Under the pieces are notes generated by a model. That model ran no database searches and was not told the DNA's origin. It saw nothing but the letters and a program-made list of their open reading frames with translations. A DNA stretch of 64,000 nucleotides, taken from the sequence record PP886230, one strand, 5' to 3'. The position numbers and the translations under genes were made by a program. This document shows, one piece after another, positions 1 to 64,000 of this stretch. The stretch comes from Escherichia phage vB_EcoM_E9.1. The first letter of the stretch is position 1; every line of letters begins with the position of its first letter.

Positions 1-577
1 AGTAGGCAGAGGAAGTCTGCCGTACTTTGTAGTTTCCAAGCTCCTTTTCCATTTTGTAAATTACATCAAATGTAATCAAAAGTAATCACGCAATGATTAG
101 TACTGAATTATTACTTTCACCTTAATTACAATTACCCTTTTACCCTTCGGGGTAAAATTCAATTACCCCTTGAGGCTCCAGCAAAAAGTTGGTTAGTACT
201 CCATCCTAAATCTCGATCCTAAAAATTTTGGAGTACCTATGAAATAAAAGTTGGATCTTCGAAAGTTGAAATTTACGTTGGGACGTTTATGATTTGTGGG
301 ATATAATGATGTTTGTAGACGGGTAGTTCTCAAGAATATCAGTACTGAATGGTGAAAGAAAGTTATTGACATTATGATTCAGTACTGTATAATGTTTTAC
401 ATAGAGAGATGAGTTGCCGCAAACAATTCATTCACTCTACCTCCTGTCGTGAGACAGTACAGAAAGATAGTTCCTCCAATGGGTGGTACATCTTTTTGAA
501 CCTCATATGAAAATTGTAATAACAGTACTGATATTAACAGAATGGTGTCAGTACTGATTTTAATCTAAAGCATTATG

Positions 578-597
578 CCACCAGCACAAGCTGGTGG
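578..597. repeat. inverted Chi pair CCACCAGC-ACAA-GCTGGTGG (perfect palindrome)
   Basis: Chi octamer and its reverse complement separated by 4 nt. Confidence 0.6.
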
Positions 598-719
598 ATT
601 CCCTCTAACAGTATTCAGTACTACATGATAGTCTTCATCCTCCTAGGGTAACATAGTGAGGGCTATGATGGCAGTACTGAATACTCCCTTTCAAAAGATA
701 GATCTATGGTATAGTACTG

Positions 720-905
720 ACGGATTTTGGGCGTAGTTACCCTGGATGGATTTTGGACGTAGATATGTCTAGCCCTCCAGAAGTCTGGAAGTAAAGATGG
801 CTATCCATCTAGACGGCTAAACGGCTAGATTTCTGGATGGCTAGACGTTTGGACGGCTAAACGGCTAGATGGGTACACGTCTGGAAGTATAGACGGCTAA
901 ATCAA
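720..905. repeat. iteron-like short direct repeats (gacggctaaacggctagat x2, tctggaagta x2, ttttggRcgtag x2)
   Basis: Direct repeats read from sequence; no ORF. Confidence 0.6.
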
Positions 906-1517
906 AATTTTATTTTGTTTTTCCAATAGTTCCCCTACCGCGTGGGGATAGTTTCCCCGCAGTATCTGAAGTTAGATTTTTCTGAATCTGGAATCATTAT
1001 CTTATAAACTGGGGGCAATGTCAACGGCCTGGCCGGATATTTTTAAAAATTTTTTCAGTACTGAATTTTGGGCGTAACTATGCACCCGATGGGCTTGAGT
1101 CTTTCTCGACTTGATGGAACTATTATACAGTACTGAAAAAATAAAGCAATACCCTGGAAGCAAAAAAGTTTTAATTAATTTGCTTGCTATCCTGGGCCGG
1201 ACTATGGTACTATATTTCAGTACTGAGAAAGTGCGTTTACCTGCTAGGGTGCGGGAGTCTATCCTTTTTTTATATCTTGAATTTTGGACGGATCTTCCCA
1301 CCCCCTGGGGTATCCGCTTTCTCGCGTCTATGTAGTAATTATACGCTTTTTCAGGATCAAGTCAATACCTAAAAACAAAATAATTGAAAATAATTTAACG
1401 CGTTTAAACGGCCCGTAACGCCCTGGATTGTTGGGAGTGGTGCAAATGTATAGCTTAGGTGTATTAATGCGTTAGAATGCGTCTGAGGCCGTTTTATGGG
1501 GTGTAGTAGTGATTTGG

Positions 1518-1610
1518 TTGATTCAGTACTGAATAATAGTACTCCTATATAGAAAGATAGTTCCCCTGGATTGATTCAGTACTGAATAATAGTACTCCTA
1601 TATAGAAAGA
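1518..1610. repeat. tandem direct repeat, two 40-bp copies each containing TTCAGTACTGAA
   Basis: Copy 1 1518-1557, copy 2 1571-1610, identical. Confidence 0.7.
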
Positions 1611-1641
1611 AAACTATTTTAAAAGTATTTGTAGAAAGTAC

Positions 1642-1669
1642 TTGCACCGTACTGATAAAAGCGTATAAT
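1642..1669 (+). promoter_or_regulatory. sigma70-type promoter (TTGCAC-N16-TATAAT) plus downstream leader hairpin
   Basis: -35/-10 hexamers; hairpin gcgggaa..ttcccgc follows; this cassette recurs before most early genes. Confidence 0.6.
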
Positions 1670-1725
1670 GTTTTACATCGAGAGCGGGAACACTTCCCGC
1701 TACACTTTAAGAGAGATTAATACGA

Positions 1726-2087
1726 TGGCAACTCAAATCACCAAAATTATTGCTAACCTGGTTAACTTCCGCGACGAGATGAAAGATCTTCCGGCGGCGA
1801 CGGTTAAAACTCACATTGACGCATACCGCGAACTGATTAAAATGCTGCCGCTTAAGCGTGAACAATACGCCGCTACCGTGATGCTTGATGCGATGATCCA
1901 TAAGATGATCGCCAGTGATTTGACGATGGTTTATCAGTATATGGGCGAAAATTTCGCGGTGTGTAGTAAGCCAGTACCAGGGATGGCAACAACTGAGGAA
2001 TTGCACGGCTTAAACTTAAAACAAGATGCATGGGATAATATGCCTCGTTTCCTGGTATGGGCTGACAGTGGCAAAATTTACAAATAA
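1726..2087 (+). CDS. hypothetical early protein
   Basis: ORF with promoter, leader hairpin and SD upstream; the track ORF from 1668 begins inside the promoter. Confidence 0.65.
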
Positions 2088-2101
2088 GTTTAATAAAGTA
2101 C

Positions 2102-2129
2102 TTGCAAACTATGTTTAATGGCGTATAAT
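2102..2129 (+). promoter_or_regulatory. sigma70-type promoter (TTGCAA-N16-TATAAT)
   Basis: Consensus hexamers followed by leader hairpin ggtggggaa..ttccccac. Confidence 0.6.
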
Positions 2130-2182
2130 GTTTTACATCAGGTGGGGAATAGTTCCCCACTATATAAGAGGATTAAAAAAAA

Positions 2183-2422
2183 ATGGCTAAATCAAAAATG
2201 TTCTTAGGTCACAAAAACAAAACTCATTGGAATGTAAGCCTGTGGATTAATAACGATGAGGGATTGTATCGGTTGGCCCTGGACTTTATTGCCGCCAATA
2301 CTAATCGCAATGATGCGGCCCGTCATATGATGTTATTTTTAGAACAGACTGGACAAGATAAAACACCGGACGGATTCAAATATAGCACTACTGCGATCCG
2401 TGCGGCGATGGTTGGAATGTAA
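2183..2422 (+). CDS. hypothetical early protein
   Basis: ORF 79 aa, SD aagagga upstream. Confidence 0.65.
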   Translation: MAKSKMFLGHKNKTHWNVSLWINNDEGLYRLALDFIAANTNRNDAARHMMLFLEQTGQDKTPDGFKYSTTAIRAAMVGM

Positions 2423-2510
2423 TAGAATAGAATTTATTTAAAGTACTATTGCACGGGGATAGTACTTTATAATAGTGTTTTATTCATACACCAACGATAA
2501 GGGCAACAGC

Positions 2511-2777
2511 ATGAATATTAAGTATTTTGCGACGCGTGAACAAGCTCGGATCGCCGCTCGCCAGGACGGGGCAACGTTTAAAGATATGGGCGTACAATCG
2601 GAACGTGGTAAACGTTGGGCCATTGTAAAGCGTAGTACCGCCAGATCATTACAGTACTGGTTAGCGGCCTTAAAAAGTCCCGATAGTGTATCGCGTCGAG
2701 TGGTAGAAATAAAGCTCGACCGAAAGGGCAACCGCGTGACCGTGTACCGTACTAAAAAGATTGCAGTACTTGAATAA
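2511..2777 (+). CDS. hypothetical early protein, paralogue of 14728-15123
   Basis: Shares FKDMG and DRKGNRVTVY with the later ORF; start moved to ATG after the promoter. Confidence 0.65.
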   Translation: MNIKYFATREQARIAARQDGATFKDMGVQSERGKRWAIVKRSTARSLQYWLAALKSPDSVSRRVVEIKLDRKGNRVTVYRTKKIAVLE

Positions 2778-2784
2778 AAAGTAC

Positions 2785-2812
2785 TTGCAAACTATGTTTA
2801 AAGGCGTATAAT
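2785..2812 (+). promoter_or_regulatory. sigma70-type promoter (TTGCAA-N16-TATAAT)
   Basis: Consensus hexamers plus leader hairpin. Confidence 0.6.
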
Positions 2813-2864
2813 GTTTTACATCGAGAGCGGGAACTCTTCCCGCCTATAACCTGGAGTAATAAAA

Positions 2865-3095
2865 ATGACTAATATGTATATGACTGAAGTTAAAACCGTA
2901 AAAGATACTACCACGAATAAAACTACTTACTTACAGCGGATCTGTGGTGTATGGCAACGTATCAGCAAATCAAAGTACTTTAAATTAACATCATATGCAA
3001 ACCGTTCTGATTCATTCAGTACTGAAATAAAAGGTAATAAAGTACACCAATACGGCACTTATTATTATTACAGCCTGGACGCGATTGCAGTATAA
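2865..3095 (+). CDS. hypothetical early protein
   Basis: ORF 76 aa; SD ggagt upstream. Confidence 0.6.
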   Translation: MTNMYMTEVKTVKDTTTNKTTYLQRICGVWQRISKSKYFKLTSYANRSDSFSTEIKGNKVHQYGTYYYYSLDAIAV

Positions 3096-3123
3096 GCAGT
3101 TTACAAATCTTTACAATTGCCGG

Positions 3124-3205
3124 TATTGACTTATTTTGTCAGTACTGGCATAATGTATTCATTGGCAGATAAGCCGTAGCCCATAGGGTGCGGGAGTGTA
3201 TCTAT
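3124..3205 (+). repeat. promoter-containing repeat element (REP copy, variant): TTGACT promoter followed by conserved core cccatagggtgc
   Basis: Matches the elements at 9337, 11025, 13372, 16361 and 18622. Confidence 0.55.
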
Positions 3206-3344
3206 AGAAAAATTAGTTTAGTATAGTTACAATTGTGCACCCGGTGGGTTAGCTGTTGTCATGGGGTATATTATGCCAGTACTTGATAATGCTGTCAATA
3301 CTTTTTTTTACTATCCAGTACAGAAAACTATTTTTAAAAAGTAC

Positions 3345-3372
3345 TTGCAAACTATGTTTAAAGGCGTATAAT
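3345..3372 (+). promoter_or_regulatory. sigma70-type promoter driving a short non-coding transcript
   Basis: TTGCAA-N16-TATAAT; no ORF before the next promoter. Confidence 0.55.
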
Positions 3373-3377
3373 GTTTT

Positions 3378-3460
3378 ACATCAGGACGGGGGAACGAAAT
3401 AAGTAACTTCCCGTTAAGTAGCCCAGGAGTAAGGCACACGAAAAACTCCCCTGATAAAAT
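3378..3460 (+). ncRNA. candidate small RNA (copy 1), about 85 nt between two promoters
   Basis: Conserved sequence with compensatory-looking stems (acgggg..ccccgt, atcagga..tcccctgat); second copy at 13532-13612; no ORF. Confidence 0.35.
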
Positions 3461-3463
3461 AGT

Positions 3464-3491
3464 TTGACAAATGTTTTTAAAAGCGTATAAT
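3464..3491 (+). promoter_or_regulatory. sigma70-type promoter (TTGACA-N16-TATAAT)
   Basis: Consensus hexamers. Confidence 0.6.
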
Positions 3492-3523
3492 ACTTACATC
3501 AACTACTGAATGAGGGTTACAAA

Positions 3524-4135
3524 ATGAAAACTATCACTACTACTACTTTCGTTATGGATTTTTCTGAATTGAACGCAGAACAAAAAACGTCAGCTATCGA
3601 ACTGGTTCGGGAACGTGAAAAAAACTCAAACGACAATTATTTTTCTGAAAGTGAAATTGAATACTATAAAGAAACAGTACTACCGGAATATGGCATTAAT
3701 GACGCTGAAATACAATTCAGTGGCTTTTGGTCCCAGGGTGACGGTGCATCAATCAGTACTGACCACGTTGACGCAGTGAAGTTTTTACGCAAGGTAAGAG
3801 CATTAACTAAGTATCGCTCAATCCGTCACTTGCTGAATGAAGATGATTTGGCGATGAGTGTAAAGCGTTCGCACTCCCACTACTCGCATGAGAATACTGT
3901 AAGCGGGTACATTGAATCGGCTTACACTGATTTAACCGCAAAACAAGAAACGTTAGTTAATGAGCTTGAGGAACTACTCACTGATACTATTCGTGAATTG
4001 TCCCGCAAGTTGTACCGTGATTTAGAGAATGCATATGAGGATCAATTCACTACTGAAAACATTACGGCACTGATTGAGGGTAACGAGTATCAATTCAATG
4101 TTATTGATGGCGTAGTGGAATCAATCGAATATTAA
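3524..4135 (+). CDS. hypothetical acidic protein (203 aa)
   Basis: ORF with SD gagggt; acidic composition. Confidence 0.7.
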   Translation: MKTITTTTFVMDFSELNAEQKTSAIELVREREKNSNDNYFSESEIEYYKETVLPEYGINDAEIQFSGFWSQGDGASISTDHVDAVKFLRKVRALTKYRSIRHLLNEDDLAMSVKRSHSHYSHENTVSGYIESAYTDLTAKQETLVNELEELLTDTIRELSRKLYRDLENAYEDQFTTENITALIEGNEYQFNVIDGVVESIEY

Positions 4136-4227
4136 TTTAAAAAGTACTTGCAAACTAAGTTTAAAAGCGTATAATACTTTATATCGAGAGCGGGAATAGT
4201 TCCCGCTACTAATGAGGAATACTACAA

Positions 4228-4392
4228 ATGAATACTTTTACCTTCGCTCAATTGAACGCCCTGGATGTATTGTCTGATGCTTTGCGGGATGCAACTGAAA
4301 GCGGTTTATTTGACAATGTTGACATTCACCCTGATGTAATTAATAATTTTTGTGATGCTATCGCAGAAGTACTGGAAGATCTAAAAAAATAA
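4228..4392 (+). CDS. hypothetical small protein (54 aa)
   Basis: ORF below the track cutoff with promoter, hairpin and SD gagga upstream. Confidence 0.5.
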   Translation: MNTFTFAQLNALDVLSDALRDATESGLFDNVDIHPDVINNFCDAIAEVLEDLKK

Positions 4393-4480
4393 TAGAAAGT
4401 ACTTGCAATTAGTTTTTAGTACTGTATAATGTTTTACATAGAGGGGAGAAATGGTTCTCCCTGGTAATGAGGAAAATACA

Positions 4481-4702
4481 ATGGCTAATATCACTACTCT
4501 TTCCCAACTGGAAGCACTGGTTAAATCTATGCGGGAACATGCCGACAATATCGGCGTAAAAGATCCAGCCGTTTGCTTCTGCGACGAATTGAATGATGAT
4601 ACCCTGGTAATAGCAGAAGTCCAGGACGTTTCTAACTATTCCTCGCGTTACACTGGCGGCGTAGCAAATAAAGGTGACTTCTGTTTATACCTTACCAAAT
4701 AA
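4481..4702 (+). CDS. hypothetical early protein
   Basis: ATG after the leader hairpin; the track ORF from 4451 starts inside the hairpin. Confidence 0.65.
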   Translation: MANITTLSQLEALVKSMREHADNIGVKDPAVCFCDELNDDTLVIAEVQDVSNYSSRYTGGVANKGDFCLYLTK

Positions 4703-4705
4703 CAA

Positions 4706-4737
4706 CGCGGGGAGATAATAACTCCCCGTTACTTTTT
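4706..4737 (+). terminator. rho-independent terminator
   Basis: GC hairpin cgcggggag..ctccccg then T-run. Confidence 0.6.
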
Positions 4738-4945
4738 CAGTACTGAATCATTTAATAGACGGATCTCGGCACCCGGTGGGTTAGTGACTGTTTCGTCTTG
4801 ATGTAGTAATTATGCCAGTACTGGATGCACTTGTCAACAACTATTTTTCAAATACTTTTTATTAAAATACTTGCTAATAGTTTTTAAACGCGTATAATGT
4901 TTTGCATAGGGGGAGCGGTTCCCCTGGTAACTAAGGAATAATAAA

Positions 4946-5182
4946 ATGCTTGAACAAATCAAATCAACGTCTGCGAATGTAACGGGAACGGTTGTACACT
5001 TTACTAGTGATGAATCGCGGGGCGTTCCCTATTGTGCTGTACATGTAAACACTGATGGCAACTACTGGTTTACGGTTTACGGATCATATTCATTTGGACG
5101 ACCAGGGCATCAAAAAATTCTGGATAAAGTACAGCCAACGGGTAAAAATATCACGGCTGAAATGTTTTATAAAAAATCATAA
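4946..5182 (+). CDS. hypothetical early protein
   Basis: ORF 78 aa with promoter, hairpin and SD. Confidence 0.65.
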   Translation: MLEQIKSTSANVTGTVVHFTSDESRGVPYCAVHVNTDGNYWFTVYGSYSFGRPGHQKILDKVQPTGKNITAEMFYKKS

Positions 5183-5267
5183 AGTACTTGATAATAGTTT
5201 TTAGTACTGTATAATATTTTACATCGCAAGGGGGTAATGGTTCCCCCTGGTAACTAAGGATAATCAA

Positions 5268-5567
5268 ATGAAAGTTGCATTCATCGCCCTGGCTTTATCT
5301 GTTTCCTCTTTTGCTGTTAATGCGTCGTTAGATGTAAGTAGTGAAAAATTCATTCAGTGCACTGTAGCAATGACAGATGAAAGTACTGGCGAGATTGTAT
5401 TAAAGGATCTGGAGATTCAGCCGGAAGCATTTAAAAACGGCCCGTTCCATGAAGAAGACGAAAACGGTAGCACAACAATTTATTATGATGCCAGTACTAA
5501 ACGCGGGTCGGTCACTGTTATGGATACTGAGAAAGTAACTCATACTGGCGTTATTAATTGCCGTTGA
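5268..5567 (+). CDS. putative secreted protein with N-terminal signal peptide
   Basis: N-terminus MKVAFIALALSVSSFAVNA is hydrophobic with an AxA-type site. Confidence 0.65.
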   Translation: MKVAFIALALSVSSFAVNASLDVSSEKFIQCTVAMTDESTGEIVLKDLEIQPEAFKNGPFHEEDENGSTTIYYDASTKRGSVTVMDTEKVTHTGVINCR

Positions 5568-5588
5568 TAGATACTACGGGGTAACATC

Positions 5589-5819
5589 ATGACTAAGCGA
5601 ATTGTTTTACTTAACGAAAGCAGTACTACACAACTACTTAACGCCGTGCATTATGATATTGAAACGAGCGTTAATCTTATCAGTACTGTAGTACTGTTGG
5701 ACACTGGAAAGGTCGCCAATGATAAAGCGATTGCAGGTATACTAACGGATCTTGAGCCTGGTAGCAGTGCACCAATAACGTTAAATGGTAAAGTGTTTAA
5801 TATTTTACTCACTGATTAA
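5589..5819 (+). CDS. hypothetical protein
   Basis: ORF 76 aa immediately downstream, SD present. Confidence 0.6.
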   Translation: MTKRIVLLNESSTTQLLNAVHYDIETSVNLISTVVLLDTGKVANDKAIAGILTDLEPGSSAPITLNGKVFNILLTD

Positions 5820-5825
5820 GTACAT

Positions 5826-5850
5826 AGCCCACCTGGTGGGCTTTTTTGTT
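5826..5850 (+). terminator. rho-independent terminator
   Basis: Hairpin agcccacctggtgggct then TTTTTT. Confidence 0.7.
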
Positions 5851-6050
5851 TTTGTAGTATCGTAGTACTGAGATACTTTGAAAATAGTTTTAAAAAAGTA
5901 GTTGACATTACCGCAGAAAAGCGTAGAATGTATTACATCAAGACGGGGAGCACTAAGTAGACCGCCAGTAAGTCGAACGAAAAACTGGACACGTCGAGAA
6001 AACTTTGATACACTAATAAACGTAAACTAAACTTTAATTGAGGATTTATA

Positions 6051-6533
6051 ATGGCTAATGTAAAATCATTCATCAAAGCACTGGTAGCAAATGAAACTAA
6101 CGTCGCGGCTGAGATCCTGGCTGAACTGGATAACGATACCATGAAAGCGGTACGCAATAATTTTAACATCGCGTACAGTACTGCGAAAGAACTACAAGCA
6201 AATAAAGCGGCAGAAATTGAAGCGGCAAAGGCGGCCCGTGAAGCAGAACTACAAGCAACAATCGAAAGTATCCAGGCGGCGGTGTCTGGATTGGATCTGG
6301 AAGTGGTTGTGGAAATGGCACATAAAGCCCTGGCGGTTAAGTATGGTGAAGATAAGCCAGAATCTAAACCCAAAAAATGGATTCAGGAACGCGTAGCGGT
6401 AGTACTGGACAACGGGGAAGAATATCTGATTCCGGTGCGTGGTAACTGTATTGCGGTAGTACTGGACGCTATCAAAGAAAGCGGTATGACTCGCGAGGAA
6501 TGGATCGAAGCTCATCGCAAAGTTGAAGCATAA
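6051..6533 (+). CDS. hypothetical Ala/Lys-rich protein (160 aa)
   Basis: ORF with TTGACA promoter near 5903 and a long leader; SD gagga. Confidence 0.7.
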   Translation: MANVKSFIKALVANETNVAAEILAELDNDTMKAVRNNFNIAYSTAKELQANKAAEIEAAKAAREAELQATIESIQAAVSGLDLEVVVEMAHKALAVKYGEDKPESKPKKWIQERVAVVLDNGEEYLIPVRGNCIAVVLDAIKESGMTREEWIEAHRKVEA

Positions 6534-6554
6534 CAATTAAAGTACTGAATCACT

Positions 6555-6582
6555 AGCCCACTGTATAAGTGGGCTTTTTTGT
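6555..6582 (+). terminator. rho-independent terminator
   Basis: Hairpin agcccactgtataagtgggct then TTTTTT. Confidence 0.7.
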
Positions 6583-6817
6583 GTTTATCGTTTACCAGGC
6601 CACCAGCACCGCCTAGAAACGATTCTAACGCATTAAACGGATTATCTGATGCATTGCCCTAGCTGGTGGCGTTAAGGCTGTAAGAACGCGATTGAGAGCG
6701 TTTAAAGTATTTTGCAAAAAGTAATAAAAAGTACTTGAACGATTAAGAGATTAGCGTATAATGTTTTACATCGAGAGGGGGAAACGGTTCTCCTTCCAAA
6801 TCAAAGGAATCAAAACA

Positions 6818-7045
6818 ATGGCTATTATCATTACTCGCGTATCTGGTACTACTGGCAACGAACAAGTAGTTGCAGTCATTACGAACAAGGCAGGTGCGGA
6901 ATTGCAAAATGCAATGAATACCTGGGCCGTTAATGAGTTCGGTCAGTGGGCAAGTGTAGCATACATTGAAACCTATCAAGTGCCGTCGATTAGTTTAACT
7001 GATTTGGGCGTTGAGCGTATCCTTTGCCTTGATGAATTAAATTAA
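6818..7045 (+). CDS. hypothetical early protein
   Basis: ATG after promoter and hairpin; the track ORF from 6761 starts in the promoter. Confidence 0.65.
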   Translation: MAIIITRVSGTTGNEQVVAVITNKAGAELQNAMNTWAVNEFGQWASVAYIETYQVPSISLTDLGVERILCLDELN

Positions 7046-7130
7046 AAAAGTACTTGCAAAGTAAATCGAATAAAGTATAATACATTACATCAAGGGGAGA
7101 AATGGTTCTCCCCACTACAAGGAAACTAAA

Positions 7131-7343
7131 ATGGCTATCATTACTAAAATCAAAGTTAGTAAATCACTGGTTAAACTTGAAGAAGTGAAAGAAGGTTATA
7201 AAGTATCTTGGTGCGGTATGTATCGGACGTTCGCAGATATAGATGATGCGATCAATTATTACACTGACACGGTTAAAAACTTTGTTCGTGCTGATGTGGT
7301 TATGGCAGTGGCAACATATAAAGCATCAAAAGAAAGTAAGTAA
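7131..7343 (+). CDS. hypothetical early protein, paralogue of 10287-10466
   Basis: N-terminus MAIITKIKV resembles MAIIAKTEI. Confidence 0.65.
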   Translation: MAIITKIKVSKSLVKLEEVKEGYKVSWCGMYRTFADIDDAINYYTDTVKNFVRADVVMAVATYKASKESK

Positions 7344-7424
7344 AAATATTATCACAGTACTATTGACATAGTTTGATAGTACTGGCATAATAACTTTTAT
7401 CAAGACAACTAAGAGGAAATTAAA

Positions 7425-7769
7425 ATGGCTAACATCAATACTATAGCAGCACAAAATATCAACCTGTCTTCTGTTGAAGTTGTACATATTGCCGCTCGGC
7501 GTTGGTTCCAGGCTTCATATGGTAACACTTATTTCTCTTTAAGTGTAGACGTAGAAATTGATGGTAATTTTATTGAAGTAGTAAACGTGCCGTTCCAATA
7601 TGGATACGGGGATCATTTTGACACTGTAGCAATGGAAGAATTTAGCAAGGTTATTAATATGGAAGGTAAAGAGTTTTTACGCGGTTCTTATCTTTCCCGT
7701 TTTTGCCGTGATAATAATATCACTGTTTATAGTTCTGTTAGTGATGTTAAACGCAAAAAAGATCTTTAA
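7425..7769 (+). CDS. hypothetical early protein, paralogue of 14309-14632
   Basis: Shared GNTY, YGYG and C-terminal DVKRKKD. Confidence 0.7.
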   Translation: MANINTIAAQNINLSSVEVVHIAARRWFQASYGNTYFSLSVDVEIDGNFIEVVNVPFQYGYGDHFDTVAMEEFSKVINMEGKEFLRGSYLSRFCRDNNITVYSSVSDVKRKKDL

Positions 7770-7849
7770 TTAGCTTTACTTTATGCAGATACTTTGATAT
7801 AGTGTCTGCATAGGGGAAAGAAATTAAATTAACTTAAGAGGATAGTATA

Positions 7850-8119
7850 ATGAAAAATATCAGTACTTTAATCGATGCAGGTACTCATGTTCGTCGGTCT
7901 ATGGTTGCAACCAGTACTACAAAACAAGTAGCGAGCGGTTATCTTGTATTTGTGCACGATGGTAAACTCCTGGAACGTTCAATCAATTTTGATGTTAAAA
8001 ACAATTGCCGTTTTATTATCTTTAAGCGTGAGCAATATAAAATTGATTTACCAGCAAAGCCCATTAGTGGGGCGTACAACGTGCAATCATTGTTTGAACG
8101 TCAACCATACACCTATTAA
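7850..8119 (+). CDS. hypothetical protein
   Basis: ORF 89 aa, SD aagagga. Confidence 0.6.
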   Translation: MKNISTLIDAGTHVRRSMVATSTTKQVASGYLVFVHDGKLLERSINFDVKNNCRFIIFKREQYKIDLPAKPISGAYNVQSLFERQPYTY

Positions 8120-8170
8120 TCAAAACATCGTTAGCGGTCGATTCAGGCCGCTTATATTGGGGATTATACC

Positions 8171-8443
8171 ATGAACGTTAATCAAGTACTGAATGAGATC
8201 GAAAGCATCATTAAACCGATGAAGCGTACTGATGCTATGTTAACACCGGAAGAATGCCGCCTTTATGAGCGTTACAGCGTCGAACAAGTCCAGGCAATGG
8301 CTATGGCTACCCCAGCCGTTAAACCGCCTGAGAATGCGTTACAGGACGTTACAGGGGATTATATCATCAATCCAGTACTAGGGAAGATGGCTGCAATCAC
8401 CGAAGATCAACAAGACTACTTAAGCCAGTACTTAAAAGGTTAA
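8171..8443 (+). CDS. hypothetical protein
   Basis: ORF 90 aa. Confidence 0.6.
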   Translation: MNVNQVLNEIESIIKPMKRTDAMLTPEECRLYERYSVEQVQAMAMATPAVKPPENALQDVTGDYIINPVLGKMAAITEDQQDYLSQYLKG

Positions 8444-8448
8444 TTAAT

Positions 8449-8658
8449 ATGCTTACTGTACAGGATAAGATCGACATCTTAAAGGTTAATATGTATGTGA
8501 TTGATGCAGAACCTGGTAAAGTATTTGCATACGATGATAGTACTGTAAGCGATTTCTACTATAGCCAGGCCGTGGGGGATCTTTCTGTACAGTCGGTTAT
8601 TGAAAACGTAGTTAATGCAGCGTATGAGCATTTACTTTCAAATAGTACTTGCAATTAG
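8449..8658 (+). CDS. hypothetical protein
   Basis: ORF 69 aa, closely follows previous gene. Confidence 0.55.
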   Translation: MLTVQDKIDILKVNMYVIDAEPGKVFAYDDSTVSDFYYSQAVGDLSVQSVIENVVNAAYEHLLSNSTCN

Positions 8659-8728
8659 TTTTTAAACGCGTATAATGTTTTACATCGAGAGCGGGAATAG
8701 TTCCCGCCTCACTTTTAAGGAATATGAA

Positions 8729-8875
8729 ATGAAAGCATCAAAAAAGAGTACTAACAAGAAAGCACGTTCAACCTTAGATGGGGTATTCCCTTTACGTTTC
8801 GTTGATGAAGTGGTTTCCTACCCGCCTGGCCTTACTCCTGAGATGGTAGAAAGTTTGCGTAAATCTAAAAAATAG
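8729..8875 (+). CDS. hypothetical small basic protein (48 aa)
   Basis: In-frame ATG with SD taagga 8 nt upstream; the track ORF from 8675 begins in the promoter. Confidence 0.55.
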   Translation: MKASKKSTNKKARSTLDGVFPLRFVDEVVSYPPGLTPEMVESLRKSKK

Positions 8876-8956
8876 TACTTGCAATTAGTTTTTAGTACTG
8901 TATAATGTTTTACATGAAGGGGAGAAATGATTCTCCCCAATAACAGGAGAAACAAA

Positions 8957-9109
8957 ATGAAACAATACAACGCTCGGTTTGATGTTACTATCGGTAACGG
9001 CAAAGGTCAATTCTCTTTCAGTACTCGCCGCAGTTATACAGAAAACTTCCTGCGTAATTGTGCATTGACCGCCGCTCAAATTAAACATTATTTTCAGGCT
9101 AAAAAATGA
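8957..9109 (+). CDS. hypothetical small protein (50 aa)
   Basis: ATG after SD aggaga; promoter and hairpin upstream. Confidence 0.55.
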   Translation: MKQYNARFDVTIGNGKGQFSFSTRRSYTENFLRNCALTAAQIKHYFQAKK

Positions 9110-9195
9110 GATCATTAGCTTATTACAGTTCGGCCCTGGTCGGTGCATTGATCGCGGCGTTGTTAGTAACCTATCTATTCTTTATGGTGATTTAA
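9106..9195 (+). CDS. putative single-pass membrane peptide (29 aa)
   Basis: ATGA overlap with upstream stop; hydrophobic sequence. Confidence 0.35.
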   Translation: MRSLAYYSSALVGALIAALLVTYLFFMVI

Positions 9196-9333
9196 ATGAA
9201 TCCTAACGGTATAATTTACAGTACTCCTAAAACGAAAGCAGACAAGGTAAACGCTAAAAAAGCGAAAGTAAAGGAGTACATCAAACAAGGAATGACACGA
9301 AAGGCGGCGATTCTAAAAGCTAAAAATAAATGA
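9196..9333 (+). CDS. hypothetical small Lys-rich protein (45 aa)
   Basis: ATG directly after previous stop (TAAATG). Confidence 0.35.
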   Translation: MNPNGIIYSTPKTKADKVNAKKAKVKEYIKQGMTRKAAILKAKNK

Positions 9334-9336
9334 AAA

Positions 9337-9432
9337 AGTGGTTGACTTCGGTCAGCCATTTTGCTATTATATATTCATTGAGAGATAGCTCACTAGCCCA
9401 CAGGGTGCAGGAGTGTATCTATTGTATAATGT
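9337..9432 (+). repeat. promoter-containing repeat element (REP copy)
   Basis: ttgacttcggtcag..ctattatat then ..ctagcccacagggtgcaggagtgtatc. Confidence 0.6.
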
Positions 9433-9553
9433 TTGAGTACTGAAAACTATTTTAAAGTATTTGATAAAAAGTACTTGCAAACTATCTCAATAAGCGTATA
9501 ATGTTTTACATCGCAAGGGGAAACGGTTTCCCCTAGTAATAAGGAAACGAATC

Positions 9554-9895
9554 ATGACTATCTCAATTGCTCAATCTAACTTTGAAAATGAAATCATCGC
9601 CCAGGCACTGCGTTTAAATGATGGTCGGGCCGAAATCAATTACGGTTTCAATTCAGGCGGTTGTGAAAAATATCAGTACTTTGTAACGGCTGATGGCGGT
9701 GTACTGGGCATCAATACAGTTATTGTAAACATACAGAAAATTAATTTCAATGATCCAGACGATAGCCAGTTTTACATCACTGGCGTAGACGTGAACTATG
9801 AGGATGACTCACTAACTGATGACCACACTGGCGAGAAGTTAGAAAGTGCATACGGTGAAGATGATTATCAGTCCGGTCCAGAAGATTTCGAATAA
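9554..9895 (+). CDS. hypothetical acidic protein
   Basis: ORF 113 aa with promoter, hairpin and SD. Confidence 0.7.
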   Translation: MTISIAQSNFENEIIAQALRLNDGRAEINYGFNSGGCEKYQYFVTADGGVLGINTVIVNIQKINFNDPDDSQFYITGVDVNYEDDSLTDDHTGEKLESAYGEDDYQSGPEDFE

Positions 9896-9991
9896 TATTA
9901 AAAAATAGTTTGACAATAGATTATAGTACTGTATAATAGTTTACATCAAGGGGAGAAAAACTTCTCCCCACTAACAGAGAGAGAAAACAAA

Positions 9992-10204
9992 ATGGCTAAT
10001 ATCCGGTCGAAATTAAAAAATGCAAAACAAGTTTTATTTTCAGATCATGAATACTTTAATAAAGATATTACAGGAGTTACAAGTATCAAGGAAGTAAAAG
10101 AAAAAACCGGCGTTTTGTGTGATGTGCGATTAGTTGGGACATTTGGGAATAACGTGCTATATCGCTGTGGTGATTACAATTTTACACTGACTATCATTAA
10201 CTAA
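9992..10204 (+). CDS. hypothetical protein
   Basis: ORF 70 aa with promoter and hairpin. Confidence 0.65.
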   Translation: MANIRSKLKNAKQVLFSDHEYFNKDITGVTSIKEVKEKTGVLCDVRLVGTFGNNVLYRCGDYNFTLTIIN

Positions 10205-10286
10205 AAATATTATCACAGTACTATTGACATAGTTTGATAGTACTGACATAATAACTTTTATCAACTACACTACTAAGGAATTAAAA

Positions 10287-10466
10287 ATGGCTATCATCGC
10301 AAAAACTGAAATCATCGGCCTGGATTCTATCATCATGACGTTTGAAGATCAAAAAGGTATGTATGTGGTTTCCTATGGTGATTATGTTCGGGAGTATGAA
10401 ACGGTAGACGAAGCCTTTGAAAGTTACATTCGCCAGGTGAATAAAGCATACGACGACTACCGCTAA
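10287..10466 (+). CDS. hypothetical small protein (59 aa), paralogue of 7131-7343
   Basis: ORF below track cutoff; SD aagga; promoter 10215-10250. Confidence 0.55.
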   Translation: MAIIAKTEIIGLDSIIMTFEDQKGMYVVSYGDYVREYETVDEAFESYIRQVNKAYDDYR

Positions 10467-10565
10467 AATATATTACCAGTACTATTAAAGATATTGACAA
10501 CGTTTGATAGTACTGTATAATAAGTTTTATAAACAGTAGTTAACTTAACCTAAGAGAGAAATAAA

Positions 10566-10709
10566 ATGATCGCACTGGATTCATTCATCGACGCAGTACT
10601 GGCAAAAACTGGCGAGGATCTGACCGCAGAACAATACGCGATGATCGAACAATGTCAACAGGACGGTAAATCGGTGAAAGATACTGTTAAGATTATCCGC
10701 AAGATGTAA
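10566..10709 (+). CDS. hypothetical small protein (47 aa)
   Basis: ORF with SD agagaga and promoter upstream. Confidence 0.45.
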   Translation: MIALDSFIDAVLAKTGEDLTAEQYAMIEQCQQDGKSVKDTVKIIRKM

Positions 10710-10714
10710 GATTA

Positions 10715-10745
10715 TAGCCCACTGGTTAACGCTGGTGGGCTTTAA
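10715..10745 (+). terminator. terminator-like hairpin containing a Chi octamer
   Basis: agcccac..gtgggct stem; GCTGGTGG at 10732-10739; weak T-run. Confidence 0.45.
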
Positions 10746-10814
10746 TTCATTACCCTATACAATGCCAGTACTAAACCGTTTATCTCGTTAGAATGCGTTA
10801 CAGGACGTTTACCA

Positions 10815-11012
10815 ATGATTAGCATGAAATCAGTACAAAAACAAATAGAAACATTATCAAAAATTAAACGTAAACAGTACTCCTTAGAATATACAATCAA
10901 TGGTAACTATCATCTAATGAAAGAAAATAATTTTATAGTCATTGATGAATCATTGCAAATCATTAGTATAGTACTGAAAGCATTAATCAATGACAGAAAA
11001 AAATTAAAATAA
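10815..11012 (+). CDS. hypothetical protein
   Basis: ORF 65 aa. Confidence 0.5.
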   Translation: MISMKSVQKQIETLSKIKRKQYSLEYTINGNYHLMKENNFIVIDESLQIISIVLKALINDRKKLK

Positions 11013-11024
11013 ACTATTGACAAT

Positions 11025-11112
11025 ATCATCCAGCACTGGCATAATACTTACACCAAGACGAGAACGTCACTAACCCATAGGGTGCACAAATGTAACTGTA
11101 TAATATTGATCA
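11025..11112 (+). repeat. promoter-containing repeat element (REP copy, variant)
   Basis: TTGACA..cataat promoter then ..ctaacccatagggtgcacaaatgtaac. Confidence 0.5.
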
Positions 11113-11343
11113 AAAAATGATCTGATCAATACTTGATCAATTTGCGTAAAGTAGTATAATTCTATGCAGTTGGTTAGACGAAAGGTTATGATTAGTAGTG
11201 CAAGTGTATAAAAATTTTCATGGTGTATCGTTCCGCACATATGGGGATGAATATGTGGTATCATGTGGATTGGAAAAAGTAAGAACAAGTAATATTATTG
11301 TCGCATTACAGTACTATAGTATTTTTATAATGAGGTTAAAATA

Positions 11344-11601
11344 ATGGCTGTAGGATTCGCGAAAGATGGGGCCGAGCAAGACGAGATTAACGCAGTGATT
11401 CAGGCCGCCGTTAACCACGCTAGAAAGCAAATTAACGCACAAATAGAATCACTGATACATTGCCTCGACTGCGGCGATATAATCCCTGAGAAACGACGCC
11501 AGGCCGTTAAGGGATGTAAGTACTGCATAACTTGCCAGGAGGATCATGATAGTACTTTTAAACGTCCCCCGCGTAATTGTTGGCATAGATCTATGAGATA
11601 A
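11344..11601 (+). CDS. TraR/DksA-family C4 zinc-finger protein
   Basis: CLDCGDIIPEKRRQA..CKYCITC matches the zf-DksA/TraR pattern. Confidence 0.75.
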   Translation: MAVGFAKDGAEQDEINAVIQAAVNHARKQINAQIESLIHCLDCGDIIPEKRRQAVKGCKYCITCQEDHDSTFKRPPRNCWHRSMR

Positions 11602-11664
11602 AAAGTATTGACAGTACTGAAAGATAGTGTATAATGTTTTATATCTTAACTGAGGATAGTAATC

Positions 11665-12021
11665 ATGGGAATACAACATATCACGCGTACTACTGACAAT
11701 GGCGAGATCACTGGCTATCAAGTACAGGGCAAAGTAGCACAATTGCAGTACTGGTTTGTGAAACGTGGAATCATTGCACCGGATCTTGATTATGACCGTG
11801 TAGCGTTTATTGATTCTCTTTATGTTGATCCTGATAGTCGGGGCAATGGTGAAGGTAACGAATTAATGAATGCCTTTATTGATGCCGCCGATGATTCAGA
11901 TTGTATCATTTTAGAATGCGATACGGGAGAAGATAACGCCTTTAATCTTAAAGAATGGTACGAAGGTTTCGGATTCGAGGTACTGATCGATAGTGAATAT
12001 CCTATCATGATTTTATCATAG
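11665..12021 (+). CDS. putative GNAT-like acetyltransferase (small)
   Basis: VDPDSRGNGEGNELM resembles GNAT motif A and EWYEGFGFEV motif B; assignment tentative. Confidence 0.5.
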   Translation: MGIQHITRTTDNGEITGYQVQGKVAQLQYWFVKRGIIAPDLDYDRVAFIDSLYVDPDSRGNGEGNELMNAFIDAADDSDCIILECDTGEDNAFNLKEWYEGFGFEVLIDSEYPIMILS

Positions 12022-12099
12022 TACTTGCATTTAGTTTTCAGTACTGTTATAGTACTTGCATCAAGGGGAAACATCTTCCCCTACTAAGAGGAAATAAAA

Positions 12100-12288
12100 A
12101 TGGAAAACTTATCAAGTATTTTAGTACAAGATGATTTCGGTAATCCTGGAAGTGCTATCATTGTTCGGGGTAATAAAGCAACGTTTGTTATTGCTGGTGG
12201 ACCAGTACAGCGTAGCATTAAAAATAATGCTGTTACCATTAATAATGTACGCTATCGCTTAGATAAAGAATTGATTCATAAACTGTAA
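12100..12288 (+). CDS. hypothetical protein
   Basis: ORF 62 aa with promoter and hairpin. Confidence 0.6.
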   Translation: MENLSSILVQDDFGNPGSAIIVRGNKATFVIAGGPVQRSIKNNAVTINNVRYRLDKELIHKL

Positions 12289-12315
12289 TATTAATTTAAT
12301 AGAGGATAACAATAA

Positions 12316-12639
12316 ATGTACATTCATACTACTATCACAAAGGAAGTCCGTTGCCAGTTCGAAAGTATTCCGGGCGTATGTTTCATCACTGGTACGTTTT
12401 CCCCTGGTGATCGTGATAATCCAGTACTGTTACAATTACGCCATCCATCATGGGATAAAGCATTTGATCTACCGTTGAATGAATTCGCAACTACTGCTGA
12501 AAAGTACATTAAAAATATTCGCGAGAATGATCGACTATTCATTAATGCTTTTAGTGATTCCGCGTTAAGCGAGATCCACGGCGTATTGGTTGCAATCATG
12601 GAATCAATGCAGAAAACTAAATTCAAACAAGGTGAATAA
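12316..12639 (+). CDS. hypothetical protein
   Basis: ORF 107 aa; SD gagga. Confidence 0.65.
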   Translation: MYIHTTITKEVRCQFESIPGVCFITGTFSPGDRDNPVLLQLRHPSWDKAFDLPLNEFATTAEKYIKNIRENDRLFINAFSDSALSEIHGVLVAIMESMQKTKFKQGE

Positions 12640-12722
12640 AAACTATTGACAATGCAACCCAGTACTGTATAATAGTTTACATGAAGGGGAGAAATGATTC
12701 TCCCCACTGAGAGGAAAGAAAA

Positions 12723-12935
12723 ATGCAAGGTCAACTAATCGTTCGTAAATGGTCTGATACTAACGAAAAACCGTGGGATGTACAATACATCGGACCGGAT
12801 GGGGTATCACGTTATCAGCCTGGCGTAACGCATAGTACTGAGCAATATGCCGCCGCTCACCGCGAACGCCTGTTAGAATCCATGAAACAGGGATTCTGTG
12901 AAAAATTCATTCAAGATCATTGGCTGAAAGATTAA
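12723..12935 (+). CDS. hypothetical protein
   Basis: ORF 70 aa with promoter and hairpin. Confidence 0.65.
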   Translation: MQGQLIVRKWSDTNEKPWDVQYIGPDGVSRYQPGVTHSTEQYAAAHRERLLESMKQGFCEKFIQDHWLKD

Positions 12936-12952
12936 TAGAAGGAGTACAGCTT

Positions 12953-13045
12953 ATGCAAATGAATCCGATGATTATTGTTTTAGCTGTACTTATGATCATT
13001 CATGCAATTGTAGAAGTATTAACGCAATCAGGAGTAATAAAATGA
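12953..13045 (+). CDS. putative small membrane peptide (30 aa)
   Basis: SD aaggagt; hydrophobic; first of three overlapping micro-ORFs. Confidence 0.4.
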   Translation: MQMNPMIIVLAVLMIIHAIVEVLTQSGVIK

Positions 13046-13215
13046 TTCAAGTAGAATTATCAGTACTGAAAGATCTGTTTTATCGGTTAGGTACTACTGG
13101 AGAGTATCCTAAAAGTGATACCGCAAAACTTTTTGTATCACTCGACTTATGGCAACGCGAACAATTAGTAATGTCCTGGCGTAAAGGTAAAGCAGATCGC
13201 GAGGTGAAAGCATGA
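13042..13215 (+). CDS. hypothetical small protein (57 aa)
   Basis: ATGA overlap with upstream stop. Confidence 0.4.
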   Translation: MIQVELSVLKDLFYRLGTTGEYPKSDTAKLFVSLDLWQREQLVMSWRKGKADREVKA

Positions 13216-13361
13216 AAGAATTCTTATTCGAAGTAGTGTTTCAAGGTGTCGGTAGTAACCAACTGATTCGCTCAAGTGGTTACAATGTTAACCAGGCATG
13301 GAATAACATTAAACAAATGTACCCGAACGCTATCACCTATCGCAACCCGAAAGAAGTTTAA
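13212..13361 (+). CDS. hypothetical small protein (49 aa)
   Basis: ATGA overlap with upstream stop. Confidence 0.4.
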   Translation: MKEFLFEVVFQGVGSNQLIRSSGYNVNQAWNNIKQMYPNAITYRNPKEV

Positions 13362-13371
13362 AAATATTTGA

Positions 13372-13452
13372 AAAAGGGATTGACTCCGGTCAGTCCCTTT
13401 GCTATTATATACGCATAGAAACAATTCAGCCCACCGGGTGCATAAATGTATC
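13372..13452 (+). repeat. promoter-containing repeat element (REP copy)
   Basis: gggattgactccggtcagtccc..ctattatat then ..cagcccaccgggtgcataaatgtatc; Chi GCTGGTGG at 13451-13458. Confidence 0.6.
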
Positions 13453-13531
13453 TATTATATGCTGGTGGCTAGTACTGAAAACTATTTTTAAAAAGTACTT
13501 GCATTGTATTTAGAATCAAGTATAATGTTTT

Positions 13532-13612
13532 ACATCAGGACGGGGAACGAAACAAGTAACCCCGTTAAGTAGTCCAGGAGTAAGACATACGAAAACCTCC
13601 CCTGATAAAATA
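13532..13612 (+). ncRNA. candidate small RNA (copy 2)
   Basis: Near-identical to 3378-3460; substitutions look compatible with the proposed stems; sits between two promoters. Confidence 0.35.
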
Positions 13613-13674
13613 GTTTGACAATAGAAATTAAACGAGTATAATACTTACATCAACCACTGATAAGGAAACATAAA

Positions 13675-13950
13675 ATGCGGATTCTACTGACAGCTAACGA
13701 AATCGAACAAGTACTGACTACTAACCTGGAAGACTGGAAACGTGAAGCAGATATCCAGGCGGTTCAATGGTTAAATGATAAGTTAACGCCGGATGACTTA
13801 AGCAAGATTGTAGATCCTCAATTCTACGAAGATATCCACGACACCGCGTTAAGCGTCGAGGATGTACTAGATAAGCACTTTATTGATACTGATTTGCAGG
13901 TTTACGGTCGTAAAAACTTTATCACTATTCACGACATTTACAATAATTAA
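13675..13950 (+). CDS. hypothetical protein
   Basis: ORF 91 aa. Confidence 0.65.
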   Translation: MRILLTANEIEQVLTTNLEDWKREADIQAVQWLNDKLTPDDLSKIVDPQFYEDIHDTALSVEDVLDKHFIDTDLQVYGRKNFITIHDIYNN

Positions 13951-14037
13951 GTATTGACAAAGTATCTTAGTACTGTATAATAGTTTACATCAAGCGAGGG
14001 GAATGGTTCCCCTCCTAACTAAAAGAGAGAAATAAAA

Positions 14038-14220
14038 ATGGCTAAGTGCACTATCTGCAAGAAAGAAATAGTATTAGTTCCAAGTGCCCGTGAACGTGCC
14101 GCTCGGTTCGGTGGCAAAGCGTCAGACTATACAAAAATGTTTACTACCCATACAGCTTGCCAGGTAGCAAAACGTTCACAAGAAAGCGTAGAATTAATGC
14201 GTAAACTTTCCAAAAAATAA
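14038..14220 (+). CDS. hypothetical basic protein
   Basis: ORF 60 aa with promoter and hairpin. Confidence 0.6.
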   Translation: MAKCTICKKEIVLVPSARERAARFGGKASDYTKMFTTHTACQVAKRSQESVELMRKLSKK

Positions 14221-14308
14221 GTATTGACAAAGTATCTTAGTACTGTATAATAGTTTACATCAAGTGAGGGGAAACGGTTCCCCTCCTAACAAAGAGAGAG
14301 AAATAAAA

Positions 14309-14632
14309 ATGGCTATGATCCTTGCCCAGAAAGTAGAATTGAAAATTGTAACCTCCTTTGACATTAACGTTAATCGGTGGACTGATTCACACGGCAATAC
14401 TTACCACTCTTGCTACGTGTCTGCGTTAATTGGCGACCGCTGGGAAGACCTGGGACACGAAACCTTTACATACGGTTACGGTACACAAGGCGAATACACG
14501 GGCTTGGAGATCATTAAAGAAACCGTTATAGGTTTCAACCCGAAAGAAAAAGTTATTCACCGCATCGAGGAAGAGATCAACAAAGAAATAACAGTTCGCT
14601 ACCACGATGTAAAACGTAAGAAAGACATGTAA
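14309..14632 (+). CDS. hypothetical protein, paralogue of 7425-7769
   Basis: ATG after leader hairpin; shared DVKRKKD C-terminus. Confidence 0.7.
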   Translation: MAMILAQKVELKIVTSFDINVNRWTDSHGNTYHSCYVSALIGDRWEDLGHETFTYGYGTQGEYTGLEIIKETVIGFNPKEKVIHRIEEEINKEITVRYHDVKRKKDM

Positions 14633-14727
14633 TAGAATCCATTTAAAGTACTATTTGACATTGCCCAGATAGTACTTTATAATAGACTCTAACTTGTAGT
14701 ACTAACTTAACTAATAGGATGTATACC

Positions 14728-15123
14728 ATGATTACTAAATTCTACGCTACCCGTGAAGCTGCCCGTATTGTTGCACGCGAGGAAGGCGAAACATTTAAAG
14801 ACATGGGCAAAGATGCACCGAAAGGTCAACGCTGGGCCGTACAGTTCAAAGAGATCTCTGATATTGTGAATTCACCGGAGCCAGTACTAACAGCAGCAGA
14901 ACTAAAACGAGCGGATTTACTGGCGTCAATACTTGATGCACAAGATGAGTTTATCGCTGATTCTGATATCAAAGTACAGACAAACCACACCGCTTGGACT
15001 CACGCGGATCACCTGGCAAACCTTAAGCGTCCAAGTGAACTGATTCGCAACCAGAAAGAGATCCGACACGACCGTAAGGGTAATCGTGTAACAGTATACA
15101 GTAAACGCCGCCAGGTTATCTAA
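14728..15123 (+). CDS. hypothetical protein, paralogue of 2511-2777
   Basis: SD agga 8 nt upstream of ATG 14728; shared FKDMG and DRKGNRVTVY. Confidence 0.7.
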   Translation: MITKFYATREAARIVAREEGETFKDMGKDAPKGQRWAVQFKEISDIVNSPEPVLTAAELKRADLLASILDAQDEFIADSDIKVQTNHTAWTHADHLANLKRPSELIRNQKEIRHDRKGNRVTVYSKRRQVI

Positions 15124-15145
15124 TAACTTGCAGTACTAACAACAC

Positions 15146-15171
15146 GGCGGGATCAGTTCCCGCCTTTTTTA
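15146..15171 (+). terminator. rho-independent terminator
   Basis: Hairpin ggcgggatcagttcccgcc then TTTTTT. Confidence 0.7.
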
Positions 15172-15184
15172 TAGGACAAACAAA

Positions 15185-15439
15185 ATGATTAAGGTTCAAC
15201 TATATAAAGATAACATCTTACGGGTACACTATAAAGCACCTCAGAGAATCATCACAAAGGCCGTACAGCTTGCTAATGAGTTTATTAATGGTAACCTATT
15301 ACCAAGGAAGTTAAGCAACGGGAAACTGCGTGTAATCGATGTGGACACTAACAACAGAATAGTAATAGAGAACACAGGAAAAATAAACCTATATGAACAC
15401 CAACAATATAATAAGAAAATAAAACTAATATCACGTTGA
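15185..15439 (+). CDS. hypothetical protein
   Basis: ORF 84 aa. Confidence 0.55.
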   Translation: MIKVQLYKDNILRVHYKAPQRIITKAVQLANEFINGNLLPRKLSNGKLRVIDVDTNNRIVIENTGKINLYEHQQYNKKIKLISR

Positions 15440-15492
15440 CAGTACTCAAATGTTTTAGTACTATATGTACATACCAACACGGGGGAAACAAA

Positions 15493-15735
15493 ATGATTAC
15501 TTTAGAAAAACGTATCAAAGAAACTACATCGCTGGTGGAACTGTTAACAGTACTCAAATGTAAAACAACACCATTCAGCACGCCGGACTTTATTAATATG
15601 GTTGATGTTAATGGTCGCTATCGTATCACGGTCGAACAAGGAGCGGCGAAAGTATTCAGTACTAAAAACACGAAGGAAGTGATCCACGCCGTTAATGTTA
15701 AAAAAGTAGTTGCCATTGATAGTAAAGTACTGTAA
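15493..15735 (+). CDS. hypothetical protein
   Basis: ATG after gggggaaacaaa; the track ORF starts upstream at 15436. Confidence 0.55.
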   Translation: MITLEKRIKETTSLVELLTVLKCKTTPFSTPDFINMVDVNGRYRITVEQGAAKVFSTKNTKEVIHAVNVKKVVAIDSKVL

Positions 15736-15766
15736 GATAGTTACATTAACTCAAGGAGAACATGCA

Positions 15767-16351
15767 ATGCGTAATTATACTAAATTCATCCGTACACTGT
15801 CAGAAATGGAAACCAACAAAGAGATCCTTTCAGCTTGTCGGTTAGCTGGCCTGGAGATCATCGGTGCTGGTTCTTCCCGTATAGTATTCGCTTTAAATGA
15901 TCGGTTAGTGATTAAGGTCGCGAATTGTGATGCGGGTGTAGAACAAAATGAAACTGAATGTAAGGTATGGAATTTTTTAGACTATGACCGCCCTCAGTTG
16001 AAACAGTACTTTGCAAAGGTGCATATGCATTTATGCGATCCTGATAATATGTTTATCGTTATGGATCGGTTGAGTACTGCAAGCAAAGGCAGCGTAAAGC
16101 ACGTTAACGCGTGCAACGAATTAAAGTATAATATTAAACGTAATGCCATTGAACGCCAGCACCGCTTTGCTGATGCACTACAACACGTTGATGATACATT
16201 ATCAACACTAACGATAAGAGATATCAGAAAACAGAATATCGGCCAGGATCGTAATGGACTTATTAAAGTACTTGATTACGGTTTAACCCGCAATATCTGG
16301 AATCAGTACTATAAAAAGCGTGATGTAGAAGCAAGTAAGGTAACACGATAA
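15767..16351 (+). CDS. minimal protein-kinase-like protein (putative Ser/Thr kinase)
   Basis: Gly-rich loop IGAGSSRIVF, VIKV lysine, IRDIRKQNIG resembling HRDLKPENI, and DYG in place of DFG; SD aaggaga 6 nt upstream. Confidence 0.55.
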   Translation: MRNYTKFIRTLSEMETNKEILSACRLAGLEIIGAGSSRIVFALNDRLVIKVANCDAGVEQNETECKVWNFLDYDRPQLKQYFAKVHMHLCDPDNMFIVMDRLSTASKGSVKHVNACNELKYNIKRNAIERQHRFADALQHVDDTLSTLTIRDIRKQNIGQDRNGLIKVLDYGLTRNIWNQYYKKRDVEASKVTR

Positions 16352-16360
16352 AAAAAGATT

Positions 16361-16465
16361 AAAAAAGGGATTGACTCCGGTCAGTCCCTTTGCTATTATA
16401 TATTCATTGAGAGATAACTCACTGACCCATAGGGTGCGGAAGTGTATCTATTATATAAGTATTCA
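16361..16465 (+). repeat. promoter-containing repeat element (REP copy)
   Basis: gggattgactccggtcagtccc..ctattatat then ..cactgacccatagggtgcggaagtgtatc. Confidence 0.6.
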
Positions 16466-16573
16466 GTACTGAAAACTATTTTTAAAAAGTACTTGCATTG
16501 TACTTAGAATCAAGTATAATGTTTTATATCGAGAGGGGAAATGGTTCTCCCTCAAAGAACAAGGAATAAAATC

Positions 16574-16795
16574 ATGACTACAATGACTTGCATTCACGCT
16601 TCAAACCTGCTTAATGATGCGGCCTTTAATGTTGAAACAGAATATCAATGTTATCGGGATGAAAATAAAAAAGTTTTTGTAGTTGATAATAATGGTTTCC
16701 ATATTGAATTGCAATCCGGCTTCACTGGCGTTGATGGTAAATCAGTATGGGGCGTACAGGATGATAAAGGCACATATCATTTTAAACGTAATTAA
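16574..16795 (+). CDS. hypothetical protein
   Basis: ATG after SD aaggaat; the track ORF from 16541 starts in the leader hairpin. Confidence 0.65.
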   Translation: MTTMTCIHASNLLNDAAFNVETEYQCYRDENKKVFVVDNNGFHIELQSGFTGVDGKSVWGVQDDKGTYHFKRN

Positions 16796-16881
16796 GTATT
16801 GACAAAGTATATCAGTACTGTATAATAGTTTACATCAAGGGGAGAATAGTTCTCCCCACACCAATAAAAGGAAACATAATT

Positions 16882-17154
16882 ATGTCTAGCTACTCCGCTA
16901 CTATGATCATTAAAGATATGAACGGTAATCCTACTTCTGCTGGTGGATCATTTGGAAACATTAATTTAGATGGTCGGTTATCCATGCAATCAGCAATCGA
17001 TGCAGCGAAAGAAGTTTTTAAGAATGAATGTACTGTTAGTAAGCTGGATTATATGGGATTTGCTATCGAAAAAACTAATCGTTTTGTGGACTACAAAAAA
17101 CCACTGATGATTGATACTAACCTGAAAGCAAACGAAGTGGAGTACTTATTATGA
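16882..17154 (+). CDS. hypothetical protein
   Basis: ORF 90 aa with promoter and hairpin. Confidence 0.65.
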   Translation: MSSYSATMIIKDMNGNPTSAGGSFGNINLDGRLSMQSAIDAAKEVFKNECTVSKLDYMGFAIEKTNRFVDYKKPLMIDTNLKANEVEYLL

Positions 17155-17342
17155 CAGTTGAAGAAGTAAAAAAAGTACTGGCAGTACTACGCTATCATAA
17201 TCATTGTAAGGTGAAGAATGATCCTGATTATCTTGATTCATCCCTGGAAGAGGATACACTACAAGCAATAAGCCATATGCAAAAAATGCTTAAGCGTATG
17301 ACCGAAAAGAACAGGCCAGACTATATCGGAAATAAAATTTAA
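17151..17342 (+). CDS. hypothetical protein
   Basis: ORF 63 aa, ATGA overlap. Confidence 0.55.
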   Translation: MTVEEVKKVLAVLRYHNHCKVKNDPDYLDSSLEEDTLQAISHMQKMLKRMTEKNRPDYIGNKI

Positions 17343-17428
17343 AAAGTACTTGCATTGTAGTTAGATTAACGTATAATGTTTTACATAGAGCGGGGGAATA
17401 GTTCTCCCGCCAGTCCAGGAGATACACC

Positions 17429-17692
17429 ATGAACACTATCGAAATCACTATCAATGCACACGTATACGACAACGTAGTACTGCAAACTACTATGACCGCT
17501 AATGATACCAGTACTTTGCGGAATACTGTTATTAGTGCCGTATGTGCCGCTATCGGTGATGTCGCCCTGGAAAATGCAAAACACGTAAACGATGGTTTCA
17601 CTATGTGCAAACGTGATAACGCAAAACATATCATCGTGGAAGGTTACGGCGGTGTAGAATTTAATGTTTATATGAAAAAAGTACTTGCATAA
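17429..17692 (+). CDS. hypothetical protein
   Basis: ORF 87 aa with promoter, hairpin and SD. Confidence 0.65.
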   Translation: MNTIEITINAHVYDNVVLQTTMTANDTSTLRNTVISAVCAAIGDVALENAKHVNDGFTMCKRDNAKHIIVEGYGGVEFNVYMKKVLA

Positions 17693-17759
17693 TAACTAAA
17701 ACAAAGTATAATGTTTTGCATAGGGGGAGATATCCTCCCCCACTAAAAGGAGTACTAAA

Positions 17760-17984
17760 ATGGCTAACTTTGATGAACTGATGCGGGAAGTAGCTAACCT
17801 GGCAGAAGAGAAGAAATCATTCGATTCTATCTATAACACCGCTCATCGTGATTCAGTACTGGCATGTAACCAGGATCAAAAAGATGAACTAATCGCCACC
17901 TATCATGAAGCATGGAAGTACTACCGACAATGGGAGAAAGAAGAAAGCGAGTCTACCATCAACGGCATCAATAATCTAATCTAA
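17760..17984 (+). CDS. hypothetical protein
   Basis: ORF 74 aa with promoter and hairpin. Confidence 0.65.
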   Translation: MANFDELMREVANLAEEKKSFDSIYNTAHRDSVLACNQDQKDELIATYHEAWKYYRQWEKEESESTINGINNLI

Positions 17985-18060
17985 AAGTTTTATTTCAGTA
18001 CTATTGACATAGCTTGATAGTACTGATGTAATAACTTTACTAACTACAAGGGGAAACATA

Positions 18061-18318
18061 ATGGAACAGTTCACACAATATCGGGTAAATCCTCAAGCTA
18101 TGGCCTACGTAGAAGACCATAAAACGTTACCAGTACTGCAACCAGTTAAAGGCCATATCTATCGTGCAATGTCGTGGTGTGCGGCCCAGGATGGCTATAA
18201 AACCGTAGCCGTGGGTATGTACTGCGGTAATGGTGAATGGTTTGATCCAAATAATCCGGTAGCCATTGACAGTACTGAAAAAATGAAATGGGCCGACTAC
18301 ATCGAAGATATTTCATAA
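18061..18318 (+). CDS. hypothetical protein
   Basis: ORF 85 aa. Confidence 0.65.
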   Translation: MEQFTQYRVNPQAMAYVEDHKTLPVLQPVKGHIYRAMSWCAAQDGYKTVAVGMYCGNGEWFDPNNPVAIDSTEKMKWADYIEDIS

Positions 18319-18408
18319 AAACTATTTGACAGTACTAACCAGTAATGTATAATGTTTTACATAGAGCGGGGGAATAGTTCTCCCGCCAATAGTTTGGAGT
18401 TAAACATT

Positions 18409-18609
18409 ATGTCTATCGCTATCTCCCTGGTTGAAGTACTGAAAGAAGCTAAAGCCAACCAGATCGACGTAAAGATCCAGGAACTACAAAACGGCTTAAT
18501 CGGCTGTACTTGTACCGCTGGTGGAGCGGCAGACTATCGAGAACACGAATCACTCGAATCACTGGTTCGGTATCTTTCCATGATCGTTGATGATTGGAGA
18601 ATCATCTAA
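18409..18609 (+). CDS. hypothetical protein
   Basis: ATG after the hairpin; the track ORF from 18352 starts in the promoter. Confidence 0.6.
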   Translation: MSIAISLVEVLKEAKANQIDVKIQELQNGLIGCTCTAGGAADYREHESLESLVRYLSMIVDDWRII

Positions 18610-18621
18610 CAAAAAAGAATA

Positions 18622-18705
18622 AAAAAGGGATTGACTCCGGTCAGTCCCTTTGCTATTATATACGCATAGACAAAAACTAGCCCACAGGGTGCATAGGTGT
18701 ATCCA
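18622..18705 (+). repeat. promoter-containing repeat element (REP copy)
   Basis: gggattgactccggtcagtccc..ctattatat then ..ctagcccacagggtgcataggtgtatc; Chi at 18739-18746 just downstream. Confidence 0.6.
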
Positions 18706-18853
18706 AAATATATAGTTAATAACGGTGAGTAACTATCTGCTGGTGGAACTAAAACTATTAATAAAAAAGTATTGACAAAGTATATCAGTACTGCGATAAT
18801 GTATCTCGTAGGGCGGCAATGGTGCGACGGCCCACAAAGTTAGGAGATTCAAA

Positions 18854-19186
18854 ATGACTACTTCAATCGCTATCGTTAAAGCTTTCATCCGTACTAATGT
18901 TTCCTCTGTATTCATCGACGGCCTCGACCGTAACGTAGAATACTCAATCATTATCGCACAAACGGCAAACGGTTCTCGGTACATCCTGAATGATAGTGAA
19001 GCAAATCACTACTACTTCACTAAAGCCACTGGCTTTAAACGCATCGATGCTGATGTAGTATACGCTAAGATGAATAAGCTGGTAGATAAGATTAACGCTA
19101 AAGGTACTATAGATTTACAGTACTGGACCGAAACCGATCCAGAGTATGGATCTCACCGCTACCTGAATCCAGGTATCAAAATGTAA
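18854..19186 (+). CDS. hypothetical protein
   Basis: ORF 110 aa; TTGACA promoter near 18772 with a long structured leader. Confidence 0.7.
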   Translation: MTTSIAIVKAFIRTNVSSVFIDGLDRNVEYSIIIAQTANGSRYILNDSEANHYYFTKATGFKRIDADVVYAKMNKLVDKINAKGTIDLQYWTETDPEYGSHRYLNPGIKM

Positions 19187-19275
19187 AAAGTACTTGCATA
19201 GTACTTAGATTCATGTATAATGTTTTACATAGAGAGGGGGAAATGGTTCTCCCTCCTAAATTAAGGAGTTTTATC

Positions 19276-19677
19276 ATGACCTTCTCAATCAATTCCTTCG
19301 CTGACGTTTTAGTACTGGCCCGGACTTTTGGTAAAGATGCACTGGAGTACGCTGTAAGTAATGGCACTATCCAACCGGAACAGTGCCGCATCATTGGAAA
19401 CTGCAAACGTTGGGCGGTATCCAATACTATTGCACTGGAAAACTTCCACGATGGCAACAATGAATATTCTGTTGATGTAGTATTCGAAGCCGTTGATCTC
19501 GGCGGTATCTATAATACTAACCTGAATGATGTGCGTATCGTTCGCACGGGGTTCGGTGCTTATGATGTATCTATCCGTGAAGCTATGAACACCGGATACA
19601 TTAGCAAGGACTTACTTGCTCACATCATGCAGCTGTGTACGGAACGTAACGAAGCACGTACTATCTTAGGGCTGTAA
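19276..19677 (+). CDS. hypothetical protein
   Basis: ATG after SD taaggagt; the track ORF from 19213 starts in the promoter. Confidence 0.7.
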   Translation: MTFSINSFADVLVLARTFGKDALEYAVSNGTIQPEQCRIIGNCKRWAVSNTIALENFHDGNNEYSVDVVFEAVDLGGIYNTNLNDVRIVRTGFGAYDVSIREAMNTGYISKDLLAHIMQLCTERNEARTILGL

Positions 19678-19745
19678 GCAATACACATCACCAAACATCA
19701 TAGGCCGCTCTCTAGCGGCCTTAACTATATCAGGAGTACATACAT

Positions 19746-19955
19746 ATGTTCTATACAGTATACAGCGTTCTAGGCACTATTGCAGGCGTACATGATAACG
19801 TCAATGATGCTATGCGTACAGTACTGCAACAGGTTCCACTAAAGCCTAAGACCATTAAGCAGATGACAGCACGACTAACCAGGGCGACGGCTGGCGTGGA
19901 AGTATGGCAGGACTATGGGGATACACAGATAATCGTAAGCGTAACGAAGGATTAA
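19746..19955 (+). CDS. hypothetical protein
   Basis: ORF 69 aa, SD caggagt. Confidence 0.6.
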   Translation: MFYTVYSVLGTIAGVHDNVNDAMRTVLQQVPLKPKTIKQMTARLTRATAGVEVWQDYGDTQIIVSVTKD

Positions 19956-19959
19956 TGCG

Positions 19960-20200
19960 TAAAGGGATTTAGTACTGATTCAGAAAAAAGTCAAGGCGTT
20001 TTTAAAATTATGCGTTAAAAAAATGCATAGGTAATCCCTTGACTTTTTTGAAATAAAAGGGATTGGACTATGGCAAAATGCGTAGGGGGCTAAAGGGCGG
20101 GTAACCTTAGCGACTTCGATAAAGGGGTATTACGAATAAAATGTTATTGATTTTTTATACGAATCGTATATTATAGGATTGATATTATTTTTAATGGAGT
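19960..20200. promoter_or_regulatory. non-coding junction with inverted repeats (aaaaagtcaagg / ccttgactttttt; aaagggatt x3) at the transition to AT-rich DNA
   Basis: Inverted repeats read directly; base composition changes here. Confidence 0.45.
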
Positions 20201-20204
20201 CCCT

Positions 20205-20402
20205 ATGCGTATTTTAACTAAAGAACAGCACCACGAAAGACTTATCAATAACATGGCTATGATAATGTATAAGTCCCATGACCATGGTATTGCCTATAAG
20301 CGTGAATTAATTATGGCACTATTCATTGGAACTAACTTTCAGGAAAGGTATGTCAACGATTGGATTTGGTATTTAATTGAAGATATAACGAGTAAACTAT
20401 GA
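20205..20402 (+). CDS. family A paralogue (about 70 aa, LGTNYQE-type motif)
   Basis: Motif FIGTNFQERYV. Confidence 0.65.
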   Translation: MRILTKEQHHERLINNMAMIMYKSHDHGIAYKRELIMALFIGTNFQERYVNDWIWYLIEDITSKL

Positions 20403-20599
20403 AAATGCGTATTTTAAATAAAGAAGAATATCAATCACTGTTACGTAAAAACTTCACAAAGATTTATAATACAGACACACACGTAGAACGAATGGAGTTA
20501 TACCTTTTGATTACTTTGGGAACTAACTATCAGGAAAGATGGGTGATTCAATATATGGATACATTGAAAAATAAAATATTGTCCACGAGGAAACAATGA
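20399..20599 (+). CDS. family A paralogue
   Basis: ATGA overlap; motif TLGTNYQERWV. Confidence 0.65.
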   Translation: MKMRILNKEEYQSLLRKNFTKIYNTDTHVERMELYLLITLGTNYQERWVIQYMDTLKNKILSTRKQ

Positions 20600-20805
20600 A
20601 AACTATAACACGAACCCAATCATACGGTCTTATCTTGAAATACATGGACTTAATGGTGGATATCAGCAAAGACCTTCCTAAAACTGAAATTGAAGTTGCA
20701 AGAGCAGAGATCCGCATGTTGGCTGTACTGAACACAAACCATCAGGAAGAGTATGTTGACGATTGGATTCGATTTTTAATAGAAGATATTAAGAGTAAAC
20801 TATGA
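20596..20805 (+). CDS. family A paralogue
   Basis: ATGA overlap; motif VLNTNHQEEYV. Confidence 0.65.
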   Translation: MKTITRTQSYGLILKYMDLMVDISKDLPKTEIEVARAEIRMLAVLNTNHQEEYVDDWIRFLIEDIKSKL

Positions 20806-21017
20806 TTATTATAGAAAACTCATATCAATATACTGAACGCATCGCTGCCAGACAACTTGAAATCCTCATAATATACGAAGAGACTTCTGATTTAAACTTA
20901 GCCGAGGTATTGGAAAATGATATACTATTGGGTGCATTCTTAGGAACAGACTATCAGAAGTATTATGAGGAAAAGTATTTGTCATCTCTTGAGAAATATA
21001 TCAGGAGCAAATTATGA
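20802..21017 (+). CDS. family A paralogue
   Basis: ATGA overlap; motif FLGTDYQKYYE. Confidence 0.65.
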   Translation: MIIIENSYQYTERIAARQLEILIIYEETSDLNLAEVLENDILLGAFLGTDYQKYYEEKYLSSLEKYIRSKL

Positions 21018-21226
21018 TTTTTTTAACACCAGAAGAATATAAGAAACGTTTCAATTCCGCACAGGGTGAAATCTTACTTATATACCTTTCAAATGCAGAC
21101 CTTAACTTATCAAGGGTATTAGAAAAAGATTTACTTATGGGTGCATTCCTTGATACAGACTTTCAGGTGTATTATGTAGGGGAATACTTAATTGCACTTC
21201 AGAATTATATCAGGAGTAAACTATGA
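21014..21226 (+). CDS. family A paralogue
   Basis: ATGA overlap; motif FLDTDFQVYYV. Confidence 0.65.
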   Translation: MIFLTPEEYKKRFNSAQGEILLIYLSNADLNLSRVLEKDLLMGAFLDTDFQVYYVGEYLIALQNYIRSKL

Positions 21227-21441
21227 AACATTTAAGTAATTACGAGAAGAATAAAATTATCGTTGCTGCAATAAACAAATATTTTACACTTCCTCACACA
21301 GAAGGTTTATGTGTAAGGGAACACAGGATAAACACCACCGATATACGCATGATGGCTGTACTGGGGACGAACTTTCAGGAAGAGTATGTTGTTGCACACA
21401 TAGTTGCCCTCACTGATCTAATAAGGGACAAATGTAAATGA
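21223..21441 (+). CDS. family A paralogue
   Basis: ATGA overlap; motif VLGTNFQEEYV. Confidence 0.65.
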   Translation: MKHLSNYEKNKIIVAAINKYFTLPHTEGLCVREHRINTTDIRMMAVLGTNFQEEYVVAHIVALTDLIRDKCK

Positions 21442-21695
21442 AACACTTAACTGATGATGAATTTGAAACTATAATTCGTAAACTAACCCCCATCACAAGG
21501 ATAGTCTACGGTGACCCCAGCCTTACATGGAACCAAATGCGAGCTAAAGTTAATGAGCTATGGTTGCTGTACTTTATGGGGACTCAATATCAAGATAAGT
21601 TTTGCACAGAATATATCGAACAATTAACGAATGTTATACAGGATAAACTAGATGATTATTTGCTCACAAAACATGAAGACTTTATCAGGAGTTGA
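21438..21695 (+). CDS. family A paralogue with C-terminal read-through
   Basis: Motif FMGTQYQDKF; the usual KL-stop/ATGA junction is disrupted near 21645. Confidence 0.6.
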   Translation: MKHLTDDEFETIIRKLTPITRIVYGDPSLTWNQMRAKVNELWLLYFMGTQYQDKFCTEYIEQLTNVIQDKLDDYLLTKHEDFIRS

Positions 21696-21924
21696 GTATC
21701 AAACTGCCCTATTCTCTTTAATCCATACCCTTAGAAAAAACAATGCCTTACATGGTGCACCTGAAGTGGATGTTATCAACGGTGAACTTTATCTTATGAA
21801 ATTCATTGGAACAAACTATCAAGATCTGTTCATTCAACGATACTTATCCGCATTAAGAAACCAAATCCAATATAAAACCATCAAGGCCAAAAAAGAATGG
21901 AATAAACAATGCGACAAAGACTAA
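21652..21924 (+). CDS. family A paralogue (start uncertain, 21652 or 21673)
   Basis: Motif FIGTNYQDLFI. Confidence 0.6.
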   Translation: MIICSQNMKTLSGVEYQTALFSLIHTLRKNNALHGAPEVDVINGELYLMKFIGTNYQDLFIQRYLSALRNQIQYKTIKAKKEWNKQCDKD

Positions 21925-22160
21925 ATCACAAAATGTATTGTAAACTATTGCAGACACTGGCACAGAAACACTATGACACTGTATCTGAAATATTACCCTA
22001 TGATATCATGCGTTTAATTCATAGTGAGGCAGAGATGCTTGTACTGATGACAGGCACTGATAAAAAAGCAATTGCCAAATCAATAGATATGTTCATCGAA
22101 GCACAATGTCAACACATTAGAACCGAGATATGGAGACGAGAGAATGATAACACTAAATGA
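21909..22160 (+). CDS. family A paralogue (divergent)
   Basis: Degenerate motif LMTGTDKKAI at the usual position. Confidence 0.5.
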   Translation: MRQRLNHKMYCKLLQTLAQKHYDTVSEILPYDIMRLIHSEAEMLVLMTGTDKKAIAKSIDMFIEAQCQHIRTEIWRRENDNTK

Positions 22161-22359
22161 GTTTCAGTATCATTGGAGGTTACAAACTATCAAATCAAAA
22201 GTGTATAGTATTGTGTTAAACAAATCTATTGCACAAGAGGACAAATGTGTTATAATAGCTGAAATGAAGTTGGGTGCTTTCGTAGGGACAAACTATCAAA
22301 ACATCTACACTGACGTATTGTTAAGTGCCTTACGTAACAAGGTGGTATCCAAAATATGA
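22144..22359 (+). CDS. family A paralogue
   Basis: Motif FVGTNYQNIY. Confidence 0.65.
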   Translation: MITLNEFQYHWRLQTIKSKVYSIVLNKSIAQEDKCVIIAEMKLGAFVGTNYQNIYTDVLLSALRNKVVSKI

Positions 22360-22574
22360 GAAATTTACAAGGCTTTGAATACATCAGACTCCTGAAAACA
22401 TGCACCAGCAGAAGGAAAATCTTATCAAGCGATAAGAGCATCCAAGCTAACTTTAAGCACGCACTAGTAACTGAACTCTATGTAGGTGCACTCTTAGGCA
22501 CAAATTATCAACAAATGTATGTAGATCTATGGATTGACGCTCTACAGAAAGAGGTTAAAAGTAAATGCAAATGA
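22356..22574 (+). CDS. family A paralogue
   Basis: ATGA overlap; motif LLGTNYQQMYV. Confidence 0.65.
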   Translation: MRNLQGFEYIRLLKTCTSRRKILSSDKSIQANFKHALVTELYVGALLGTNYQQMYVDLWIDALQKEVKSKCK

Positions 22575-22783
22575 TTAATTTAAGTAAAGACGAATTTTAT
22601 GTTATACTGGCGAAAACTTATCCAGCACGTAAGGCCGTTTATGATAGTCACATTATTGAACCCTCAAAGAAGTTGATTTTAGTAAATGAGATAAAGATGC
22701 TTTCAGTCTTAGGAACAAACTATCAAGAGAATGCTGTACTGATGTTAATTGATGCCCTCCAGCGAGAGGTTAAACGTAAATGA
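22565..22783 (+). CDS. family A paralogue
   Basis: Motif VLGTNYQENAV. Confidence 0.65.
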   Translation: MQMINLSKDEFYVILAKTYPARKAVYDSHIIEPSKKLILVNEIKMLSVLGTNYQENAVLMLIDALQREVKRK

Positions 22784-23010
22784 AAATGATTAATTTAACT
22801 TACCATGAATATCAAAAACGTTTAAATGCATCCAGAGATATAAGGATTCAAATATTCAATAACAAAAGATTGAAGCCTGATATCAGGAAAATCAAAATCA
22901 TAGAAGCCGTGTTGTGCAACTTCCTAGGGACTAACTATCAGGAAGGTAAGGTAGAAAACTATCTTATAGAACTCATGAATAGTATTGAAAATAAATGTAA
23001 GGGTAATTAA
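22780..23010 (+). CDS. family A paralogue
   Basis: ATGA overlap; motif FLGTNYQEGKV; C-terminus runs into the duplicated 38-bp segment. Confidence 0.65.
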   Translation: MKMINLTYHEYQKRLNASRDIRIQIFNNKRLKPDIRKIKIIEAVLCNFLGTNYQEGKVENYLIELMNSIENKCKGN

Positions 23011-23011
23011 C

Positions 23012-23251
23012 ATGAAAATGATTAAATTATCTCAAGCAAAATATAAAGAACGCCTGGTAAAAATTGCACCTGGACTTAATGAAATCCATCACGGAGAAGT
23101 CATTAAACACGGAAATAAGATGATTATGAAACTTGAGTTAAAGGTGGGTGCATTCATAGGAACAAACTATCAGGAGTATTATGTAGATGAATACATAATC
23201 GCACTTAAGAGATACATTGGAAGAAAACTATATCTACAAACTAAAGAATAG
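23012..23251 (+). CDS. family A paralogue
   Basis: ATG start MKMIKLSQ (track ORF begins at TTG 22985); motif FIGTNYQEYYV. Confidence 0.6.
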   Translation: MKMIKLSQAKYKERLVKIAPGLNEIHHGEVIKHGNKMIMKLELKVGAFIGTNYQEYYVDEYIIALKRYIGRKLYLQTKE

Positions 23252-23280
23252 TATTGAAAATAAATGTAAGGGTAATTAAC

Positions 23281-23544
23281 ATGCAAATGATCAATTTAAG
23301 TAAAGATGAATATACCGAGCGTATGACAAAAATTACGCACAAACGTAATACAATCTATCACAACCCAGAAATTCAACACAGTAAGAAAATGATTATGATG
23401 CGTGAGTTAAAGATGGGTGTATTCTTAGGAACAAACTATCAAGATACAGAAGTAAATCGCTTAATCGCGGAGTTACTACTGGAAATCAGAGGTAAGCTGT
23501 ACTTTCATCAAATGACCCAACCACTGAGGTGTACTAAGAAATGA
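23281..23544 (+). CDS. family A paralogue
   Basis: ATG start MQMINLSK (track ORF begins at TTG 23254); motif FLGTNYQDTEV. Confidence 0.6.
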   Translation: MQMINLSKDEYTERMTKITHKRNTIYHNPEIQHSKKMIMMRELKMGVFLGTNYQDTEVNRLIAELLLEIRGKLYFHQMTQPLRCTKK

Positions 23545-23756
23545 TCAACATCACATTGCAAGAAAGATTCATCCGAATCAACTATGCAATTACCAAATTA
23601 GATGCTACTATAGGATTCCAAAGTCTACCATACAAAACCAGATTGTTATTAGAGTGTGAAGCTAAGTTGGGTGTACTATTAGGGACGCAACACCAACAAC
23701 GATATGTGGAAATCTGGATTGATCTTTTAACCCAGGATGTACATGAGAGAATGTAA
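23541..23756 (+). CDS. family A paralogue
   Basis: ATGA overlap; motif LLGTQHQQRYV. Confidence 0.65.
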   Translation: MINITLQERFIRINYAITKLDATIGFQSLPYKTRLLLECEAKLGVLLGTQHQQRYVEIWIDLLTQDVHERM

Positions 23757-24011
23757 ATGCAAAATGAAATGATATACTTAACCTATAATGAATACGTCGA
23801 GAGATTAGTTCGTGCCAAGAGATATACCAATAAACGTCCAATTGACCTAAACCAAACCCCTGCCGAAAGGAGTGCAGAAGTTTTATTCCAATCACTACCA
23901 TACCTTCTTGGAACTGATAGACAAGAGGAATATGTTGCACGTATGATTAGATATCTTAAAATCACTATTAAGGAAAAAGTAAATGCAAATGAAATACTTA
24001 ACAGACGATGA
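23757..24011 (+). CDS. family A paralogue
   Basis: Motif LLGTDRQEEYV. Confidence 0.65.
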   Translation: MQNEMIYLTYNEYVERLVRAKRYTNKRPIDLNQTPAERSAEVLFQSLPYLLGTDRQEEYVARMIRYLKITIKEKVNANEILNRR

Positions 24012-24234
24012 GTTAAAAGAACGACTAATTAAATCCAGAAAACTTACAAATCAACTTCCAAACGACACAAACAAGTCACATGCCGAAAGGAGTGCAGAAG
24101 TTTTATACATTCAACTCATGTACTTTCTTGGCACTGACAGACAAGAGTATTACATTGAAAGTATGCTTCGATATCTTAAATTCTCTATAAAGGAAAAGAT
24201 ACATGCTCAAGAATTTAAAAATCCTAACAGTTAA
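23983..24234 (+). CDS. family A paralogue
   Basis: Motif FLGTDRQEYYI; close paralogue of the previous gene (shared SHAERSAEVL). Confidence 0.65.
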   Translation: MQMKYLTDDELKERLIKSRKLTNQLPNDTNKSHAERSAEVLYIQLMYFLGTDRQEYYIESMLRYLKFSIKEKIHAQEFKNPNS

Positions 24235-24445
24235 TGAATATCATACGATTGTAATGAAAACTAATAGTGCAATTTCTAAAAAATCAAACCCAAAGTACAT
24301 ACTGGAACACACATTCGAAGAACGTCAATTAGCTTTAGTTGAAGCAAAACTTCTTGCACTCCTAGGAACAAACTATCAAGAAGAATACATCAGAAAACTA
24401 ATATACCTTTTAACTAAACATATAAGAAAAAGAAAAAATGCATGA
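24203..24445 (+). CDS. family A paralogue
   Basis: Motif LLGTNYQEEYI. Confidence 0.65.
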   Translation: MLKNLKILTVNEYHTIVMKTNSAISKKSNPKYILEHTFEERQLALVEAKLLALLGTNYQEEYIRKLIYLLTKHIRKRKNA

Positions 24446-24672
24446 AACACTTGACAGATGATGAACATGGGCTTATAGTAATGGATGTAATCAACATCGA
24501 ATACAAAAAGTTGATACGCTACCGTTGTTATGAAGATAAGCAACTCGTTCTAGCAGAACAGAAGTTGTTTCGACTCTTAAACACAAACTACCAAGCACAA
24601 TACGAAGAATCGTATATGTACCTTTTGGCGAGGAAAGCAAAAAGAGATTATGAAAATTTTAAGCGAAGGTGA
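24442..24672 (+). CDS. family A paralogue
   Basis: ATGA overlap; motif LLNTNYQAQYE. Confidence 0.65.
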   Translation: MKHLTDDEHGLIVMDVINIEYKKLIRYRCYEDKQLVLAEQKLFRLLNTNYQAQYEESYMYLLARKAKRDYENFKRR

Positions 24673-24865
24673 TTCAGTAATATTACTTATAGAGAATGCA
24701 AGTAAATTCTTAAACATAACACTGTCTGATATAGATGATGATGACAAAGAAGTACTTAGAGCCGATTTAAGAGTTCTTTTATATGTTGGAACTAACTTAC
24801 AAGAGCAATACATTGAGGACTACATCAATGAACTTAAAGAATCAGTACTGAGAAAATGCAAATGA
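24650..24865 (+). CDS. family A paralogue
   Basis: Motif YVGTNLQEQYI. Confidence 0.65.
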   Translation: MKILSEGDSVILLIENASKFLNITLSDIDDDDKEVLRADLRVLLYVGTNLQEQYIEDYINELKESVLRKCK

Positions 24866-25095
24866 AAATCATTACAGAAGAAGAATACCTAACAATCATA
24901 AATGGACTGTTTTTGAAGTTATTTGCCATTAACACATCAAAACTACCAGATACTGATAAAATCATTAAGTTAAATGAAATCTACGTTCAAGCTACTCTAG
25001 GAACTAACTATCAAGAAGCCAATGTGTATAATTACATTAATACACTCAAAAGGGTAATACAATTAAAATGCACAAACATATACACAAACCCCTAG
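24856..25095 (+). CDS. family A paralogue
   Basis: Motif TLGTNYQEANV. Confidence 0.65.
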   Translation: MQMKIITEEEYLTIINGLFLKLFAINTSKLPDTDKIIKLNEIYVQATLGTNYQEANVYNYINTLKRVIQLKCTNIYTNP

Positions 25096-25295
25096 GAACA
25101 GCAGAATACATTGAACTCATGGGATTACACTTCTCATCCTTTAAGAAACTGATGCAAGAATCAAATAATGATTTAGAATATCACATCAAAAGTTCAGATT
25201 TAAGATTGCTACTCACTCTAGGAACAGATTCCCAAGAGCGATTTGTCAATGAGCATATTAGAGCACTTTTAAATGGCATCAGGAATAAACTATGA
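25068..25295 (+). CDS. family A paralogue
   Basis: Motif TLGTDSQERFV. Confidence 0.65.
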   Translation: MHKHIHKPLGTAEYIELMGLHFSSFKKLMQESNNDLEYHIKSSDLRLLLTLGTDSQERFVNEHIRALLNGIRNKL

Positions 25296-25507
25296 AGGAA
25301 ATATCAAATCAAGAGTACTTGGCACTATTCAGGAAGAATAATCACAAATATATGGCACTTGATTCAAGAACTGATATAAGTGAACTTGAAAAAAATCTTT
25401 TGCGTTCAGATATGATAGTACTGACACTCTTAGGAACACAGCATCAAGAGAGAACTGTTAATTCACACATAGGGATTCTTATGCAGATAGTACAGGAAAA
25501 GATATGA
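25292..25507 (+). CDS. family A paralogue
   Basis: ATGA overlap; motif LLGTQHQERTV. Confidence 0.65.
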   Translation: MKEISNQEYLALFRKNNHKYMALDSRTDISELEKNLLRSDMIVLTLLGTQHQERTVNSHIGILMQIVQEKI

Positions 25508-25725
25508 TAATCATAACACAACAAGATATTCTTAAGTTCACAAGGGTTCATGCATCTGAATTTGATGCTATATTATCAAAAAGTTACAACAACCCTTATA
25601 CACAAGATGTACATTACAGTGAATTATGGATGTATATACTTTTAGGTACAAATAAACAAGAGCAAGCAGTACAGAAGTATTTGACAGCTTTACGTGATGC
25701 TACTGCTAATGGAGTACATGTTTAA
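25504..25725 (+). CDS. family A paralogue
   Basis: ATGA overlap; motif LLGTNKQEQAV. Confidence 0.65.
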   Translation: MIIITQQDILKFTRVHASEFDAILSKSYNNPYTQDVHYSELWMYILLGTNKQEQAVQKYLTALRDATANGVHV

Positions 25726-25726
25726 T

Positions 25727-25969
25727 ATGAAAGTACTGACAGAACTAGAAATGTATCATAGATTTAATAAGTACTATCATTTACTTAAGCCTATACAGAG
25801 GATTAAATGTCCATTTGAAGAGAAACAGGTTTTAATCTATGAGCACAAGTTCTTTGTATCATTAGGTACAGATCAACAAGAGTACTATTTGACGTTGTAC
25901 TTGATTACATTAATAGATTTAATTCACTATAAAACAAAACAAGCTAATAAAGAGAAATATGAAAACTAA
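25727..25969 (+). CDS. family A paralogue
   Basis: Motif SLGTDQQEYYL; ATG at 25727 chosen (track ORF from 25694). Confidence 0.6.
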   Translation: MKVLTELEMYHRFNKYYHLLKPIQRIKCPFEEKQVLIYEHKFFVSLGTDQQEYYLTLYLITLIDLIHYKTKQANKEKYEN

Positions 25970-26303
25970 TATACAACTCAAGGTATATAAATCATTTGAA
26001 CATACATATATCAAAAGTAGTCTATGTAGAGATGTAATGGATTACAAGGGTAAGCCATTCACAATTACCTATGATTCTTATGTTAGTGATTTATATATAT
26101 CATTTGTTAATTACGAAAATAAAATATACAAGCACGTTGATATTAAAGATTTAAGTACTTTATCTGAAGAGGAATACTTTCAGGAATCATTAGTATGGGA
26201 TTTAGAGTTTCCTATGCCATTAGTACATAAGATGATAGTACTAATGAAAGAATCTAAACAGGAGCCTAATGGTGATTATGAAGAACACACAGTTGAGTAT
26301 TAA
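25959..26303 (+). CDS. family B paralogue (EEYYFQ-S-L-V-D motif family)
   Basis: Motif EEEYFQESLVWD. Confidence 0.65.
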   Translation: MKTNIQLKVYKSFEHTYIKSSLCRDVMDYKGKPFTITYDSYVSDLYISFVNYENKIYKHVDIKDLSTLSEEEYFQESLVWDLEFPMPLVHKMIVLMKESKQEPNGDYEEHTVEY

Positions 26304-26673
26304 AAGTACTGATAATATTAAGAGTTATACAAGCTCAAGTACTGTGACAATCGAAGTGAATTCTCTTAATGCTGGTAATACAGTAGATAAGTTCTTTATT
26401 GCTCAAGGGTACAGGAAAGATATTCATCAATATTGTTCAGTATATGGGGAGTACAATAGTACTGAAGATATAATTTATTGGTCAACACATCAAGATTATC
26501 TAACTAAAATTGGCGTTCCAGATGTTAGTACTTTATCTGAAGAAGAATACTTTCAGTACAGCTTAGTACATGATTTACCTATACCTTTAGGGTTAATCAA
26601 GGGTATACAGGAAGAGGTTCATAAGCTTAAATCCATGAGTAAAGGTACTTTCATTAGAACAGTGCAATACTAG
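26269..26673 (+). CDS. family B paralogue
   Basis: Motif EEEYFQYSLVHD. Confidence 0.65.
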   Translation: MVIMKNTQLSIKSTDNIKSYTSSSTVTIEVNSLNAGNTVDKFFIAQGYRKDIHQYCSVYGEYNSTEDIIYWSTHQDYLTKIGVPDVSTLSEEEYFQYSLVHDLPIPLGLIKGIQEEVHKLKSMSKGTFIRTVQY

Positions 26674-26732
26674 CTTGACAGTACTTTTCATTACTGATAT
26701 AGTACACTAACGTTAATCATAGGGTAAAAATT

Positions 26733-26978
26733 ATGTTAAATTTTTTAAATTTTCTTATCGTCTTGTGTATTGTTCTTGGGATTGCACCATTTGTATTGTA
26801 TTTCATGGATTCAGATGAAATGCAGAAGATGAATTGCACAAGGACAGGACAGAGTAGAGTAGAGACGATTCTTATGCCTGTTACGGTTATTGTTAACAAC
26901 ATGCCCATTACGAACATGGTCCCTACCCTAACGACAACGTACCAGTACTCTTGTACAGACGGAGAGAGGTGGAGATGA
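26733..26978 (+). CDS. putative small membrane protein
   Basis: ORF 81 aa with hydrophobic N-terminal segment; preferred over the overlapping minus-strand ORF. Confidence 0.4.
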   Translation: MLNFLNFLIVLCIVLGIAPFVLYFMDSDEMQKMNCTRTGQSRVETILMPVTVIVNNMPITNMVPTLTTTYQYSCTDGERWR

Positions 26979-27295
26979 AATTTAATATAGCAAAAACATC
27001 GAGTATATGTATTTTTGGTTATGCAGAAGAGTTAGGTGATATTGACATTCTTTTGTACAAAAAGGATGGTGTTATGCATTTCAAGTACCAGGATGAAGAG
27101 GCAGACAATTATCTTTTACCTAATTTAGTACAAATGCAGGAAGAGGAATTATTCCAGTACAGCTTAATATACGACATTGATATTTGCACGATGCCAGTAC
27201 TAATTAGTATTCAAAAAGTGATGCTCGATATGTATGATAAGCTAATACAAGGTACATCAGGGAGAATCATTGAAATCGATATACAAGACAATTAA
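26975..27295 (+). CDS. family B paralogue
   Basis: Motif EEELFQYSLIYD; ATG at 26975 after SD ggag. Confidence 0.6.
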   Translation: MKFNIAKTSSICIFGYAEELGDIDILLYKKDGVMHFKYQDEEADNYLLPNLVQMQEEELFQYSLIYDIDICTMPVLISIQKVMLDMYDKLIQGTSGRIIEIDIQDN

Positions 27296-27488
27296 TCAAG
27301 AATGGAAGACCCAAAAGTACAGGGAATTCAACAGGAATTTTACAAAAGATGCATTGAATTTAAAAACAACAGAGTTTGATATGTTTATTTTTCTTGGAAC
27401 ACGTTCACAAGAACAATTTGTTCATTATTATATAAATTCGTTGCGAACGGAGATAGTATGCAAAACACAGGGTATTATAAAAAGGTAA
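27270..27488 (+). CDS. family A paralogue (satellite copy)
   Basis: Motif FLGTRSQEQFV. Confidence 0.6.
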   Translation: MKSIYKTINQEWKTQKYREFNRNFTKDALNLKTTEFDMFIFLGTRSQEQFVHYYINSLRTEIVCKTQGIIKR

Positions 27489-27724
27489 ACCAATATTTGT
27501 ACGCTACAAAGTACAGGGATTTTTGTTTAAAGGGTGGTGATGAAGATTTTTCTTTGCGATTATCAGAATTTAATCTGTTATTTTATCTTGGTACAAAAGA
27601 ACAAGAAGAAATGGCACAGAAATTTATCAAGCACCTTGTACAAAAAATTAATATGCAAATTTTGATGCTTAAGATACAGAATGAGATAAATGAATATGAA
27701 TCCAGAAATAGTTCAGGATCTTAA
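27458..27724 (+). CDS. family A paralogue (satellite copy)
   Basis: Motif YLGTKEQEEMA. Confidence 0.6.
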   Translation: MQNTGYYKKVNQYLYATKYRDFCLKGGDEDFSLRLSEFNLLFYLGTKEQEEMAQKFIKHLVQKINMQILMLKIQNEINEYESRNSSGS

Positions 27725-28082
27725 AAAAGTAATATTTCTTTTGAATACCAGAAGTGAATTGTATACAGAGTTAAAAGAGATTAATGCATTTTATCAGAAT
27801 TTTGTAATCCAAGAGATCAGTGATTTAATTACAGATGCATTATTTGAATTATCGGAGAAATACAAAGGTTCAGAGTTCAGTGTTAAGAATGTTATTCGTC
27901 CAAGTGCAAGGAAAATTATATTATCACATTTTACATTTGACAATAAAGATTTATTCAGTCATAATCCAAGTACAGCTTTATATTTTATTCCTGATTCAGA
28001 CAAAAATCATCCTATTCATTACGGATGGATTTTGTCATATATAGTACAAGGAAAGGAGTATCCTATTAAATGGAAAGATTAG
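27690..28082 (+). CDS. hypothetical protein
   Basis: ORF 130 aa, neither family motif. Confidence 0.55.
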   Translation: MNMNPEIVQDLKKVIFLLNTRSELYTELKEINAFYQNFVIQEISDLITDALFELSEKYKGSEFSVKNVIRPSARKIILSHFTFDNKDLFSHNPSTALYFIPDSDKNHPIHYGWILSYIVQGKEYPIKWKD

Positions 28083-28230
28083 GGCGATTAGATTATTACA
28101 CAATTAATACAAATTATTTGTTGCGTAATATAAAATCCGATTACAAAATATGGATAAAGAACAGAGATAGCATGTGTTATGAATTTTATTTAGATTATGC
28201 TATCAAACGATTTTTAAGAGAAGAACATTA

Positions 28231-28434
28231 ATGCAAAAGATTAATACGATAACATTAAATGCATTACAGGATTCATTATTAGATAGTATTAAGATGTATT
28301 ACAATATACATTTGAAGGGTGGTATTGATAATTACGATTATTATTTGAGTTTAATTACATTTGAGCACCTTTCAGTACAGGACAGGATTTTACATCCTAC
28401 AAATCCTAGGTATCCATCGATAGGTAAATTATGA
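28231..28434 (+). CDS. hypothetical protein
   Basis: ORF 67 aa. Confidence 0.5.
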   Translation: MQKINTITLNALQDSLLDSIKMYYNIHLKGGIDNYDYYLSLITFEHLSVQDRILHPTNPRYPSIGKL

Positions 28435-28979
28435 ATGAGATAGAGTTATTAGCACACAAGATAAGTACAATAATGCTTATCCTCAATAACAACCATCCTA
28501 TATCGCATATAGATGGAATCCTGAGTCAGAGGACAGGTGGTAGTTTATATTTGTCCATAAACGCAGATATCGCAAGGAAATACATTGATATCGATGTTGA
28601 AATCGAATATGATACAACGGGGATTGTTGATGTAGGTGCATTAATCAGTTCAAATCCAGTATCAGCATCCCCATTGACCAAAGATGTTAGTACAGGATTC
28701 GAAGGATATTTGTGGTACAATACCAATGATGATTATTTTATATATCAGCATTCCAATACAAATTATGATGAAGACAAATTTCAGTTCATAGACCCTTATG
28801 ATGAAGCTGGCGTATTCCAACAATCATTAATCACAAAACCGCATGAGATGATGTATCTAATGTTATTCAGTACAATGCATTTGAATTCATTAATTAAAGG
28901 TTTAAAATTTTATATTCAATTAAATTTAGTCCATGTAGTTTATGATTTATTAATGCAAGGATATAGTTATGAAGTATAA
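28431..28979 (+). CDS. family B paralogue (divergent)
   Basis: Motif EAGVFQQSLI; ATGA overlap. Confidence 0.6.
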   Translation: MNEIELLAHKISTIMLILNNNHPISHIDGILSQRTGGSLYLSINADIARKYIDIDVEIEYDTTGIVDVGALISSNPVSASPLTKDVSTGFEGYLWYNTNDDYFIYQHSNTNYDEDKFQFIDPYDEAGVFQQSLITKPHEMMYLMLFSTMHLNSLIKGLKFYIQLNLVHVVYDLLMQGYSYEV

Positions 28980-29280
28980 AATGATGTATACCCCAGATAT
29001 GATTTATGTTGAATTAGAAGATGATGACGATGGGTGGAATTTGATTTATTCAAGAAGTTCAGGTTGGTACATGGCACATTTAAATGATTCGATAGTTACA
29101 GATTATTTTGTAGATTTCAATACATTATCCGATGAAGAATTGTTCCAACAGCAATTAGTGATTGACACGGGTGGTTATGATGTCTTATTATTAAAAAAGA
29201 TACAGAAAGCTGTTATTGATTTTAAGCCCATGATATGGCAAAGGAAATATTATGACCTCGAAGTACCGTACCAGCAATGA
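28969..29280 (+). CDS. family B paralogue
   Basis: Motif DEELFQQQLVID. Confidence 0.65.
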   Translation: MKYKMMYTPDMIYVELEDDDDGWNLIYSRSSGWYMAHLNDSIVTDYFVDFNTLSDEELFQQQLVIDTGGYDVLLLKKIQKAVIDFKPMIWQRKYYDLEVPYQQ

Positions 29281-29818
29281 AATTCAGTACACCTACGCTA
29301 ATGCAATCCTTATGGGACAAAAGTTAGCTTGTATTGTTGCAGCCTTATATAATGCCCAGAAATATCACAAGCGTCATTTCCACAAATGTATTGGTATTAT
29401 TCCATCGAAGTACAATACATATATTGTGTGCACGAGTCATTTTGATAAACGATTCAATACACCTGATACCCCAAATTCCCGTAGTGTTATTGGTCTTTTA
29501 GATTTCGCCCCTGGTGCTGTTATTGGAAAGAATGATTTAGAGTACGCATGGTATAATAAAAATTCCCCATTAGTAATGGTAACATATGATAAAGAAACGA
29601 ACAAAACAATAGAGTACAATACATATAAATCAGAGGAAGAATTTTTCCAAGGTTCATTGCTTGTACCAGTGCGTTTATTGTTTTATAATGTCATAATGAG
29701 TACAGTACACAATAGTCCATTACACAAGAATCACAAAATTAATTTCAATTTTTGTGCTTATGCGATTGATGGTGTATATGAGTGTTTAATGGAGGTATTG
29801 AGTTATGAAGCTGAATAA
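29252..29818 (+). CDS. family B paralogue
   Basis: Motif EEEFFQGSLLV. Confidence 0.65.
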   Translation: MTSKYRTSNEIQYTYANAILMGQKLACIVAALYNAQKYHKRHFHKCIGIIPSKYNTYIVCTSHFDKRFNTPDTPNSRSVIGLLDFAPGAVIGKNDLEYAWYNKNSPLVMVTYDKETNKTIEYNTYKSEEEFFQGSLLVPVRLLFYNVIMSTVHNSPLHKNHKINFNFCAYAIDGVYECLMEVLSYEAE

Positions 29819-30146
29819 TACATTTGATATTAATAAGTTAAGAGAATGGTTTTATAGTATTGAAATTGAAGCCATCCCGTATCATAGATATGAACAATAT
29901 AATTTAACCAGTATTGATATCAGTGAGTTGTACGCGTATTATCAAAGTGCATTAGAGATGCATAAGTTATTTTTGAGTACAGATTTTGTTCTAAATTACA
30001 ATTTTGAGGAATTTAATAATTATAATTTAGTACAGAAATATGTAGTAGCAAAGTACATGTACCTTCAAGGAATTACAAGTATAGTGGAATTCAATACAGT
30101 CCTTGCTTTAGTTGAGGTAATTTTATGCAGTACATGTATGATTTAG
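29805..30146 (+). CDS. hypothetical protein (possibly degenerate family B)
   Basis: ORF 113 aa, only weak motif ELYAYYQSALEM. Confidence 0.5.
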   Translation: MKLNNTFDINKLREWFYSIEIEAIPYHRYEQYNLTSIDISELYAYYQSALEMHKLFLSTDFVLNYNFEEFNNYNLVQKYVVAKYMYLQGITSIVEFNTVLALVEVILCSTCMI

Positions 30147-30631
30147 AGTTCAGCTTAGATGCTGCATTTAAATATGTTCACAAGATAGAAACAATATACA
30201 GTACATTATGTGCAATAAAATCAGTAACAGAAGAGCTTGATGTTGGTGAAAGGTATCAGGTGTGGAATAATTCATTTTTTAATAAAGAACATTCTGCGAC
30301 GGTATTTTATATTTTAGCATTTAATCCCAGCAATTGTTACCCAGAGAAGCATGAACGTTATCCAAATGACGACATGTGGTTTGAGTACAAAGAAGATGCT
30401 GATATGTCGTCAATTGAAGTTCCTGATGATTTTAATGCACAAGATTTAACAGAAGAGTGGTGGTTCCAGCAGAATTTAGTACATGATGATATTGATTTAT
30501 TTTTCTATATTGCATTTAAAATGCTTTATCACAACAATATAGTTAAAGAAAGTGTATCGTTTTCATGTCTATATATTGATGATTTGTACAATGAAATTCA
30601 AATAAACATGCCCAGAACGCCTGTATCGTAA
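30125..30631 (+). CDS. family B paralogue
   Basis: Motif EEWWFQQNLVHD. Confidence 0.65.
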   Translation: MQYMYDLEFSLDAAFKYVHKIETIYSTLCAIKSVTEELDVGERYQVWNNSFFNKEHSATVFYILAFNPSNCYPEKHERYPNDDMWFEYKEDADMSSIEVPDDFNAQDLTEEWWFQQNLVHDDIDLFFYIAFKMLYHNNIVKESVSFSCLYIDDLYNEIQINMPRTPVS

Positions 30632-30648
30632 GATATGGGCTTTTTTTC
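30610..30648 (+). terminator. rho-independent terminator
   Basis: Hairpin gcccagaacgcc..atatgggc then TTTTTTT. Confidence 0.6.
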
Positions 30649-30657
30649 GTTTTGGTA

Positions 30658-30686
30658 TTGACATAGAAGACCAAAGCTGTTATCAT
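30658..30686 (+). promoter_or_regulatory. sigma70-type promoter inside the array (TTGACA-N17-TATCAT)
   Basis: Consensus -35, 17-bp spacer. Confidence 0.55.
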
Positions 30687-30714
30687 GTGTATTCATTTTA
30701 AAGGAGAACATATA

Positions 30715-31227
30715 GTGAGTTTCATAATCCCAAGTACATACGAAGATGCATCAAGTGCAGTTCATAAGATTCATTATATTTTTAATTTAATTATTAGATC
30801 TGCAAAAATTAAAATGTATGCACCTCTTGTGACAAATAATCGAAATGAAGAAATTTTTATTAGCACAGACAAAATTATTTTTCCATATTTCAATGAAGAT
30901 AGATTGTGGTTCATACATTTAGCTGCATTACAAAAATATAAGATGTCAATTCGTAATAATTTGGTTATACCGTTATATCATCCAGATATTGGAGAGGATG
31001 AGTATTTTCAGTACAGTACAGTACATCGCCATGAAGATATCTTTGTTGCTATGCTTATTGCTAAATTGAACACCGTTGATTTGGAGTACCACAAATACAA
31101 TAATAAATCATGTAAGATCATAATCCCTGCATTCATAGCTCTTTATGATTATGTGGTGCATAACAAAAAAGATGATACATATGCTTTCAATGAAGAGTAT
31201 TTGGATTTTTTTAAGGATAACATATGA
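30715..31227 (+). CDS. family B paralogue
   Basis: Motif EDEYFQYSTVH; GTG start after SD aaggaga (track ORF from 30685 overlaps the -10). Confidence 0.6.
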   Translation: MSFIIPSTYEDASSAVHKIHYIFNLIIRSAKIKMYAPLVTNNRNEEIFISTDKIIFPYFNEDRLWFIHLAALQKYKMSIRNNLVIPLYHPDIGEDEYFQYSTVHRHEDIFVAMLIAKLNTVDLEYHKYNNKSCKIIIPAFIALYDYVVHNKKDDTYAFNEEYLDFFKDNI

Positions 31228-31763
31228 GCAGTACAACAGTATCAAAAGTACAGAAAGCAATGTCATTCAATGAAATTGGTACATTTAAAGATAAGATCAT
31301 TGATTGCCTTGAATACATGATTTGTAGTAATATCGAAAGTATCGAGATATTTAACAAGACAAATCGCTCTTACCATATGATGTACATTGCAAACAATAAT
31401 GGTATCATTCCATTTATTTCGGATAGTACAATATGGTACGCATGTGATACGAAAAAAACCACAATAGGTTTACATTTATTTGAGACACATTATGATCTAA
31501 TTATTCCTGAACATTGTATGCAAGAAGAAGAATATTTTCAAATGCAATGTATACATTCACCATTAGTGTTGTTTAGTTTATATATTATACCTTATATCAC
31601 CAAATGTGTTCATGACAATAAAGCTCCGTGGAATCATGAATTTGTATCGTTGAAGTTATTGTATAATGTATTAGTAGAATATTATGATTACAGGCACAAT
31701 GGTACAATCAGTGATGTATGGGATTTTGAATCGCTAAGGGTGAAAACATACACAGGTGAATGA
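31224..31763 (+). CDS. family B paralogue
   Basis: Motif EEEYFQMQCIH; ATGA overlap. Confidence 0.65.
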   Translation: MSSTTVSKVQKAMSFNEIGTFKDKIIDCLEYMICSNIESIEIFNKTNRSYHMMYIANNNGIIPFISDSTIWYACDTKKTTIGLHLFETHYDLIIPEHCMQEEEYFQMQCIHSPLVLFSLYIIPYITKCVHDNKAPWNHEFVSLKLLYNVLVEYYDYRHNGTISDVWDFESLRVKTYTGE

Positions 31764-32379
31764 TATGACCAGAATTAAAATGTATGATTTGATGCAGTAC
31801 AGTAAAATTGCCATTCCAGTGCTTAATAAAGTGCTGGATGCATTCATTGCCAAATACCCTGAGAATTCAGTGTTATGTATTCCATTTAGTGTTCCAGATA
31901 AAGATGATATATTCCAAGTGAATGTCAGTACACGTGGTATTACATTACAGCAGAAATACATGGATACGGAATATTATGGAATAAAGTTGGATTCAGTACA
32001 GGGTTCAAAATCAGCCTATGATTTTTTTGTTCCTAATAATATAGAGTCATGGGAAACAAACATTTCAAAGAAAGATGAAAATGATGTTCCTATTAGTGGT
32101 GTGTTCAACAATAAAGTTTTTTATTATTACGAAACCGACAAATTCCCTGAAGAGTTATATTACAATTCAGAAATGAATGAAGATGTAGATGCATTCATGT
32201 TTCAATTATCTTTAGTACATGATATCATTGATGTTAAAGAGTTAAGAGCAGAAATCAATTTAGCTAAAGAGTTATCGGACATGCTGCCACCGTTTAGTAT
32301 GCTTTTTTGTGAAGGTGGTTATTTTTCAAAAGAAGTGTTTGAACATTTCGTAGATGTTGTAAAAGGGTTGGATATATAG
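31756..32379 (+). CDS. family B paralogue
   Basis: Motif DAFMFQLSLVHD. Confidence 0.65.
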   Translation: MNDMTRIKMYDLMQYSKIAIPVLNKVLDAFIAKYPENSVLCIPFSVPDKDDIFQVNVSTRGITLQQKYMDTEYYGIKLDSVQGSKSAYDFFVPNNIESWETNISKKDENDVPISGVFNNKVFYYYETDKFPEELYYNSEMNEDVDAFMFQLSLVHDIIDVKELRAEINLAKELSDMLPPFSMLFCEGGYFSKEVFEHFVDVVKGLDI

Positions 32380-32380
32380 T

Positions 32381-32575
32381 ATGCTTACAGTTGATGTTAA
32401 ACAAAAATACCGTAAGTTTGATTGGTTCACCGACAGTTTCCAGCTTGAATTATTACATTTGAATATCTGTGAAACATTATGTGCAGAAACACAAGATGAA
32501 TTTGATGATAGAGTGATGAACATAGTAATGCTTTCTTGCTTTAAACATTTTGGTTATTTTTTCGGACAGAATTGA
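32381..32575 (+). CDS. hypothetical small protein (possible family B fragment)
   Basis: ORF 64 aa with DSFQLELLHL. Confidence 0.45.
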   Translation: MLTVDVKQKYRKFDWFTDSFQLELLHLNICETLCAETQDEFDDRVMNIVMLSCFKHFGYFFGQN

Positions 32576-32583
32576 GGTAAAAA

Positions 32584-33099
32584 ATGCATCAACACAAGCA
32601 TCATTCATATGATTTTGCAATTAACATTATGAAGTTCATTCGAGCGTTGGAGGATGGGAAGCTTAGTCATAAGTACACCAAAGTGGGTGACAATTGGTTC
32701 AGAAATGATGATGAGTTCAGAAGTCATAAGATTGTTTACAGCAATAATTACAGTGCCAATTACCTACAAGATGTAGTGATGTGTTTTGAATACGTGTTGC
32801 AGTTCAGGGGTTCAATCCAGGATGAGTTGATGGAGCACATGTACATCAGATACCTTCCAATGCTCAAAGATGAAAATGTATTATTAAATTCAATATACCA
32901 ACGAGTTCGTGAAATTGAGTGCAGGGATATATTAGATACAGAAGAATCGTATTTCCAGCAATCCCTGATTTATGCACCTGATTTATTACAGGTACATAAT
33001 TTGTTTAATACATTACGTCAAAACATCAGTACAGACATATTTTTGTCATTATCGGATTATGATACATTTGTCAAAGATTTAGAGGAAATAGGTTTATGA
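32584..33099 (+). CDS. family B paralogue
   Basis: Motif EESYFQQSLIY. Confidence 0.65.
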   Translation: MHQHKHHSYDFAINIMKFIRALEDGKLSHKYTKVGDNWFRNDDEFRSHKIVYSNNYSANYLQDVVMCFEYVLQFRGSIQDELMEHMYIRYLPMLKDENVLLNSIYQRVREIECRDILDTEESYFQQSLIYAPDLLQVHNLFNTLRQNISTDIFLSLSDYDTFVKDLEEIGL

Positions 33100-33440
33100 G
33101 TCGATTTTCGGTTTATATAGTAAACGTCAGTAAAGATGGTAGTTTAATTGAATTTGATGTAGTTGATAACAATGATAATTCATATGGTATTAAGGTACAG
33201 GACAATGATGTACAGTTCAGTACAAGGACAAATTTTGAGAATCCAGTCCAAGTTCCGAATTTCATAGAAGATGAAGCTGCACGATTCCAATACGAAACGG
33301 CATATGACAATGTACATATGCATATTATTATGCAACAGAGTTTAGTTCAATTAGTTCCTTTGTTCAGACAAAATATATATGTACATGAAGTGTCGATTAA
33401 TGGCATTCAAAGTTCCGTTTTGTTCGGTACAAATATGTAA
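33096..33440 (+). CDS. family B paralogue (divergent)
   Basis: Motif EAARFQYETAYD; ATGA overlap. Confidence 0.6.
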   Translation: MSRFSVYIVNVSKDGSLIEFDVVDNNDNSYGIKVQDNDVQFSTRTNFENPVQVPNFIEDEAARFQYETAYDNVHMHIIMQQSLVQLVPLFRQNIYVHEVSINGIQSSVLFGTNM

Positions 33441-33450
33441 GGAAAGTACA

Positions 33451-33993
33451 ATGAGTTTATTAGATACATTAGAAAAAGACAGAAGTGCAATTAAGCGTTT
33501 AAAAGAGCAAGTACAAAAGATTGTATACAACGTTGATAAGTTTGAAGTCCCAGGAAGATTTGGTGATATTTCCCATACGGAGATCAAATCCCTTAAGTCA
33601 GATTTGTTGATTAAAAATAAAAATGGGTTGATTTTAGTTTTGAGTTCAGATATGATGGGGGCAACACATAGTTATAATGCAGTATCGGTGCGTTCAGAGT
33701 GTGAAGGTATATATCTATCACAGGGTTTCAATAGCGAGACACAGGTTTGTTTTTGTGATGCAGTACATGACCCTATGAAGTTCACGAGAAGTGAAGCCCA
33801 AGCGTTATTAGAGCTATCAGACGAGAGTTTGTTTCAGTACAGTACAATGTATGACAATGATAAGCTTCGTTGTATGTACGCTGTAAAGCATTATACACAG
33901 GAGTTCTCTGGATTTGCATACCTTTTAGTTAGAACCAATACCAGATATATTGATATGTTAGAAGATTACATCGATAAAGTTGTTAATGTATGA
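33451..33993 (+). CDS. family B paralogue
   Basis: Motif DESLFQYSTMYD; ATG at 33451 (track ORF from 33379). Confidence 0.6.
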   Translation: MSLLDTLEKDRSAIKRLKEQVQKIVYNVDKFEVPGRFGDISHTEIKSLKSDLLIKNKNGLILVLSSDMMGATHSYNAVSVRSECEGIYLSQGFNSETQVCFCDAVHDPMKFTRSEAQALLELSDESLFQYSTMYDNDKLRCMYAVKHYTQEFSGFAYLLVRTNTRYIDMLEDYIDKVVNV

Positions 33994-34175
33994 TGTATGA
34001 TTATGTGATGGTATAATGCTGATGAAAGAGTTATTTGAAGATCAGTTCAATACATATGTGGATAATATTCTTTATTCCAGCCGTGCTAGTCAACGAGGAA
34101 ATCGTGCTTACAATATAGATTACCTATTAGTGGTGCTGAGTTCACAGTACACCTACGCTGTACAGAGGACATATT

Positions 34176-34379
34176 ATGAATAATTTTAGAGATGTTGCTA
34201 AGGAGAAGTTCAAGTGCAGTTTAGATTTTGGGTTAAATGATTTTCTGACATGCACAATGTACAGGAATGATGATTATGAGCAATCCGTAATTTCGTTGCA
34301 CAGATATTTCGAAATAATTTACGCAAGATATCTTAGAAGGTTAGAGGGAATAGGGGATTGGAATTATGATTACGTTTGA
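34176..34379 (+). CDS. hypothetical protein
   Basis: ORF 67 aa. Confidence 0.45.
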   Translation: MNNFRDVAKEKFKCSLDFGLNDFLTCTMYRNDDYEQSVISLHRYFEIIYARYLRRLEGIGDWNYDYV

Positions 34380-34590
34380 AGAGCCGGAAGTGGCATATTG
34401 CTTTAGTGTGAAAGGTTTTGAATTCATGATGGATTCTATTTTGAAGGATACATATTTGGTTCAGATTGCAGTTGCAGATAATACAGATAATGCATTACAG
34501 CGAGTATTGAATATATACGAGAGGACGAGTCGAAGGCTTTGTGCAATGAAAAGGATTGAAGAAATCAAGGTTTCTAGGCTGAATAAATAG
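34366..34590 (+). CDS. hypothetical protein
   Basis: ORF 74 aa overlapping upstream stop. Confidence 0.45.
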   Translation: MITFEEPEVAYCFSVKGFEFMMDSILKDTYLVQIAVADNTDNALQRVLNIYERTSRRLCAMKRIEEIKVSRLNK

Positions 34591-34788
34591 AGACGTTTCG
34601 TTTTGACAGGCCGCAGGGGGGGGTCAAAAAAATTTCCGCTGAAAAACATGCTAAGGTATATGTTTAATATAAAGTTTTATATTGTGTTTTTCAGAGTACA
34701 GTTCATGTTTCTTGAAACAAAAAATACCCCGCCGCCGAACGTTCTCCTTATATTGGAGTTTACCTTATTAATTATAGTAGAGATTAAG

Positions 34789-35166
34789 ATGGAAATAAAA
34801 TATAATGAATTTTGTGCAAGGACATGGATGTACACTGGTGAGTTAGTTACGCACTCTAACTTATACAAGGGTGATTTAAACTACGCTAGGGACAAGATTT
34901 TAAAGTACTGGAATGCTGACTTTTATTTGATGGATTTTAGTACTGGGTTTAGGGGTAAAGCAACCGAGATGTTGGACTATACAGTACTTGATGATGCTGC
35001 ACTGTTTCAGGAGGCATTAGTATTTGATAAGAAGTACATCTGTACATTAGAAGAGATGATTGAATTACAGCGTAGAATTAAATGTATTCACAGGGAATGT
35101 ATAGATATCTGGTGCAGTACTGGTGAAGATAATTTTTGTAATCATTTCAATCTAGGGGAAGTGTGA
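34789..35166 (+). CDS. family B paralogue (subgroup DYT-LDD--LFQ-ALVFDKKY)
   Basis: Motif DAALFQEALVFD; ATG at 34789 (track ORF from 34603 spans non-coding sequence). Confidence 0.6.
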   Translation: MEIKYNEFCARTWMYTGELVTHSNLYKGDLNYARDKILKYWNADFYLMDFSTGFRGKATEMLDYTVLDDAALFQEALVFDKKYICTLEEMIELQRRIKCIHRECIDIWCSTGEDNFCNHFNLGEV

Positions 35167-35522
35167 TGGAATTTGATTTTTTAATATCAGTACATTCTTT
35201 TAAGAACAGTTATCAGTACTTTTGTAATTTAAACAAAGGTGATTTAATGCACAGTGCGAATGAGTATATTCATTACACTCAGGGTAAATTTACATTCATT
35301 GATTACAGTTCATTACAGTATCCACACCAAGATATGCCGGACTATACATTAATGGATACCGCAGAACTATTCCAAGAATCATTAGTATTTGATAAGAAGT
35401 ACTTGTGTACATTTGAAGAAGTTATTGCAATACAAAATGAAATGAAAGAGTATGCTGCTTTGCATAAACCCAATGCAAGTATTAATCAAGAATACAAATT
35501 CAATTTAGGAATTCAAGAATGA
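35163..35522 (+). CDS. family B paralogue (same subgroup)
   Basis: Motif TAELFQESLVFDKKY; ATGA overlap. Confidence 0.65.
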   Translation: MMEFDFLISVHSFKNSYQYFCNLNKGDLMHSANEYIHYTQGKFTFIDYSSLQYPHQDMPDYTLMDTAELFQESLVFDKKYLCTFEEVIAIQNEMKEYAALHKPNASINQEYKFNLGIQE

Positions 35523-35878
35523 CATATGATTATTCTATGTACTATTATAAGTTACCTAAAGGATGGGACTTGTGCTGTAATCTTATTAAGGGCGACTCGG
35601 AACATGAGTTGAGTTTATATATGCATTACAAAGATTCTTGTTTTAAATTTATTCATGTATCACATGACGACTATGACTATGAATCTGAGAGTCTTATAGA
35701 TTATACAGTACTGGACGATGGCGAACTATTTCAGGCTGCATTAGTGTTTGATAAGAATAAGTACTCCTGTACATTTGAAGAAATGGTTTCTTTGCAAAAT
35801 GAAATGAAGAGATTTGAAAAAGAAAACGTATTTAATCCATCCCCATCAAGAACGAATAATTATTATTTCAATATATGA
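35519..35878 (+). CDS. family B paralogue (same subgroup)
   Basis: Motif DGELFQAALVFDKNKY; ATGA overlap. Confidence 0.65.
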   Translation: MTYDYSMYYYKLPKGWDLCCNLIKGDSEHELSLYMHYKDSCFKFIHVSHDDYDYESESLIDYTVLDDGELFQAALVFDKNKYSCTFEEMVSLQNEMKRFEKENVFNPSPSRTNNYYFNI

Positions 35879-35887
35879 GATTATAAA

Positions 35888-36379
35888 ATGACATTACAGA
35901 GTTCATTGGAAAAAGCAAAGAAGATTCATGAGTACATGAATATGGCAAAAGAAGGTTCAGTTTACGGTGTTTTCAAAGACACAAGTACTCAATATTATGT
36001 ACCGGATAACCTCCTTTATAATGACTGCTCAGATACAGAAACGTGCGTACTGGATACAGAAACGTGCATACTAGATACCGACCCTAATGATTATGAATGC
36101 TTCATTAATATGCATAATGAGTACATGGTCTATATTAATGATACAGATACCATCAACAGTACTGACAGCGATTCCAATGACATTATAATTCCGAGTGAAG
36201 TACTGGAAGGTCCGTGGGATAGTGAAGAGTATTACTTCCAACAAAGTACTGTATACGATGATGAAGTACTTGATGTTATTATAATTATGTGGTACTTTAA
36301 AAGTATTGGTTCTGGGAACTTCTATTTCGATTACAAATACGTAAAGAAAACTGTAGATAACGGTATTAACAGGGGTTGA
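35888..36379 (+). CDS. family B paralogue (subgroup MSLQSALEKAKKIHEY..GPWDSEEYYFQ)
   Basis: Motif EEYYFQQSTVYD. Confidence 0.7.
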   Translation: MTLQSSLEKAKKIHEYMNMAKEGSVYGVFKDTSTQYYVPDNLLYNDCSDTETCVLDTETCILDTDPNDYECFINMHNEYMVYINDTDTINSTDSDSNDIIIPSEVLEGPWDSEEYYFQQSTVYDDEVLDVIIIMWYFKSIGSGNFYFDYKYVKKTVDNGINRG

Positions 36380-36380
36380 A

Positions 36381-36851
36381 ATGAGTTTAGAAAGAGCATT
36401 AGAGATTGCGAAGTTAATTGATTTATGCAGCAAAGAAATTGTAGCAAATTGTCTTAATGGATATCTATTCAAGGAAGGTAAATCTTATTGTCGAATGAGA
36501 TACGATGACAGTAGTGAGTACATTCACATGTATGAAGAAAACTTAGATTCTTCTGAAACAACACTCAATGGGTGTGATGTTAATTTGGAAGATAATTACA
36601 TGTACTTCTGTCGTGATGCTGATATTTTAATACAAGATTCTGACATTATATCTGGTGCAGCAGAGAAACATCTTCCATATTCAGTACTGGATAATGACTG
36701 GGGAAGTGAAGAGTACTACTTCCAGCAGAATACTATCTACGCAGAAGATGTACTTGACAAGCTTGTCATTCTGTGGTACTTTAATAATACAGATTGTCCT
36801 AGCTTCTATTTGGACTTGGATCTACTACGAGTTATAAAAGAGGATATATGA
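36381..36851 (+). CDS. family B paralogue (same subgroup)
   Basis: Motif EEYYFQQNTIY. Confidence 0.7.
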   Translation: MSLERALEIAKLIDLCSKEIVANCLNGYLFKEGKSYCRMRYDDSSEYIHMYEENLDSSETTLNGCDVNLEDNYMYFCRDADILIQDSDIISGAAEKHLPYSVLDNDWGSEEYYFQQNTIYAEDVLDKLVILWYFNNTDCPSFYLDLDLLRVIKEDI

Positions 36852-37291
36852 GTTTAGCAAGTGCACTTAAACTGGCACACAAAATACATCACTTCCACGA
36901 TAACATAAAAAGTGGGTTCTATGGTGATAAAGTAAGTGCATTTGGTGATGAGTATTATCTATCAGGTATAAAGACATACTCTGATGATATTTTACTTATG
37001 GGACAGGATAAAGACAATACTATACAGTACTCTTCATGTAGTCAATATACTAGTTTTTTTGTATATATTCCAGGTACTAAGATTACGTTTGACACATCAA
37101 ATGCACCTGTTGACTTCGGGGTACTTGATGGCCCGTGGGGTACTGAAGAGTATTATTTCCAACAGAGTTTCATTTTTAACCAAGAAATGCTTGATTCCTT
37201 GGTTGTGTTGTGGTACTTTAAGGAATTGAATTTTGAACCATTCTTTCTTGACTGGGGAGCATGTGAATATTTAAGTACAGGGGATTTGTAA
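36848..37291 (+). CDS. family B paralogue (same subgroup)
   Basis: Motif EEYYFQQSFIF; ATGA overlap. Confidence 0.7.
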   Translation: MSLASALKLAHKIHHFHDNIKSGFYGDKVSAFGDEYYLSGIKTYSDDILLMGQDKDNTIQYSSCSQYTSFFVYIPGTKITFDTSNAPVDFGVLDGPWGTEEYYFQQSFIFNQEMLDSLVVLWYFKELNFEPFFLDWGACEYLSTGDL

Positions 37292-37779
37292 TGTCATTAC
37301 AAAGTGCATTGAAAGAAGCAAAGAAGATTCATGAGTACATGATTATGGTACAGGAAGGTTCAGTACCAGGTGTATATAAAACATCTGATACTGAATTTTT
37401 TGTAAAAGACCGTGACGATTATGACGAGTCCGAGATATGTGCAGAAACATTAGTACTGCACACTGATACTGGTGACAGTGATAACTGTGAATATCATATG
37501 TACAATCAGTACATTAGTTATTGCCGTAATGAAGATATTACCATCTACAACACAGATAGTGATGCTGATGACACTATCATTCCTTATTCAGTACTGGAAG
37601 GTCCGTGGGATAGTGAAGAGTATTACTTCCAGAATACTACGTTGTACAATGAAGAAGAATTAGATGTTATTGTAATTATGTGGTATTTCAAAAGTATTGA
37701 CTCCAGTAGTTTCTATTTTGATTATGAATATGTAGAGAATACTGTAGGAGAAGGTAATGTCATTACAAAGTGCTCTTGA
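37291..37779 (+). CDS. family B paralogue (same subgroup)
   Basis: Motif EEYYFQNTTLY; N-terminus MSLQSALKEAKKIHEY. Confidence 0.7.
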   Translation: MSLQSALKEAKKIHEYMIMVQEGSVPGVYKTSDTEFFVKDRDDYDESEICAETLVLHTDTGDSDNCEYHMYNQYISYCRNEDITIYNTDSDADDTIIPYSVLEGPWDSEEYYFQNTTLYNEEELDVIVIMWYFKSIDSSSFYFDYEYVENTVGEGNVITKCS

Positions 37780-38209
37780 AAAAGCAAAAGAACTACATAG
37801 ATACTTTAACGATATAAAGGCAGGAAAGTTCAAAGAAGTGTACAAAGCCGAGAACGGCAACTACTACAAGGATGAAATGTATAATAACTCCGTTGGTGTA
37901 AGGGTTATTCTTGGGTTGAATTCCAATAGTCCTATATCGTTTTCTGAATACAATAGAGATGCAGAATTTATTAGTTATGTTGAAAATGGTAGCATTCGTT
38001 TTATTAATCGCAAAAAACCATTAATTTTGAATTATGAAGTACTGGATGGTCAGTGGGATAGTGAAGAGTATTACTTCCAAAACAGTACTGTTTACGATGA
38101 TGAAGTACTTGAAGCATTAGTTATTATGTGGTACTTAAAGAGTGTTAACTGTCCTCGATTTTATTTGGATTTCGAAGAACTTCGTAAAGATCCAGAAGGT
38201 ATAGAATGA
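37757..38209 (+). CDS. family B paralogue (same subgroup)
   Basis: Motif EEYYFQNSTVYD. Confidence 0.7.
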   Translation: MSLQSALEKAKELHRYFNDIKAGKFKEVYKAENGNYYKDEMYNNSVGVRVILGLNSNSPISFSEYNRDAEFISYVENGSIRFINRKKPLILNYEVLDGQWDSEEYYFQNSTVYDDEVLEALVIMWYLKSVNCPRFYLDFEELRKDPEGIE

Positions 38210-38520
38210 AAAACTTATTCAGTGTTCAGTACGTCCCTGGTGAAATTAGTTTATTGTATCTGTTTGATCATGATAATTCATTATTACTAGTAGTAAAGAA
38301 ATGCCAAGCTAGTTCATTTGTTGAATACATTCACGATAGTGAATATATACCTGATTTTTTAGAGTGTGATTATTACGATGAACATGAATCATTTATTTTC
38401 CAGGAATCGCTCGTGTGGGATAAATCGATCAACTTCTTTACGTTAATTGAATTACAAAAGCAGGTGAAGTATCATTGGGATTACTTAATCACACAGGATT
38501 ACATTGAGATAGAAATATAA
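38206..38520 (+). CDS. family B paralogue
   Basis: Motif ESFIFQESLVWD; ATGA overlap. Confidence 0.65.
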   Translation: MKNLFSVQYVPGEISLLYLFDHDNSLLLVVKKCQASSFVEYIHDSEYIPDFLECDYYDEHESFIFQESLVWDKSINFFTLIELQKQVKYHWDYLITQDYIEIEI

Positions 38521-38828
38521 TGACTAAAAATGAATTTGATTCACTTTGTACGGTTTATAATTCATTGACAGAAATACCTGACTTTATTAATTACATTTCA
38601 GCTTTAAATCAAATTATGCATAGTTTTGAACAATCGTTTGAAGAGAAATATGCTGGTAGAAAAGTTCTATGTCATATGTCAATGTACTTAGGAGATGGTG
38701 AGCCTTACACTACAAGTACTACATGTGAAATAAAAAAATATAATATATTATTGGGGACAATAGAATTCACAGTATCCAATGGTGGTAGTTATATGTACTT
38801 TAGAGATGGAGTGGTTGAATTATTATGA
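38520..38828 (+). CDS. hypothetical protein
   Basis: ORF 102 aa without family motif. Confidence 0.55.
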   Translation: MTKNEFDSLCTVYNSLTEIPDFINYISALNQIMHSFEQSFEEKYAGRKVLCHMSMYLGDGEPYTTSTTCEIKKYNILLGTIEFTVSNGGSYMYFRDGVVELL

Positions 38829-39274
38829 GTTACGAAAGTGCAATCAAGAAAGCAAATGATATTTTACGCGTCGTTAAATTCTTCAAAGAAAATCCTGAAT
38901 ACTTAGCTGATGAAAACCATGATCACGATGAGAGATTGAGACGAAAAATTGTCGCTTTATTTGACACTAATGCGGATAATTATAGTCTAATTGAGTTAGC
39001 ATACGACTATATTTCATTGAACCGAAACGGCAATATGGTTAATATAGAAAGACATGCGACTGAAGAATCTTTTAAAATTTCAGATATTTTATCCCTGAGT
39101 ACTGAAGAAGGGTACTTCCAGGGTAGTACTGTTTATGAACAAGGAACACTTGACAATCTATGCACATTCAGTGTAATATATCAGAAATCTGTACTGGATG
39201 TATTTTATCTTGACACTGCTGAACTGGATACACTAACCAATTTTGTTACTACTGAAGAGGCTACATTCGAGTGA
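38825..39274 (+). CDS. family B paralogue
   Basis: Motif EEGYFQGSTVY; ATGA overlap. Confidence 0.65.
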   Translation: MSYESAIKKANDILRVVKFFKENPEYLADENHDHDERLRRKIVALFDTNADNYSLIELAYDYISLNRNGNMVNIERHATEESFKISDILSLSTEEGYFQGSTVYEQGTLDNLCTFSVIYQKSVLDVFYLDTAELDTLTNFVTTEEATFE

Positions 39275-39807
39275 TGAAAGTTAACATCAATGACTTTGAT
39301 GCATTACAAGATTTATCAAAAAAGATTCGCACCATTGTACCAGTACTCAAAAAATGCAGTACTGGTTTAATCGATCCTAGTACTGTTGTTAATGAGAAGT
39401 ACAATTTTCATTATGTATTACAGGGTACTGGGGCATTCCAGAAGTGTGAGGTGCGTGAGACACACGTAATTGATACATCATTGTTTTCTATTGGTGCACC
39501 TGTGTCGAATAATACTATTTTCCTAGACAACGCTGGAAATATTCAACAATTAACATTTAAGAAAAGGAAAAAGAACAATAACATTGGTGTGTATGCGATG
39601 AAGTGGGGTCAACCTGATTTGAAGCGTGAAATTCACATCCCTAAGTACAATTACAATTCATTTGACGAACAGTGTTTTCAACTATCGTGTACTGACCCTG
39701 ACTATGCTATTATTCAGTTCTATATGGAATTGCAGATTGCATTTAACAGTAATTTGTATATTAACTTATTGGCGATGAACATCGATGAAGTATTCAAAAA
39801 CATTTAA
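39271..39807 (+). CDS. family B paralogue (divergent)
   Basis: Motif DEQCFQLSCTD. Confidence 0.6.
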   Translation: MMKVNINDFDALQDLSKKIRTIVPVLKKCSTGLIDPSTVVNEKYNFHYVLQGTGAFQKCEVRETHVIDTSLFSIGAPVSNNTIFLDNAGNIQQLTFKKRKKNNNIGVYAMKWGQPDLKREIHIPKYNYNSFDEQCFQLSCTDPDYAIIQFYMELQIAFNSNLYINLLAMNIDEVFKNI

Positions 39808-40003
39808 TCGAATTGAATACATGAGAACTGTGAGTGCAGTGTGGGACATATGGTTCACTACTAAACCAAAAATGGATTACCATGACTTTAAGCTCTTGTT
39901 CTTCGTTGGCTCTAACAAACAGGATGTTGCAATGAAGGGTTATATTCAGCACTTACAGGAACTAATCCAGAAGAGAATATATGAAAATAATAGACCAAAA
40001 TGA
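39785..40003 (+). CDS. family A paralogue (satellite copy)
   Basis: Motif FVGSNKQDVAM. Confidence 0.55.
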   Translation: MKYSKTFNRIEYMRTVSAVWDIWFTTKPKMDYHDFKLLFFVGSNKQDVAMKGYIQHLQELIQKRIYENNRPK

Positions 40004-40172
40004 CATTGCTAAACTATTCAATATATATTCTACTAGAATGATGCAAACCGACTCATATAGTACTGAATTCAAAGAGTTGAAAGTCCTGATGTACTTGGGA
40101 ACCCAATATCAGGAACAAGTTATTTTGGAATATATTAATTCGCTGAAGAAGGATATCCGTTATGTACGATGA
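39981..40172 (+). CDS. family A paralogue (satellite copy)
   Basis: Motif YLGTQYQEQVI. Confidence 0.6.
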   Translation: MKIIDQNDIAKLFNIYSTRMMQTDSYSTEFKELKVLMYLGTQYQEQVILEYINSLKKDIRYVR

Positions 40173-40722
40173 TTTAGATCTTGCGTTTGAACGTATGGTA
40201 ATTTTAATGCAATGTGCAGAAATGCATGAAACAATCCGTCGCACCAAAGGGATTGAATATACAAGTAAACTATTCTCATACGAAAGTCGTCGAGGGATGG
40301 ATCATTTTTACTGCACTGATTGTTCAAAGTTTTCAGTACTGAAATATTATCATCCTACTGTTTCCAATAATAGTTTAATATCCACATATGACGGTGATCT
40401 GTTTAGTGTAATGTATGACACATTACATCCATCAATTTCAATCTATAAAGATTGCGATAGTAGTTTATCGTATATAATTGAAGATTACTTATCTCCTAAT
40501 ACTGAAGAGAATATTTTTCAGAACAGTGTGTTGCATGATGAATTAAGTATAAAATGCATCTATATGTTCAATAAGTTAAAAGAGTACGCCGATAATAATT
40601 ACTTAATTGATAAGTTAGCAGTATTGTCTGTTTCCGTTTTTAATACAAATGACATTGATATGAAATACTATAATGAGATTTGTAAAGTACATCATATGTA
40701 TAAGGAACTATTATGTCAATAA
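40162..40722 (+). CDS. family B paralogue
   Basis: Motif EENIFQNSVLHD. Confidence 0.65.
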   Translation: MYDDLDLAFERMVILMQCAEMHETIRRTKGIEYTSKLFSYESRRGMDHFYCTDCSKFSVLKYYHPTVSNNSLISTYDGDLFSVMYDTLHPSISIYKDCDSSLSYIIEDYLSPNTEENIFQNSVLHDELSIKCIYMFNKLKEYADNNYLIDKLAVLSVSVFNTNDIDMKYYNEICKVHHMYKELLCQ

Positions 40723-40723
40723 A

Positions 40724-40764
40724 TGCAAATAAATGTTGTAGTGCAGATGTGCATTTGTTTTTTA
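40724..40764 (+). terminator. probable rho-independent terminator
   Basis: Hairpin caaatgc..gcatttg then TTTTTT. Confidence 0.5.
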
Positions 40765-40792
40765 AGAAATTAGCAAATGATATTATATATAT

Positions 40793-41317
40793 ATGCAGGA
40801 AATGATTTATCACAAACGAGCGGATTTAGAAAAAGCATTAGTACAGTTCTCATTTATGCTTGATGGTGATATATTTCTAGAGAGTGATGCATTGCGAATA
40901 GTATTAGACAAAAATGCTAAAAGATTTTTATTTCATATAGATAATAAATTATGTTCCTCCGTATGTCGTACTTTTTATAATCGTGATTCGGACTTATATC
41001 AATTCCTTTATTCTAAAGGTGCAGTAGAAGCATCATATGGTGATGGTTATGCCCTAGGAAAGAGTATTCCATTTATGAAATCATTTAAAATAGAACACAT
41101 CAGTACTGATGAAGATGCAATGTTCACAAATGATATAACTATGGGACGTGAAGATGCAATGCGATATATTACAAATTCTATGCATACATTCTTTCAACGA
41201 ACAGAATTTGATAATGTATATATATCAAATGTAAATATTTTCAATGACCTGTGTCAGTACTTGAAAAGTGTTTGTGATTTTGATGAAAGCTATTGTAAGC
41301 TTTATACTGAGGTATAA
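40793..41317 (+). CDS. hypothetical protein (possibly degenerate family B)
   Basis: ORF 174 aa; weak motif DEDAMFTNDITMG. Confidence 0.55.
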   Translation: MQEMIYHKRADLEKALVQFSFMLDGDIFLESDALRIVLDKNAKRFLFHIDNKLCSSVCRTFYNRDSDLYQFLYSKGAVEASYGDGYALGKSIPFMKSFKIEHISTDEDAMFTNDITMGREDAMRYITNSMHTFFQRTEFDNVYISNVNIFNDLCQYLKSVCDFDESYCKLYTEV

Positions 41318-41322
41318 AACAA

Positions 41323-41685
41323 ATGAACACATTAAGTATTACATACTATACAACTAAAAAATTAGTTACTTGTTTAATATCATTGAAGACAAACCATGAT
41401 GATATGTTTGATATGGCGGCATATGAATTAGAATTATCAGAAGATGGCTTCAAGAGCTATGAAGTATATAGCTATGTTCGTGAAGATGTAATTGACACTA
41501 CACTAATGCAAGAGGATGAGTTATTCCAAGAAAGTTTAGTATGGGATAATAAGTACGATTGTAACTTTGATTTCTTATGTTTAATCCAGAAAGAAATGAA
41601 AAGAATCTTTGATAATTATCCAGTGAAGAGATTGAGTACTGGACCGGAGCAGTACAGGAGAATTTTATTCCGTTATGAAGACTGA
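41323..41685 (+). CDS. family B paralogue
   Basis: Motif EDELFQESLVWD. Confidence 0.65.
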   Translation: MNTLSITYYTTKKLVTCLISLKTNHDDMFDMAAYELELSEDGFKSYEVYSYVREDVIDTTLMQEDELFQESLVWDNKYDCNFDFLCLIQKEMKRIFDNYPVKRLSTGPEQYRRILFRYED

Positions 41686-42010
41686 ATTAGTGAAAGTAAT
41701 GTACGCTACTCATATTAAACTACTACTTGTGAAATTTGATTATAATAAAAAACATAATGATTTCTATACTTTAATTCGTGATGAAAATACATTCTCCTTG
41801 CGATGCAACAATATACCGTTGAAGATAAATGATTTTACTTCACTTGACGAGGGTGAATTATTTCAAGAATCATTAGTTTTTAATAGTAATATAAAAATTG
41901 ATATAGAAGTTATTAAAAAATACCAGATTTTATTGAACAAAATTATGAATTGTTATCCATGTGAAATAGGAGGTCATATGCAGTTCAAATCAAAAATGTA
42001 TGAATTATGA
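41675..42010 (+). CDS. family B paralogue
   Basis: Motif EGELFQESLVF. Confidence 0.65.
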   Translation: MKTELVKVMYATHIKLLLVKFDYNKKHNDFYTLIRDENTFSLRCNNIPLKINDFTSLDEGELFQESLVFNSNIKIDIEVIKKYQILLNKIMNCYPCEIGGHMQFKSKMYEL

Positions 42011-42554
42011 GGTTTATATGTTAGATGAAAAAATGAACAATGGAACACAATATAATCATCTTAAGTTGGATACATTCGAATCAGCTATCAGTACTGCACA
42101 AGATATAATTGATATTATCAAGTTCATTAAAGAAAATAAGTTCAAATGTTTGAAAATACTAAATCGTTCAATGTACCGTGATAAAAATATTCATGTATCA
42201 GTACGTAGACCGAAAGATCAAGAAAGTGGGAGAGATTTCTATAACAACAGTGAGCAGTTCGAATGTGAATATGATCCAGAATTCAGAGGCGGTTTCATGT
42301 GTTACAGTATAAAGGATACCTCACACATTGAGATACGTTCATCGAAAGGTGGCATACGTACATTAGAGTTCATTGATATAGTTTTAAATCAGGAATACTA
42401 CTTTCAACTATCATTATTGTTTCCTGCATACGATTTAGGAGTTCTATTCATGTATAAGTACTTTCATGAGCACTGGAATGAAGACTTCTATCTGGACTTA
42501 GAAGATTACCAATTAGTTTGGAAAGAAATGGTAGAACTTCGCAATCCCTCTTGA
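42000..42554 (+). CDS. family B paralogue
   Basis: Motif QEYYFQLSLLF. Confidence 0.65.
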   Translation: MNYEVYMLDEKMNNGTQYNHLKLDTFESAISTAQDIIDIIKFIKENKFKCLKILNRSMYRDKNIHVSVRRPKDQESGRDFYNNSEQFECEYDPEFRGGFMCYSIKDTSHIEIRSSKGGIRTLEFIDIVLNQEYYFQLSLLFPAYDLGVLFMYKYFHEHWNEDFYLDLEDYQLVWKEMVELRNPS

Positions 42555-42580
42555 CACCCACCGATTCTTTGTGATATAAT
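42551..42580 (+). promoter_or_regulatory. sigma70-type promoter inside the array (TTGACA-N18-TATAAT)
   Basis: Consensus hexamers; leader hairpin ccctttat..taaaggg. Confidence 0.55.
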
Positions 42581-42613
42581 CCCTTTATATTAATTGTAAA
42601 GGGTTATAACACA

Positions 42614-43090
42614 ATGTCCAAAGACCTATCATTTAGCAATGCACAAAAAATAGCAAAAGACATTATCAGGGTTTATAAATTCCTTGCGAATGTTACTGAA
42701 GATTTTTCCGTGGGGGAACATAAAGTTATTAAACGAAATGGATACCTTTCATTTATGGATGGGTTACTCTATAGTTCAGATGAATCAACTTGTAGCATTA
42801 GAGTACTTGATGAAGTACCAAGTGGTGATTTTATTTCATACCATTTTCCAAGTTCAGATAATTTCAAATACTACAATCATCTTCTTATAAATGAAGCATT
42901 TAATACGATTGTAATTAACACTGAAGAAGAGTTCTTCCAGTACAGTACTGTGTATCCAGAGAGGATTGTTTTCAGTTCAGTGATTTACACTGCCCTTAAA
43001 AATGAACTAAATTCCGATAGTGATCATTTCTACTTGGACCTGAACAATGTCGATTGTATTATTGAGTACATGGAGAAAAATGGTTTATGA
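42614..43090 (+). CDS. family B paralogue
   Basis: Motif EEEFFQYSTVY. Confidence 0.65.
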   Translation: MSKDLSFSNAQKIAKDIIRVYKFLANVTEDFSVGEHKVIKRNGYLSFMDGLLYSSDESTCSIRVLDEVPSGDFISYHFPSSDNFKYYNHLLINEAFNTIVINTEEEFFQYSTVYPERIVFSSVIYTALKNELNSDSDHFYLDLNNVDCIIEYMEKNGL

Positions 43091-43581
43091 TTACTACAGA
43101 ATATGATTACTATGGTGTTTTAGAATTTACAGAAAATATCTATCGCATTGCAAAGGAGTTCAGAAGTCCTAAGCCTTTTGGTGGTATGTTTCAATACGAT
43201 GAGTTCAGTTCATCCAAAGGAAGACTTGCATTTACTAATGTTAGAGGTAATCAAATCTACGCGGAGTACTTTGATGATAATGACTTTCATTACAAAACCG
43301 AATACATTTCATATTGCCCTGGGTCTGATTTGAAGATTAATATTGATACCTTTAGAGATTCAGTGCTTGTCCCTTATAGTGAGTTAGTTTTCATGACAGA
43401 AGAAATGTACTTCCAAGGGTCTTGTATTCATGATGCAAAAGTACTTAATGCTATGTTATTTTATGGTGCACTACTTCATCATTACAAATACAAACAACGA
43501 TTCTTTTTAGATTTAGTAGTATACTATAAATGCGTGGATTATTTGAATGCAAAATACGACAACAATTCAGTACATGACTGA
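43087..43581 (+). CDS. family B paralogue
   Basis: Motif EEMYFQGSCIHD; ATGA overlap. Confidence 0.65.
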   Translation: MITTEYDYYGVLEFTENIYRIAKEFRSPKPFGGMFQYDEFSSSKGRLAFTNVRGNQIYAEYFDDNDFHYKTEYISYCPGSDLKINIDTFRDSVLVPYSELVFMTEEMYFQGSCIHDAKVLNAMLFYGALLHHYKYKQRFFLDLVVYYKCVDYLNAKYDNNSVHD

Positions 43582-43909
43582 TGGTTCTGAATACTTTGTT
43601 TCAAGATATGTAATCACACACAACCATTATGTAACCTATATTCCAGAGTACAATCAATTTTATATTCAGATTTATCAAAATAATGGAAAGATAAATGATA
43701 TATATTCAGAAATAAAAATCCCTGATTATAGTACTTTATCAGTAGAGGAATTGTTTCAGGAGAACACTATAAGTACTGAAGATGTGTACGAAATAATGGA
43801 ATACCAAAAGGTACTTAAACATTTTCATGAAACAAATGATATACAAATAGATATTGTTAAACCGTGGTGTTACAATACATATGAGGTAAATTATGTTAGA
43901 AATGATTAA
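43547..43909 (+). CDS. family B paralogue
   Basis: Motif VEELFQENTIS. Confidence 0.6.
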   Translation: MQNTTTIQYMTDGSEYFVSRYVITHNHYVTYIPEYNQFYIQIYQNNGKINDIYSEIKIPDYSTLSVEELFQENTISTEDVYEIMEYQKVLKHFHETNDIQIDIVKPWCYNTYEVNYVRND

Positions 43910-44306
43910 AATTATGCAACGCTGTATTGTTGACCAACACGGGGTATATGGATATCGTTTAAGTGCTCCTATTGACAAAAATAAAACAACCTATGTAAGC
44001 TATAATGCTGTACAAGGATTTGATATATTCATTAGTACTAATTATCAAATCAAACAAGCTAAAGATGTGTCTATAATGACCCCTGATGAGTTATTTCAGT
44101 ACAGCTTAGTCTTTCCTACATGTATCGATTTACAACGTCTAGGAGCGATACAGAAGGTTTTACGCGAACATAAAGTACAACCCAATAAAGTCACACACAT
44201 TCCAGAAACAATCTTCAAAACCATAGAAGTAGAAACTCCTGATTATATGTTAAGTGATGATGAGTTCTACGAGAAGCACTTCCCTGGTAAAGTTTGGAGA
44301 GACTAA
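43893..44306 (+). CDS. family B paralogue
   Basis: Motif PDELFQYSLVF. Confidence 0.65.
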   Translation: MLEMIKIMQRCIVDQHGVYGYRLSAPIDKNKTTYVSYNAVQGFDIFISTNYQIKQAKDVSIMTPDELFQYSLVFPTCIDLQRLGAIQKVLREHKVQPNKVTHIPETIFKTIEVETPDYMLSDDEFYEKHFPGKVWRD

Positions 44307-44797
44307 TGAACCGAAAGTACAGAGAAACTATGAAGTTCGCTAAGGAGTGTTTAGAAGTGTTTGAGTTCATCAATGCTCATAAAGATTTACTCCATAGATA
44401 CATTGCAATCAGTGAGACAGATGACCATAGGTACATATGTTCTCGAATTCAAGATAAGATATATAAGATTGTGTTCTCGGAAACATACACAGATACATCT
44501 AATTCACTATATGATTTTGCACGTACTGATTACGTTTCATACAAATCTTGGTCTGATAGTATTAAAATTGTGCACAAGCAAAATACATTTTATTCTTTTC
44601 TTACAGACATTTCCGAAGAAAGTTACTTTCAAAACAGTTTAATTTATACAGAAAAAGAACTCAAAATGTTATTCATAATGTCGTACTTTAAAAAGTACTG
44701 CAAATTTAATACATTATCTTTTGAGATTTCTGCAATGAAAGTATTCATTAAAAATGTAAAAGAATTAAAGAGGGCTTTTAATGTACATAGAAAATGA
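44294..44797 (+). CDS. family B paralogue
   Basis: Motif EESYFQNSLIY. Confidence 0.65.
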   Translation: MERLMNRKYRETMKFAKECLEVFEFINAHKDLLHRYIAISETDDHRYICSRIQDKIYKIVFSETYTDTSNSLYDFARTDYVSYKSWSDSIKIVHKQNTFYSFLTDISEESYFQNSLIYTEKELKMLFIMSYFKKYCKFNTLSFEISAMKVFIKNVKELKRAFNVHRK

Positions 44798-45323
44798 GAA
44801 TGTAAAATGCATTACTGACATTTGTATAAAATTAATGAAAATTTTCATTAACCCAAAATACAAGACTCGTTCTTTACGTCATAATATTGATGAGCATTGT
44901 ACCATTAATATACTAGGTAGTATTCTTGATGTAAAATATGATGGTAAAATGTTATTCGGTATAAGAGAAGAGAAGATAGATGATGCATTCTTTTCTTCTA
45001 AAGATAAATTTGAACCTTCTGATTATAAAGTGATTATTCGTGATGATAGCATCTATATTAGTAGTGATTATTCAAATTACTTCGATAAAATATACACTGA
45101 AAACGTTGACTACCATTATGAAATGATAGATTTACCAGTAACAGACATTGATATGGAGAGAATCAAATTTTCATTATCAGATAATGAGTACTTAGGTATA
45201 CAAACATATTATTCACTACAAGGAAAGATTCCACCTGCTATGTATATAAGGATTGAGATTGGTAATGTATTCAATGATAAGGTTATATCTATTGCTGATA
45301 AAATATTGAGGGTTGAATTATGA
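44781..45323 (+). CDS. hypothetical protein (possibly degenerate family B)
   Basis: ORF 180 aa, weak motif. Confidence 0.55.
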   Translation: MYIENENVKCITDICIKLMKIFINPKYKTRSLRHNIDEHCTINILGSILDVKYDGKMLFGIREEKIDDAFFSSKDKFEPSDYKVIIRDDSIYISSDYSNYFDKIYTENVDYHYEMIDLPVTDIDMERIKFSLSDNEYLGIQTYYSLQGKIPPAMYIRIEIGNVFNDKVISIADKILRVEL

Positions 45324-45883
45324 ATATCAATGATTACCAATTTCATAGGCTTGAATTTCGTCATTGTGTTGCATTTGCAAAAACATTGATGTGCATCATT
45401 GACACTCTTTCATCCAAACAATTTCGTAAGGATAATGATTTATTTCTGAAAAAAGGTCGTGTAACATCAACCGATATCGGTATTGAACTATTTGTTGATA
45501 TCAGTGTTGATACCGGAGACAGTACAAGGGTTGGTTGTATAGGTCATATTGGTACACATTGCTTCACATGGAATCCAAATACAAGTCAAGTACGAATTGA
45601 TTATAGAAATTCACGTTGGGTTGATCTTAGTACTGAATCAGATTTAGAATCAGCTATGTTCCAGCTAAGTTTAATTCACAATCCTAATGAACTTCTTTAC
45701 ATTATTACTTTCAGTTATCTGTTACAAAACTACGATAATCCATCAGGATTTTTCATAGAATCAGATATAGATGAAATTATGGAAGAGATTCCAAGTTTAA
45801 AGAATATTCTCGAAGAAAAAGATTTCTATGAAGACTTCAGAGATTTATACGACATGCACTTGGAGTTATTTAAAAATGGATAA
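45320..45883 (+). CDS. family B paralogue
   Basis: Motif ESAMFQLSLIH; ATGA overlap. Confidence 0.65.
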   Translation: MNINDYQFHRLEFRHCVAFAKTLMCIIDTLSSKQFRKDNDLFLKKGRVTSTDIGIELFVDISVDTGDSTRVGCIGHIGTHCFTWNPNTSQVRIDYRNSRWVDLSTESDLESAMFQLSLIHNPNELLYIITFSYLLQNYDNPSGFFIESDIDEIMEEIPSLKNILEEKDFYEDFRDLYDMHLELFKNG

Positions 45884-46394
45884 AGATGATATTCTAATTA
45901 GACTAATTAATAGTTTAATAAAGTTCTCAAATAATGATGTCGATACATACAAAGTGGGGGATATTGAATTTAAATCATTTGGTATGTACGGTGAGGATAA
46001 AACATATTATGCGTCAATGAAATTTCAAGATTTTCACGAGATGTTAATATCGTTATCATATGAAGATGTTGATCCAAGATGGAGTTCCAGTATTTCACTA
46101 TCGAGAATGGTAATTCGTAGTAAGCATCGTTATATTTCGTCAAAGAATACTCCTAACTTGATTAATATTGTGTTGAATGAAAATACAAATCCCCTATCTA
46201 AACATGATATCGTACCGTTAACCGATGAAGTTATTTTTCAATTGAGTACCATTTGTGATGAAGATGTGATATCATGTATGAAAATTTATGAGAAGGTTGG
46301 GAGTGATATTCCCATGAACTATTACCTAACTATAGATGGAACGTACCTTCGAGATGAGGTTCTAGCGTACATCGACAGTGTTTTACCAAAATAA
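45876..46394 (+). CDS. family B paralogue
   Basis: Motif DEVIFQLSTICD; ATG at 45876 overlapping upstream stop (track ORF from 45828). Confidence 0.6.
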   Translation: MDKDDILIRLINSLIKFSNNDVDTYKVGDIEFKSFGMYGEDKTYYASMKFQDFHEMLISLSYEDVDPRWSSSISLSRMVIRSKHRYISSKNTPNLINIVLNENTNPLSKHDIVPLTDEVIFQLSTICDEDVISCMKIYEKVGSDIPMNYYLTIDGTYLRDEVLAYIDSVLPK

Positions 46395-46416
46395 AGACCC
46401 GTATGGGTCTTTTTGT
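46395..46416 (+). terminator. rho-independent terminator
   Basis: Hairpin agacccgtatgggtct then TTTTTG. Confidence 0.65.
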
Positions 46417-46469
46417 GTTTATGGCTTTACAAGAGCATTCAGGTGTGTTATACTTGATTTTAACTAGAG

Positions 46470-47048
46470 TTGGAGGAATCTATGAGTACTGAATTAATTA
46501 AAGAAGTCACATTACTTCTGAAGCATTGTTTTAAGTTCATTCCTGATACTGGCTCACGCCAGTACATTAAAGTTAATGAGAAATATAACATCAATATCCT
46601 TGTATCTGAAACTGCGAGCAGTTATGCAAACATTGAGTTGGATTCTGAAGAAAAATATACAGTATTACAAATCATAGCAGATGTACAACGTAAACAAGAT
46701 TATCGTTCTTCATTTTACAACGATCATCTGTGTGTTTGCTCAAACTTCAGTGAGAATAAAATTGTGTATAAGAATTTATACACACATGAAGTGATTGATA
46801 CATATAATTATAAAATTTCATCTGATGAATACAATGTTCTAATGTTCAACGCAAACCTTTTGTATGATGCCAGTACTGTACGCTGTTTAGAGTTAGCATA
46901 TAAAATTCCAAAGATCATGGAAAGAAAAGATTTGATTCACTTTAAAACTATTTTAAAATACAGTACAAAAGAATTAGAGGATTTAGTACAGGCTCTTAAG
47001 AATTTCATTAATGAACATATACCTGTTAAATTCGAGGATGCACAATGA
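46470..47048 (+). CDS. hypothetical protein (possibly degenerate family B)
   Basis: ORF 192 aa; SD ggagga. Confidence 0.6.
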   Translation: MEESMSTELIKEVTLLLKHCFKFIPDTGSRQYIKVNEKYNINILVSETASSYANIELDSEEKYTVLQIIADVQRKQDYRSSFYNDHLCVCSNFSENKIVYKNLYTHEVIDTYNYKISSDEYNVLMFNANLLYDASTVRCLELAYKIPKIMERKDLIHFKTILKYSTKELEDLVQALKNFINEHIPVKFEDAQ

Positions 47049-47629
47049 ACCATATCAGAACTAAAATTTTGAGACTCATGCATGACATTGCAGAACTTTC
47101 AGAGATTCATGACATTACAGAAATTGTTGAATTTGATGATTATCGACTGAAAATTGAAAACAAATCCAAACATCGTTTTGGATCAGTTCAGTTGGATGTA
47201 TATAAAACTTATGAATTTTCTAAAAAAATTAAAAGTTCATGGGATACGATTACTATGTACATTCGCACATCCAGAAATCGTGAACGTATTGGTTCTATTT
47301 CTTCTAATATGGTATTTGCGAATGCATTACATGAAAAAATGAATAAAATTGTAGAATCTAATTTCAGTGAAGATGATGGATTTATTGGGTTGGATGTTCC
47401 ACCAGAATTAGACCAAAGTGAAGATATTCGAGATGCATTCATTTTCCAGAAATCCTTGTTGGACAATTACAAAGAATTCGAGTACTTAATGCTTTGTTAC
47501 GATACTGCAAAAATTCTTGATTGTGGTGAACTAGTTATGTACAATGATTTTATCAATTGCAAGACTGATGTTCTGAATACACTACTTCAAAATATAGAAT
47601 CTGTTAAGGAAAAATATGAACGCTTATAG
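47045..47629 (+). CDS. family B paralogue
   Basis: Motif DAFIFQKSLLD; ATGA overlap. Confidence 0.65.
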   Translation: MNHIRTKILRLMHDIAELSEIHDITEIVEFDDYRLKIENKSKHRFGSVQLDVYKTYEFSKKIKSSWDTITMYIRTSRNRERIGSISSNMVFANALHEKMNKIVESNFSEDDGFIGLDVPPELDQSEDIRDAFIFQKSLLDNYKEFEYLMLCYDTAKILDCGELVMYNDFINCKTDVLNTLLQNIESVKEKYERL

Positions 47630-48194
47630 TTATATGACAGAACGCCATCAGTTATTATATGATATCAGTAAAAAAATGCTATCAATTGTTGGTAGTGCGA
47701 AAGAAATTGAAAAACAATATCTCATCCGTGATGTATCAATTTCATCCAAATGTTGGTCAAATGAATATTACGACCACGGTATTCTTACTATTTCTGGGGC
47801 CAGAAATATTTGTATTGTAAAAAATAAAAGTAAAAGTAATGAAGAGTGTGAGATTAGAACCGATATACAAATTAAGGATGATGGAAGTTTTTCACACCAC
47901 CCATTCCATATTAGTACTGTTGGTGTTTTATATAATATTAAAGTACTATTCGGTGATGAAGAGTATGTGTTAAAATCTATCAATCCAGATTCAAGTACAG
48001 TTGAAGAAGAACTGTCCCAGATGAGCACTGTTATACCTGAAGAGGTTCTTAGTACTATTATTTTTTGTAGTTTAATTTATCATGAATACAAAAAGAACCA
48101 GTTCGATTTCCACATGTTAGGAACGTACATCTTCAATAATTTGAATGTAGATCGTTTAAAAGCATTAAATGCAGCAATGGATAAGGTTATATAA
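47616..48194 (+). CDS. family B paralogue (divergent)
   Basis: Motif EEELSQMSTVI. Confidence 0.6.
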   Translation: MNAYSYMTERHQLLYDISKKMLSIVGSAKEIEKQYLIRDVSISSKCWSNEYYDHGILTISGARNICIVKNKSKSNEECEIRTDIQIKDDGSFSHHPFHISTVGVLYNIKVLFGDEEYVLKSINPDSSTVEEELSQMSTVIPEEVLSTIIFCSLIYHEYKKNQFDFHMLGTYIFNNLNVDRLKALNAAMDKVI

Positions 48195-48622
48195 TGACAA
48201 GAGATGATTGTTTGTACATATGGGATATAATTGAAACTACACTTTCAAATCCAGAAAATTATAAAACAAAAAAAAGACAACGACACAAAATATGGATAGA
48301 TTTGTTCGTTGAGGGCATACACGCAGTGACTATTTGGGATTCACCGAGGGCATCAGCATCTACTCTATTGGACAATGAATGCATTGATTGCATTAATTCC
48401 ACTTTTCATCTCTACGGTACTACATTTTTCGGTACATTTCTGGATATTGAAAGTAAAGATGATATTGATTCACTTGCGTTACAATACCAAGTACTGTATA
48501 ATACTAAATTAATTTACGATTTAGTACTAGCTTCTTATGTGTATAAATTAATGATGAAATATAATCATATTTCTGTTTCAGTTTATACTAAGGATATTCT
48601 TTCATTAAGAGACAAAACATGA
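48194..48622 (+). CDS. hypothetical protein (possibly degenerate family B)
   Basis: ORF 142 aa, weak motif SLALQYQVLY. Confidence 0.55.
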   Translation: MTRDDCLYIWDIIETTLSNPENYKTKKRQRHKIWIDLFVEGIHAVTIWDSPRASASTLLDNECIDCINSTFHLYGTTFFGTFLDIESKDDIDSLALQYQVLYNTKLIYDLVLASYVYKLMMKYNHISVSVYTKDILSLRDKT

Positions 48623-49128
48623 GTTTATTAAATGCACGCGAATTAGTTGAGATGTATGAGATTTTGTCTTCATATAAAAATTCTCATGGAGATGTGATTC
48701 TCGACAAAAAGTTCCATGTCAGTGTTGAACATATATCAAATATAGATATGATTTCTTTGGTGGAAAGTAATAAGTCAGGTCTTGAACGCGATATCATGCG
48801 TTTGATTTATATTCCCAAACCATCATATACTAATGATAGTTCAATTAGTAATGAGACATTCATGTATAGTCCTGGTACGGATTCTACTATAGTATCGCTG
48901 TCCAATAAATCAATGGGTACTTTCCAATTCATCTATACCAGTACTGATAACATTGAAGAAATTGAATTTCAAAACAATACATTAAGTCCATGTAGTAGTG
49001 TTATAACCTTTATGTCATATCTATGGTCAACTAAAACAAGTGCTGTTGTATATAGTTCAAATTATACACAAGATAGTATTGTTGAATCATATAAAGTTCT
49101 AAAGGAATACTATGAAAATAACAAATGA
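48619..49128 (+). CDS. family B paralogue (divergent)
   Basis: Motif EEIEFQNNTLS; ATGA overlap. Confidence 0.6.
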   Translation: MSLLNARELVEMYEILSSYKNSHGDVILDKKFHVSVEHISNIDMISLVESNKSGLERDIMRLIYIPKPSYTNDSSISNETFMYSPGTDSTIVSLSNKSMGTFQFIYTSTDNIEEIEFQNNTLSPCSSVITFMSYLWSTKTSAVVYSSNYTQDSIVESYKVLKEYYENNK

Positions 49129-49693
49129 TTTTATTAAAAGTGTAGTACACCCTATGCTTAGTATTATGAAAAAAATACAGAATCTACCGGAAGATAACGA
49201 TTACAAGTTTAATCGTTTTGATTCAGATGTGTTTTGTATTGAAATTGAAATTAATAACAATCGCAATTTACATTTAAAATTCAAAGAATCGTCAAGTCCG
49301 TACTACAACTTTGATATGAATTTTAAAATAGATACTGACATTGAAGAAAACGTAATATCAAATCATACTAGCAAAAATGGTTTTATGCATAGAACTACTA
49401 TGTACAATAATAAAAATAGTATTATATCTAAATGGAATCATCAATTCACTAAAATTTGTGAAATTGAATATAGTGATTTTGGTGAAGAGAATTACTTTCA
49501 GTTAAGTACAATTCATGAACTTCCACCGTATGATTATGTTAAAACATGGTTTGATATTCATAATATAATTGATGATGCAATCAAACTTCCATTTGGTGTG
49601 TCAATATCATATACTGCTCCTAAAACATTTGTTTTTACTGAAGATATGATTATGAAAAAGATATGGGCAATTATCCCACTTATGATGGATTAA
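49112..49693 (+). CDS. family B paralogue
   Basis: Motif EENYFQLSTIH. Confidence 0.65.
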   Translation: MKITNDFIKSVVHPMLSIMKKIQNLPEDNDYKFNRFDSDVFCIEIEINNNRNLHLKFKESSSPYYNFDMNFKIDTDIEENVISNHTSKNGFMHRTTMYNNKNSIISKWNHQFTKICEIEYSDFGEENYFQLSTIHELPPYDYVKTWFDIHNIIDDAIKLPFGVSISYTAPKTFVFTEDMIMKKIWAIIPLMMD

Positions 49694-49754
49694 ATTCGTA
49701 CCAGGGGTTGACTCTGGTATTTTTGTATGATACATTGTCCTAAAGGAGAATTTT

Positions 49755-50306
49755 ATGAACTACAATCATGATCTTTTTACATTATGTGCATCCAAATGTG
49801 TTGATGGATGGACAGATAAAATCAATACCATAATTCATCGATATCTGGTCTTTAGTTCTCGTGCACGAAGTGAGGGGGCTATGGATTTCAAATATACACT
49901 ATCTATTGATGGTGTAACTATCCATGCAGACGAAGAACGTCTGAGCATTAATTTGTATGATTCCTGTGTATTTGCTATTCACCAAAAGATGGGGAAAGGA
50001 TGGGGTTGTAATAACATTAACTCAAAAGCTATCTTTTGGGTTGGTCACCACCAGACAGTACTTGATCCTTCAATCAAATCTAATCTTTTATCCGATAATA
50101 TGGTTTATGATTTATTGTACTCCGAAGAACAACATTTTCAGTTAAGTACATTACATGATCTGGCACAGTACGAGGATTGTTACAAAACATTAGAACTATG
50201 CCATTCCCTTGAACTTAAAGATAAATTGATACAAGTTTACCCTTCATTCTTTCATGAAGAAGTACAAAGTACACTAGATCATATTTTATATGGATACGAT
50301 AAATGA
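49755..50306 (+). CDS. family B paralogue
   Basis: Motif EEQHFQLSTLHD; SD aaggaga. Confidence 0.65.
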   Translation: MNYNHDLFTLCASKCVDGWTDKINTIIHRYLVFSSRARSEGAMDFKYTLSIDGVTIHADEERLSINLYDSCVFAIHQKMGKGWGCNNINSKAIFWVGHHQTVLDPSIKSNLLSDNMVYDLLYSEEQHFQLSTLHDLAQYEDCYKTLELCHSLELKDKLIQVYPSFFHEEVQSTLDHILYGYDK

Positions 50307-50905
50307 GAAAAAGTTATCAAGAAGCTATTGACTTAATTCGTGAAGTTATCAAGGTGGCTCCTGCTGCTATTGAGTTCAAGAAGTCCATATACAAGAAGTA
50401 TGGTTCAATGTCGAGTATGTGCTTTCAAAAGAAACGTAGAGCATTCACTACCCAGTACTGGAATGATTCTATCATCCTGAGCAATGAGACTCAGCGTATT
50501 TTAACACTAGAATCTGAACCTAATGAGTACGGGGAAGGGAACATTTGTGTACCTGATTATGATGAAATTAACTTCAACTGCGGTGATTTTGAAACAACAT
50601 TATTACTTCATGAGGGTTATCCAGAAGGTGATGTATTAGCTGAGTACAATCCAAAAACTAAAATTCTCAAAAGAGGAATCCAGTTCACTATTAATAACAA
50701 AGATGATGTTCAAGCAGCACTGATGCAACTGAGTACAAGTGAACCTATCACTATTAGTGTAGAAGAGTTATGGGGAATTATTTCAGTACTCAATGAGTGC
50801 TACAAAGTAAAATCATTGCGTAAACACAGCATTATATTACATACCAATATGGCAAATATAAAATGTAAGCACATTCAAGAAATGGTGGTTCCAGATGGAC
50901 TTTAA
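50303..50905 (+). CDS. family B paralogue (divergent)
   Basis: Motif QAALMQLSTSE; ATGA overlap. Confidence 0.6.
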   Translation: MRKSYQEAIDLIREVIKVAPAAIEFKKSIYKKYGSMSSMCFQKKRRAFTTQYWNDSIILSNETQRILTLESEPNEYGEGNICVPDYDEINFNCGDFETTLLLHEGYPEGDVLAEYNPKTKILKRGIQFTINNKDDVQAALMQLSTSEPITISVEELWGIISVLNECYKVKSLRKHSIILHTNMANIKCKHIQEMVVPDGL

Positions 50906-51479
50906 AGAAATTGAAAGTAAATTAAAGTACTTCAAAGATATCAAACTTCTTTGGAAAAAGTATAAAGTTGATTACAATTTCAGTGATGATGAGACAATAA
51001 AATACATTGAGATTAATATCAAAATCAAGTTCAAGAATAATAATTATGGTGAAGTAACCTTAAATCATACTGGTATATCACTCAAGGACTATGATGGTAC
51101 AACACTCGCATATTTTGACTTCACACCAGAACCAGGTGAAACACTACTTAGTGAGATAAATTCCTATGACATGGAAGTGTTCGGCGGGAATCCGTTACTG
51201 TTCCGACTTTCTGAAGAGTGGAGTGAAGAGTACTACACTTACAAAGATGGTGTAGTACTTGACATTCATGGAGAAGTTGTGAATGACTTGGAAGAACGTT
51301 TGTTCCAAGAATTGTGTGTTTCAAATACTTCATATGCATACAATCATATCCTTGACATGTTTGATTTATATAGTAAAATAGATGCTGAAATGAAGGCACA
51401 TGGTATTCATTACCTTACAATTAACGACTATGCTCAACTCGAAACCGCTGTGAAAGCATTGACTAAAGTACTGAAATAG
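50895..51479 (+). CDS. family B paralogue (divergent)
   Basis: Motif EERLFQELCVS. Confidence 0.6.
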   Translation: MDFKEIESKLKYFKDIKLLWKKYKVDYNFSDDETIKYIEINIKIKFKNNNYGEVTLNHTGISLKDYDGTTLAYFDFTPEPGETLLSEINSYDMEVFGGNPLLFRLSEEWSEEYYTYKDGVVLDIHGEVVNDLEERLFQELCVSNTSYAYNHILDMFDLYSKIDAEMKAHGIHYLTINDYAQLETAVKALTKVLK

Positions 51480-51488
51480 GAATGAAAT

Positions 51489-51902
51489 ATGAAACTGTAT
51501 CATGCGAGTACTGTAAAAATTGATAACTTTTATATCCCGTATGGTGGTCTTCATATGGGAGGTAAACACAGTGCTTTGGAAGCTGCATTACGCAAGCTGA
51601 GAAGCCCACTGAACGTAGTAGACGCATGTACAGTATACTTGCATACCTTAGAAGTTGATGTTGATAACGTGCTTCTGTGTGAAGATTTAGGCAGTGATGA
51701 TGAGTGGCGTTCACTTATTGAGAATTGCACTGCTCAAGGTTATGATGCTGTTCAGTACAAAAATGACTACGAGCCTGATAATGTTCCTAGCTTTATGATT
51801 TGGGATGCATCTAAAGTTCGCATCATTGAAGTTGATGCTATGCATATGGATGAAGCTGAAATGATTATCGAAGATTTTCTTGATGAATATGAAGGTGTAT
51901 AA
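51489..51902 (+). CDS. hypothetical protein unrelated to the flanking paralogues
   Basis: ORF 137 aa, no family motif, visibly less AT-rich than neighbours. Confidence 0.6.
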   Translation: MKLYHASTVKIDNFYIPYGGLHMGGKHSALEAALRKLRSPLNVVDACTVYLHTLEVDVDNVLLCEDLGSDDEWRSLIENCTAQGYDAVQYKNDYEPDNVPSFMIWDASKVRIIEVDAMHMDEAEMIIEDFLDEYEGV

Positions 51903-52438
51903 TGACTGACCCGATGGTAGCACTGGCACGTACTAAGTTACTATTAAAGATTGGTGAGATTTTTACGGTTCTTCTGTCCAATAATATTGATATTACTGAG
52001 CTAGATATTAAGCAACCGTGGGAAGTGACTATGTTCTCGGCGTTCCACCGATTGTCATATAAAGGTGAAAGTGTTCTTGATTTTAACCCTAAAGCAAAAT
52101 TCATAGATTATGCTGCGTTGTACAGAGAGTTGCACCGAAATATTTATTCCGGTTGTATAACCAATAACTTCAAAGAAATTAAAGTTCAAACTGCATCACA
52201 TGAGTTCAATGATTTACTTTATCCAGAATTTAATCTAACGGAAGAATTACTCTTTCAGTACTCGTTAATTCTCACAAATCTCGAAACACTAGAGTTCTAC
52301 AAAGAGTTAGTAGATATTTTTATGAATACACGACTTTCAAAAGATATTGTGATATTCTGGTATACAGAGCATGTTACGGAGGAATTGCTTACTGAATTTC
52401 TTCTAAATATGACAGCTATAAAGGAGAAGTTATGTTAG
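51902..52438 (+). CDS. family B paralogue
   Basis: Motif EELLFQYSLIL. Confidence 0.65.
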   Translation: MTDPMVALARTKLLLKIGEIFTVLLSNNIDITELDIKQPWEVTMFSAFHRLSYKGESVLDFNPKAKFIDYAALYRELHRNIYSGCITNNFKEIKVQTASHEFNDLLYPEFNLTEELLFQYSLILTNLETLEFYKELVDIFMNTRLSKDIVIFWYTEHVTEELLTEFLLNMTAIKEKLC

Positions 52439-52905
52439 ATATTTTAGGAAACATCGATACTGCAAATTATTTTATCCAGGACGCACTGTTCAATACAGTT
52501 CAACAAGGATTAGAAGTTCGTCATAACGTTTACCAAGGTGATGGTTATTTCGTTGATATTGTTGAGGCACGAAAGAATACGTTTAATGTTAACATTACAA
52601 CACTGGGTAGACAGAACATTGCACGAATTTTAGTAAGTAAAGATGAAATTGTATTGAGATACAGTGCTAAGTTTATGTTGACTTATAAGAAAAAAACTGA
52701 TATGTTCAGTACTAATTTATTTGATGAGCCATTTGACCTTGAAGATATTGAAGCTACTTTCTTTACTCAAAGTACTATGGTAAAATACACTGATGTTCAA
52801 TTTTCTGCTGATGTAATGTCAGAAACATTACAAATGATCAAGGTATTATTTTATGCATTTGAGCAATTTAGAGAAGAAAGAAACAAGGTTAACAACCACA
52901 GATGA
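52432..52905 (+). CDS. family B paralogue (divergent)
   Basis: Motif EATFFTQSTMV. Confidence 0.6.
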   Translation: MLDILGNIDTANYFIQDALFNTVQQGLEVRHNVYQGDGYFVDIVEARKNTFNVNITTLGRQNIARILVSKDEIVLRYSAKFMLTYKKKTDMFSTNLFDEPFDLEDIEATFFTQSTMVKYTDVQFSADVMSETLQMIKVLFYAFEQFREERNKVNNHR

Positions 52906-53266
52906 ACTAATAGAGGCGATGACTAAGGAGTCAAAATACCACAAAGGGATTCGTCTATATTTTATAGATATTGGTTCAATGGAAGGCATATACATTTATG
53001 GTTCACAATCTTTATCTTATGATGTAATGCCAAAAAAACATGTAAAAATCTTTTTAGGTTCAAATAAAAAAACTTTCTTGACAATTAATGATAAAAACGT
53101 TATTATGAATTCGTTGGGTCATGATAAGGTGGAAATTGATCTAAACACACTGGAGGATATTGATTTTTTTCAATACGAGTGTTTAGGTGTTGACTTACAT
53201 GGCATTAGTAGCGATATGATAAAATCATTAATCAAATATTTCGAAGGTGTTCATAAATGTATCTAA
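52853..53266 (+). CDS. family B paralogue (divergent; start may be ATG 52919)
   Basis: Motif DIDFFQYECLG. Confidence 0.55.
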   Translation: MHLSNLEKKETRLTTTDELIEAMTKESKYHKGIRLYFIDIGSMEGIYIYGSQSLSYDVMPKKHVKIFLGSNKKTFLTINDKNVIMNSLGHDKVEIDLNTLEDIDFFQYECLGVDLHGISSDMIKSLIKYFEGVHKCI

Positions 53267-53754
53267 CTAAATCAATGAAAAATTCATTTGATAAAATTAA
53301 GAGTTGTCTTGATGGAGAAAATATTACAAGTGTTACACAAACTGCTGACCAAATTCAAAGCAGTTCAAGTGATTGCACTGTTATTTTTGGTTTACATAGT
53401 CTGCGTTTATCAATAGTAAATAATATTGACAACACTGCTATTGTAATCACACCATGCAATATTCAAAATGAGAATGGTGTATATCTTCATCACATGGGAA
53501 CAGTATTTCACATTTTCAATTCAAACGAAAACATTGTTAAGGAATACAATACTCTTAATATTGATTCAGGTGAATTATTTCAAATGAGTACTTTGTACTC
53601 ATGTAATTTTACAGATACTTCATGTATTTTGCCATTTTTCTTGGAAATTATTAAGAAAATGGAAAATTTAAAACGTGAATACAATAAAGAAATGGTTCCT
53701 GAAGCTATATTAAATATTACTAATGCTATAGAGAAGTATAATGCAGTGACTTAA
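53257..53754 (+). CDS. family B paralogue
   Basis: Motif GELFQMSTLY. Confidence 0.65.
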   Translation: MYLTKSMKNSFDKIKSCLDGENITSVTQTADQIQSSSSDCTVIFGLHSLRLSIVNNIDNTAIVITPCNIQNENGVYLHHMGTVFHIFNSNENIVKEYNTLNIDSGELFQMSTLYSCNFTDTSCILPFFLEIIKKMENLKREYNKEMVPEAILNITNAIEKYNAVT

Positions 53755-53796
53755 TAAAAACGCACATGGAGTGCATTAGAAGATCAAGGATAGATC

Positions 53797-54270
53797 ATGG
53801 AGATTAAAACTGTTGAAAATGGGAAAATTGATGACATTTTAGAGTTGGACGCATTCAAAGTTCATGATATAATGTTTAATGTGAAGGACATTATTCAATG
53901 TCTATTTTTGTGTAGCAAGACAATGCATGATTTTTTTCACAACCCAAATACTAACGTTTTTATACTAACAATCAGTACTGAAAACTCGTTTATCATGGGT
54001 ATGCCTATGAGTACAAATGAACAATATATTGATTGTGTTATTCGTAATAACGATAGTATTACGCCACAATCTGAAGTACGTAAAAAGAAAAACACCTACA
54101 CAATCAAAGATGATAAAATTATGATGTGCTGTAGTAAAGGGTTTATATTAGATAATTTTATCGTCAAAGACAGTTATCACGACTTTAAAGTGTCTGAAAA
54201 TCAATCCAATGTAGTTCTTTATGCGAGTGACATAGAAAGTCTAACAGTTAAAGATCCCAGTTTGGAGTAA
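53797..54270 (+). CDS. hypothetical protein
   Basis: ORF 157 aa. Confidence 0.6.
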   Translation: MEIKTVENGKIDDILELDAFKVHDIMFNVKDIIQCLFLCSKTMHDFFHNPNTNVFILTISTENSFIMGMPMSTNEQYIDCVIRNNDSITPQSEVRKKKNTYTIKDDKIMMCCSKGFILDNFIVKDSYHDFKVSENQSNVVLYASDIESLTVKDPSLE

Positions 54271-54273
54271 GTA

Positions 54274-54404
54274 TGGCTAAGAAAGTAAACAATTTCGTAC
54301 AGAAACACATGAATGAGTTTAACAAGCCTCAGACACATGTGGACCGTAAAAAAGCAATGAAGAATGGTAAAGTAAAACACAAGTCGAGATTTATTCTCGA
54401 CTAA
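54274..54404 (+). CDS. hypothetical small Lys-rich basic protein (43 aa)
   Basis: ORF below track cutoff; SD ggagt upstream. Confidence 0.4.
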
Positions 54405-54437
54405 TTTTTTGTCCGAAATTTAGGAGATTGTATTACT

Positions 54438-55283
54438 ATGGATACAACAGATTTTCGTAATTTCAAAAAGTATTCAGTACTTGAACATATCAACGAATTT
54501 CTGAATTCCCCAACACCATTTGGTATCAGTACATCAGATACATACGATGGATATAGAATCTTCCCATGCAATGACTTTCAAATTTCTGTCAAAAAAGGTA
54601 CTTCAAAAGAAGTTGCAATTCGTGATGTAGTAATGTATAGCGATTCTTCTATTTATTACTGTCATGATGTGAACAAGTTTGAATCTCTTGCAACACCTAA
54701 TTGTTCATACTACAAATCACATGACACGATGATGTATAAAGAACAACATATCAATGGTGTTTCGTTCTATAAAACTAGCAGTGATAAATCATATACATCT
54801 AGAGATGATTTTGGAAAATACACATGTACTATGCACACGGATAATGAAAAAACAAATTACACTCATTCATTCGAGTCCAAATTCCAAGAGAGTGAAGTTT
54901 CAAATATCACTATACAAGAACAGGTTTCAGAAGGCATTGTATATCGTAGCACTGCATTCTTTCGCATGAAAGATATTGCCACAGGCAGACCAATGATGTA
55001 CAATATTGATATATACATGAAAGGTGATATATCCGAAATAGTGATTAGTACTGGTTATCGTGAAAAATATACAGTTACAATGGAATCACCAGATGCATCA
55101 TTAGTTCACCTCTTTAACAATTTATATACATTCCAATTCGAACTTAGTTTCGATCCAAATGAATATCAAATATTTGATATATTAAAAAGTAATATTATTA
55201 ATAAGTTAGAATATTACTACAAGTTAGGTGGTAAGATGTGCATAGTTAATACTATGTTACATAACATAAAAGAAACATTATAA
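54438..55283 (+). CDS. hypothetical protein (281 aa)
   Basis: Long ORF in AT-rich DNA; SD aggaga. Confidence 0.7.
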   Translation: MDTTDFRNFKKYSVLEHINEFLNSPTPFGISTSDTYDGYRIFPCNDFQISVKKGTSKEVAIRDVVMYSDSSIYYCHDVNKFESLATPNCSYYKSHDTMMYKEQHINGVSFYKTSSDKSYTSRDDFGKYTCTMHTDNEKTNYTHSFESKFQESEVSNITIQEQVSEGIVYRSTAFFRMKDIATGRPMMYNIDIYMKGDISEIVISTGYREKYTVTMESPDASLVHLFNNLYTFQFELSFDPNEYQIFDILKSNIINKLEYYYKLGGKMCIVNTMLHNIKETL

Positions 55284-55299
55284 ATCTGGAGGATTTGGT

Positions 55300-55593
55300 A
55301 TGGATACTAAATTCAAAATTATTTTTAAAACTAAGCCGTATATTCCACATACCGCAGAACGTTTTATACCACATGGTGCTGAGGAAATTATTCACCAAGA
55401 TGGTACTAAGTTATACCTTGTTCCTTGTTCTTATGAACGTGCAGTAGAAATGTTACTAATGAATGCTAGACTATGCAAAAACAAGTACATTAGTTACCTA
55501 TACAATGAACATATTTTAGATTTCAATGATGAAAATATGTTCATTCTAGCAATCGAGGATTTTGATAACTGGTACAATATTATTAAAATCTAA
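55300..55593 (+). CDS. hypothetical protein
   Basis: ORF 97 aa; SD ggagga. Confidence 0.6.
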   Translation: MDTKFKIIFKTKPYIPHTAERFIPHGAEEIIHQDGTKLYLVPCSYERAVEMLLMNARLCKNKYISYLYNEHILDFNDENMFILAIEDFDNWYNIIKI

Positions 55594-55600
55594 TGAAAAT

Positions 55601-55648
55601 AATGTGAACATATTAGATTCTTGTGATATAATGTTCACATCTTTTTTT
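55601..55648 (+). terminator. rho-independent terminator
   Basis: Hairpin atgtgaacat..atgttcacat then TTTTTTT; a TATAAT sits in the loop. Confidence 0.6.
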
Positions 55649-55664
55649 GATAACGGAGATATAG

Positions 55665-56051
55665 ATGAATACAAGTTCAATCCTAAAAGCAATTGGTGGT
55701 GTTTTACTCATTGAAGTAAAAGGTGAGCCAAAGCTATGCTGTTTAGAAGATATGAAGAATACAAAACACTTCAGTACTGGTCAGATTTTCAATGCCATTC
55801 GTATTCTAAATGACAAATCCATTGCTGATTATGGAAAAGTTTGGCCTGTATATCAAAATGCTGATGGTGATATCAGTACTGATTGGAAAACAATTGAGGC
55901 GGTACGACAAAGTTGTGAGAGTGATTGGGACTTCATTGTTGAAGTTTGTGATCAACTACAAGAAGATGTTCCAGAAATTGTCGAACGAAAAGAAGTCCTA
56001 TCACGACTTGAAAAATTCCGTCACGGAACACTACAGTATGACACAATCTAA
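55665..56051 (+). CDS. hypothetical protein
   Basis: ORF 128 aa; SD ggagat. Confidence 0.6.
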   Translation: MNTSSILKAIGGVLLIEVKGEPKLCCLEDMKNTKHFSTGQIFNAIRILNDKSIADYGKVWPVYQNADGDISTDWKTIEAVRQSCESDWDFIVEVCDQLQEDVPEIVERKEVLSRLEKFRHGTLQYDTI

Positions 56052-56100
56052 TCTGCTTATTAAAAATATCTAATTAACATTATATAAAAGGAATTTAAAA

Positions 56101-56406
56101 ATGGAAGACAATGGAATGAAATTTGATATGTTTGAAGGTGTACCAGAGTTCGATTTCAACAAACTTGAAGAAGGTGAGGAATCAGAACTAGTCAGTGTTA
56201 CACTTAAAGCAGATTCTAAGAAGAAATATTCATCAGCAGTACGTTCACGTTCACAAGAAGAATACGAAACATTTATTGAAAGTATTCATTATGAAACATT
56301 CCATCATGCAGATGGAACTCCATATGAAGTACGTGTAACAGTGCTGAAGCCTGAAGTAAATCCAATGGAAAATCTACGTCCTGTTTACTGCTGGGCAAGT
56401 CACTAA
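56101..56406 (+). CDS. hypothetical acidic protein
   Basis: ORF 101 aa; SD aaggaa. Confidence 0.6.
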   Translation: MEDNGMKFDMFEGVPEFDFNKLEEGEESELVSVTLKADSKKKYSSAVRSRSQEEYETFIESIHYETFHHADGTPYEVRVTVLKPEVNPMENLRPVYCWASH

Positions 56407-56414
56407 TAAACCAA

Positions 56415-56447
56415 AGGACGGGATTTGTTATCTCGTCCTTTTTTTAT
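56415..56447 (+). terminator. rho-independent terminator
   Basis: Hairpin aggacgggatttgttatctcgtcct then TTTTTTT. Confidence 0.7.
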
Positions 56448-56457
56448 CTGGAGATGT

Positions 56458-57312
56458 ATGAAACTTTATCTAATCGTTGACTACAATAAGGATTATGCTG
56501 GTAACTTCACCGAAGATTCGGATGGATATTGCACATCGACTAATGTCAATGTACGTATCAGTAATGCTCATGAACATGAATCTTGTAAAAATCTAAAAGA
56601 TTTTATCACATACCGAGCATTTGAAAAGAACTTCTGCCGCAGTAGATATTCGAAGTTTGAGTACCCGTTAATTGATGTTCCTGATGATTTAATGTTCCAG
56701 TTAATGCTAACTGGAGTTCAAGATTATGATTACATAGCATATAATCATATTACTAAGAAAATTTATATTGGTACATCATCACATGACACTTCTATGTATG
56801 CATCATGCCCAGATGATCGAATGAATGATAGAAAATCATACTATAGTGGATCAGTTGGTTTAAATGATTCATTAAATGAAAATTTATTCTTTGAGTATGT
56901 TTATGATTACCATCATGAGAAAAAAGAACGTGAAGATTACTGTATAGCAATTGATAGTACTAATGGGTATGAAGACGTGAAAGAAGCACTTATGCCGTAC
57001 ATTATTGAAAAGTACTACAAAGATTTTCAGTACTGTAGTAATTTTCTAATCAGAAATTCTATTATAATCGGTCGCCAATCTAGTGCATACTCTCAGTACT
57101 ATAATGATTCACCAGTAGCATCGGCAAATGAAATGTGTGATATTTTACAAATTCCACGTGAAGATATGGCATTCATTTTTACATCTTTTATTGAAGATGA
57201 TGAGTTGTATATTAAAAATAAACACCGTTTCATGCCAAGCAAGATTGAGGTTATTCGAAGTTTTAGTGTTGATATACTAACAAATTTCACAGAAAAAACC
57301 GAATATAACTGA
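56458..57312 (+). CDS. hypothetical protein (284 aa) with two family-B-like motifs
   Basis: DDLMFQLMLTGVQDYD and ENLFFEYVYDY; ATG after the terminator (track ORF from 56425 overlaps it). Confidence 0.65.
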   Translation: MKLYLIVDYNKDYAGNFTEDSDGYCTSTNVNVRISNAHEHESCKNLKDFITYRAFEKNFCRSRYSKFEYPLIDVPDDLMFQLMLTGVQDYDYIAYNHITKKIYIGTSSHDTSMYASCPDDRMNDRKSYYSGSVGLNDSLNENLFFEYVYDYHHEKKEREDYCIAIDSTNGYEDVKEALMPYIIEKYYKDFQYCSNFLIRNSIIIGRQSSAYSQYYNDSPVASANEMCDILQIPREDMAFIFTSFIEDDELYIKNKHRFMPSKIEVIRSFSVDILTNFTEKTEYN

Positions 57313-57341
57313 GACAAATGATAAGTTAATGATATAATATA

Positions 57342-57377
57342 AGGTGACAACATAATATGTTAGTCACCTTTTTTTAA
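57342..57377 (+). terminator. rho-independent terminator
   Basis: Hairpin aggtgacaacataatatgttagtcacct then TTTTTTT. Confidence 0.7.
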
Positions 57378-57990
57378 TCCTGAAAGGTTCCCATAAGGAA
57401 ATGATTAAAAGCCTAATCCACTCGAAAATGTAGAGGGTAGATGAGTAGTCCTTTCAGTACGAACAGCAGATGAAACCCGTTAGATGATGGCATAGTTTGA
57501 ACCACTCACGGCAATGCGGCTGTATAAAGAACTCCAATAGGATAAAGAGAGTTCCTCGATAGACATATAAGGATCGCACCTTACCAATTATCTAAGGGAG
57601 ATTTCATAAGAAATATGCGGTCGGAATTATACAATATAGTTGCGTCCAAATTTTGTGAAATCAAATACAAGTACTGGTCATATGGTATTTGTATTATGTG
57701 TCGGGATGTTTAAGACCGACGACCGTTGCTACAAGAACCGCGATAGAGAGAAACAGAGCAACCCGCTTTCGTCTCGTAAGAGAATTCGTGATATGAACTA
57801 TGTGAAGGCCACCAGCGTCAAACTTTTTTGTTCTTTCCCCTGCGGGGGGATGAAATATGCTCAAGCAAACCCCGTCAATATTAATTAAAAGAAAATAGTA
57901 CTTGTAGAATTAGACATGCGTAGCATGGTAATTCTACTGATGTTGATGAAATCAACGTCACGTATATTCATTGATGTTTCCATAGGAATA

Positions 57991-58536
57991 ATGATGGCAT
58001 TTATTAGAAAACAAAAAACTTTTACCTATAAGACTTTGGATTTTGTTGATTGTGAAAACCAATTACAAGATGAAGATAACTTTACAGGATTTGTTGTTAT
58101 TAAAGAAAAAGGATGCATTTCTTACATAAAGGAATTACAGAACGGCATTGAAGTTACTTCAGTCAAATTACTTCCTACACAAAAACCAACAATATTAAAA
58201 GCACAGTATGGTAATTATTTCGAGGAAAGATATAGTAATAATTTAATAAGTGTTAAGGCTTATATTATAAAAGGAGAACTAGAAGGAGAATATAGAAAAT
58301 ACAACCCACAAGGAAAATGTGTTTGGGTTAAATACTTCAATTCAGGAAATGATGTAACATCTGAAATAATTGAGTTTTTAGGTTTAACATGTACCCCTGA
58401 AACTCTTCATGATTACAAATTTAATACTGAAGAAGAGTTTAATCTGATGATGCGTTATGGTTCACATTTTAAATTTTTGTATGAATATAACATTGACAGT
58501 AGTACTTTTGATAAGATAGTACAGAACTGTCTATAA
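57991..58536 (+). CDS. hypothetical protein (start uncertain: 57916, 57991 or 57994)
   Basis: ORF; SD aggaa before the ATGATG pair at 57991. Confidence 0.55.
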   Translation: MMAFIRKQKTFTYKTLDFVDCENQLQDEDNFTGFVVIKEKGCISYIKELQNGIEVTSVKLLPTQKPTILKAQYGNYFEERYSNNLISVKAYIIKGELEGEYRKYNPQGKCVWVKYFNSGNDVTSEIIEFLGLTCTPETLHDYKFNTEEEFNLMMRYGSHFKFLYEYNIDSSTFDKIVQNCL

Positions 58537-58552
58537 CAAAAGGATTTATAAC

Positions 58553-59074
58553 ATGTCGAAGAAGGATACTTCGAACAAACATTCAGTACACTTCAGTACT
58601 GGTAAAGATAACTGGACAACTCCAAAAGATTTCTTTGAAGAGTTAGATGAGTTATGGGGATTTACGCTTGATGCTGCTTGTGTTGATGAGACTGCATTAT
58701 GTGAGAATTATTTTACACCAAATGATGATTCTCTTTCACAGGATTGGGGAAAGAATATAGTTTGGTTGAACCCTCCATATAGTGATTTGAAAACATGGTT
58801 ATCTAAAGCAGTAGATGCGTATAATAAAGGGGCAACTGTATTAATTCTTGTACCATCAAGAACGGATACTATAGCTTTTCAGGATTATGCTGCGAAAGTT
58901 TGTGATTGTATTTGTTTTATTAAGGGAAGGTTACGATTTGGTATCCCAGAAGAACCAGAGAAGAAAACAGATTCAGCACCATTTCCTTCGTGTCTGATAG
59001 TACTAGATAAGTACTTAACCACTGCTAAAATCAATTATCTTAAATCTCTTGGATTGGTGATGAAGAATTTATGA
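58553..59074 (+). CDS. phage Dam-type DNA N6-adenine methyltransferase
   Basis: N-terminal W-TP..FF..LD..WGFTLDAA and catalytic NPPY motif. Confidence 0.8.
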   Translation: MSKKDTSNKHSVHFSTGKDNWTTPKDFFEELDELWGFTLDAACVDETALCENYFTPNDDSLSQDWGKNIVWLNPPYSDLKTWLSKAVDAYNKGATVLILVPSRTDTIAFQDYAAKVCDCICFIKGRLRFGIPEEPEKKTDSAPFPSCLIVLDKYLTTAKINYLKSLGLVMKNL

Positions 59075-59604
59075 AAGAAACATGTATATTATCATTTATG
59101 AGATGTAACCCAGTCCACAATGGTCATGGTTTAGTTTTTGAAAAGGCCAAAACATTACAAGAACAGTACAATGCAGATTTGAAAATATATCTAAGCACCA
59201 GTACTGATAATATAAAAAACCCGCTTCCTCCTGAATTAAAGATGTATTACACTGAGGGTTTCTATCCTTCGGTTCAAGAAAACATTTATACTGAAGATAA
59301 TCTTTTTGATATAATGCGTGAATTAGATGGAAAATATTTAGATGTATTTTTTATATGTGGTTCAGACCGTATTGATTCTTTTCAGAAAACACTTGACAGT
59401 TACAATGGGAAGTTGTATAATTTTTGTAATATAAAAGCAATTCAAGCAGGTATTGACCGCCAATCAAGTCAATATAGCTCAACACAAATGCGTAACTTCG
59501 CAAAAAATGAAGATTTTGATAGTTTTCGTGAGTTTTTACCTGGAAATGACGAGGACTTAAAAATACAATTATTTGAAGACGTTATAAAATACATGAGGAA
59601 ATAA
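59071..59604 (+). CDS. nucleotidyltransferase-like protein with HxGH motif (possible NMN/NaMN adenylyltransferase-like)
   Basis: N-terminal SFMRCNPVHNGH resembles the FDP.H.GH motif of cytidylyltransferase-fold enzymes; ATGA overlap with the methyltransferase gene. Confidence 0.45.
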   Translation: MKETCILSFMRCNPVHNGHGLVFEKAKTLQEQYNADLKIYLSTSTDNIKNPLPPELKMYYTEGFYPSVQENIYTEDNLFDIMRELDGKYLDVFFICGSDRIDSFQKTLDSYNGKLYNFCNIKAIQAGIDRQSSQYSSTQMRNFAKNEDFDSFREFLPGNDEDLKIQLFEDVIKYMRK

Positions 59605-59606
59605 TT

Positions 59607-59900
59607 ATGTCAGTACTGTTCAAAACCAATCCAGTACTTTGGGATCAAAATGAGCAATCAGGATTTCGTTCCATCCATGTTGAATACAAAGGTAATACTG
59701 TAGTTGCAATTATTGCTAACAAAACTCTAGGAAACTGGACTGCACAGGTTGTTCCTATGGGATATTCTTACACATCTGATGAGGTTCAATTCCTGGCTGA
59801 ACTATATCGTCAAGTGCCGTTTATCATTAATGTACTAGAAGGTAATGATACATTATCACATGCAGATGTGATTAATTTTCTTGGAAACTTGCATGTGTGA
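59607..59900 (+). CDS. hypothetical protein
   Basis: ORF 97 aa directly downstream. Confidence 0.6.
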   Translation: MSVLFKTNPVLWDQNEQSGFRSIHVEYKGNTVVAIIANKTLGNWTAQVVPMGYSYTSDEVQFLAELYRQVPFIINVLEGNDTLSHADVINFLGNLHV

Positions 59901-60180
59901 TGAAATAAATCTTACAGGATATTTTTTACAAGAATCAATGATTAAATTTAGTGATAAATTTTCAGTACTGGATGGTATCGAAATGTGGCATGTCAAACCA
60001 CTGTTCCACACTTTCAGTAAAGAGCACAAAATGTTATTGACTGAAGCCAGTAAATCAAATAACATATGTGAAATCAAAATTGGTGTAAATGTCTATAAAG
60101 GGATGGTTATCTTTTTTGACAATAACAGCAACTACTTTTATATTGTTAAGGAGCATTACGTTGACAAATACAAATACTAA
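59881..60180 (+). CDS. hypothetical protein
   Basis: ORF 99 aa. Confidence 0.55.
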   Translation: METCMCDEINLTGYFLQESMIKFSDKFSVLDGIEMWHVKPLFHTFSKEHKMLLTEASKSNNICEIKIGVNVYKGMVIFFDNNSNYFYIVKEHYVDKYKY

Positions 60181-60775
60181 TACATACTTCCGTTATCTTC
60201 GCTTAGGTCTTTCCCTACGTCCGATCCGTGGAAAGTGCGATTCACTCGCTGACCTTGACTATGCATATGCATTACATCATGAAGGTGTACAGTATGTATT
60301 GGGTGATTATGGTGAATTTGAAGAAACAAATGACAGTACTGGAATTAATGCTGGTGTAGAAAATCTTAACAACATTGCTAACAGTTCTCGCCATGACATT
60401 GTGTTACAGATTCAAAACTTTATTGAGCAACACACAGGCAAACGTGTTTGGTGCTATGTCGGTACTGATGCACAAATGTCAATTTCATTCGGTAACGATG
60501 AAGGATATGTTGCACAGCTTATTATGGATTTTGAATCTGAAGAGAAGTTTTTAGAATTCAAAGAAAAGATTATTCAGTCACTTGTTGATATGGGTATCCC
60601 CGAAGATAAAATGCCAGAAGTCCAAAACATTGATGAATTTGTTTTGATTCCATCTGATGAGAAATATGATGCAATGTTTACTGCTCTTAATATTCCAGGA
60701 GTTATTGTGGAGTACTTTGATGATGGTGATGATAGTATCTATATCGATCTAGATGACGATGACGACGATGAATAA
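60161..60775 (+). CDS. hypothetical protein with poly-Asp C-terminus
   Basis: TTG start 7 nt after SD aaggag (track ORF from 60089 overlaps upstream gene); C-terminus DLDDDDDDE. Confidence 0.6.
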   Translation: MTNTNTNTYFRYLRLGLSLRPIRGKCDSLADLDYAYALHHEGVQYVLGDYGEFEETNDSTGINAGVENLNNIANSSRHDIVLQIQNFIEQHTGKRVWCYVGTDAQMSISFGNDEGYVAQLIMDFESEEKFLEFKEKIIQSLVDMGIPEDKMPEVQNIDEFVLIPSDEKYDAMFTALNIPGVIVEYFDDGDDSIYIDLDDDDDDE

Positions 60776-60780
60776 TGTAC

Positions 60781-60810
60781 ATAGCCCGACATAAGTTCGG
60801 GCTATTTTTG
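60781..60810 (+). terminator. rho-independent terminator
   Basis: Hairpin atagcccgacataagttcgggctat then TTTTTG. Confidence 0.7.
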
Positions 60811-60821
60811 TAAGGGGATAT

Positions 60822-61097
60822 ATGAATTATAAAGTTCTACAATATACATACAGTGTTTTGTTTGATTTACATCACAATGGAAGATATCTCAATACAATAC
60901 GAGAAAACACATTCACTCATACTATCTGGATTAATCACTTAATAATGATACGTGAATATTTTGTTAATAGTGAGATAATCATTCGTGGTAAAAAACAGAA
61001 GATAGAACAAGTTAATAGTTTTGGTGGTAAATTAGTACTATCATTTATAGATAGTAATACTAATGAAAGATATAGTATAGATTTGGTGGACATATGA
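60822..61097 (+). CDS. family C paralogue (90-100 aa, N-terminal TYK-LYDL motif)
   Basis: N-terminus MNYKVLQYTYSVLFDLHHNG; SD aagggga. Confidence 0.6.
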   Translation: MNYKVLQYTYSVLFDLHHNGRYLNTIRENTFTHTIWINHLIMIREYFVNSEIIIRGKKQKIEQVNSFGGKLVLSFIDSNTNERYSIDLVDI

Positions 61098-61360
61098 ATT
61101 ATAAAGATTTCCTACTAACATACAAGATTATTCGAGATTTAGCACACGACAATGATAGCCCTAGTCTAGAAGACACATGCACTGAAATGATTCATACGAT
61201 TCGTGGTAAGATTAAAAAAAAATTCAGTACTGTTATTATTGGTGATGACCATGCAGAATTTTCTGATATAATCATTAGACGTGATGGTAAAGTTGAGGTT
61301 CAGTACTACACTGATTTTGGATTTACCAGTATTCCGTTGGAGATATTCCCTTGGGATTAA
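61094..61360 (+). CDS. family C paralogue
   Basis: N-terminus MNYKDFLLTYKIIRDL; ATGA overlap. Confidence 0.6.
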   Translation: MNYKDFLLTYKIIRDLAHDNDSPSLEDTCTEMIHTIRGKIKKKFSTVIIGDDHAEFSDIIIRRDGKVEVQYYTDFGFTSIPLEIFPWD

Positions 61361-61662
61361 ATTTAAATGATATACAATTCACTTATAAGATCCTATATGA
61401 TTTGTATGATGTATACCTTGTTAGTAACAACATAGGTTCACATAACCCATACAAAGAACAACCATTTATTGATTTATATATTGAGTACTTAGATTCAGTA
61501 GGTGAATATATAAAAAAGAATTACAGTACTTTTATCGATGGAAATGATATATTCGAGTTCTCTGGAGTTAAATCATACAATGGGATTATCCATGTTGAAT
61601 TTCTTGAAATAACCGATAGGGGATTTATCGAGATTAAAGTTGTGAAGTTGGTGAATTTATAA
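61351..61662 (+). CDS. family C paralogue
   Basis: N-terminus ..NDIQFTYKILYDLYDV. Confidence 0.6.
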   Translation: MGLNLNDIQFTYKILYDLYDVYLVSNNIGSHNPYKEQPFIDLYIEYLDSVGEYIKKNYSTFIDGNDIFEFSGVKSYNGIIHVEFLEITDRGFIEIKVVKLVNL

Positions 61663-61672
61663 GAGGTTACAT

Positions 61673-61984
61673 ATGTTATTAAATGATATACAATTCACAT
61701 ACAAATTTTTGTATATCCAATACGCTACGGTTGATGCTGGAGAATATCTCTACAGTGAAATCTATCGTTCGGTATGGATAAAGTTTTTGGATGAATTACA
61801 TGAATATTACCATGATTTGTGTATAGTTCGTGATAATAAAATATACAAATTTCGCGATATTGTTAGTCATAGCGGTAAGCTACGATTGGAATTAAGTACT
61901 GATAGTGATGTTGATTGGATTGGTGTAAATTTACTGGAATTGAAGAATGAAAAACAACTTAAAGGAAATACAAGTATTTTATAA
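61673..61984 (+). CDS. family C paralogue
   Basis: N-terminus MLLNDIQFTYKFLYIQY. Confidence 0.6.
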   Translation: MLLNDIQFTYKFLYIQYATVDAGEYLYSEIYRSVWIKFLDELHEYYHDLCIVRDNKIYKFRDIVSHSGKLRLELSTDSDVDWIGVNLLELKNEKQLKGNTSIL

Positions 61985-62231
61985 ATTCTTATACTTATCA
62001 TATGTAAAAGATGAGTACTATGAAAGTGTATATTATTTTTTATGGCAACATTACCGTACTATAGTAAGAGATTTATATATAGGAAAATCTATCATATCCA
62101 ATGGTGAAAAATGTATCTGTACGGATGTAGTTAGTTTTAATGGTTCTTTAACACTGTGTTTCAGATGCGATAATAATAGTGGGTCATTTTCATTAAACGT
62201 ATATCAGTTAGAAGGAATAAATTTTGAATAA
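61947..62231 (+). CDS. family C paralogue
   Basis: N-terminus ..LKEIQVFYKFLYLSY. Confidence 0.55.
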   Translation: MKNNLKEIQVFYKFLYLSYVKDEYYESVYYFLWQHYRTIVRDLYIGKSIISNGEKCICTDVVSFNGSLTLCFRCDNNSGSFSLNVYQLEGINFE

Positions 62232-62424
62232 ATGTCCATATTGTAACAGTACTCAATTAGCTCGTTTCCGTTTAGATTCAGACTGGGCGACTGGTGCTGG
62301 TGATTTCTTCCCTATTAATGATGATGCAGAATACACCGAAGAACAGCACAAAGATTTTGATAAATCATGGCGACCTGACATTGAGTGCATTTATTGCCTT
62401 AATTGTGAGCGTGTTCATGACTAA
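62224..62424 (+). CDS. small zinc-ribbon protein (4 Cys)
   Basis: CPYC near N-terminus and CIYCLNC near C-terminus. Confidence 0.6.
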   Translation: MNKCPYCNSTQLARFRLDSDWATGAGDFFPINDDAEYTEEQHKDFDKSWRPDIECIYCLNCERVHD

Positions 62425-62680
62425 AGCTGAACTAATAGTTCATACATATAAAATGATATCAAGTACTGAGTTATCATATAGTGCAGATAATCCAGTACTG
62501 GATTATTTTGTTGAATTATTGAAAGAGCATTATATTGGTAAATCACTGATTCTTAATAATATTAATTTCACGGTAAAGGATGTAGCACCTGGAAAAAACG
62601 TACTAATAGTATGTGTTACTTCATCTGATAACCCAGTATACCCAATATCAATAATTTTTGAGATATTAGGAGATTTATGA
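62417..62680 (+). CDS. hypothetical protein (possible family C relative)
   Basis: ATG at 62417 overlapping upstream stop (track ORF from 62294). Confidence 0.5.
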   Translation: MTKAELIVHTYKMISSTELSYSADNPVLDYFVELLKEHYIGKSLILNNINFTVKDVAPGKNVLIVCVTSSDNPVYPISIIFEILGDL

Positions 62681-62967
62681 ATATCATTTTAATGCAGAAA
62701 ACATATGCTATATTGGTGAAAGATTATTCCATTACTTTCGATTCACAAGAAAGTGCTCTACATAACCTATACAAAAACGTAACACAAGAATACAGAAATA
62801 TGTTTTCTGACTTAGTAGTAGGAAGGTATTTCAGTACTAGAAAATACCCAAAACTTCAAATAGTTGATGTTTCTTTTTATTTCAATGGTCATATTACTAT
62901 TCATAGTTTAGACCAAGATTCAACAACGTACTTAAACTTTTCATTTGATGAGGTAACATTTTTATGA
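62677..62967 (+). CDS. family C paralogue
   Basis: N-terminus MNIILMQKTYAILVKDY; ATGA overlap. Confidence 0.55.
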   Translation: MNIILMQKTYAILVKDYSITFDSQESALHNLYKNVTQEYRNMFSDLVVGRYFSTRKYPKLQIVDVSFYFNGHITIHSLDQDSTTYLNFSFDEVTFL

Positions 62968-63140
62968 GAACAGTATTTTTTATCTGGAGTCTTTTTTCAT
63001 TGGCAGTACTGACAGTATGTGGGATTTGTTTCCTTTCATCAATTAATACTTGGTATATCAATTTACTATTTCCATTTGTCGGTGTTGGTTTAGGGTTTAC
63101 TTTGCATAGTGTATGTAAGGATTACAATGAGAACAAATGA
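62964..63140 (+). CDS. putative small membrane protein (58 aa, two hydrophobic segments)
   Basis: ORF below track cutoff; ATGA overlap with upstream stop. Confidence 0.45.
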   Translation: MRTVFFIWSLFSLAVLTVCGICFLSSINTWYINLLFPFVGVGLGFTLHSVCKDYNENK

Positions 63141-63405
63141 AGTACTTATTGCTGAAACAATGAAGATGATTTACAATATCACGTCAGCACAGAATATGCC
63201 CTATCCAACTAAGTCTTTATTGAGGACTGTGTATCTGGGGATAGTACAGGAGTACTACAAATCCAAGCACCGAAGCATTATTAGTGTTTATCGTGATTAT
63301 GAAAGGATTCGTATTTTATTCTGGAACAAGAATCGAGTACGTTCTGAATGTGACCTAGTGGACTTTAAATTAGAGAATCTTTATTGCTATAAACAGGGAC
63401 AATAG
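63127..63405 (+). CDS. hypothetical protein
   Basis: ATG at 63127 preferred over the GTG at 63109 used by the track. Confidence 0.5.
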   Translation: MRTNEVLIAETMKMIYNITSAQNMPYPTKSLLRTVYLGIVQEYYKSKHRSIISVYRDYERIRILFWNKNRVRSECDLVDFKLENLYCYKQGQ

Positions 63406-63462
63406 TTTAATTCATGATATAATAATGGGTAAGGAACAATAATTAACACAAGGAGTGTGTGA

Positions 63463-64000
63463 AATGCTTGACCGTATCCGTTTCGCTACAGAGATGGCGA
63501 ATGAATTAAACATGGCAAATTTCCAAATGTTAACATCAGTAATGGCTGAACATGCATGTGCTTATTCTGTAAGTGGTGTGCAGTGTGGTCAGGAGAATAT
63601 GTTAGCAGATGTTTATAGTGAAGTGCAAAGTAAGCAATATAGTGTAAAGACATATAAGGATAAGTTTGTTAGTCTTTATATGAACGAAGATATTGCCGAA
63701 GACCGTAAATTCACTGATTTTATTATTGAACGCCGAGTATCAGGTGTATCTAATCCTAATGCATCAAGCGAGGAAGTTTTTGCAGAAGTACTGAAAGATA
63801 TATACGAAAATGAATTAAAAAGTAAGAATCATTACAATGTACGTGAAACTAACACAGTGCTCTTGGGATATGATGAAGACGAAGAATACTATTATTTTCG
63901 TATGACTGAAGTTCCTTTTGAATACAAATCTCCATATACAACTACAGTGAAAGAATTTACTGAAAAAAGTAAAAACTTCATGAAGCATGAAGGAAATCGT
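63463..64000 (+). CDS. hypothetical protein, 3' partial (continues past window end)
   Basis: SD aaggag 8 nt upstream of ATG; open frame with no stop to the window end. Confidence 0.6.

Follow-up and report, generated by a model that had tools for sequence, protein, structure and literature searches.

The window analysed here, a 64,000-nucleotide stretch of Escherichia phage vB_EcoM_E9.1 (PP886230), belongs to an Asteriusvirus (PBECO4/121Q-like) jumbo coliphage. About 28 kb of it, positions 25959-53754, is filled by head-to-tail genes on the + strand, raising the questions of whether these genes form one family, how they came to differ so widely and what they do for the phage.

Extent and membership of the array

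Iterated HMM searching of the array brought 38 same-strand ORFs, the firm members, into one family (family B) at E<1e-3, with per-ORF E values from 2.7e-11 to 3.3e-32. An independent profile that included outside sequences recovered 37 of the 38, and all-vs-all BLASTP linked 23 ORFs. Firm members are 103-207 amino acids (aa) long (median 164).

Firm members (coordinates, strand, description, HMM E value):
25959..26303, +, short form, 114 aa, EEEYFQESLVWD, with motif, 1.1e-15
26269..26673, +, 134 aa, EEEYFQYSLVHD, 3.8e-17
26951..27295, +, short, 114 aa, 1e-15; from the start candidates, the real start is probably ATG 26975
28431..28979, +, 182 aa, 1.3e-23
28969..29280, +, short, 103 aa, 2.8e-16
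29252..29818, +, 188 aa, phrog_19795, 6.5e-25
30125..30631, +, 168 aa, 7.4e-21
30685..31227, +, 180 aa, 2.6e-20
31224..31763, +, 179 aa, 1e-21
31756..32379, +, 207 aa, 2.7e-11
32584..33099, +, 171 aa, phrog_28680, 2.3e-23
33379..33993, +, 204 aa (longest ORF), 1e-21
34603..35166, +, 187 aa (longest ORF), 1.8e-18
35163..35522, +, short, 119 aa, phrog_15629, 3.4e-19
35519..35878, +, short, 119 aa, 3.4e-18
35888..36379, +, 163 aa, modelled protein, EEYYFQQSTVYD, 3.3e-32
36381..36851, +, 156 aa, 1.6e-26
36848..37291, +, 147 aa, 6.7e-29
37291..37779, +, 162 aa, 5.3e-32
37757..38209, +, 150 aa, 1.4e-31
38206..38520, +, short, 104 aa, 8.2e-12 (hhalign P 4.6e-5)
38825..39274, +, 149 aa, 8.7e-25
40162..40722, +, 186 aa, 2.2e-16
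41323..41685, +, short, 120 aa, 1e-13
41675..42010, +, short, 111 aa, 7e-14
42000..42554, +, 184 aa, 1.6e-27
42614..43090, +, 158 aa, phrog_12674, 9.9e-29
43087..43581, +, 164 aa, 1.2e-28
43547..43909, +, short, 120 aa, 6.4e-17
43893..44306, +, 137 aa, 1.3e-19
44294..44797, +, 167 aa, basic (pI 9.1), 7.6e-26
45320..45883, +, 187 aa, phrog_22855, 6.4e-24
45828..46394, +, 188 aa (longest ORF), 6e-20
47616..48194, +, 192 aa, motif F replaced (EEELSQMST), 1.5e-18
49112..49693, +, 193 aa, phrog_34636, 5.6e-19
49755..50306, +, 183 aa, 1.6e-17
51902..52438, +, 178 aa, 1.1e-13
53257..53754, +, 165 aa, 1.6e-13

In profile-profile comparison, seven further array ORFs align with the family on the motif columns (P 3e-4 to 0.012); among 26 control ORFs from outside the array, none does better than P 0.033. 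Five more ORFs carry degenerate motifs that MAFFT, independently, puts in the motif columns. Also lying within the region are four family-A ORFs, a gene resembling ADP-ribosyl transferases (ART-like) and several small unrelated ORFs.

Divergent candidates and embedded non-members:
33096..33440, +, probable divergent member (RFQYETAYD), HMM E 9e-4, hhalign P 0.004 on motif columns
39271..39807, +, probable divergent member (CFQLSCTDP), hhalign P 0.007 on motif columns
47045..47629, +, probable divergent member (IFQKSLLDN), hhalign P 3e-4
48194..48622, +, probable divergent member (ALQYQVLYN), hhalign P 1e-3
48619..49128, +, probable divergent member (EFQNNTLSP), HMM E 0.0024, hhalign P 0.0035
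50895..51479, +, probable divergent member (LFQELCVSN), hhalign P 6e-4
52853..53266, +, probable divergent member (FFQYECLGV), HMM E 0.011, hhalign P 0.012 on motif columns
40793..41317, +, possible degenerate member (DEDAMFTNDITMG), MAFFT motif-column placement only, hhalign non-significant
44781..45323, +, possible degenerate member (ERIKFSLS), MAFFT placement, HMM and hhalign negative
46470..47048, +, possible degenerate member (MFNANLLYD), MAFFT placement; low-confidence AF2 model (pLDDT 60) with the family's helix/strand order
50303..50905, +, possible degenerate member (ALMQLSTSEP), MAFFT placement; hhalign match to the N-terminal helix only (P 0.0065)
52432..52905, +, possible degenerate member (TFFTQSTMV), hhalign P 0.024 on motif columns, MAFFT placement
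27270..27724, +, two family-A ORFs (27270-27488, 27458-27724), BLAST cluster
39785..40172, +, two family-A ORFs (39785-40003, 39981-40172), BLAST cluster
51489..51902, +, ART-like non-member gene, 47-60% identity in RaK2, Munch and GAP32

With 38 firm, 7 probable and 5 possible members (45 probable in all, up to 50 possible), the figure of about 47 paralogues given in the preliminary description is a fair one. Its limits for the array are exact, the first member beginning at 25959 and the last stopping at 53754. Nor is the shared motif that it reported due to chance: a strict regular expression matches 14 ORFs, every one within the region; the remaining + strand ORFs, over 100 in number, go unmatched. 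Firm members account for 65% of the region, and for 86% together with the candidates. The genes are closely packed, 12 of the 63 junctions being ATGA overlaps, 4 one-nucleotide overlaps and 29 longer overlaps; gaps of 40 nt or more occur at 9. In 37% of members the best-matching paralogue lies no more than two ranks away, where chance would give 11%, a signal of tandem duplication. The closest pair, 37291 and 35888, is 55% identical.

Motif, predicted fold and proposed function

The core motif of family B reads [ST]-E-E-x-[YFH]-F-Q-x-S-[TL]-[VIL]-[YH]-[DNS]. Among 169 representative clusters the F is present in all, the Q in 167, the two E residues in 144 and 151 and the S in 153. An exhaustive profile search of 1.84 billion representatives returned 148 clusters, all of 65-210 aa with one full-length match each, and no domain fusion among them. 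The family matched nothing in Pfam, NCBIfam or the PDB sequences, nor any fold among solved structures, and in PHROGs it is scattered over many "unknown function" groups. The confident fold is one AlphaFold prediction built from 26 paralogues, for the 35888 protein (pLDDT 89, pTM 0.84); its structural neighbours in BFVD, all uncharacterised, are proteins of 121Q, SP27, RaK2, GAP32, Serratia BF and Yersinia fHe-Yen9. As modelled, family B has an alpha/beta fold without a described relative. In this one confident model, long members would comprise an N-terminal helix, a six-stranded sheet that varies in both length and sequence, and a helical portion at the C-terminus; the latter is predicted to open with [ST]-E-E-x-Y-F-Q-x-S-[TL]-V-Y-D, after which come a hydrophobic helix and an F-Y-L-D strand. 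The N-terminal helix is missing from eleven short members.

By analogy, the members of the family would most likely bind or inhibit host proteins. Their conserved helices and motif would serve as a folding scaffold, and the variable sheet and loops would give each paralogue a separate binding surface. Individual members would thereby bind or inhibit, stoichiometrically, differing host proteins, whether of defence or housekeeping, and together they would make up a host-takeover or anti-defence set. The explanation as a whole, a lineage-specific, early, non-virion family acting as host-protein binders or inhibitors, has in our estimate about an even chance of being correct. The near-invariant polar E, E, Q and S could instead mark a shared active or ligand site rather than a scaffold.

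The last observation leads to a different account, to which we give a minor share of the probability, in which all members share one site, catalytic or ligand-binding, built from the polar motif residues (E, E, Q, S, D/N), and paralogues differ in substrate or target. The proteins might then be sponges for immune signalling nucleotides, or modifying enzymes. Retention of E, E, F, Q and S in 85-100% of the 169 clusters, at an overall identity of about 15-20%, favours such a site, as does the presence of the motif in RaK2 and GAP32. However, Q and/or S are gone from about 10-12 still alignable array ORFs, no enzyme or known sponge with a similar fold or sequence was found, and 40-odd copies of a single enzyme would be unusual. 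Moreover, we take the [ST]-E-E opening the predicted helix (residues 113-119) to be compatible with a helix N-capping box, and the motif F/Y, presumably, with core packing.

The conserved motif might also, rather than being a folding scaffold for independent binders, dock all paralogues through the C-terminal helices on one common partner, either a host hub or the array-encoded ART-like protein, with the variable sheet bringing in different targets. The conservation of one end of the sequence and the variability of the remainder would suit adaptors of this kind, and the ART-like gene (51489-51902) lies inside the array in all four genera examined. We consider this unlikely: the ART assignment is putative, the ph0011 counterpart being annotated 'putative ADP-ribosyl transferase' while Pfam and PDB give no support, and the co-location may merely reflect a common early region.

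Relatives and selection

Family members are found at a matching place in the genome in RaK2 (about 29 copies; 27-29 HMM matches), in Salmonella phage Munch (at least 13) and in GAP32 (about 9 array genes, 4 of them HMM matches at E<1e-3). Those of RaK2 carry the motif TEEGYFQYSTLYD and lie directly upstream of a conserved marker, the homologue of 53797-54270. Comparison of the window with Munch gives 40-66% identity for flanking genes, and family members have just the motif in common; only 53257..53754 has a full-length orthologue in Munch (33% identity). The shared position indicates that the family is ancestral to RaK2-like jumbo phages. It is common to the whole group, with copy numbers from about 9 to about 45-50, the largest being that of the window phage. 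The region thus holds an old multigene family limited to one phage lineage.

Expansion under diversifying selection had been suggested for this region. Gene-wide, this is unsupported, because 32 orthologue pairs with phage ph0011 give dN/dS values of 0.08-0.39 (median 0.25), indicative of purifying selection. Pooled by protein region, dN/dS is 0.25, 0.30, 0.21 and 0.31, no segment coming close to 1; the sheet (0.30) is barely higher than the motif region (0.21), hence there is no arms-race signal at the regional level. Two overprinted out-of-frame control ORFs (36984 and 43148) give values of about 2, against 0.08-0.39 in the family frames. The array ORFs are genuine genes under purifying selection. 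Paralogues are old, mostly 15-30% identical, and each persists as a separate orthologue lineage. Old divergence, the birth and death of genes, and mosaic exchange of alleles (dS between neighbouring genes spans 0.1 to 2.7) account for their diversity. The proposed set of binders would have been built by these processes together with tandem duplication, the alleles being exchanged between related phages.

These data bear on whether the array might be mostly neutral filler, duplicates of little individual function gathered once the capsid had enlarged, as in the head-full 'ratchet' of Hua et al. Those authors suggested that jumbo genomes could grow by tandem duplication and remarked on an array of >30 similar genes in 121Q (PMC5646251), and the spread in copy number from 9 to about 50 across genera would fit. 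We regard filler as improbable, however, since the ORFs are intact and collinear between phages at dS up to >1, their dN/dS is low, the motif is kept across genera, and the genes are tightly packed with overlaps and have their own predicted promoters.

Promoters, position and timing

Promoters in the array were called by consensus match alone. Nine sigma-70 promoters that have an extended -10 element were called on its + strand; five of them fall in gaps, which make up 2.5% of the length, and three of the gap promoters come after terminators.

Predicted transcription signals:
26675..26703, +, sigma-70-type promoter TTGACA-17-TATAGT with TG, 59-nt gap, 11/12 match
30619..30686, +, terminator hairpin and T-run (30619-30640), then promoter TTGACA-17-TATCAT with TG (30658-30686)
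33994..34175, +, 182-nt gap with TGGTATAAT, putative extended -10 element read from the sequence
42551..42580, +, perfect sigma-70 promoter TTGACA-18-TATAAT with TG, ahead of 42614, 12/12 match
46393..46454, +, terminator (46393-46412), then promoter TTTACA-17-TATACT with TG
49698..49742, +, terminator (49698-49720) overlapping promoter TTGACT-17-TACATT with TG

Position 1 of the window aligns with position 1 of fEgEco12, whose ends were mapped and bear a 20,993-bp direct terminal repeat (PMC13070987); the array sits in an accessory region just inside the left terminal repeat. In CBB, the equivalent region, with short hypothetical genes and RpoD-like promoters, was inferred to be an early host-takeover region (PMC5259590).

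The family is acidic, with a median pI of 4.9 and net charge of -9 (upstream ORFs, 7.4 and 0); three members are basic. A narrower form of the binder model is that the acidic surfaces could pass for DNA and so titrate restriction proteins or other defence proteins that bind DNA, a role to which the early setting and the strongly acidic charge of many members (-21 for 35888 and -26 for 37291, each of about 160 aa) would be suited; we rate such anti-restriction mimicry as a slim prospect.

Internal proteins of some myoviruses are likewise small, acidic and numerous, but that family B is packaged in the virion and delivered with the DNA is very improbable, as the phAPEC6 virion proteome, with its 62 proteins, includes nothing from gp404c-gp466c, the annotation of GAP32 labels no gene of the array as structural, and the T4-type late motif TATAAATA occurs nowhere in the 64 kb, where about 11 occurrences were expected from base composition.

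The array is best read as an early, non-structural accessory module, its proteins probably being produced early in infection. The host-takeover or anti-defence setting envisaged in the preliminary description is plausible in view of the sigma-70 promoters in gaps, the missing late motif, the lack of members in the virion proteome and the adjoining terminal repeat. For the proposed host-protein binders, early transcription of the array would be by host RNA polymerase, in no fewer than 6-7 short operons, each presumably beginning at an extended -10 sigma-70 promoter and several having a terminator just before it.

Membership, motif and predicted fold

All-versus-all BLASTP comparison of the ORFs on the + strand, which carries almost every ORF of this region (G+C about 31%), yielded three paralogue clusters: family A, family B (the tandem array of small genes at 25959-53754) and a five-member family. 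The BLASTP cluster of family B comprised 23 ORFs. Iterated HMM searching raised the number to 38, all between 25959 and 53754 (E from 2.7e-11 to 3.3e-32), and an independent profile that included outside sequences recovered 37 of the 38. A strict regular expression for the motif matched 14 ORFs, all within the array region and none elsewhere. When array ORFs, each with its orthologues, were compared with the family profile to profile, seven extra ORFs aligned on the motif columns (P 3e-4 to 0.012), the best P among 26 control ORFs from outside the array being 0.033. In a MAFFT alignment, the degenerate motifs of five more ORFs stack in the motif columns (e.g., MFNANLLYD, ALMQLSTSEP, ERIKFSLS). 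Taken together, these analyses put the firm members at 38, the probable ones at about 45 and the possible ones at up to 50, so that the estimate of about 47 tandem paralogues in the preliminary description stands. The tight, often ATGA-coupled packing on one strand noted there is equally apparent: most of the 63 junctions are overlaps, including 12 of the ATGA type, 4 of one base and 29 longer ones. Firm members are 103-207 aa long and cover 65% of the array region, a value that rises to 86% when candidates are included. Directly upstream lies family A, with 29 ORFs of 63-96 aa (20205-25969; phrog_4148, "unknown function"), four further copies of which are interspersed in the family-B array (27270-27724 and 39785-40172).

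When 1.84 billion representative proteins were searched exhaustively with the profile, 148 clusters emerged at E<1e-3, all of 65-210 aa and each with one full-length match; no fusion of the family-B domain to any other domain was found among them. Combining these with the matches of a word-indexed search gave 169 representative proteins, approximately 70% of which have no counterpart of 50% identity or more in three Asteriusvirus loci. The motif across this set reads [TS]-E-E-x-[YFH]-F-Q-x-S-[TL]-[VIL]-[YH]-[DNS], with F present in 169/169 proteins, Q in 167/169, the two E in 144/169 and 151/169, and S in 153/169. The N-terminal helix has conserved A and I positions as well. These results confirm the shared acidic-aromatic core of the preliminary description. 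No Pfam family scored above threshold for 10 members, NCBIfam gave no match for 26, and a PDB profile search gave no significant sequence match (best E 0.56), in agreement with the earlier remark that the motif was not recognised as a characterised domain.

An AlphaFold2 model of the member at 35888-36379, built from an alignment of 26 window paralogues only, reached a pLDDT of 89 and a pTM of 0.84. The predicted elements are, in order:

Residues 3-22: helix
Within residues 35-101: six strands
Residues 103-107: short helix
Residues 113-119: short helix, corresponding to the motif
Residues 125-139: helix
Residues 145-148: strand
Residues 149-157: helix

A Foldseek search against predicted viral structures returned only uncharacterised proteins of 121Q, SP27, RaK2, GAP32, Serratia phage BF and Yersinia phages fHe-Yen9-03/04. 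The model of degenerate ORF 46470 (37-row alignment; pLDDT 60, pTM 0.51) has the same order of secondary structure, and a BFVD search with this low-confidence model found only its own orthologues, at a TM of about 0.2. Eleven short members are without the N-terminal helix. The family is mostly acidic (median pI 4.9; median charge -9, range +6 to -26), three members being basic.

The motif bears a likeness to a TEV-type protease site (E-x-x-Y-x-Q-[GS]; ENLYFQ/S). This identification was rejected, as the conserved S of family B lies two residues after the Q. A G or S right after the Q, as in the TEV consensus, occurs only in 38825-39274 (EEGYFQGS) and 43087-43581 (EEMYFQGS). Since only these two members fit and the motif falls in a predicted helix, the likeness is judged a coincidence.

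Genome position and predicted expression

Megablast comparison places the window in genus Asteriusvirus (PBECO4/121Q-like jumbo coliphages with genomes of about 350 kb), JP4, slurp01 and PBECO4 being 97-98% identical to it across the array region. Position 1 of the window aligns with position 1 of fEgEco12, whose genome termini and direct terminal repeat of 20,993 bp have been determined by experiment (PMC13070987). Window base 1 thus falls on the left end mapped in fEgEco12, so that roughly the first 21 kb should match the direct terminal repeat, and the family-B array begins a few kb to the inside of the left repeat and reads inward.

The few gaps of 40 nt or more within the array share a consistent layout: first a terminator hairpin, then a sigma-70 promoter whose -10 element is extended by TG. 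From their match to the consensus, the promoters predicted in these gaps are:

26675, + strand, predicted sigma-70 promoter
30658, + strand, predicted sigma-70 promoter
42551, + strand, predicted sigma-70 promoter (12/12 match)
46426, + strand, predicted sigma-70 promoter
49708, + strand, predicted sigma-70 promoter

Five of the nine array promoters with an extended -10 element lie in intergenic sequence, which makes up 2.5% of the array. No copy of the T4-type late motif TATAAATA, which has been predicted to act as late promoter in two related phages, CBB and GAP32 (PMC5259590), occurs on the + strand of the 64-kb window (32-40% G+C), against about 11 occurrences expected from base composition. 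This suggests that the whole window is early or middle territory, or else that the motif is avoided. Furthermore, mass spectrometry identified 62 virion proteins in phAPEC6 (PMC7247149), and the orthologues in that phage, gp404c-gp466c, are all missing from this set. In CBB, the matching stretch of short hypothetical genes with RpoD-like promoters was inferred by its describers to be the early host-takeover region (PMC5259590). The array thus displays, judging from sequence matches, sigma-70 promoters without late promoters, together with a position beside the terminal repeat, both marks of a host-takeover region. From the promoters, the lack of the late motif, the absence from the virion and the reading of the CBB region, we infer with good support that the array is probably expressed early and codes for non-structural proteins.

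Distribution and evolution of the array

The gene that follows the array (53797-54270; phrog_16362) served as the anchor for finding syntenic arrays. It is conserved in 70 records of RaK2-like jumbo phages from nine host genera, at 35-65% identity and including Xanthomonas phages, is 100% identical in many Asteriusvirus genomes, and has a dN/dS of 0.01 relative to the Asteriusvirus ph0011; its only Pfam lead, a weak one (E 0.012), is to a crAss tail ring protein. The position of the array is conserved across some 70 sequenced RaK2-like jumbo phages of Escherichia, Klebsiella, Salmonella, Cronobacter, Erwinia, Serratia, Yersinia and others. A tblastn search with the HMM consensus found 35 Asteriusvirus records only, missing RaK2 and GAP32, which were then found by applying the HMM to syntenic loci. 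In RaK2 (Alcyoneusvirus), the stretch immediately upstream of the anchor contains 27-29 HMM matches, whose motifs include TEEGYFQYSTLYD. At least 13 members occur in Salmonella phage Munch, within a run of about 28 ORFs of similar size, and GAP32 (Mimasvirus) has a nine-gene run with a weaker motif (e.g., FQLSTLYD, FQLMTLYD). Copy number therefore ranges from about 9 (GAP32) through at least 13 (Munch) and about 29 (RaK2) to about 45 (window). The RaK2-like family can be defined by the motif [ST]EExYFQxS[TL]VYD, a stand-alone length of 100-210 aa and a tandem array upstream of the marker gene and a Dam methylase gene; this definition fits the window, RaK2, Munch and GAP32. The syntenic arrays thus mark the family as ancestral to the RaK2-like group, within which its expansion differs in extent.

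At the genus level, one-to-one orthology of family B is lost, as judged from sequence comparison. The genes flanking the array are 40-66% identical over their full length between window and Munch, whereas family members share the motif only; the exception is 53257-53754, the sole member with a one-to-one Munch orthologue. No family A homologue was found at the Munch locus. Within the window, the best paralogue of a member lies within two ranks of it in 37% of cases, as opposed to 11% at random, which fits an origin by tandem duplication. Most paralogues are only 20-35% identical, so that most duplications must be old. The tandem arrangement, the variation in copy number and the loss of one-to-one orthology at larger distance are the marks of birth-and-death evolution.

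Selection was assessed by comparing orthologues between the window and ph0011 (about 84% DNA identity). The 32 family-B pairs gave dN/dS values of 0.08-0.39 (median 0.25), and values pooled by region were lowest in the motif plus C-terminal helix (0.21), followed by the N-terminal helix (0.25), the sheet (0.30) and the tail (0.31). With neither gene-wide (0.08-0.39) nor regional (0.21-0.31) values anywhere near 1, the earlier proposal of a family under diversifying selection is not borne out at either level; the host-takeover or anti-defence setting put forward with it is plausible. Orthologues are between 43% and 95% identical in amino-acid sequence, and neighbouring genes differ widely in dS (0.1-2.7), a spread that points to mosaic exchange of old alleles rather than to fast point evolution. 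Orthologues of family A have dN/dS values of about 0.16-0.5. Two out-of-frame ORFs nested in family-B genes (36984-37229 and 43148-43333) show a dN/dS of about 2 relative to ph0011, confirming the family-B coding frames; these ORFs can almost certainly be dismissed as genes.

Salmonella phages SD-1/2/6/15 (310-326 kb) were considered as natural deletions that might bear on dispensability and were set aside because of their fragment-rich annotation. Their array alignments are in many pieces (e.g., SD-1_S14, OR699183.1 76000-122000), with many ORF fragments of 90-150 nt, and the records look like frameshift-rich assemblies rather than cases of real gene loss.

Candidate functions and known systems

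We favour the interpretation that the family-B proteins share one scaffold and differ in their surfaces. The fold would be held by the motif together with the helices at the N- and C-termini; the sheet and loops, differing in sequence and length, would give each paralogue a specificity of its own, and the proteins would act by stoichiometric binding or inhibition of different host proteins. What suggests a binding role is that the setting is early, that the proteins are small, acidic and devoid of any catalytic domain, and that each paralogue is maintained as its own lineage. While the anatomy is near certain, the function is moderately likely, and we give the statement as a whole an even chance. 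Should the members prove to be host-takeover or anti-defence binders, the array would rank among the largest single-family arsenals known from any phage and could yield new inhibitors of bacterial proteins. If the proteins are not binders, their persistence under purifying selection needs explaining, a question that bears on the growth of jumbo genomes.

Conservation of the motif could alternatively reflect a shared active or ligand site. Because an [ST]-E-E at a helix start fits an N-capping box, and the F/Y residues fit core packing, the motif also suits a structural role, and we regard a common site as unlikely, if worth keeping in mind. A further, rather doubtful alternative is an adaptor family of new fold, in which the motif and C-terminal helices dock all 40-50 paralogues on one shared partner, for example the conserved ADP-ribosyltransferase (ART)-like enzyme encoded within the array or a hub protein of the host (RNA polymerase, a protease), and the variable sheet brings a different host defence or housekeeping protein to it. 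Such a system would be the phage counterpart of the F-box, BTB and PRANC expansions in giant eukaryotic viruses, a single locus with a broad counter-defence repertoire. A non-member gene embedded in the array (51489-51902, 137 aa) is conserved at 47-60% identity in RaK2, Munch and GAP32 in the same relative position, with invariant H5, Y90, N92 and E95 (LYHAS ... YKNxYE). Its ph0011 orthologue is annotated as a putative ADP-ribosyltransferase, an assignment that received no support from Pfam, a PDB sequence search or a five-sequence profile.

That the genes are near-neutral filler seems improbable; their dN/dS values are those of purifying selection. DNA mimicry comes after it as a distinctly improbable reading: several members are small, very acidic and predicted to be early, as are mimics of the Ocr/ArdA type, but there is no sequence or structural likeness to Ocr, ArdA or another known mimic. 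The charge varies across the family, from +6 to -26 with a median of -9. A role as virion or internal proteins is hardly credible given the phAPEC6 proteome.

Compared with known early host-takeover regions (the T5 pre-early/early genes, the T4 early genes and the SPO1 terminal-redundancy module), the array is alike in having many small one-strand genes beside a terminal repeat, strong host-type promoters, non-structural products and variability between relatives. Those regions, however, consist mostly of unrelated genes, whereas family B is one fold repeated 40-50 times, with a predicted early timing and a putative role in host shut-off. Multigene families of eukaryotic viruses (ASFV MGF360/505, the poxvirus terminal families, the mimivirus ankyrin/BTB/F-box expansions) likewise form tandem arrays near a genome end, diverge deeply around a scaffold motif and differ in copy number, but their folds and host domain are unrelated to family B. 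Large viruses are thus already known to expand accessory genes in tandem within single lineages. In jumbo phages, an expansion of small genes was read as tandem duplication by Hua et al. (2017, PMC5646251); their description "very similar" fits family A better than family B, whose copies are about 15-30% identical. Phage G has about 35 zinc-ribbon copies (Iyer et al. 2021, PMC7824862), likewise lineage-specific tandem small genes but unrelated to family B. Family B, with its motif and fold, is defined in neither of these papers, and the comparative jumbo-phage survey of Iyer et al. does not describe it. The RaK2 paper states that about 10% of RaK2 proteins are paralogues, and no more (PMC3622015). 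In the literature on PBECO4, 121Q and RaK2 phages, several of the RaK2-like group being phage-therapy candidates, we found only passing remarks on paralogues and nothing on the family, its expression or an anti-defence role. Nor did we find a description of its motif, apparently new fold, size or conservation in the RaK2-like group. Every related genome has the family-B genes deposited as hypothetical proteins.

The same proteins are present in PHROGs, split over more than 10 groups of "unknown function", and the unity of the family, its motif, fold and spread across genera are unrecorded there. Window members match PHROGs 9317, 12674, 13866, 15629, 19795, 22855, 28680, 34636, 38478 and others (E 1e-56 to 1e-136), and the family-B PHROGs cross-match one another at E 1e-3 to 1e-12. 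The family definition merges these groups and many singletons, and supplies a motif, a structural model and, for four genera, copy numbers of one uncharacterised fold that accounts for about 18-24 kb (5-7%) of a 350-kb genome.

Elsewhere in the window, positions 1-15500 hold small ORFs separated by gaps of 70-90 nt, in contrast with the tightly packed arrays downstream. Long non-coding gaps occur at 19956-20204 (249 nt) and 57313-57639 (327 nt), the latter combining a promoter-like site with a strong hairpin; neither Rfam nor tRNA scanning of the whole window, these gaps included, gave any match. A Dam-type N6-adenine methyltransferase (PF05869, E 6e-32) followed by a cytidylyltransferase-like protein maps at 58553-59604; phAPEC6 and Munch carry the pair in synteny downstream of their arrays, and the dam gene of RaK2 occupies the same place. 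The third paralogue family consists of five consecutive ORFs of 88-103 aa at 60822-62231 (phrog_21004, "unknown function").

Follow-up and report, generated by a model that had tools for sequence, protein, structure and literature searches.

An apparently undescribed family of large structured RNAs in Rak2/121Q-like jumbo phages and small enterobacterial chromosomal islands

What is encoded by a 678-nt non-coding gap in the genome of an Asteriusvirus (121Q/PBECO4-like) jumbo phage? The gap lies at positions 57313-57990 of the window, by which we mean the whole 64,000-nt stretch of Escherichia phage vB_EcoM_E9.1 (PP886230) analyzed here, and the window is 100% identical to Escherichia phages ECO103 4-12-1 and EC22.5-2 of the genus Asteriusvirus. 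A sequence-only reading had described a GC-rich island of about 540 bp within AT-rich DNA, and the composition bears this out: the GC fraction of 57378-57915 is 0.401, compared with 0.342 for the whole window and 0.29 to 0.31 for the flanks, a value distinct from those flanks yet only at the 90th percentile among windows of the same size. Its described placement between a terminator and the next gene is also correct, with a hairpin and U-run at 57341-57375 to the left and a gene starting at about 57994 to the right. The start of this gene is placed there rather than at 57916, as the PHROG match spans residues 17 to 206 of the longer open reading frame (ORF) and the annotation of phage G17 has the same start; a Shine-Dalgarno sequence, AGGA, is at 57984-87.

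The gap contains a self-contained unit (57310-57937, somewhat larger than the first-reported interval, 57378-57915) with a promoter, an RNA core of about 500 nt, and a terminal mini-hairpin (Table 1). Comparative analysis shows this unit to be a stand-alone gene, with predicted rightward transcription from its own promoter to give a non-coding RNA of about 0.5 to 0.6 kb. A repeat search finds no further copies within the 64-kb window, and the paralogues are elsewhere in the genome.

TABLE 1 Features of the RNA unit and its immediate surroundings, in window coordinates
Feature	Position	Strand	Remarks
RNA-gene promoter	57310..57338	+	-35-like TGAGAC at 57310-15, 17-nt spacer, extended -10 TGATATAAT at 57330-38
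Leader hairpin AAGGTGAC/GTCACCTT and U-run	57341..57375	+	Upstream gene's terminator, downstream of RNA promoter
Structured RNA core, ~500 nt	57380..57877	+	Conserved; profile matches and covariation
Helix P-a	57380-87/57450-57	+	RNA core
Hairpin with GAAAAUGUA loop	57418-37	+	RNA core
Invariant GAUGAG	57440-45	+	RNA core
Helix P-b	57463-67/57519-23	+	RNA core
Helix P-c	57477-80/57508-11	+	RNA core; encloses hairpin with CAUAGUUUGAA loop
P-d	57529-54	+	RNA core
P-e	57568-83	+	RNA core
UAAGGGAG	57593-600	+	RNA core
Module M, conserved loop UACAAUAUAGUUGCGUCC	57630-47	+	RNA core
82-aa ORF, not a gene	57640..57888	+	ORF list only; not conserved
P-f	57664-95	+	RNA core
P-g	57700-20	+	RNA core
GACCGU	57721-26	+	RNA core
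Helix P-h	57739-43/57786-90	+	RNA core
P-i, closing invariant loop AAACAGAGCAACCCG	57746-70	+	RNA core
GUAA hairpin	57772-83	+	RNA core
C/G hairpin	57836-49	+	RNA core
CAAACCCCGUCA	57866-77	+	RNA core
Terminal stem-loop	57904..57937	+	Outer stem GTAGAATTA/TAATTCTAC; inner mini-hairpin
Inner mini-hairpin CATGC-GTA-GCATG, C-GNA-G triloop	57915-27	+	Within terminal stem-loop
Next protein gene, 121Q gp416 homologue, phrog_16210	57994..58536	+	Right-hand limit of element, outside it; G17 annotation

The RNA stretch is the part of the locus that aligns to phages of other genera, where it is mostly unannotated, and it is among the few DNA stretches alignable between genera at all. In phage, metagenome, and bacterial loci, a profile built from paralogues and orthologues of the RNA core gives 103 full-length nhmmer matches (E values from 1e-60 to 1e-138), which reduce to 66 copies when made non-redundant at 97% identity. 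The score of the window copy is 459.6 bits (E 3.6e-138), and this copy has the other hallmarks of the family, including the covarying fold, a TGRRAY-N17-TATAAT promoter with the TG extension, and the C-GNA-G hairpin. The proposal of a structured non-coding RNA is upheld by the 66 to 75% DNA identity across phage genera, extensive compensatory changes, and a strand-specific excess of G·U pairs.

The complementarity that had first drawn attention (ctgaaagg with cctttcag) is a covarying helix, P-a, replaced in homologues by CTGAATGA/TCATTCAG, CTGTTTGA/TCAAACAG, and others, with changes on both sides in seven of its eight pairs. Helices were derived from anchor-delimited segments of the alignment, and the consensus fold has 78 pairs, 96.5% of them canonical and 49 with compensatory changes; none of 500 shuffles scores as high, and slid controls are only 34 to 45% canonical. 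Canonical pairing is 95.1% over the 66 non-redundant copies, RNAalifold reports compensatory changes in 38 of 66 pairs, and G·U exceeds A·C at paired positions by 221 to 16. The fold comprises 18 or more helices, arranged about some 100 core nucleotides that are invariant and for the most part unpaired, with peripheral modules that are swapped between copies, such as two alternative inserts 3' of GUUAG and module M, which is at one of two positions. A candidate closing helix (GAUGAG/CGUCA) is invariant on both sides, and no covariation can be read from it. Folding of the single sequence is uninformative (z = -1.5 for the + strand and 0.0 for the - strand), and the structure emerges only by comparison. 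Several further ideas were dropped after inspection by eye revealed no covariation or pattern match: that the module M and P-f loops form a kissing interaction, that P-e contains an SD/anti-SD mimic, that GAUGAG is a C/D box or k-turn, that the ACCCGC loop pairs with the G-run hairpin, and that the RNA 3' end resembles the ColE1 origin sequence.

Could the region instead hold a small or decayed protein gene, or an RNA of a known class (group I or II intron, tmRNA, RNase P RNA, or tRNA-like)? There is an 82-aa ORF in the window copy, some GenBank records have two to seven 'hypothetical proteins' annotated across the RNA region, and a minus-strand ORF in the gap has a weak PHROG match (E 0.0019). 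However, the 82-aa ORF, which had already been judged unconvincing, has no PHROG family, is interrupted by stops in all frames in 31 of the 31 other aligned copies, and in 23 of these has a length difference that is not divisible by 3. Its variable columns are spread over the codon positions as 41/45/41, with neither codon periodicity nor a third-position excess, and PHROG and Pfam searches of the gap ORFs give nothing meaningful. The suggestion of a decayed gene is thus rejected, there being no conserved ORF and no codon periodicity. As to RNA classes, ARAGORN finds no tRNA genes and no tmRNA in the window, in keeping with the earlier failure to recognize a cloverleaf, and cmscan with the 4,227 families of Rfam 15 gives no match on the element when the whole window is searched at the gathering threshold. 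At E ≤ 10 there is likewise nothing on the window copy, six other phage loci, or the E. coli island copy, the sole Rfam matches being chance or terminator-like and in the flanks. An intron-like or tmRNA-like element, also suggested earlier, does not fit, since neither Rfam nor ARAGORN has a match and the element lies between genes with its own promoter. Group I introns fail on the same intergenic position and promoter, with no covariance-model match even at E ≤ 10, and RNase P RNA, 6S, GOLLD, ROOL, OLE, raiA, and HEARO models are without matches at that threshold. A coding gene or known class is therefore barely credible. A literature search, sequence strings included, found no description of this RNA, and with no Rfam, tRNA/tmRNA, or literature match the family is, on these comparisons, previously undescribed.

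The Rak2/121Q-like jumbo phage genomes searched have four to five matching places each. Phage 121Q has four diverged copies located at ~90.3, 192.8, 247.5, and 326.7 kb, dispersed and all on the + strand, and three to four copies are located in each of BF, CBB, Yen9-04, and two metagenomic genomes; these too are diverged and scattered, and all lie on one strand in a given genome. The order of terminator, element, hypothetical gene, Dam methylase, and cytidylyltransferase is kept in 121Q, GAP32, and CBB. This position upstream of a gene block (gp416 and Dam methylase), and the promoter-proximal terminator-like hairpin of A-type copies, would suit a cis-regulatory leader of the downstream genes, such as a riboswitch-like element, an attenuator, or a processive-antitermination RNA. 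We consider this very improbable, as the downstream genes differ from copy to copy, 121Q copy D sits between two minus-strand genes, and the RNA, at about 500 nt, is far above known leader sizes; moreover, the unit has its own final stem-loop, followed in many other copies by a separate promoter for the next gene.

The -35-like box overlaps the stop codon of the upstream gene, and transcription is predicted to start at about 57344-46. The 64-kb window has a single match to TGRRAY-N14-TGnTATAAT (0.01 expected), and a consensus promoter scan recovers the same site with TG preceding the -10. An extended -10 of the TGnTATAAT type is upstream of every copy with available upstream sequence, and a TGRRAY -35 is present in most. 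In 121Q there are 14 sites with the promoter pattern, all on the + strand; three precede RNA copies, and the others precede genes for SSB, primase, exonuclease, and a late sigma factor. In CBB and GAP32, this promoter class has been named 'divergent RpoD-like', with a -35 of TGAAACG (PMC5259590). We infer that it is of the middle class, as in T4-type R-loop origins. The leader hairpin carries a terminator annotation (ARNold) in phage G17, and a simple terminator scan misses it because its loop is >8 nt. All A-type orthologues have this hairpin, with compensatory changes, and the order of promoter, hairpin, U-run, and RNA is kept; since the hairpin lies 3' of the RNA promoter, it would either form the RNA's 5' leader or work as an attenuator.

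The terminal stem-loop is likely the 3' end of the unit, acting as an RNA 3' hairpin, a single-stranded DNA (ssDNA) signal on the RNA-like strand, or both. A perfect C-GNA-G hairpin (stem of at least 5 bp) is present within 200 nt downstream in 37 of 63 non-redundant copies, phage and island alike. Only six C-GNA-G hairpins are on the + strand of a 350-kb 121Q-equivalent genome, and five of these lie 33 to 60 nt past the four RNA cores. The motif ACGWAGTGA is not enriched genome-wide, and the relevant feature is the C-GNA-G triloop hairpin. Such hairpins are classic ssDNA structures, and d(GCGAAGC) mini-hairpins are present at the origins of ssDNA phages.

The RNA, with the same promoter type and C-GNA-G hairpin, is also found in integrase-bearing, low-GC islands of 8 to 11 kb in the chromosomes of Escherichia, Citrobacter, Serratia, and Enterobacter, with core genes on either side. 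Full-length homologues are present in Serratia, Citrobacter, Enterobacter, Silvania, and Buttiauxella, and in two of 5,426 E. coli genomes. The island of E. coli LR-29-1 measures 10,678 bp, with 24-nt direct repeats as its boundaries at the 3' end of ffs, and related layouts are present in eight other genomes. Island genes include an integrase, a CI-like repressor, a Ner-like protein, a membrane protein, and cargo genes. Among the island ORFs examined, several of which are without a Pfam match, none was recognized as a replication or packaging gene, and no structural gene was identified in the LR-29-1 island. With its integrase, att direct repeats, and small size, the LR-29-1 island thus has the traits of a satellite. 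Only one cargo protein has a phage homologue, and, apart from the promoter-RNA-hairpin unit, no long DNA similarity was found between the jumbo phages and the islands. The island RNAs nest among the phage paralogue types, with 80 to 85% identity to particular phage copies, compared with 66 to 80% among paralogues within one phage. A distant-mode blastn search with an island copy matches none of 72,556 plasmids, so the unit is not an autonomous ColE1-like replicon. The multi-copy family, the dedicated promoter and terminal hairpin, and the presence in bacterial islands all lay beyond the view of the sequence-only reading.

A unit that is multi-copy, flanked by promoter and stem-loop motifs, and common to mobile islands, with hairpins of an ssDNA type, might be a repeat or mobile cassette working at the DNA level (a module for recombination or shuffling, a MITE-like element, or a regulatory cassette) in which the hairpins act as DNA and the RNA is functionless. 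This is very improbable, as no terminal inverted repeats or target duplications stood out, the copies are syntenic across genera (121Q, GAP32, and CBB) and the long-range nested helices and G·U excess indicate a single folded strand; given the dedicated promoter, an RNA is the simplest reading.

The occurrence of the RNA in both phages and islands points to an undescribed RNA-based step in the propagation of these elements. Our leading reading, held tentatively and by analogy, sees in the unit a 'portable origin', a replication module that is primed by RNA and acts in cis. Its structured transcript, synthesized when replication takes place, would stay on its template and/or recruit replisome factors and be processed into a leading-strand primer, with the GNA mini-hairpin on the displaced RNA-like strand providing a loading or priming signal. 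Several dispersed copies could then serve the 350-kb genome, and islands with no identified replication gene would carry one copy and be replicated by an infecting jumbo phage. Consistent with this are the promoter class, common to replication genes, the near exclusivity of the C-GNA-G hairpin to the RNA units, and the sharing of the unit by phages and islands lacking an identified replication or packaging gene. Against it, about 100 invariant unpaired nucleotides and swapped modules are the mark of RNAs with a precise three-dimensional fold (ribozymes and ribonucleoproteins [RNPs]), the fold is far more elaborate than in known origin transcripts, and origins usually evolve fast. Also, none of the 72,556 plasmids carries the unit, no obvious AT-rich unwinding element or iterons stood out beside the copies, and the extended -10, being close to consensus, would be expected to fire in island carriers that are not infected, which is awkward for an R-loop origin; that all copies are on the majority gene strand is weak evidence. 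The transcribed region is GC-richer than the genome (0.40 versus 0.34).

Almost as likely is a trans-acting 'ornate' RNA, i.e., a ribozyme, an RNP subunit, a self-assembling scaffold like GOLLD, ROOL, and OLE, or a decoy or sponge for a conserved host factor, with paralogues providing dosage or sub-functions and the islands' own copy exploiting or jamming the same process. Junction nucleotides that do not vary, helices that covary, and peripheral modules that can be interchanged argue for this, alignability between genera suggests a very conserved partner, and its own promoter and a terminal hairpin are a typical RNA-gene layout, in which a strong extended -10 could drive constitutive expression in island carriers. 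There is also a precedent in PA5oct, a distant jumbo-phage relative of the Rak2/121Q clade, which expresses RNA-seq-defined lncRNAs (ncRNA001-004, 236 to 619 nt, + strand, two of them very abundant; PMC7318152). However, there is no Rfam match, and the PA5oct lncRNAs have no detectable similarity by eye or with the nhmmer profile and were set aside as relatives. A trans-acting RNA leaves unexplained why islands with no protein homologue conserved with the phages have their own copy, why the copies lie scattered at conserved positions instead of in a cluster, and why there is an ssDNA-type mini-hairpin; the label also pools several mechanisms, each less likely singly.

The portable origin has precedents, with likeness by analogy of mechanism and not by membership. 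ColE1 needs only the ~555-nt RNA II, and each of T4 ori(uvsY) and ori(34) combines a middle promoter with an R-loop transcript, such that plasmids with them replicate on infection. Both kinds of module act in cis, do without an initiator encoded by the element, and can bring about the replication of foreign DNA. The unit here resembles RNA II in having a non-coding transcript of about 0.5 kb with a promoter just upstream, and resembles the T4 origins in its inferred middle-class promoter and in the presence of several per phage genome. Unlike ColE1, it has no sequence similarity to any of the plasmids searched, and its fold is more elaborate and more deeply conserved. The bacteriophage phi29 pRNA is a structured, phage-encoded RNA in propagation machinery that acts in trans on the packaging motor, but it is single-copy and ~170 nt, compared with a multi-copy ~500-nt core here, and there is no similarity. 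Likeness to GOLLD, ROOL, and OLE, often phage- or prophage-borne, lies in the large size (0.5 to 0.8 kb), intricate fold, and strong covariation, and these RNAs are described in one source as forming RNA-only assemblies (PMC12286853). The family here differs in having no covariance-model match to them, Enterobacterales jumbo-phage hosts, four to five diverged paralogue places per genome, and copies in integrative islands.

The islands themselves resemble PICMI and the jumbo-phage-transduced I55 islands, which are integrase-bearing, have few genes, and depend on large virulent phages (PMC10803314; PMC12595487). The enterobacterial islands are likewise small and integrase-bearing with few genes, and may likewise depend on a helper. 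They differ in that PICMIs encode their own primase and I55-type islands are 20 to 70 kb and from Pseudomonas; a shared structured RNA is reported for neither. A bolder idea, which we regard as doubtful, is that the unit is a protein-free, RNA-centered 'licence to be propagated' for Rak2-like jumbo phages, either a primer/origin RNA or a cis-required RNA particle, copied by a previously unrecognized class of minimal satellites of the Enterobacteriaceae so that the phages replicate and spread them. If so, it would amount to a replication or hijacking module of a novel type, and the islands would be the first satellites of the Rak2-like phage clade.

Large, intricately folded RNAs without an assigned function are seldom found, and new biology has come from every such class. 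The present family ranks with the most conserved DNA segments across genera of 350-kb phages used in phage-therapy research, has several diverged paralogues per genome under a promoter class common to replication genes, and is carried, together with that promoter and the terminal hairpin, by small chromosomal islands. It offers a testable handle on the start of replication in Rak2-like jumbo phages and on the exploitation of jumbo phages by satellite-like islands. The RNA loci are unannotated or misannotated as 'hypothetical proteins', with five or six spurious ORFs placed on the region in some GenBank records, and gene callers should mask them. We note that the loose motif AGAAAYNGNNNNACCCGCTT gives mostly chance matches in IMG/VR, plus extra true loci.

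The GC-rich stretch at 57378-57915 that the sequence-only reading singled out is almost certainly a member of a family of structured non-coding RNA genes, with a core of ~500 nt (hereafter the RNA), and its sequence is as that reading described. Its GC content (0.401) does exceed those of the window (0.342) and the immediate flanks (0.29 to 0.31), but the enrichment is local and, taken across the window, stands at no more than the 90th percentile. The region is 100% identical in the Escherichia phages ECO103 4-12-1 and EC22.5-2 and 99 to 99.9% identical in 121Q, G17, phAPEC6, Sharanji, and others, these relatives being 350-kb jumbo phages of the genus Asteriusvirus. In G17, the best-annotated relative, no feature is annotated from the predicted terminator to the next coding sequence. 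The start of the next gene is most likely 57994 (or 57991) and not 57916, the long open reading frame (ORF) at 57916-58536 probably being over-extended, because the G17 annotation, an AGGA Shine-Dalgarno sequence, and a PHROG match beginning at residue 17 of the longer ORF all point to the later start; with the upstream gene stopping at 57312, the non-coding gap is therefore 678 nt. Several deposited genomes (e.g., PQ390715, PQ330092, OR699282, and PV611058) have two to seven 'hypothetical proteins' called over the RNA locus, and 121Q g516 is an annotated 51-aa minus-strand gene inside one of the four 121Q copies (copy C). A minus-strand ORF at the locus has a weak PHROG match (phrog_37483; E 0.0019), which raises the possibility that the RNA locus has given rise to spurious protein families.

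An alignment of 32 distinct copies has long invariant blocks, and between them hairpins with compensatory changes in their arms; RNAalifold predicts 66 pairs, with double changes in 38. Adding one hairpin and the long-range helix P-a, which the sequence-only reading had noticed as complementarity, gives a covariation-supported structure of 78 pairs in 18 helices. Standard pairs fill 96.5% of the paired cells, compared with 80.8% after shuffling and 34 to 45% when the 3' partners are slid by one to three columns; the corresponding values are 49, 31.4, and 13 to 22 for pairs changed on both sides and 0.448, 0.168, and 0.056 to 0.095 for the covariation score, and none of 500 shuffles attained any observed value. 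G·U greatly outnumbers A·C in paired positions (221 versus 16), and the folded strand is thus the plus strand. In a set of 66 copies made non-redundant at 97% identity, the 78 pairs remain 95.1% canonical, with at least three pair types seen at 43 of them. The covarying helices and the G·U excess bear out the structured RNA that was one of the original suggestions. A decayed gene, another of them, is not borne out: the 82-aa ORF, already judged unconvincing, is broken by stops in all frames in all 31 other aligned copies and by indels that are not multiples of three in 23 of these, lacks codon periodicity, and has no homologue family in PHROG.

Copies differ in their peripheral elements. What follows GUUAG is a short hairpin with a CAUAGUUUGUA loop in some copies and a longer insert in others, and a hairpin module with a conserved 17- to 18-nt loop, UACAAUAUAGAUCCGUC, is found at either of two positions (columns ~325-365 and ~505-535 of A2, the alignment of RNA copies). 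The combination of invariant junctions, covarying stems, and interchangeable peripheral modules is what RNAs of defined three-dimensional architecture typically show. The UACAAUAUAGAUCCGUC-loop module occupies both positions in 121Q copy C and neither in copy D, and in many copies the loop includes a palindrome, UUGUACAA, that could in principle mediate dimerization. A strongly covarying 3-bp helix, G-N-A/U-N'-C (A2 columns 98-100/111-113; UA 14, AU 12, CG 6), directly brackets the 3' strand of P-a; since the two are sterically hard to combine, they may represent alternative conformations or a junction resembling a pseudoknot. In about half of the copies a terminator-like hairpin with a U-run lies inside the RNA (A2 columns 585-612), ~45 nt upstream of the invariant CCCCUGCGGGGGG hairpin. 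It is missing from the window copy; were it to act as a terminator, transcription of the highly conserved distal segment would be reduced.

With sensitive blastn, window ~57407-57900 aligns at 66 to 75% identity to jumbo phages of other genera, including Mimasvirus GAP32 and CBB; Eneladusvirus BF, fHe-Yen9-04, and Erwinia phages; Salmonella phages Munch and 7t3; and phages annotated as infecting Klebsiella and Xanthomonas. Each of these genomes has four to five matching places, mostly unannotated. IMG/VR motif scans followed by an nhmmer profile recovered ~40 phage copies, and in every genome with several located copies these are dispersed and on the same strand, as in Serratia phage BF (about 30, 174, 259, and 335 kb). 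The four 121Q copies each lie within an unannotated 600- to 800-bp gap, and copy A shares its surroundings with GAP32 and CBB, in the order terminator, element, hypothetical gene, Dam methylase, and cytidylyltransferase.

No Rfam 15 family matches any RNA copy tested, and the suggested tmRNA-like or intron-like element found no Rfam family at curated thresholds or at E<=10; the window also has no detected tRNA or tmRNA, in keeping with the lack of a recognizable cloverleaf. A full-text literature search, including sequence strings, returned no description of the RNA. The wider clade has a single RNA-seq study, on the distantly related Pseudomonas jumbo phage PA5oct, which reported four lncRNAs, two of them highly expressed (PMC7318152); these lncRNAs (genome pieces L140-L142) have no detectable similarity to the RNA. 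For these reasons we treat it as a new RNA family, akin either to large ornate phage RNAs or to RNA-primed origins.

A TGnTATAAT-type extended -10 lies upstream of every copy with available upstream sequence, in most cases with a TG(A/G)(A/G)A(C/T) -35 placed 17 nt upstream of it. The pattern TGRRAY-N14-TGnTATAAT occurs at 14 sites in 121Q, all on the plus strand; three are upstream of RNA copies and the others precede genes for SSB, primase, exonuclease, and the late sigma factor, among others. By its motif, the predicted RNA promoter belongs to the 'divergent RpoD-like' class, which is known from CBB and GAP32, where it is enriched upstream of DNA-synthesis genes (PMC5259590). It presumably acts as a middle promoter, and the sites constitute a candidate middle-promoter regulon that includes the RNA genes. 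In copy A and its orthologues, including the window copy, the terminator hairpin of the upstream gene sits between promoter and RNA and is kept with compensatory changes. Within 200 nt downstream, a perfect C-GNA-G triloop mini-hairpin is present in 37 of 63 copies, and of six such hairpins on the plus strand of the 121Q-equivalent 350-kb genome, five are located 33 to 60 nt past the four RNA cores. Mini-hairpins of the d(GCGAAGC) type are exceptionally stable single-stranded DNA (ssDNA) structures and have been noted at ssDNA phage origins.

Positions of the RNA, its associated elements, and its copies (L008 and L010, pieces of the 121Q genome; L310, the E. coli LR-29-1 locus)
Feature	Sequence	Position	Strand	Remarks
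Predicted RNA promoter	Window	57310-38	+	Sole occurrence of pattern; 0.01 expected
Upstream gene's terminator hairpin	Window	57341-75
RNA core	Window	57380-57877	+
P-a	Window	57380-87/57450-57
3-bp helix	Window	57445-47/57458-60
UACAAUAUAGAUCCGUC-loop module	Window	57616-57655
82-aa ORF	Window	57640-57888	+
Mini-hairpin CATGC-GTA-GCATG	Window	57915-27	+	Nested in longer stem 57904-37
Shine-Dalgarno, next gene	Window	57984-87
Copy A	121Q	192.8 kb	+	Window copy
Copy B	121Q	90.3 kb	+	Directly after sigma-factor gene
Copy C	121Q	247.5 kb	+	Between structural gene g515 and g517
Copy D	121Q	326.7 kb	+	Minus-strand genes on both sides
C-GNA-G hairpins	121Q	90816, 90842, 248078, 327194
Promoter-class sites	121Q	5263, 15293, 21683, 27380, 44765, 101439, 202713, 206597, 258185, 277198, 321899	+
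Internal terminator-like hairpin, copy C	L008	~48960-49000
Internal terminator-like hairpin, copy D	L010	~28080-28110
DUF4326 homologue	L008	32088-32405		Near gene 497
E. coli LR-29-1 island	L310 (NZ_AP027515.1)	11842-22543		10,678 bp; perfect 24-nt direct repeats overlapping ffs 3' end
Repeated motifs	L310	16960-17030		3' of island RNA
Cargo trio	L310	18997-20728

A two-block motif scan of GTDB genomes and metagenomes, followed by a profile search, identified full-length homologues (E 1e-78 to 1e-97) in the chromosomes of Serratia fonticola (complete genome), a second Serratia strain, Citrobacter amalonaticus, Enterobacter chinensis, Silvania, Buttiauxella, and other Enterobacteriaceae, and in 2 of 5426 complete E. 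coli genomes. Every RNA-bearing island has a GC content of 0.30 to 0.38, compared with 0.55 to 0.6 in adjoining core genes. The E. coli LR-29-1 island and eight further loci are integrative elements of 8 to 11 kb with one unit (promoter, core, and C-GNA-G hairpin) each; that of Serratia fonticola adjoins tilS and a duplicated gene, which we take to be rof. A tyrosine integrase or large serine recombinase is usually followed by the RNA with the same promoter type, and beyond it most islands have a CI-like repressor facing a Ner-like protein, a membrane protein, and a small secreted protein. The E. coli island is without the CI/Ner pair, and cargo is variable (e.g., mSLOG-DUF4326, DUF488, and DuOB). 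No gene for replication, packaging, or virion structure was identified among those island ORFs that were examined, of which several lack a Pfam match, and only one cargo protein has a 121Q homologue. The island RNAs preserve the fold, with 93.8% canonical pairs and with compensatory changes from the window copy at 33 pairs, and they retain the C-GNA-G hairpin. By sequence they fall within particular paralogue types of the phages: identity is 81 to 85% between one group and the copies of a 349-kb contig from a metagenome, and 80.5% between the E. coli copy and the phage BF copy at 174 kb, compared with only 66 to 80% between the paralogues of any one phage. Judging from these sequences, the islands are probably minimal satellites of Rak2-like jumbo phages. 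In this they resemble PICMI and jumbo-phage-transduced islands, for which, in contrast to the RNA in these islands and phages, no RNA common to the helper is reported (PMC10803314; PMC12595487). We found no description of the RNA's link to satellite-like islands in the literature searched.

The unit is an independently promoted (by a predicted promoter), non-coding, highly structured RNA, present in multiple copies in the phages and copied by integrative islands. We propose tentatively, at somewhat less than an even chance, that it is a cis-acting, RNA-primed replication module (origin or primer). This is consistent with the presence, in a 350-kb T4-related genome, of several copies that are dispersed, on one strand, and conserved in position, with a promoter class common to replication genes, as at T4 ori(uvsY) and ori(34), and with exactly this unit being carried by islands that have no identified replication gene; an R-loop at the unit would displace the strand bearing the ssDNA-type hairpin. 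A folded transcript of ~550 nt can alone constitute an origin, as in ColE1. We note, however, that unpaired nucleotides are highly conserved, that no obvious unwinding element was noticed next to the copies, that blastn of an island copy gave no match to the unit among 72,556 plasmids, and that the promoter should fire in the absence of phage too. The architecture and deep conservation are best fitted by a trans-acting ornate RNA, whether an RNP subunit, a ribozyme, a self-assembling scaffold like GOLLD/ROOL, or a decoy for a conserved host factor, which all together we consider almost as likely as the replication module, and which would account less directly for the island copies and the associated hairpin. 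The two readings are close, and we slightly prefer the replication module because this single mechanism covers most of the separate observations. A cis-regulatory leader, a DNA-only cassette, a pseudogene, and known RNA classes are minor or rejected alternatives.

The mSLOG-DUF4326, DUF488, and DuOB cargo trio of the E. coli island has domains tied to biological-conflict systems, and the 121Q homologue of its DUF4326 protein is 41% identical. The same island has repeated ATCGATCGTT / AACGATCGGT motifs, which are operator- or iteron-like.
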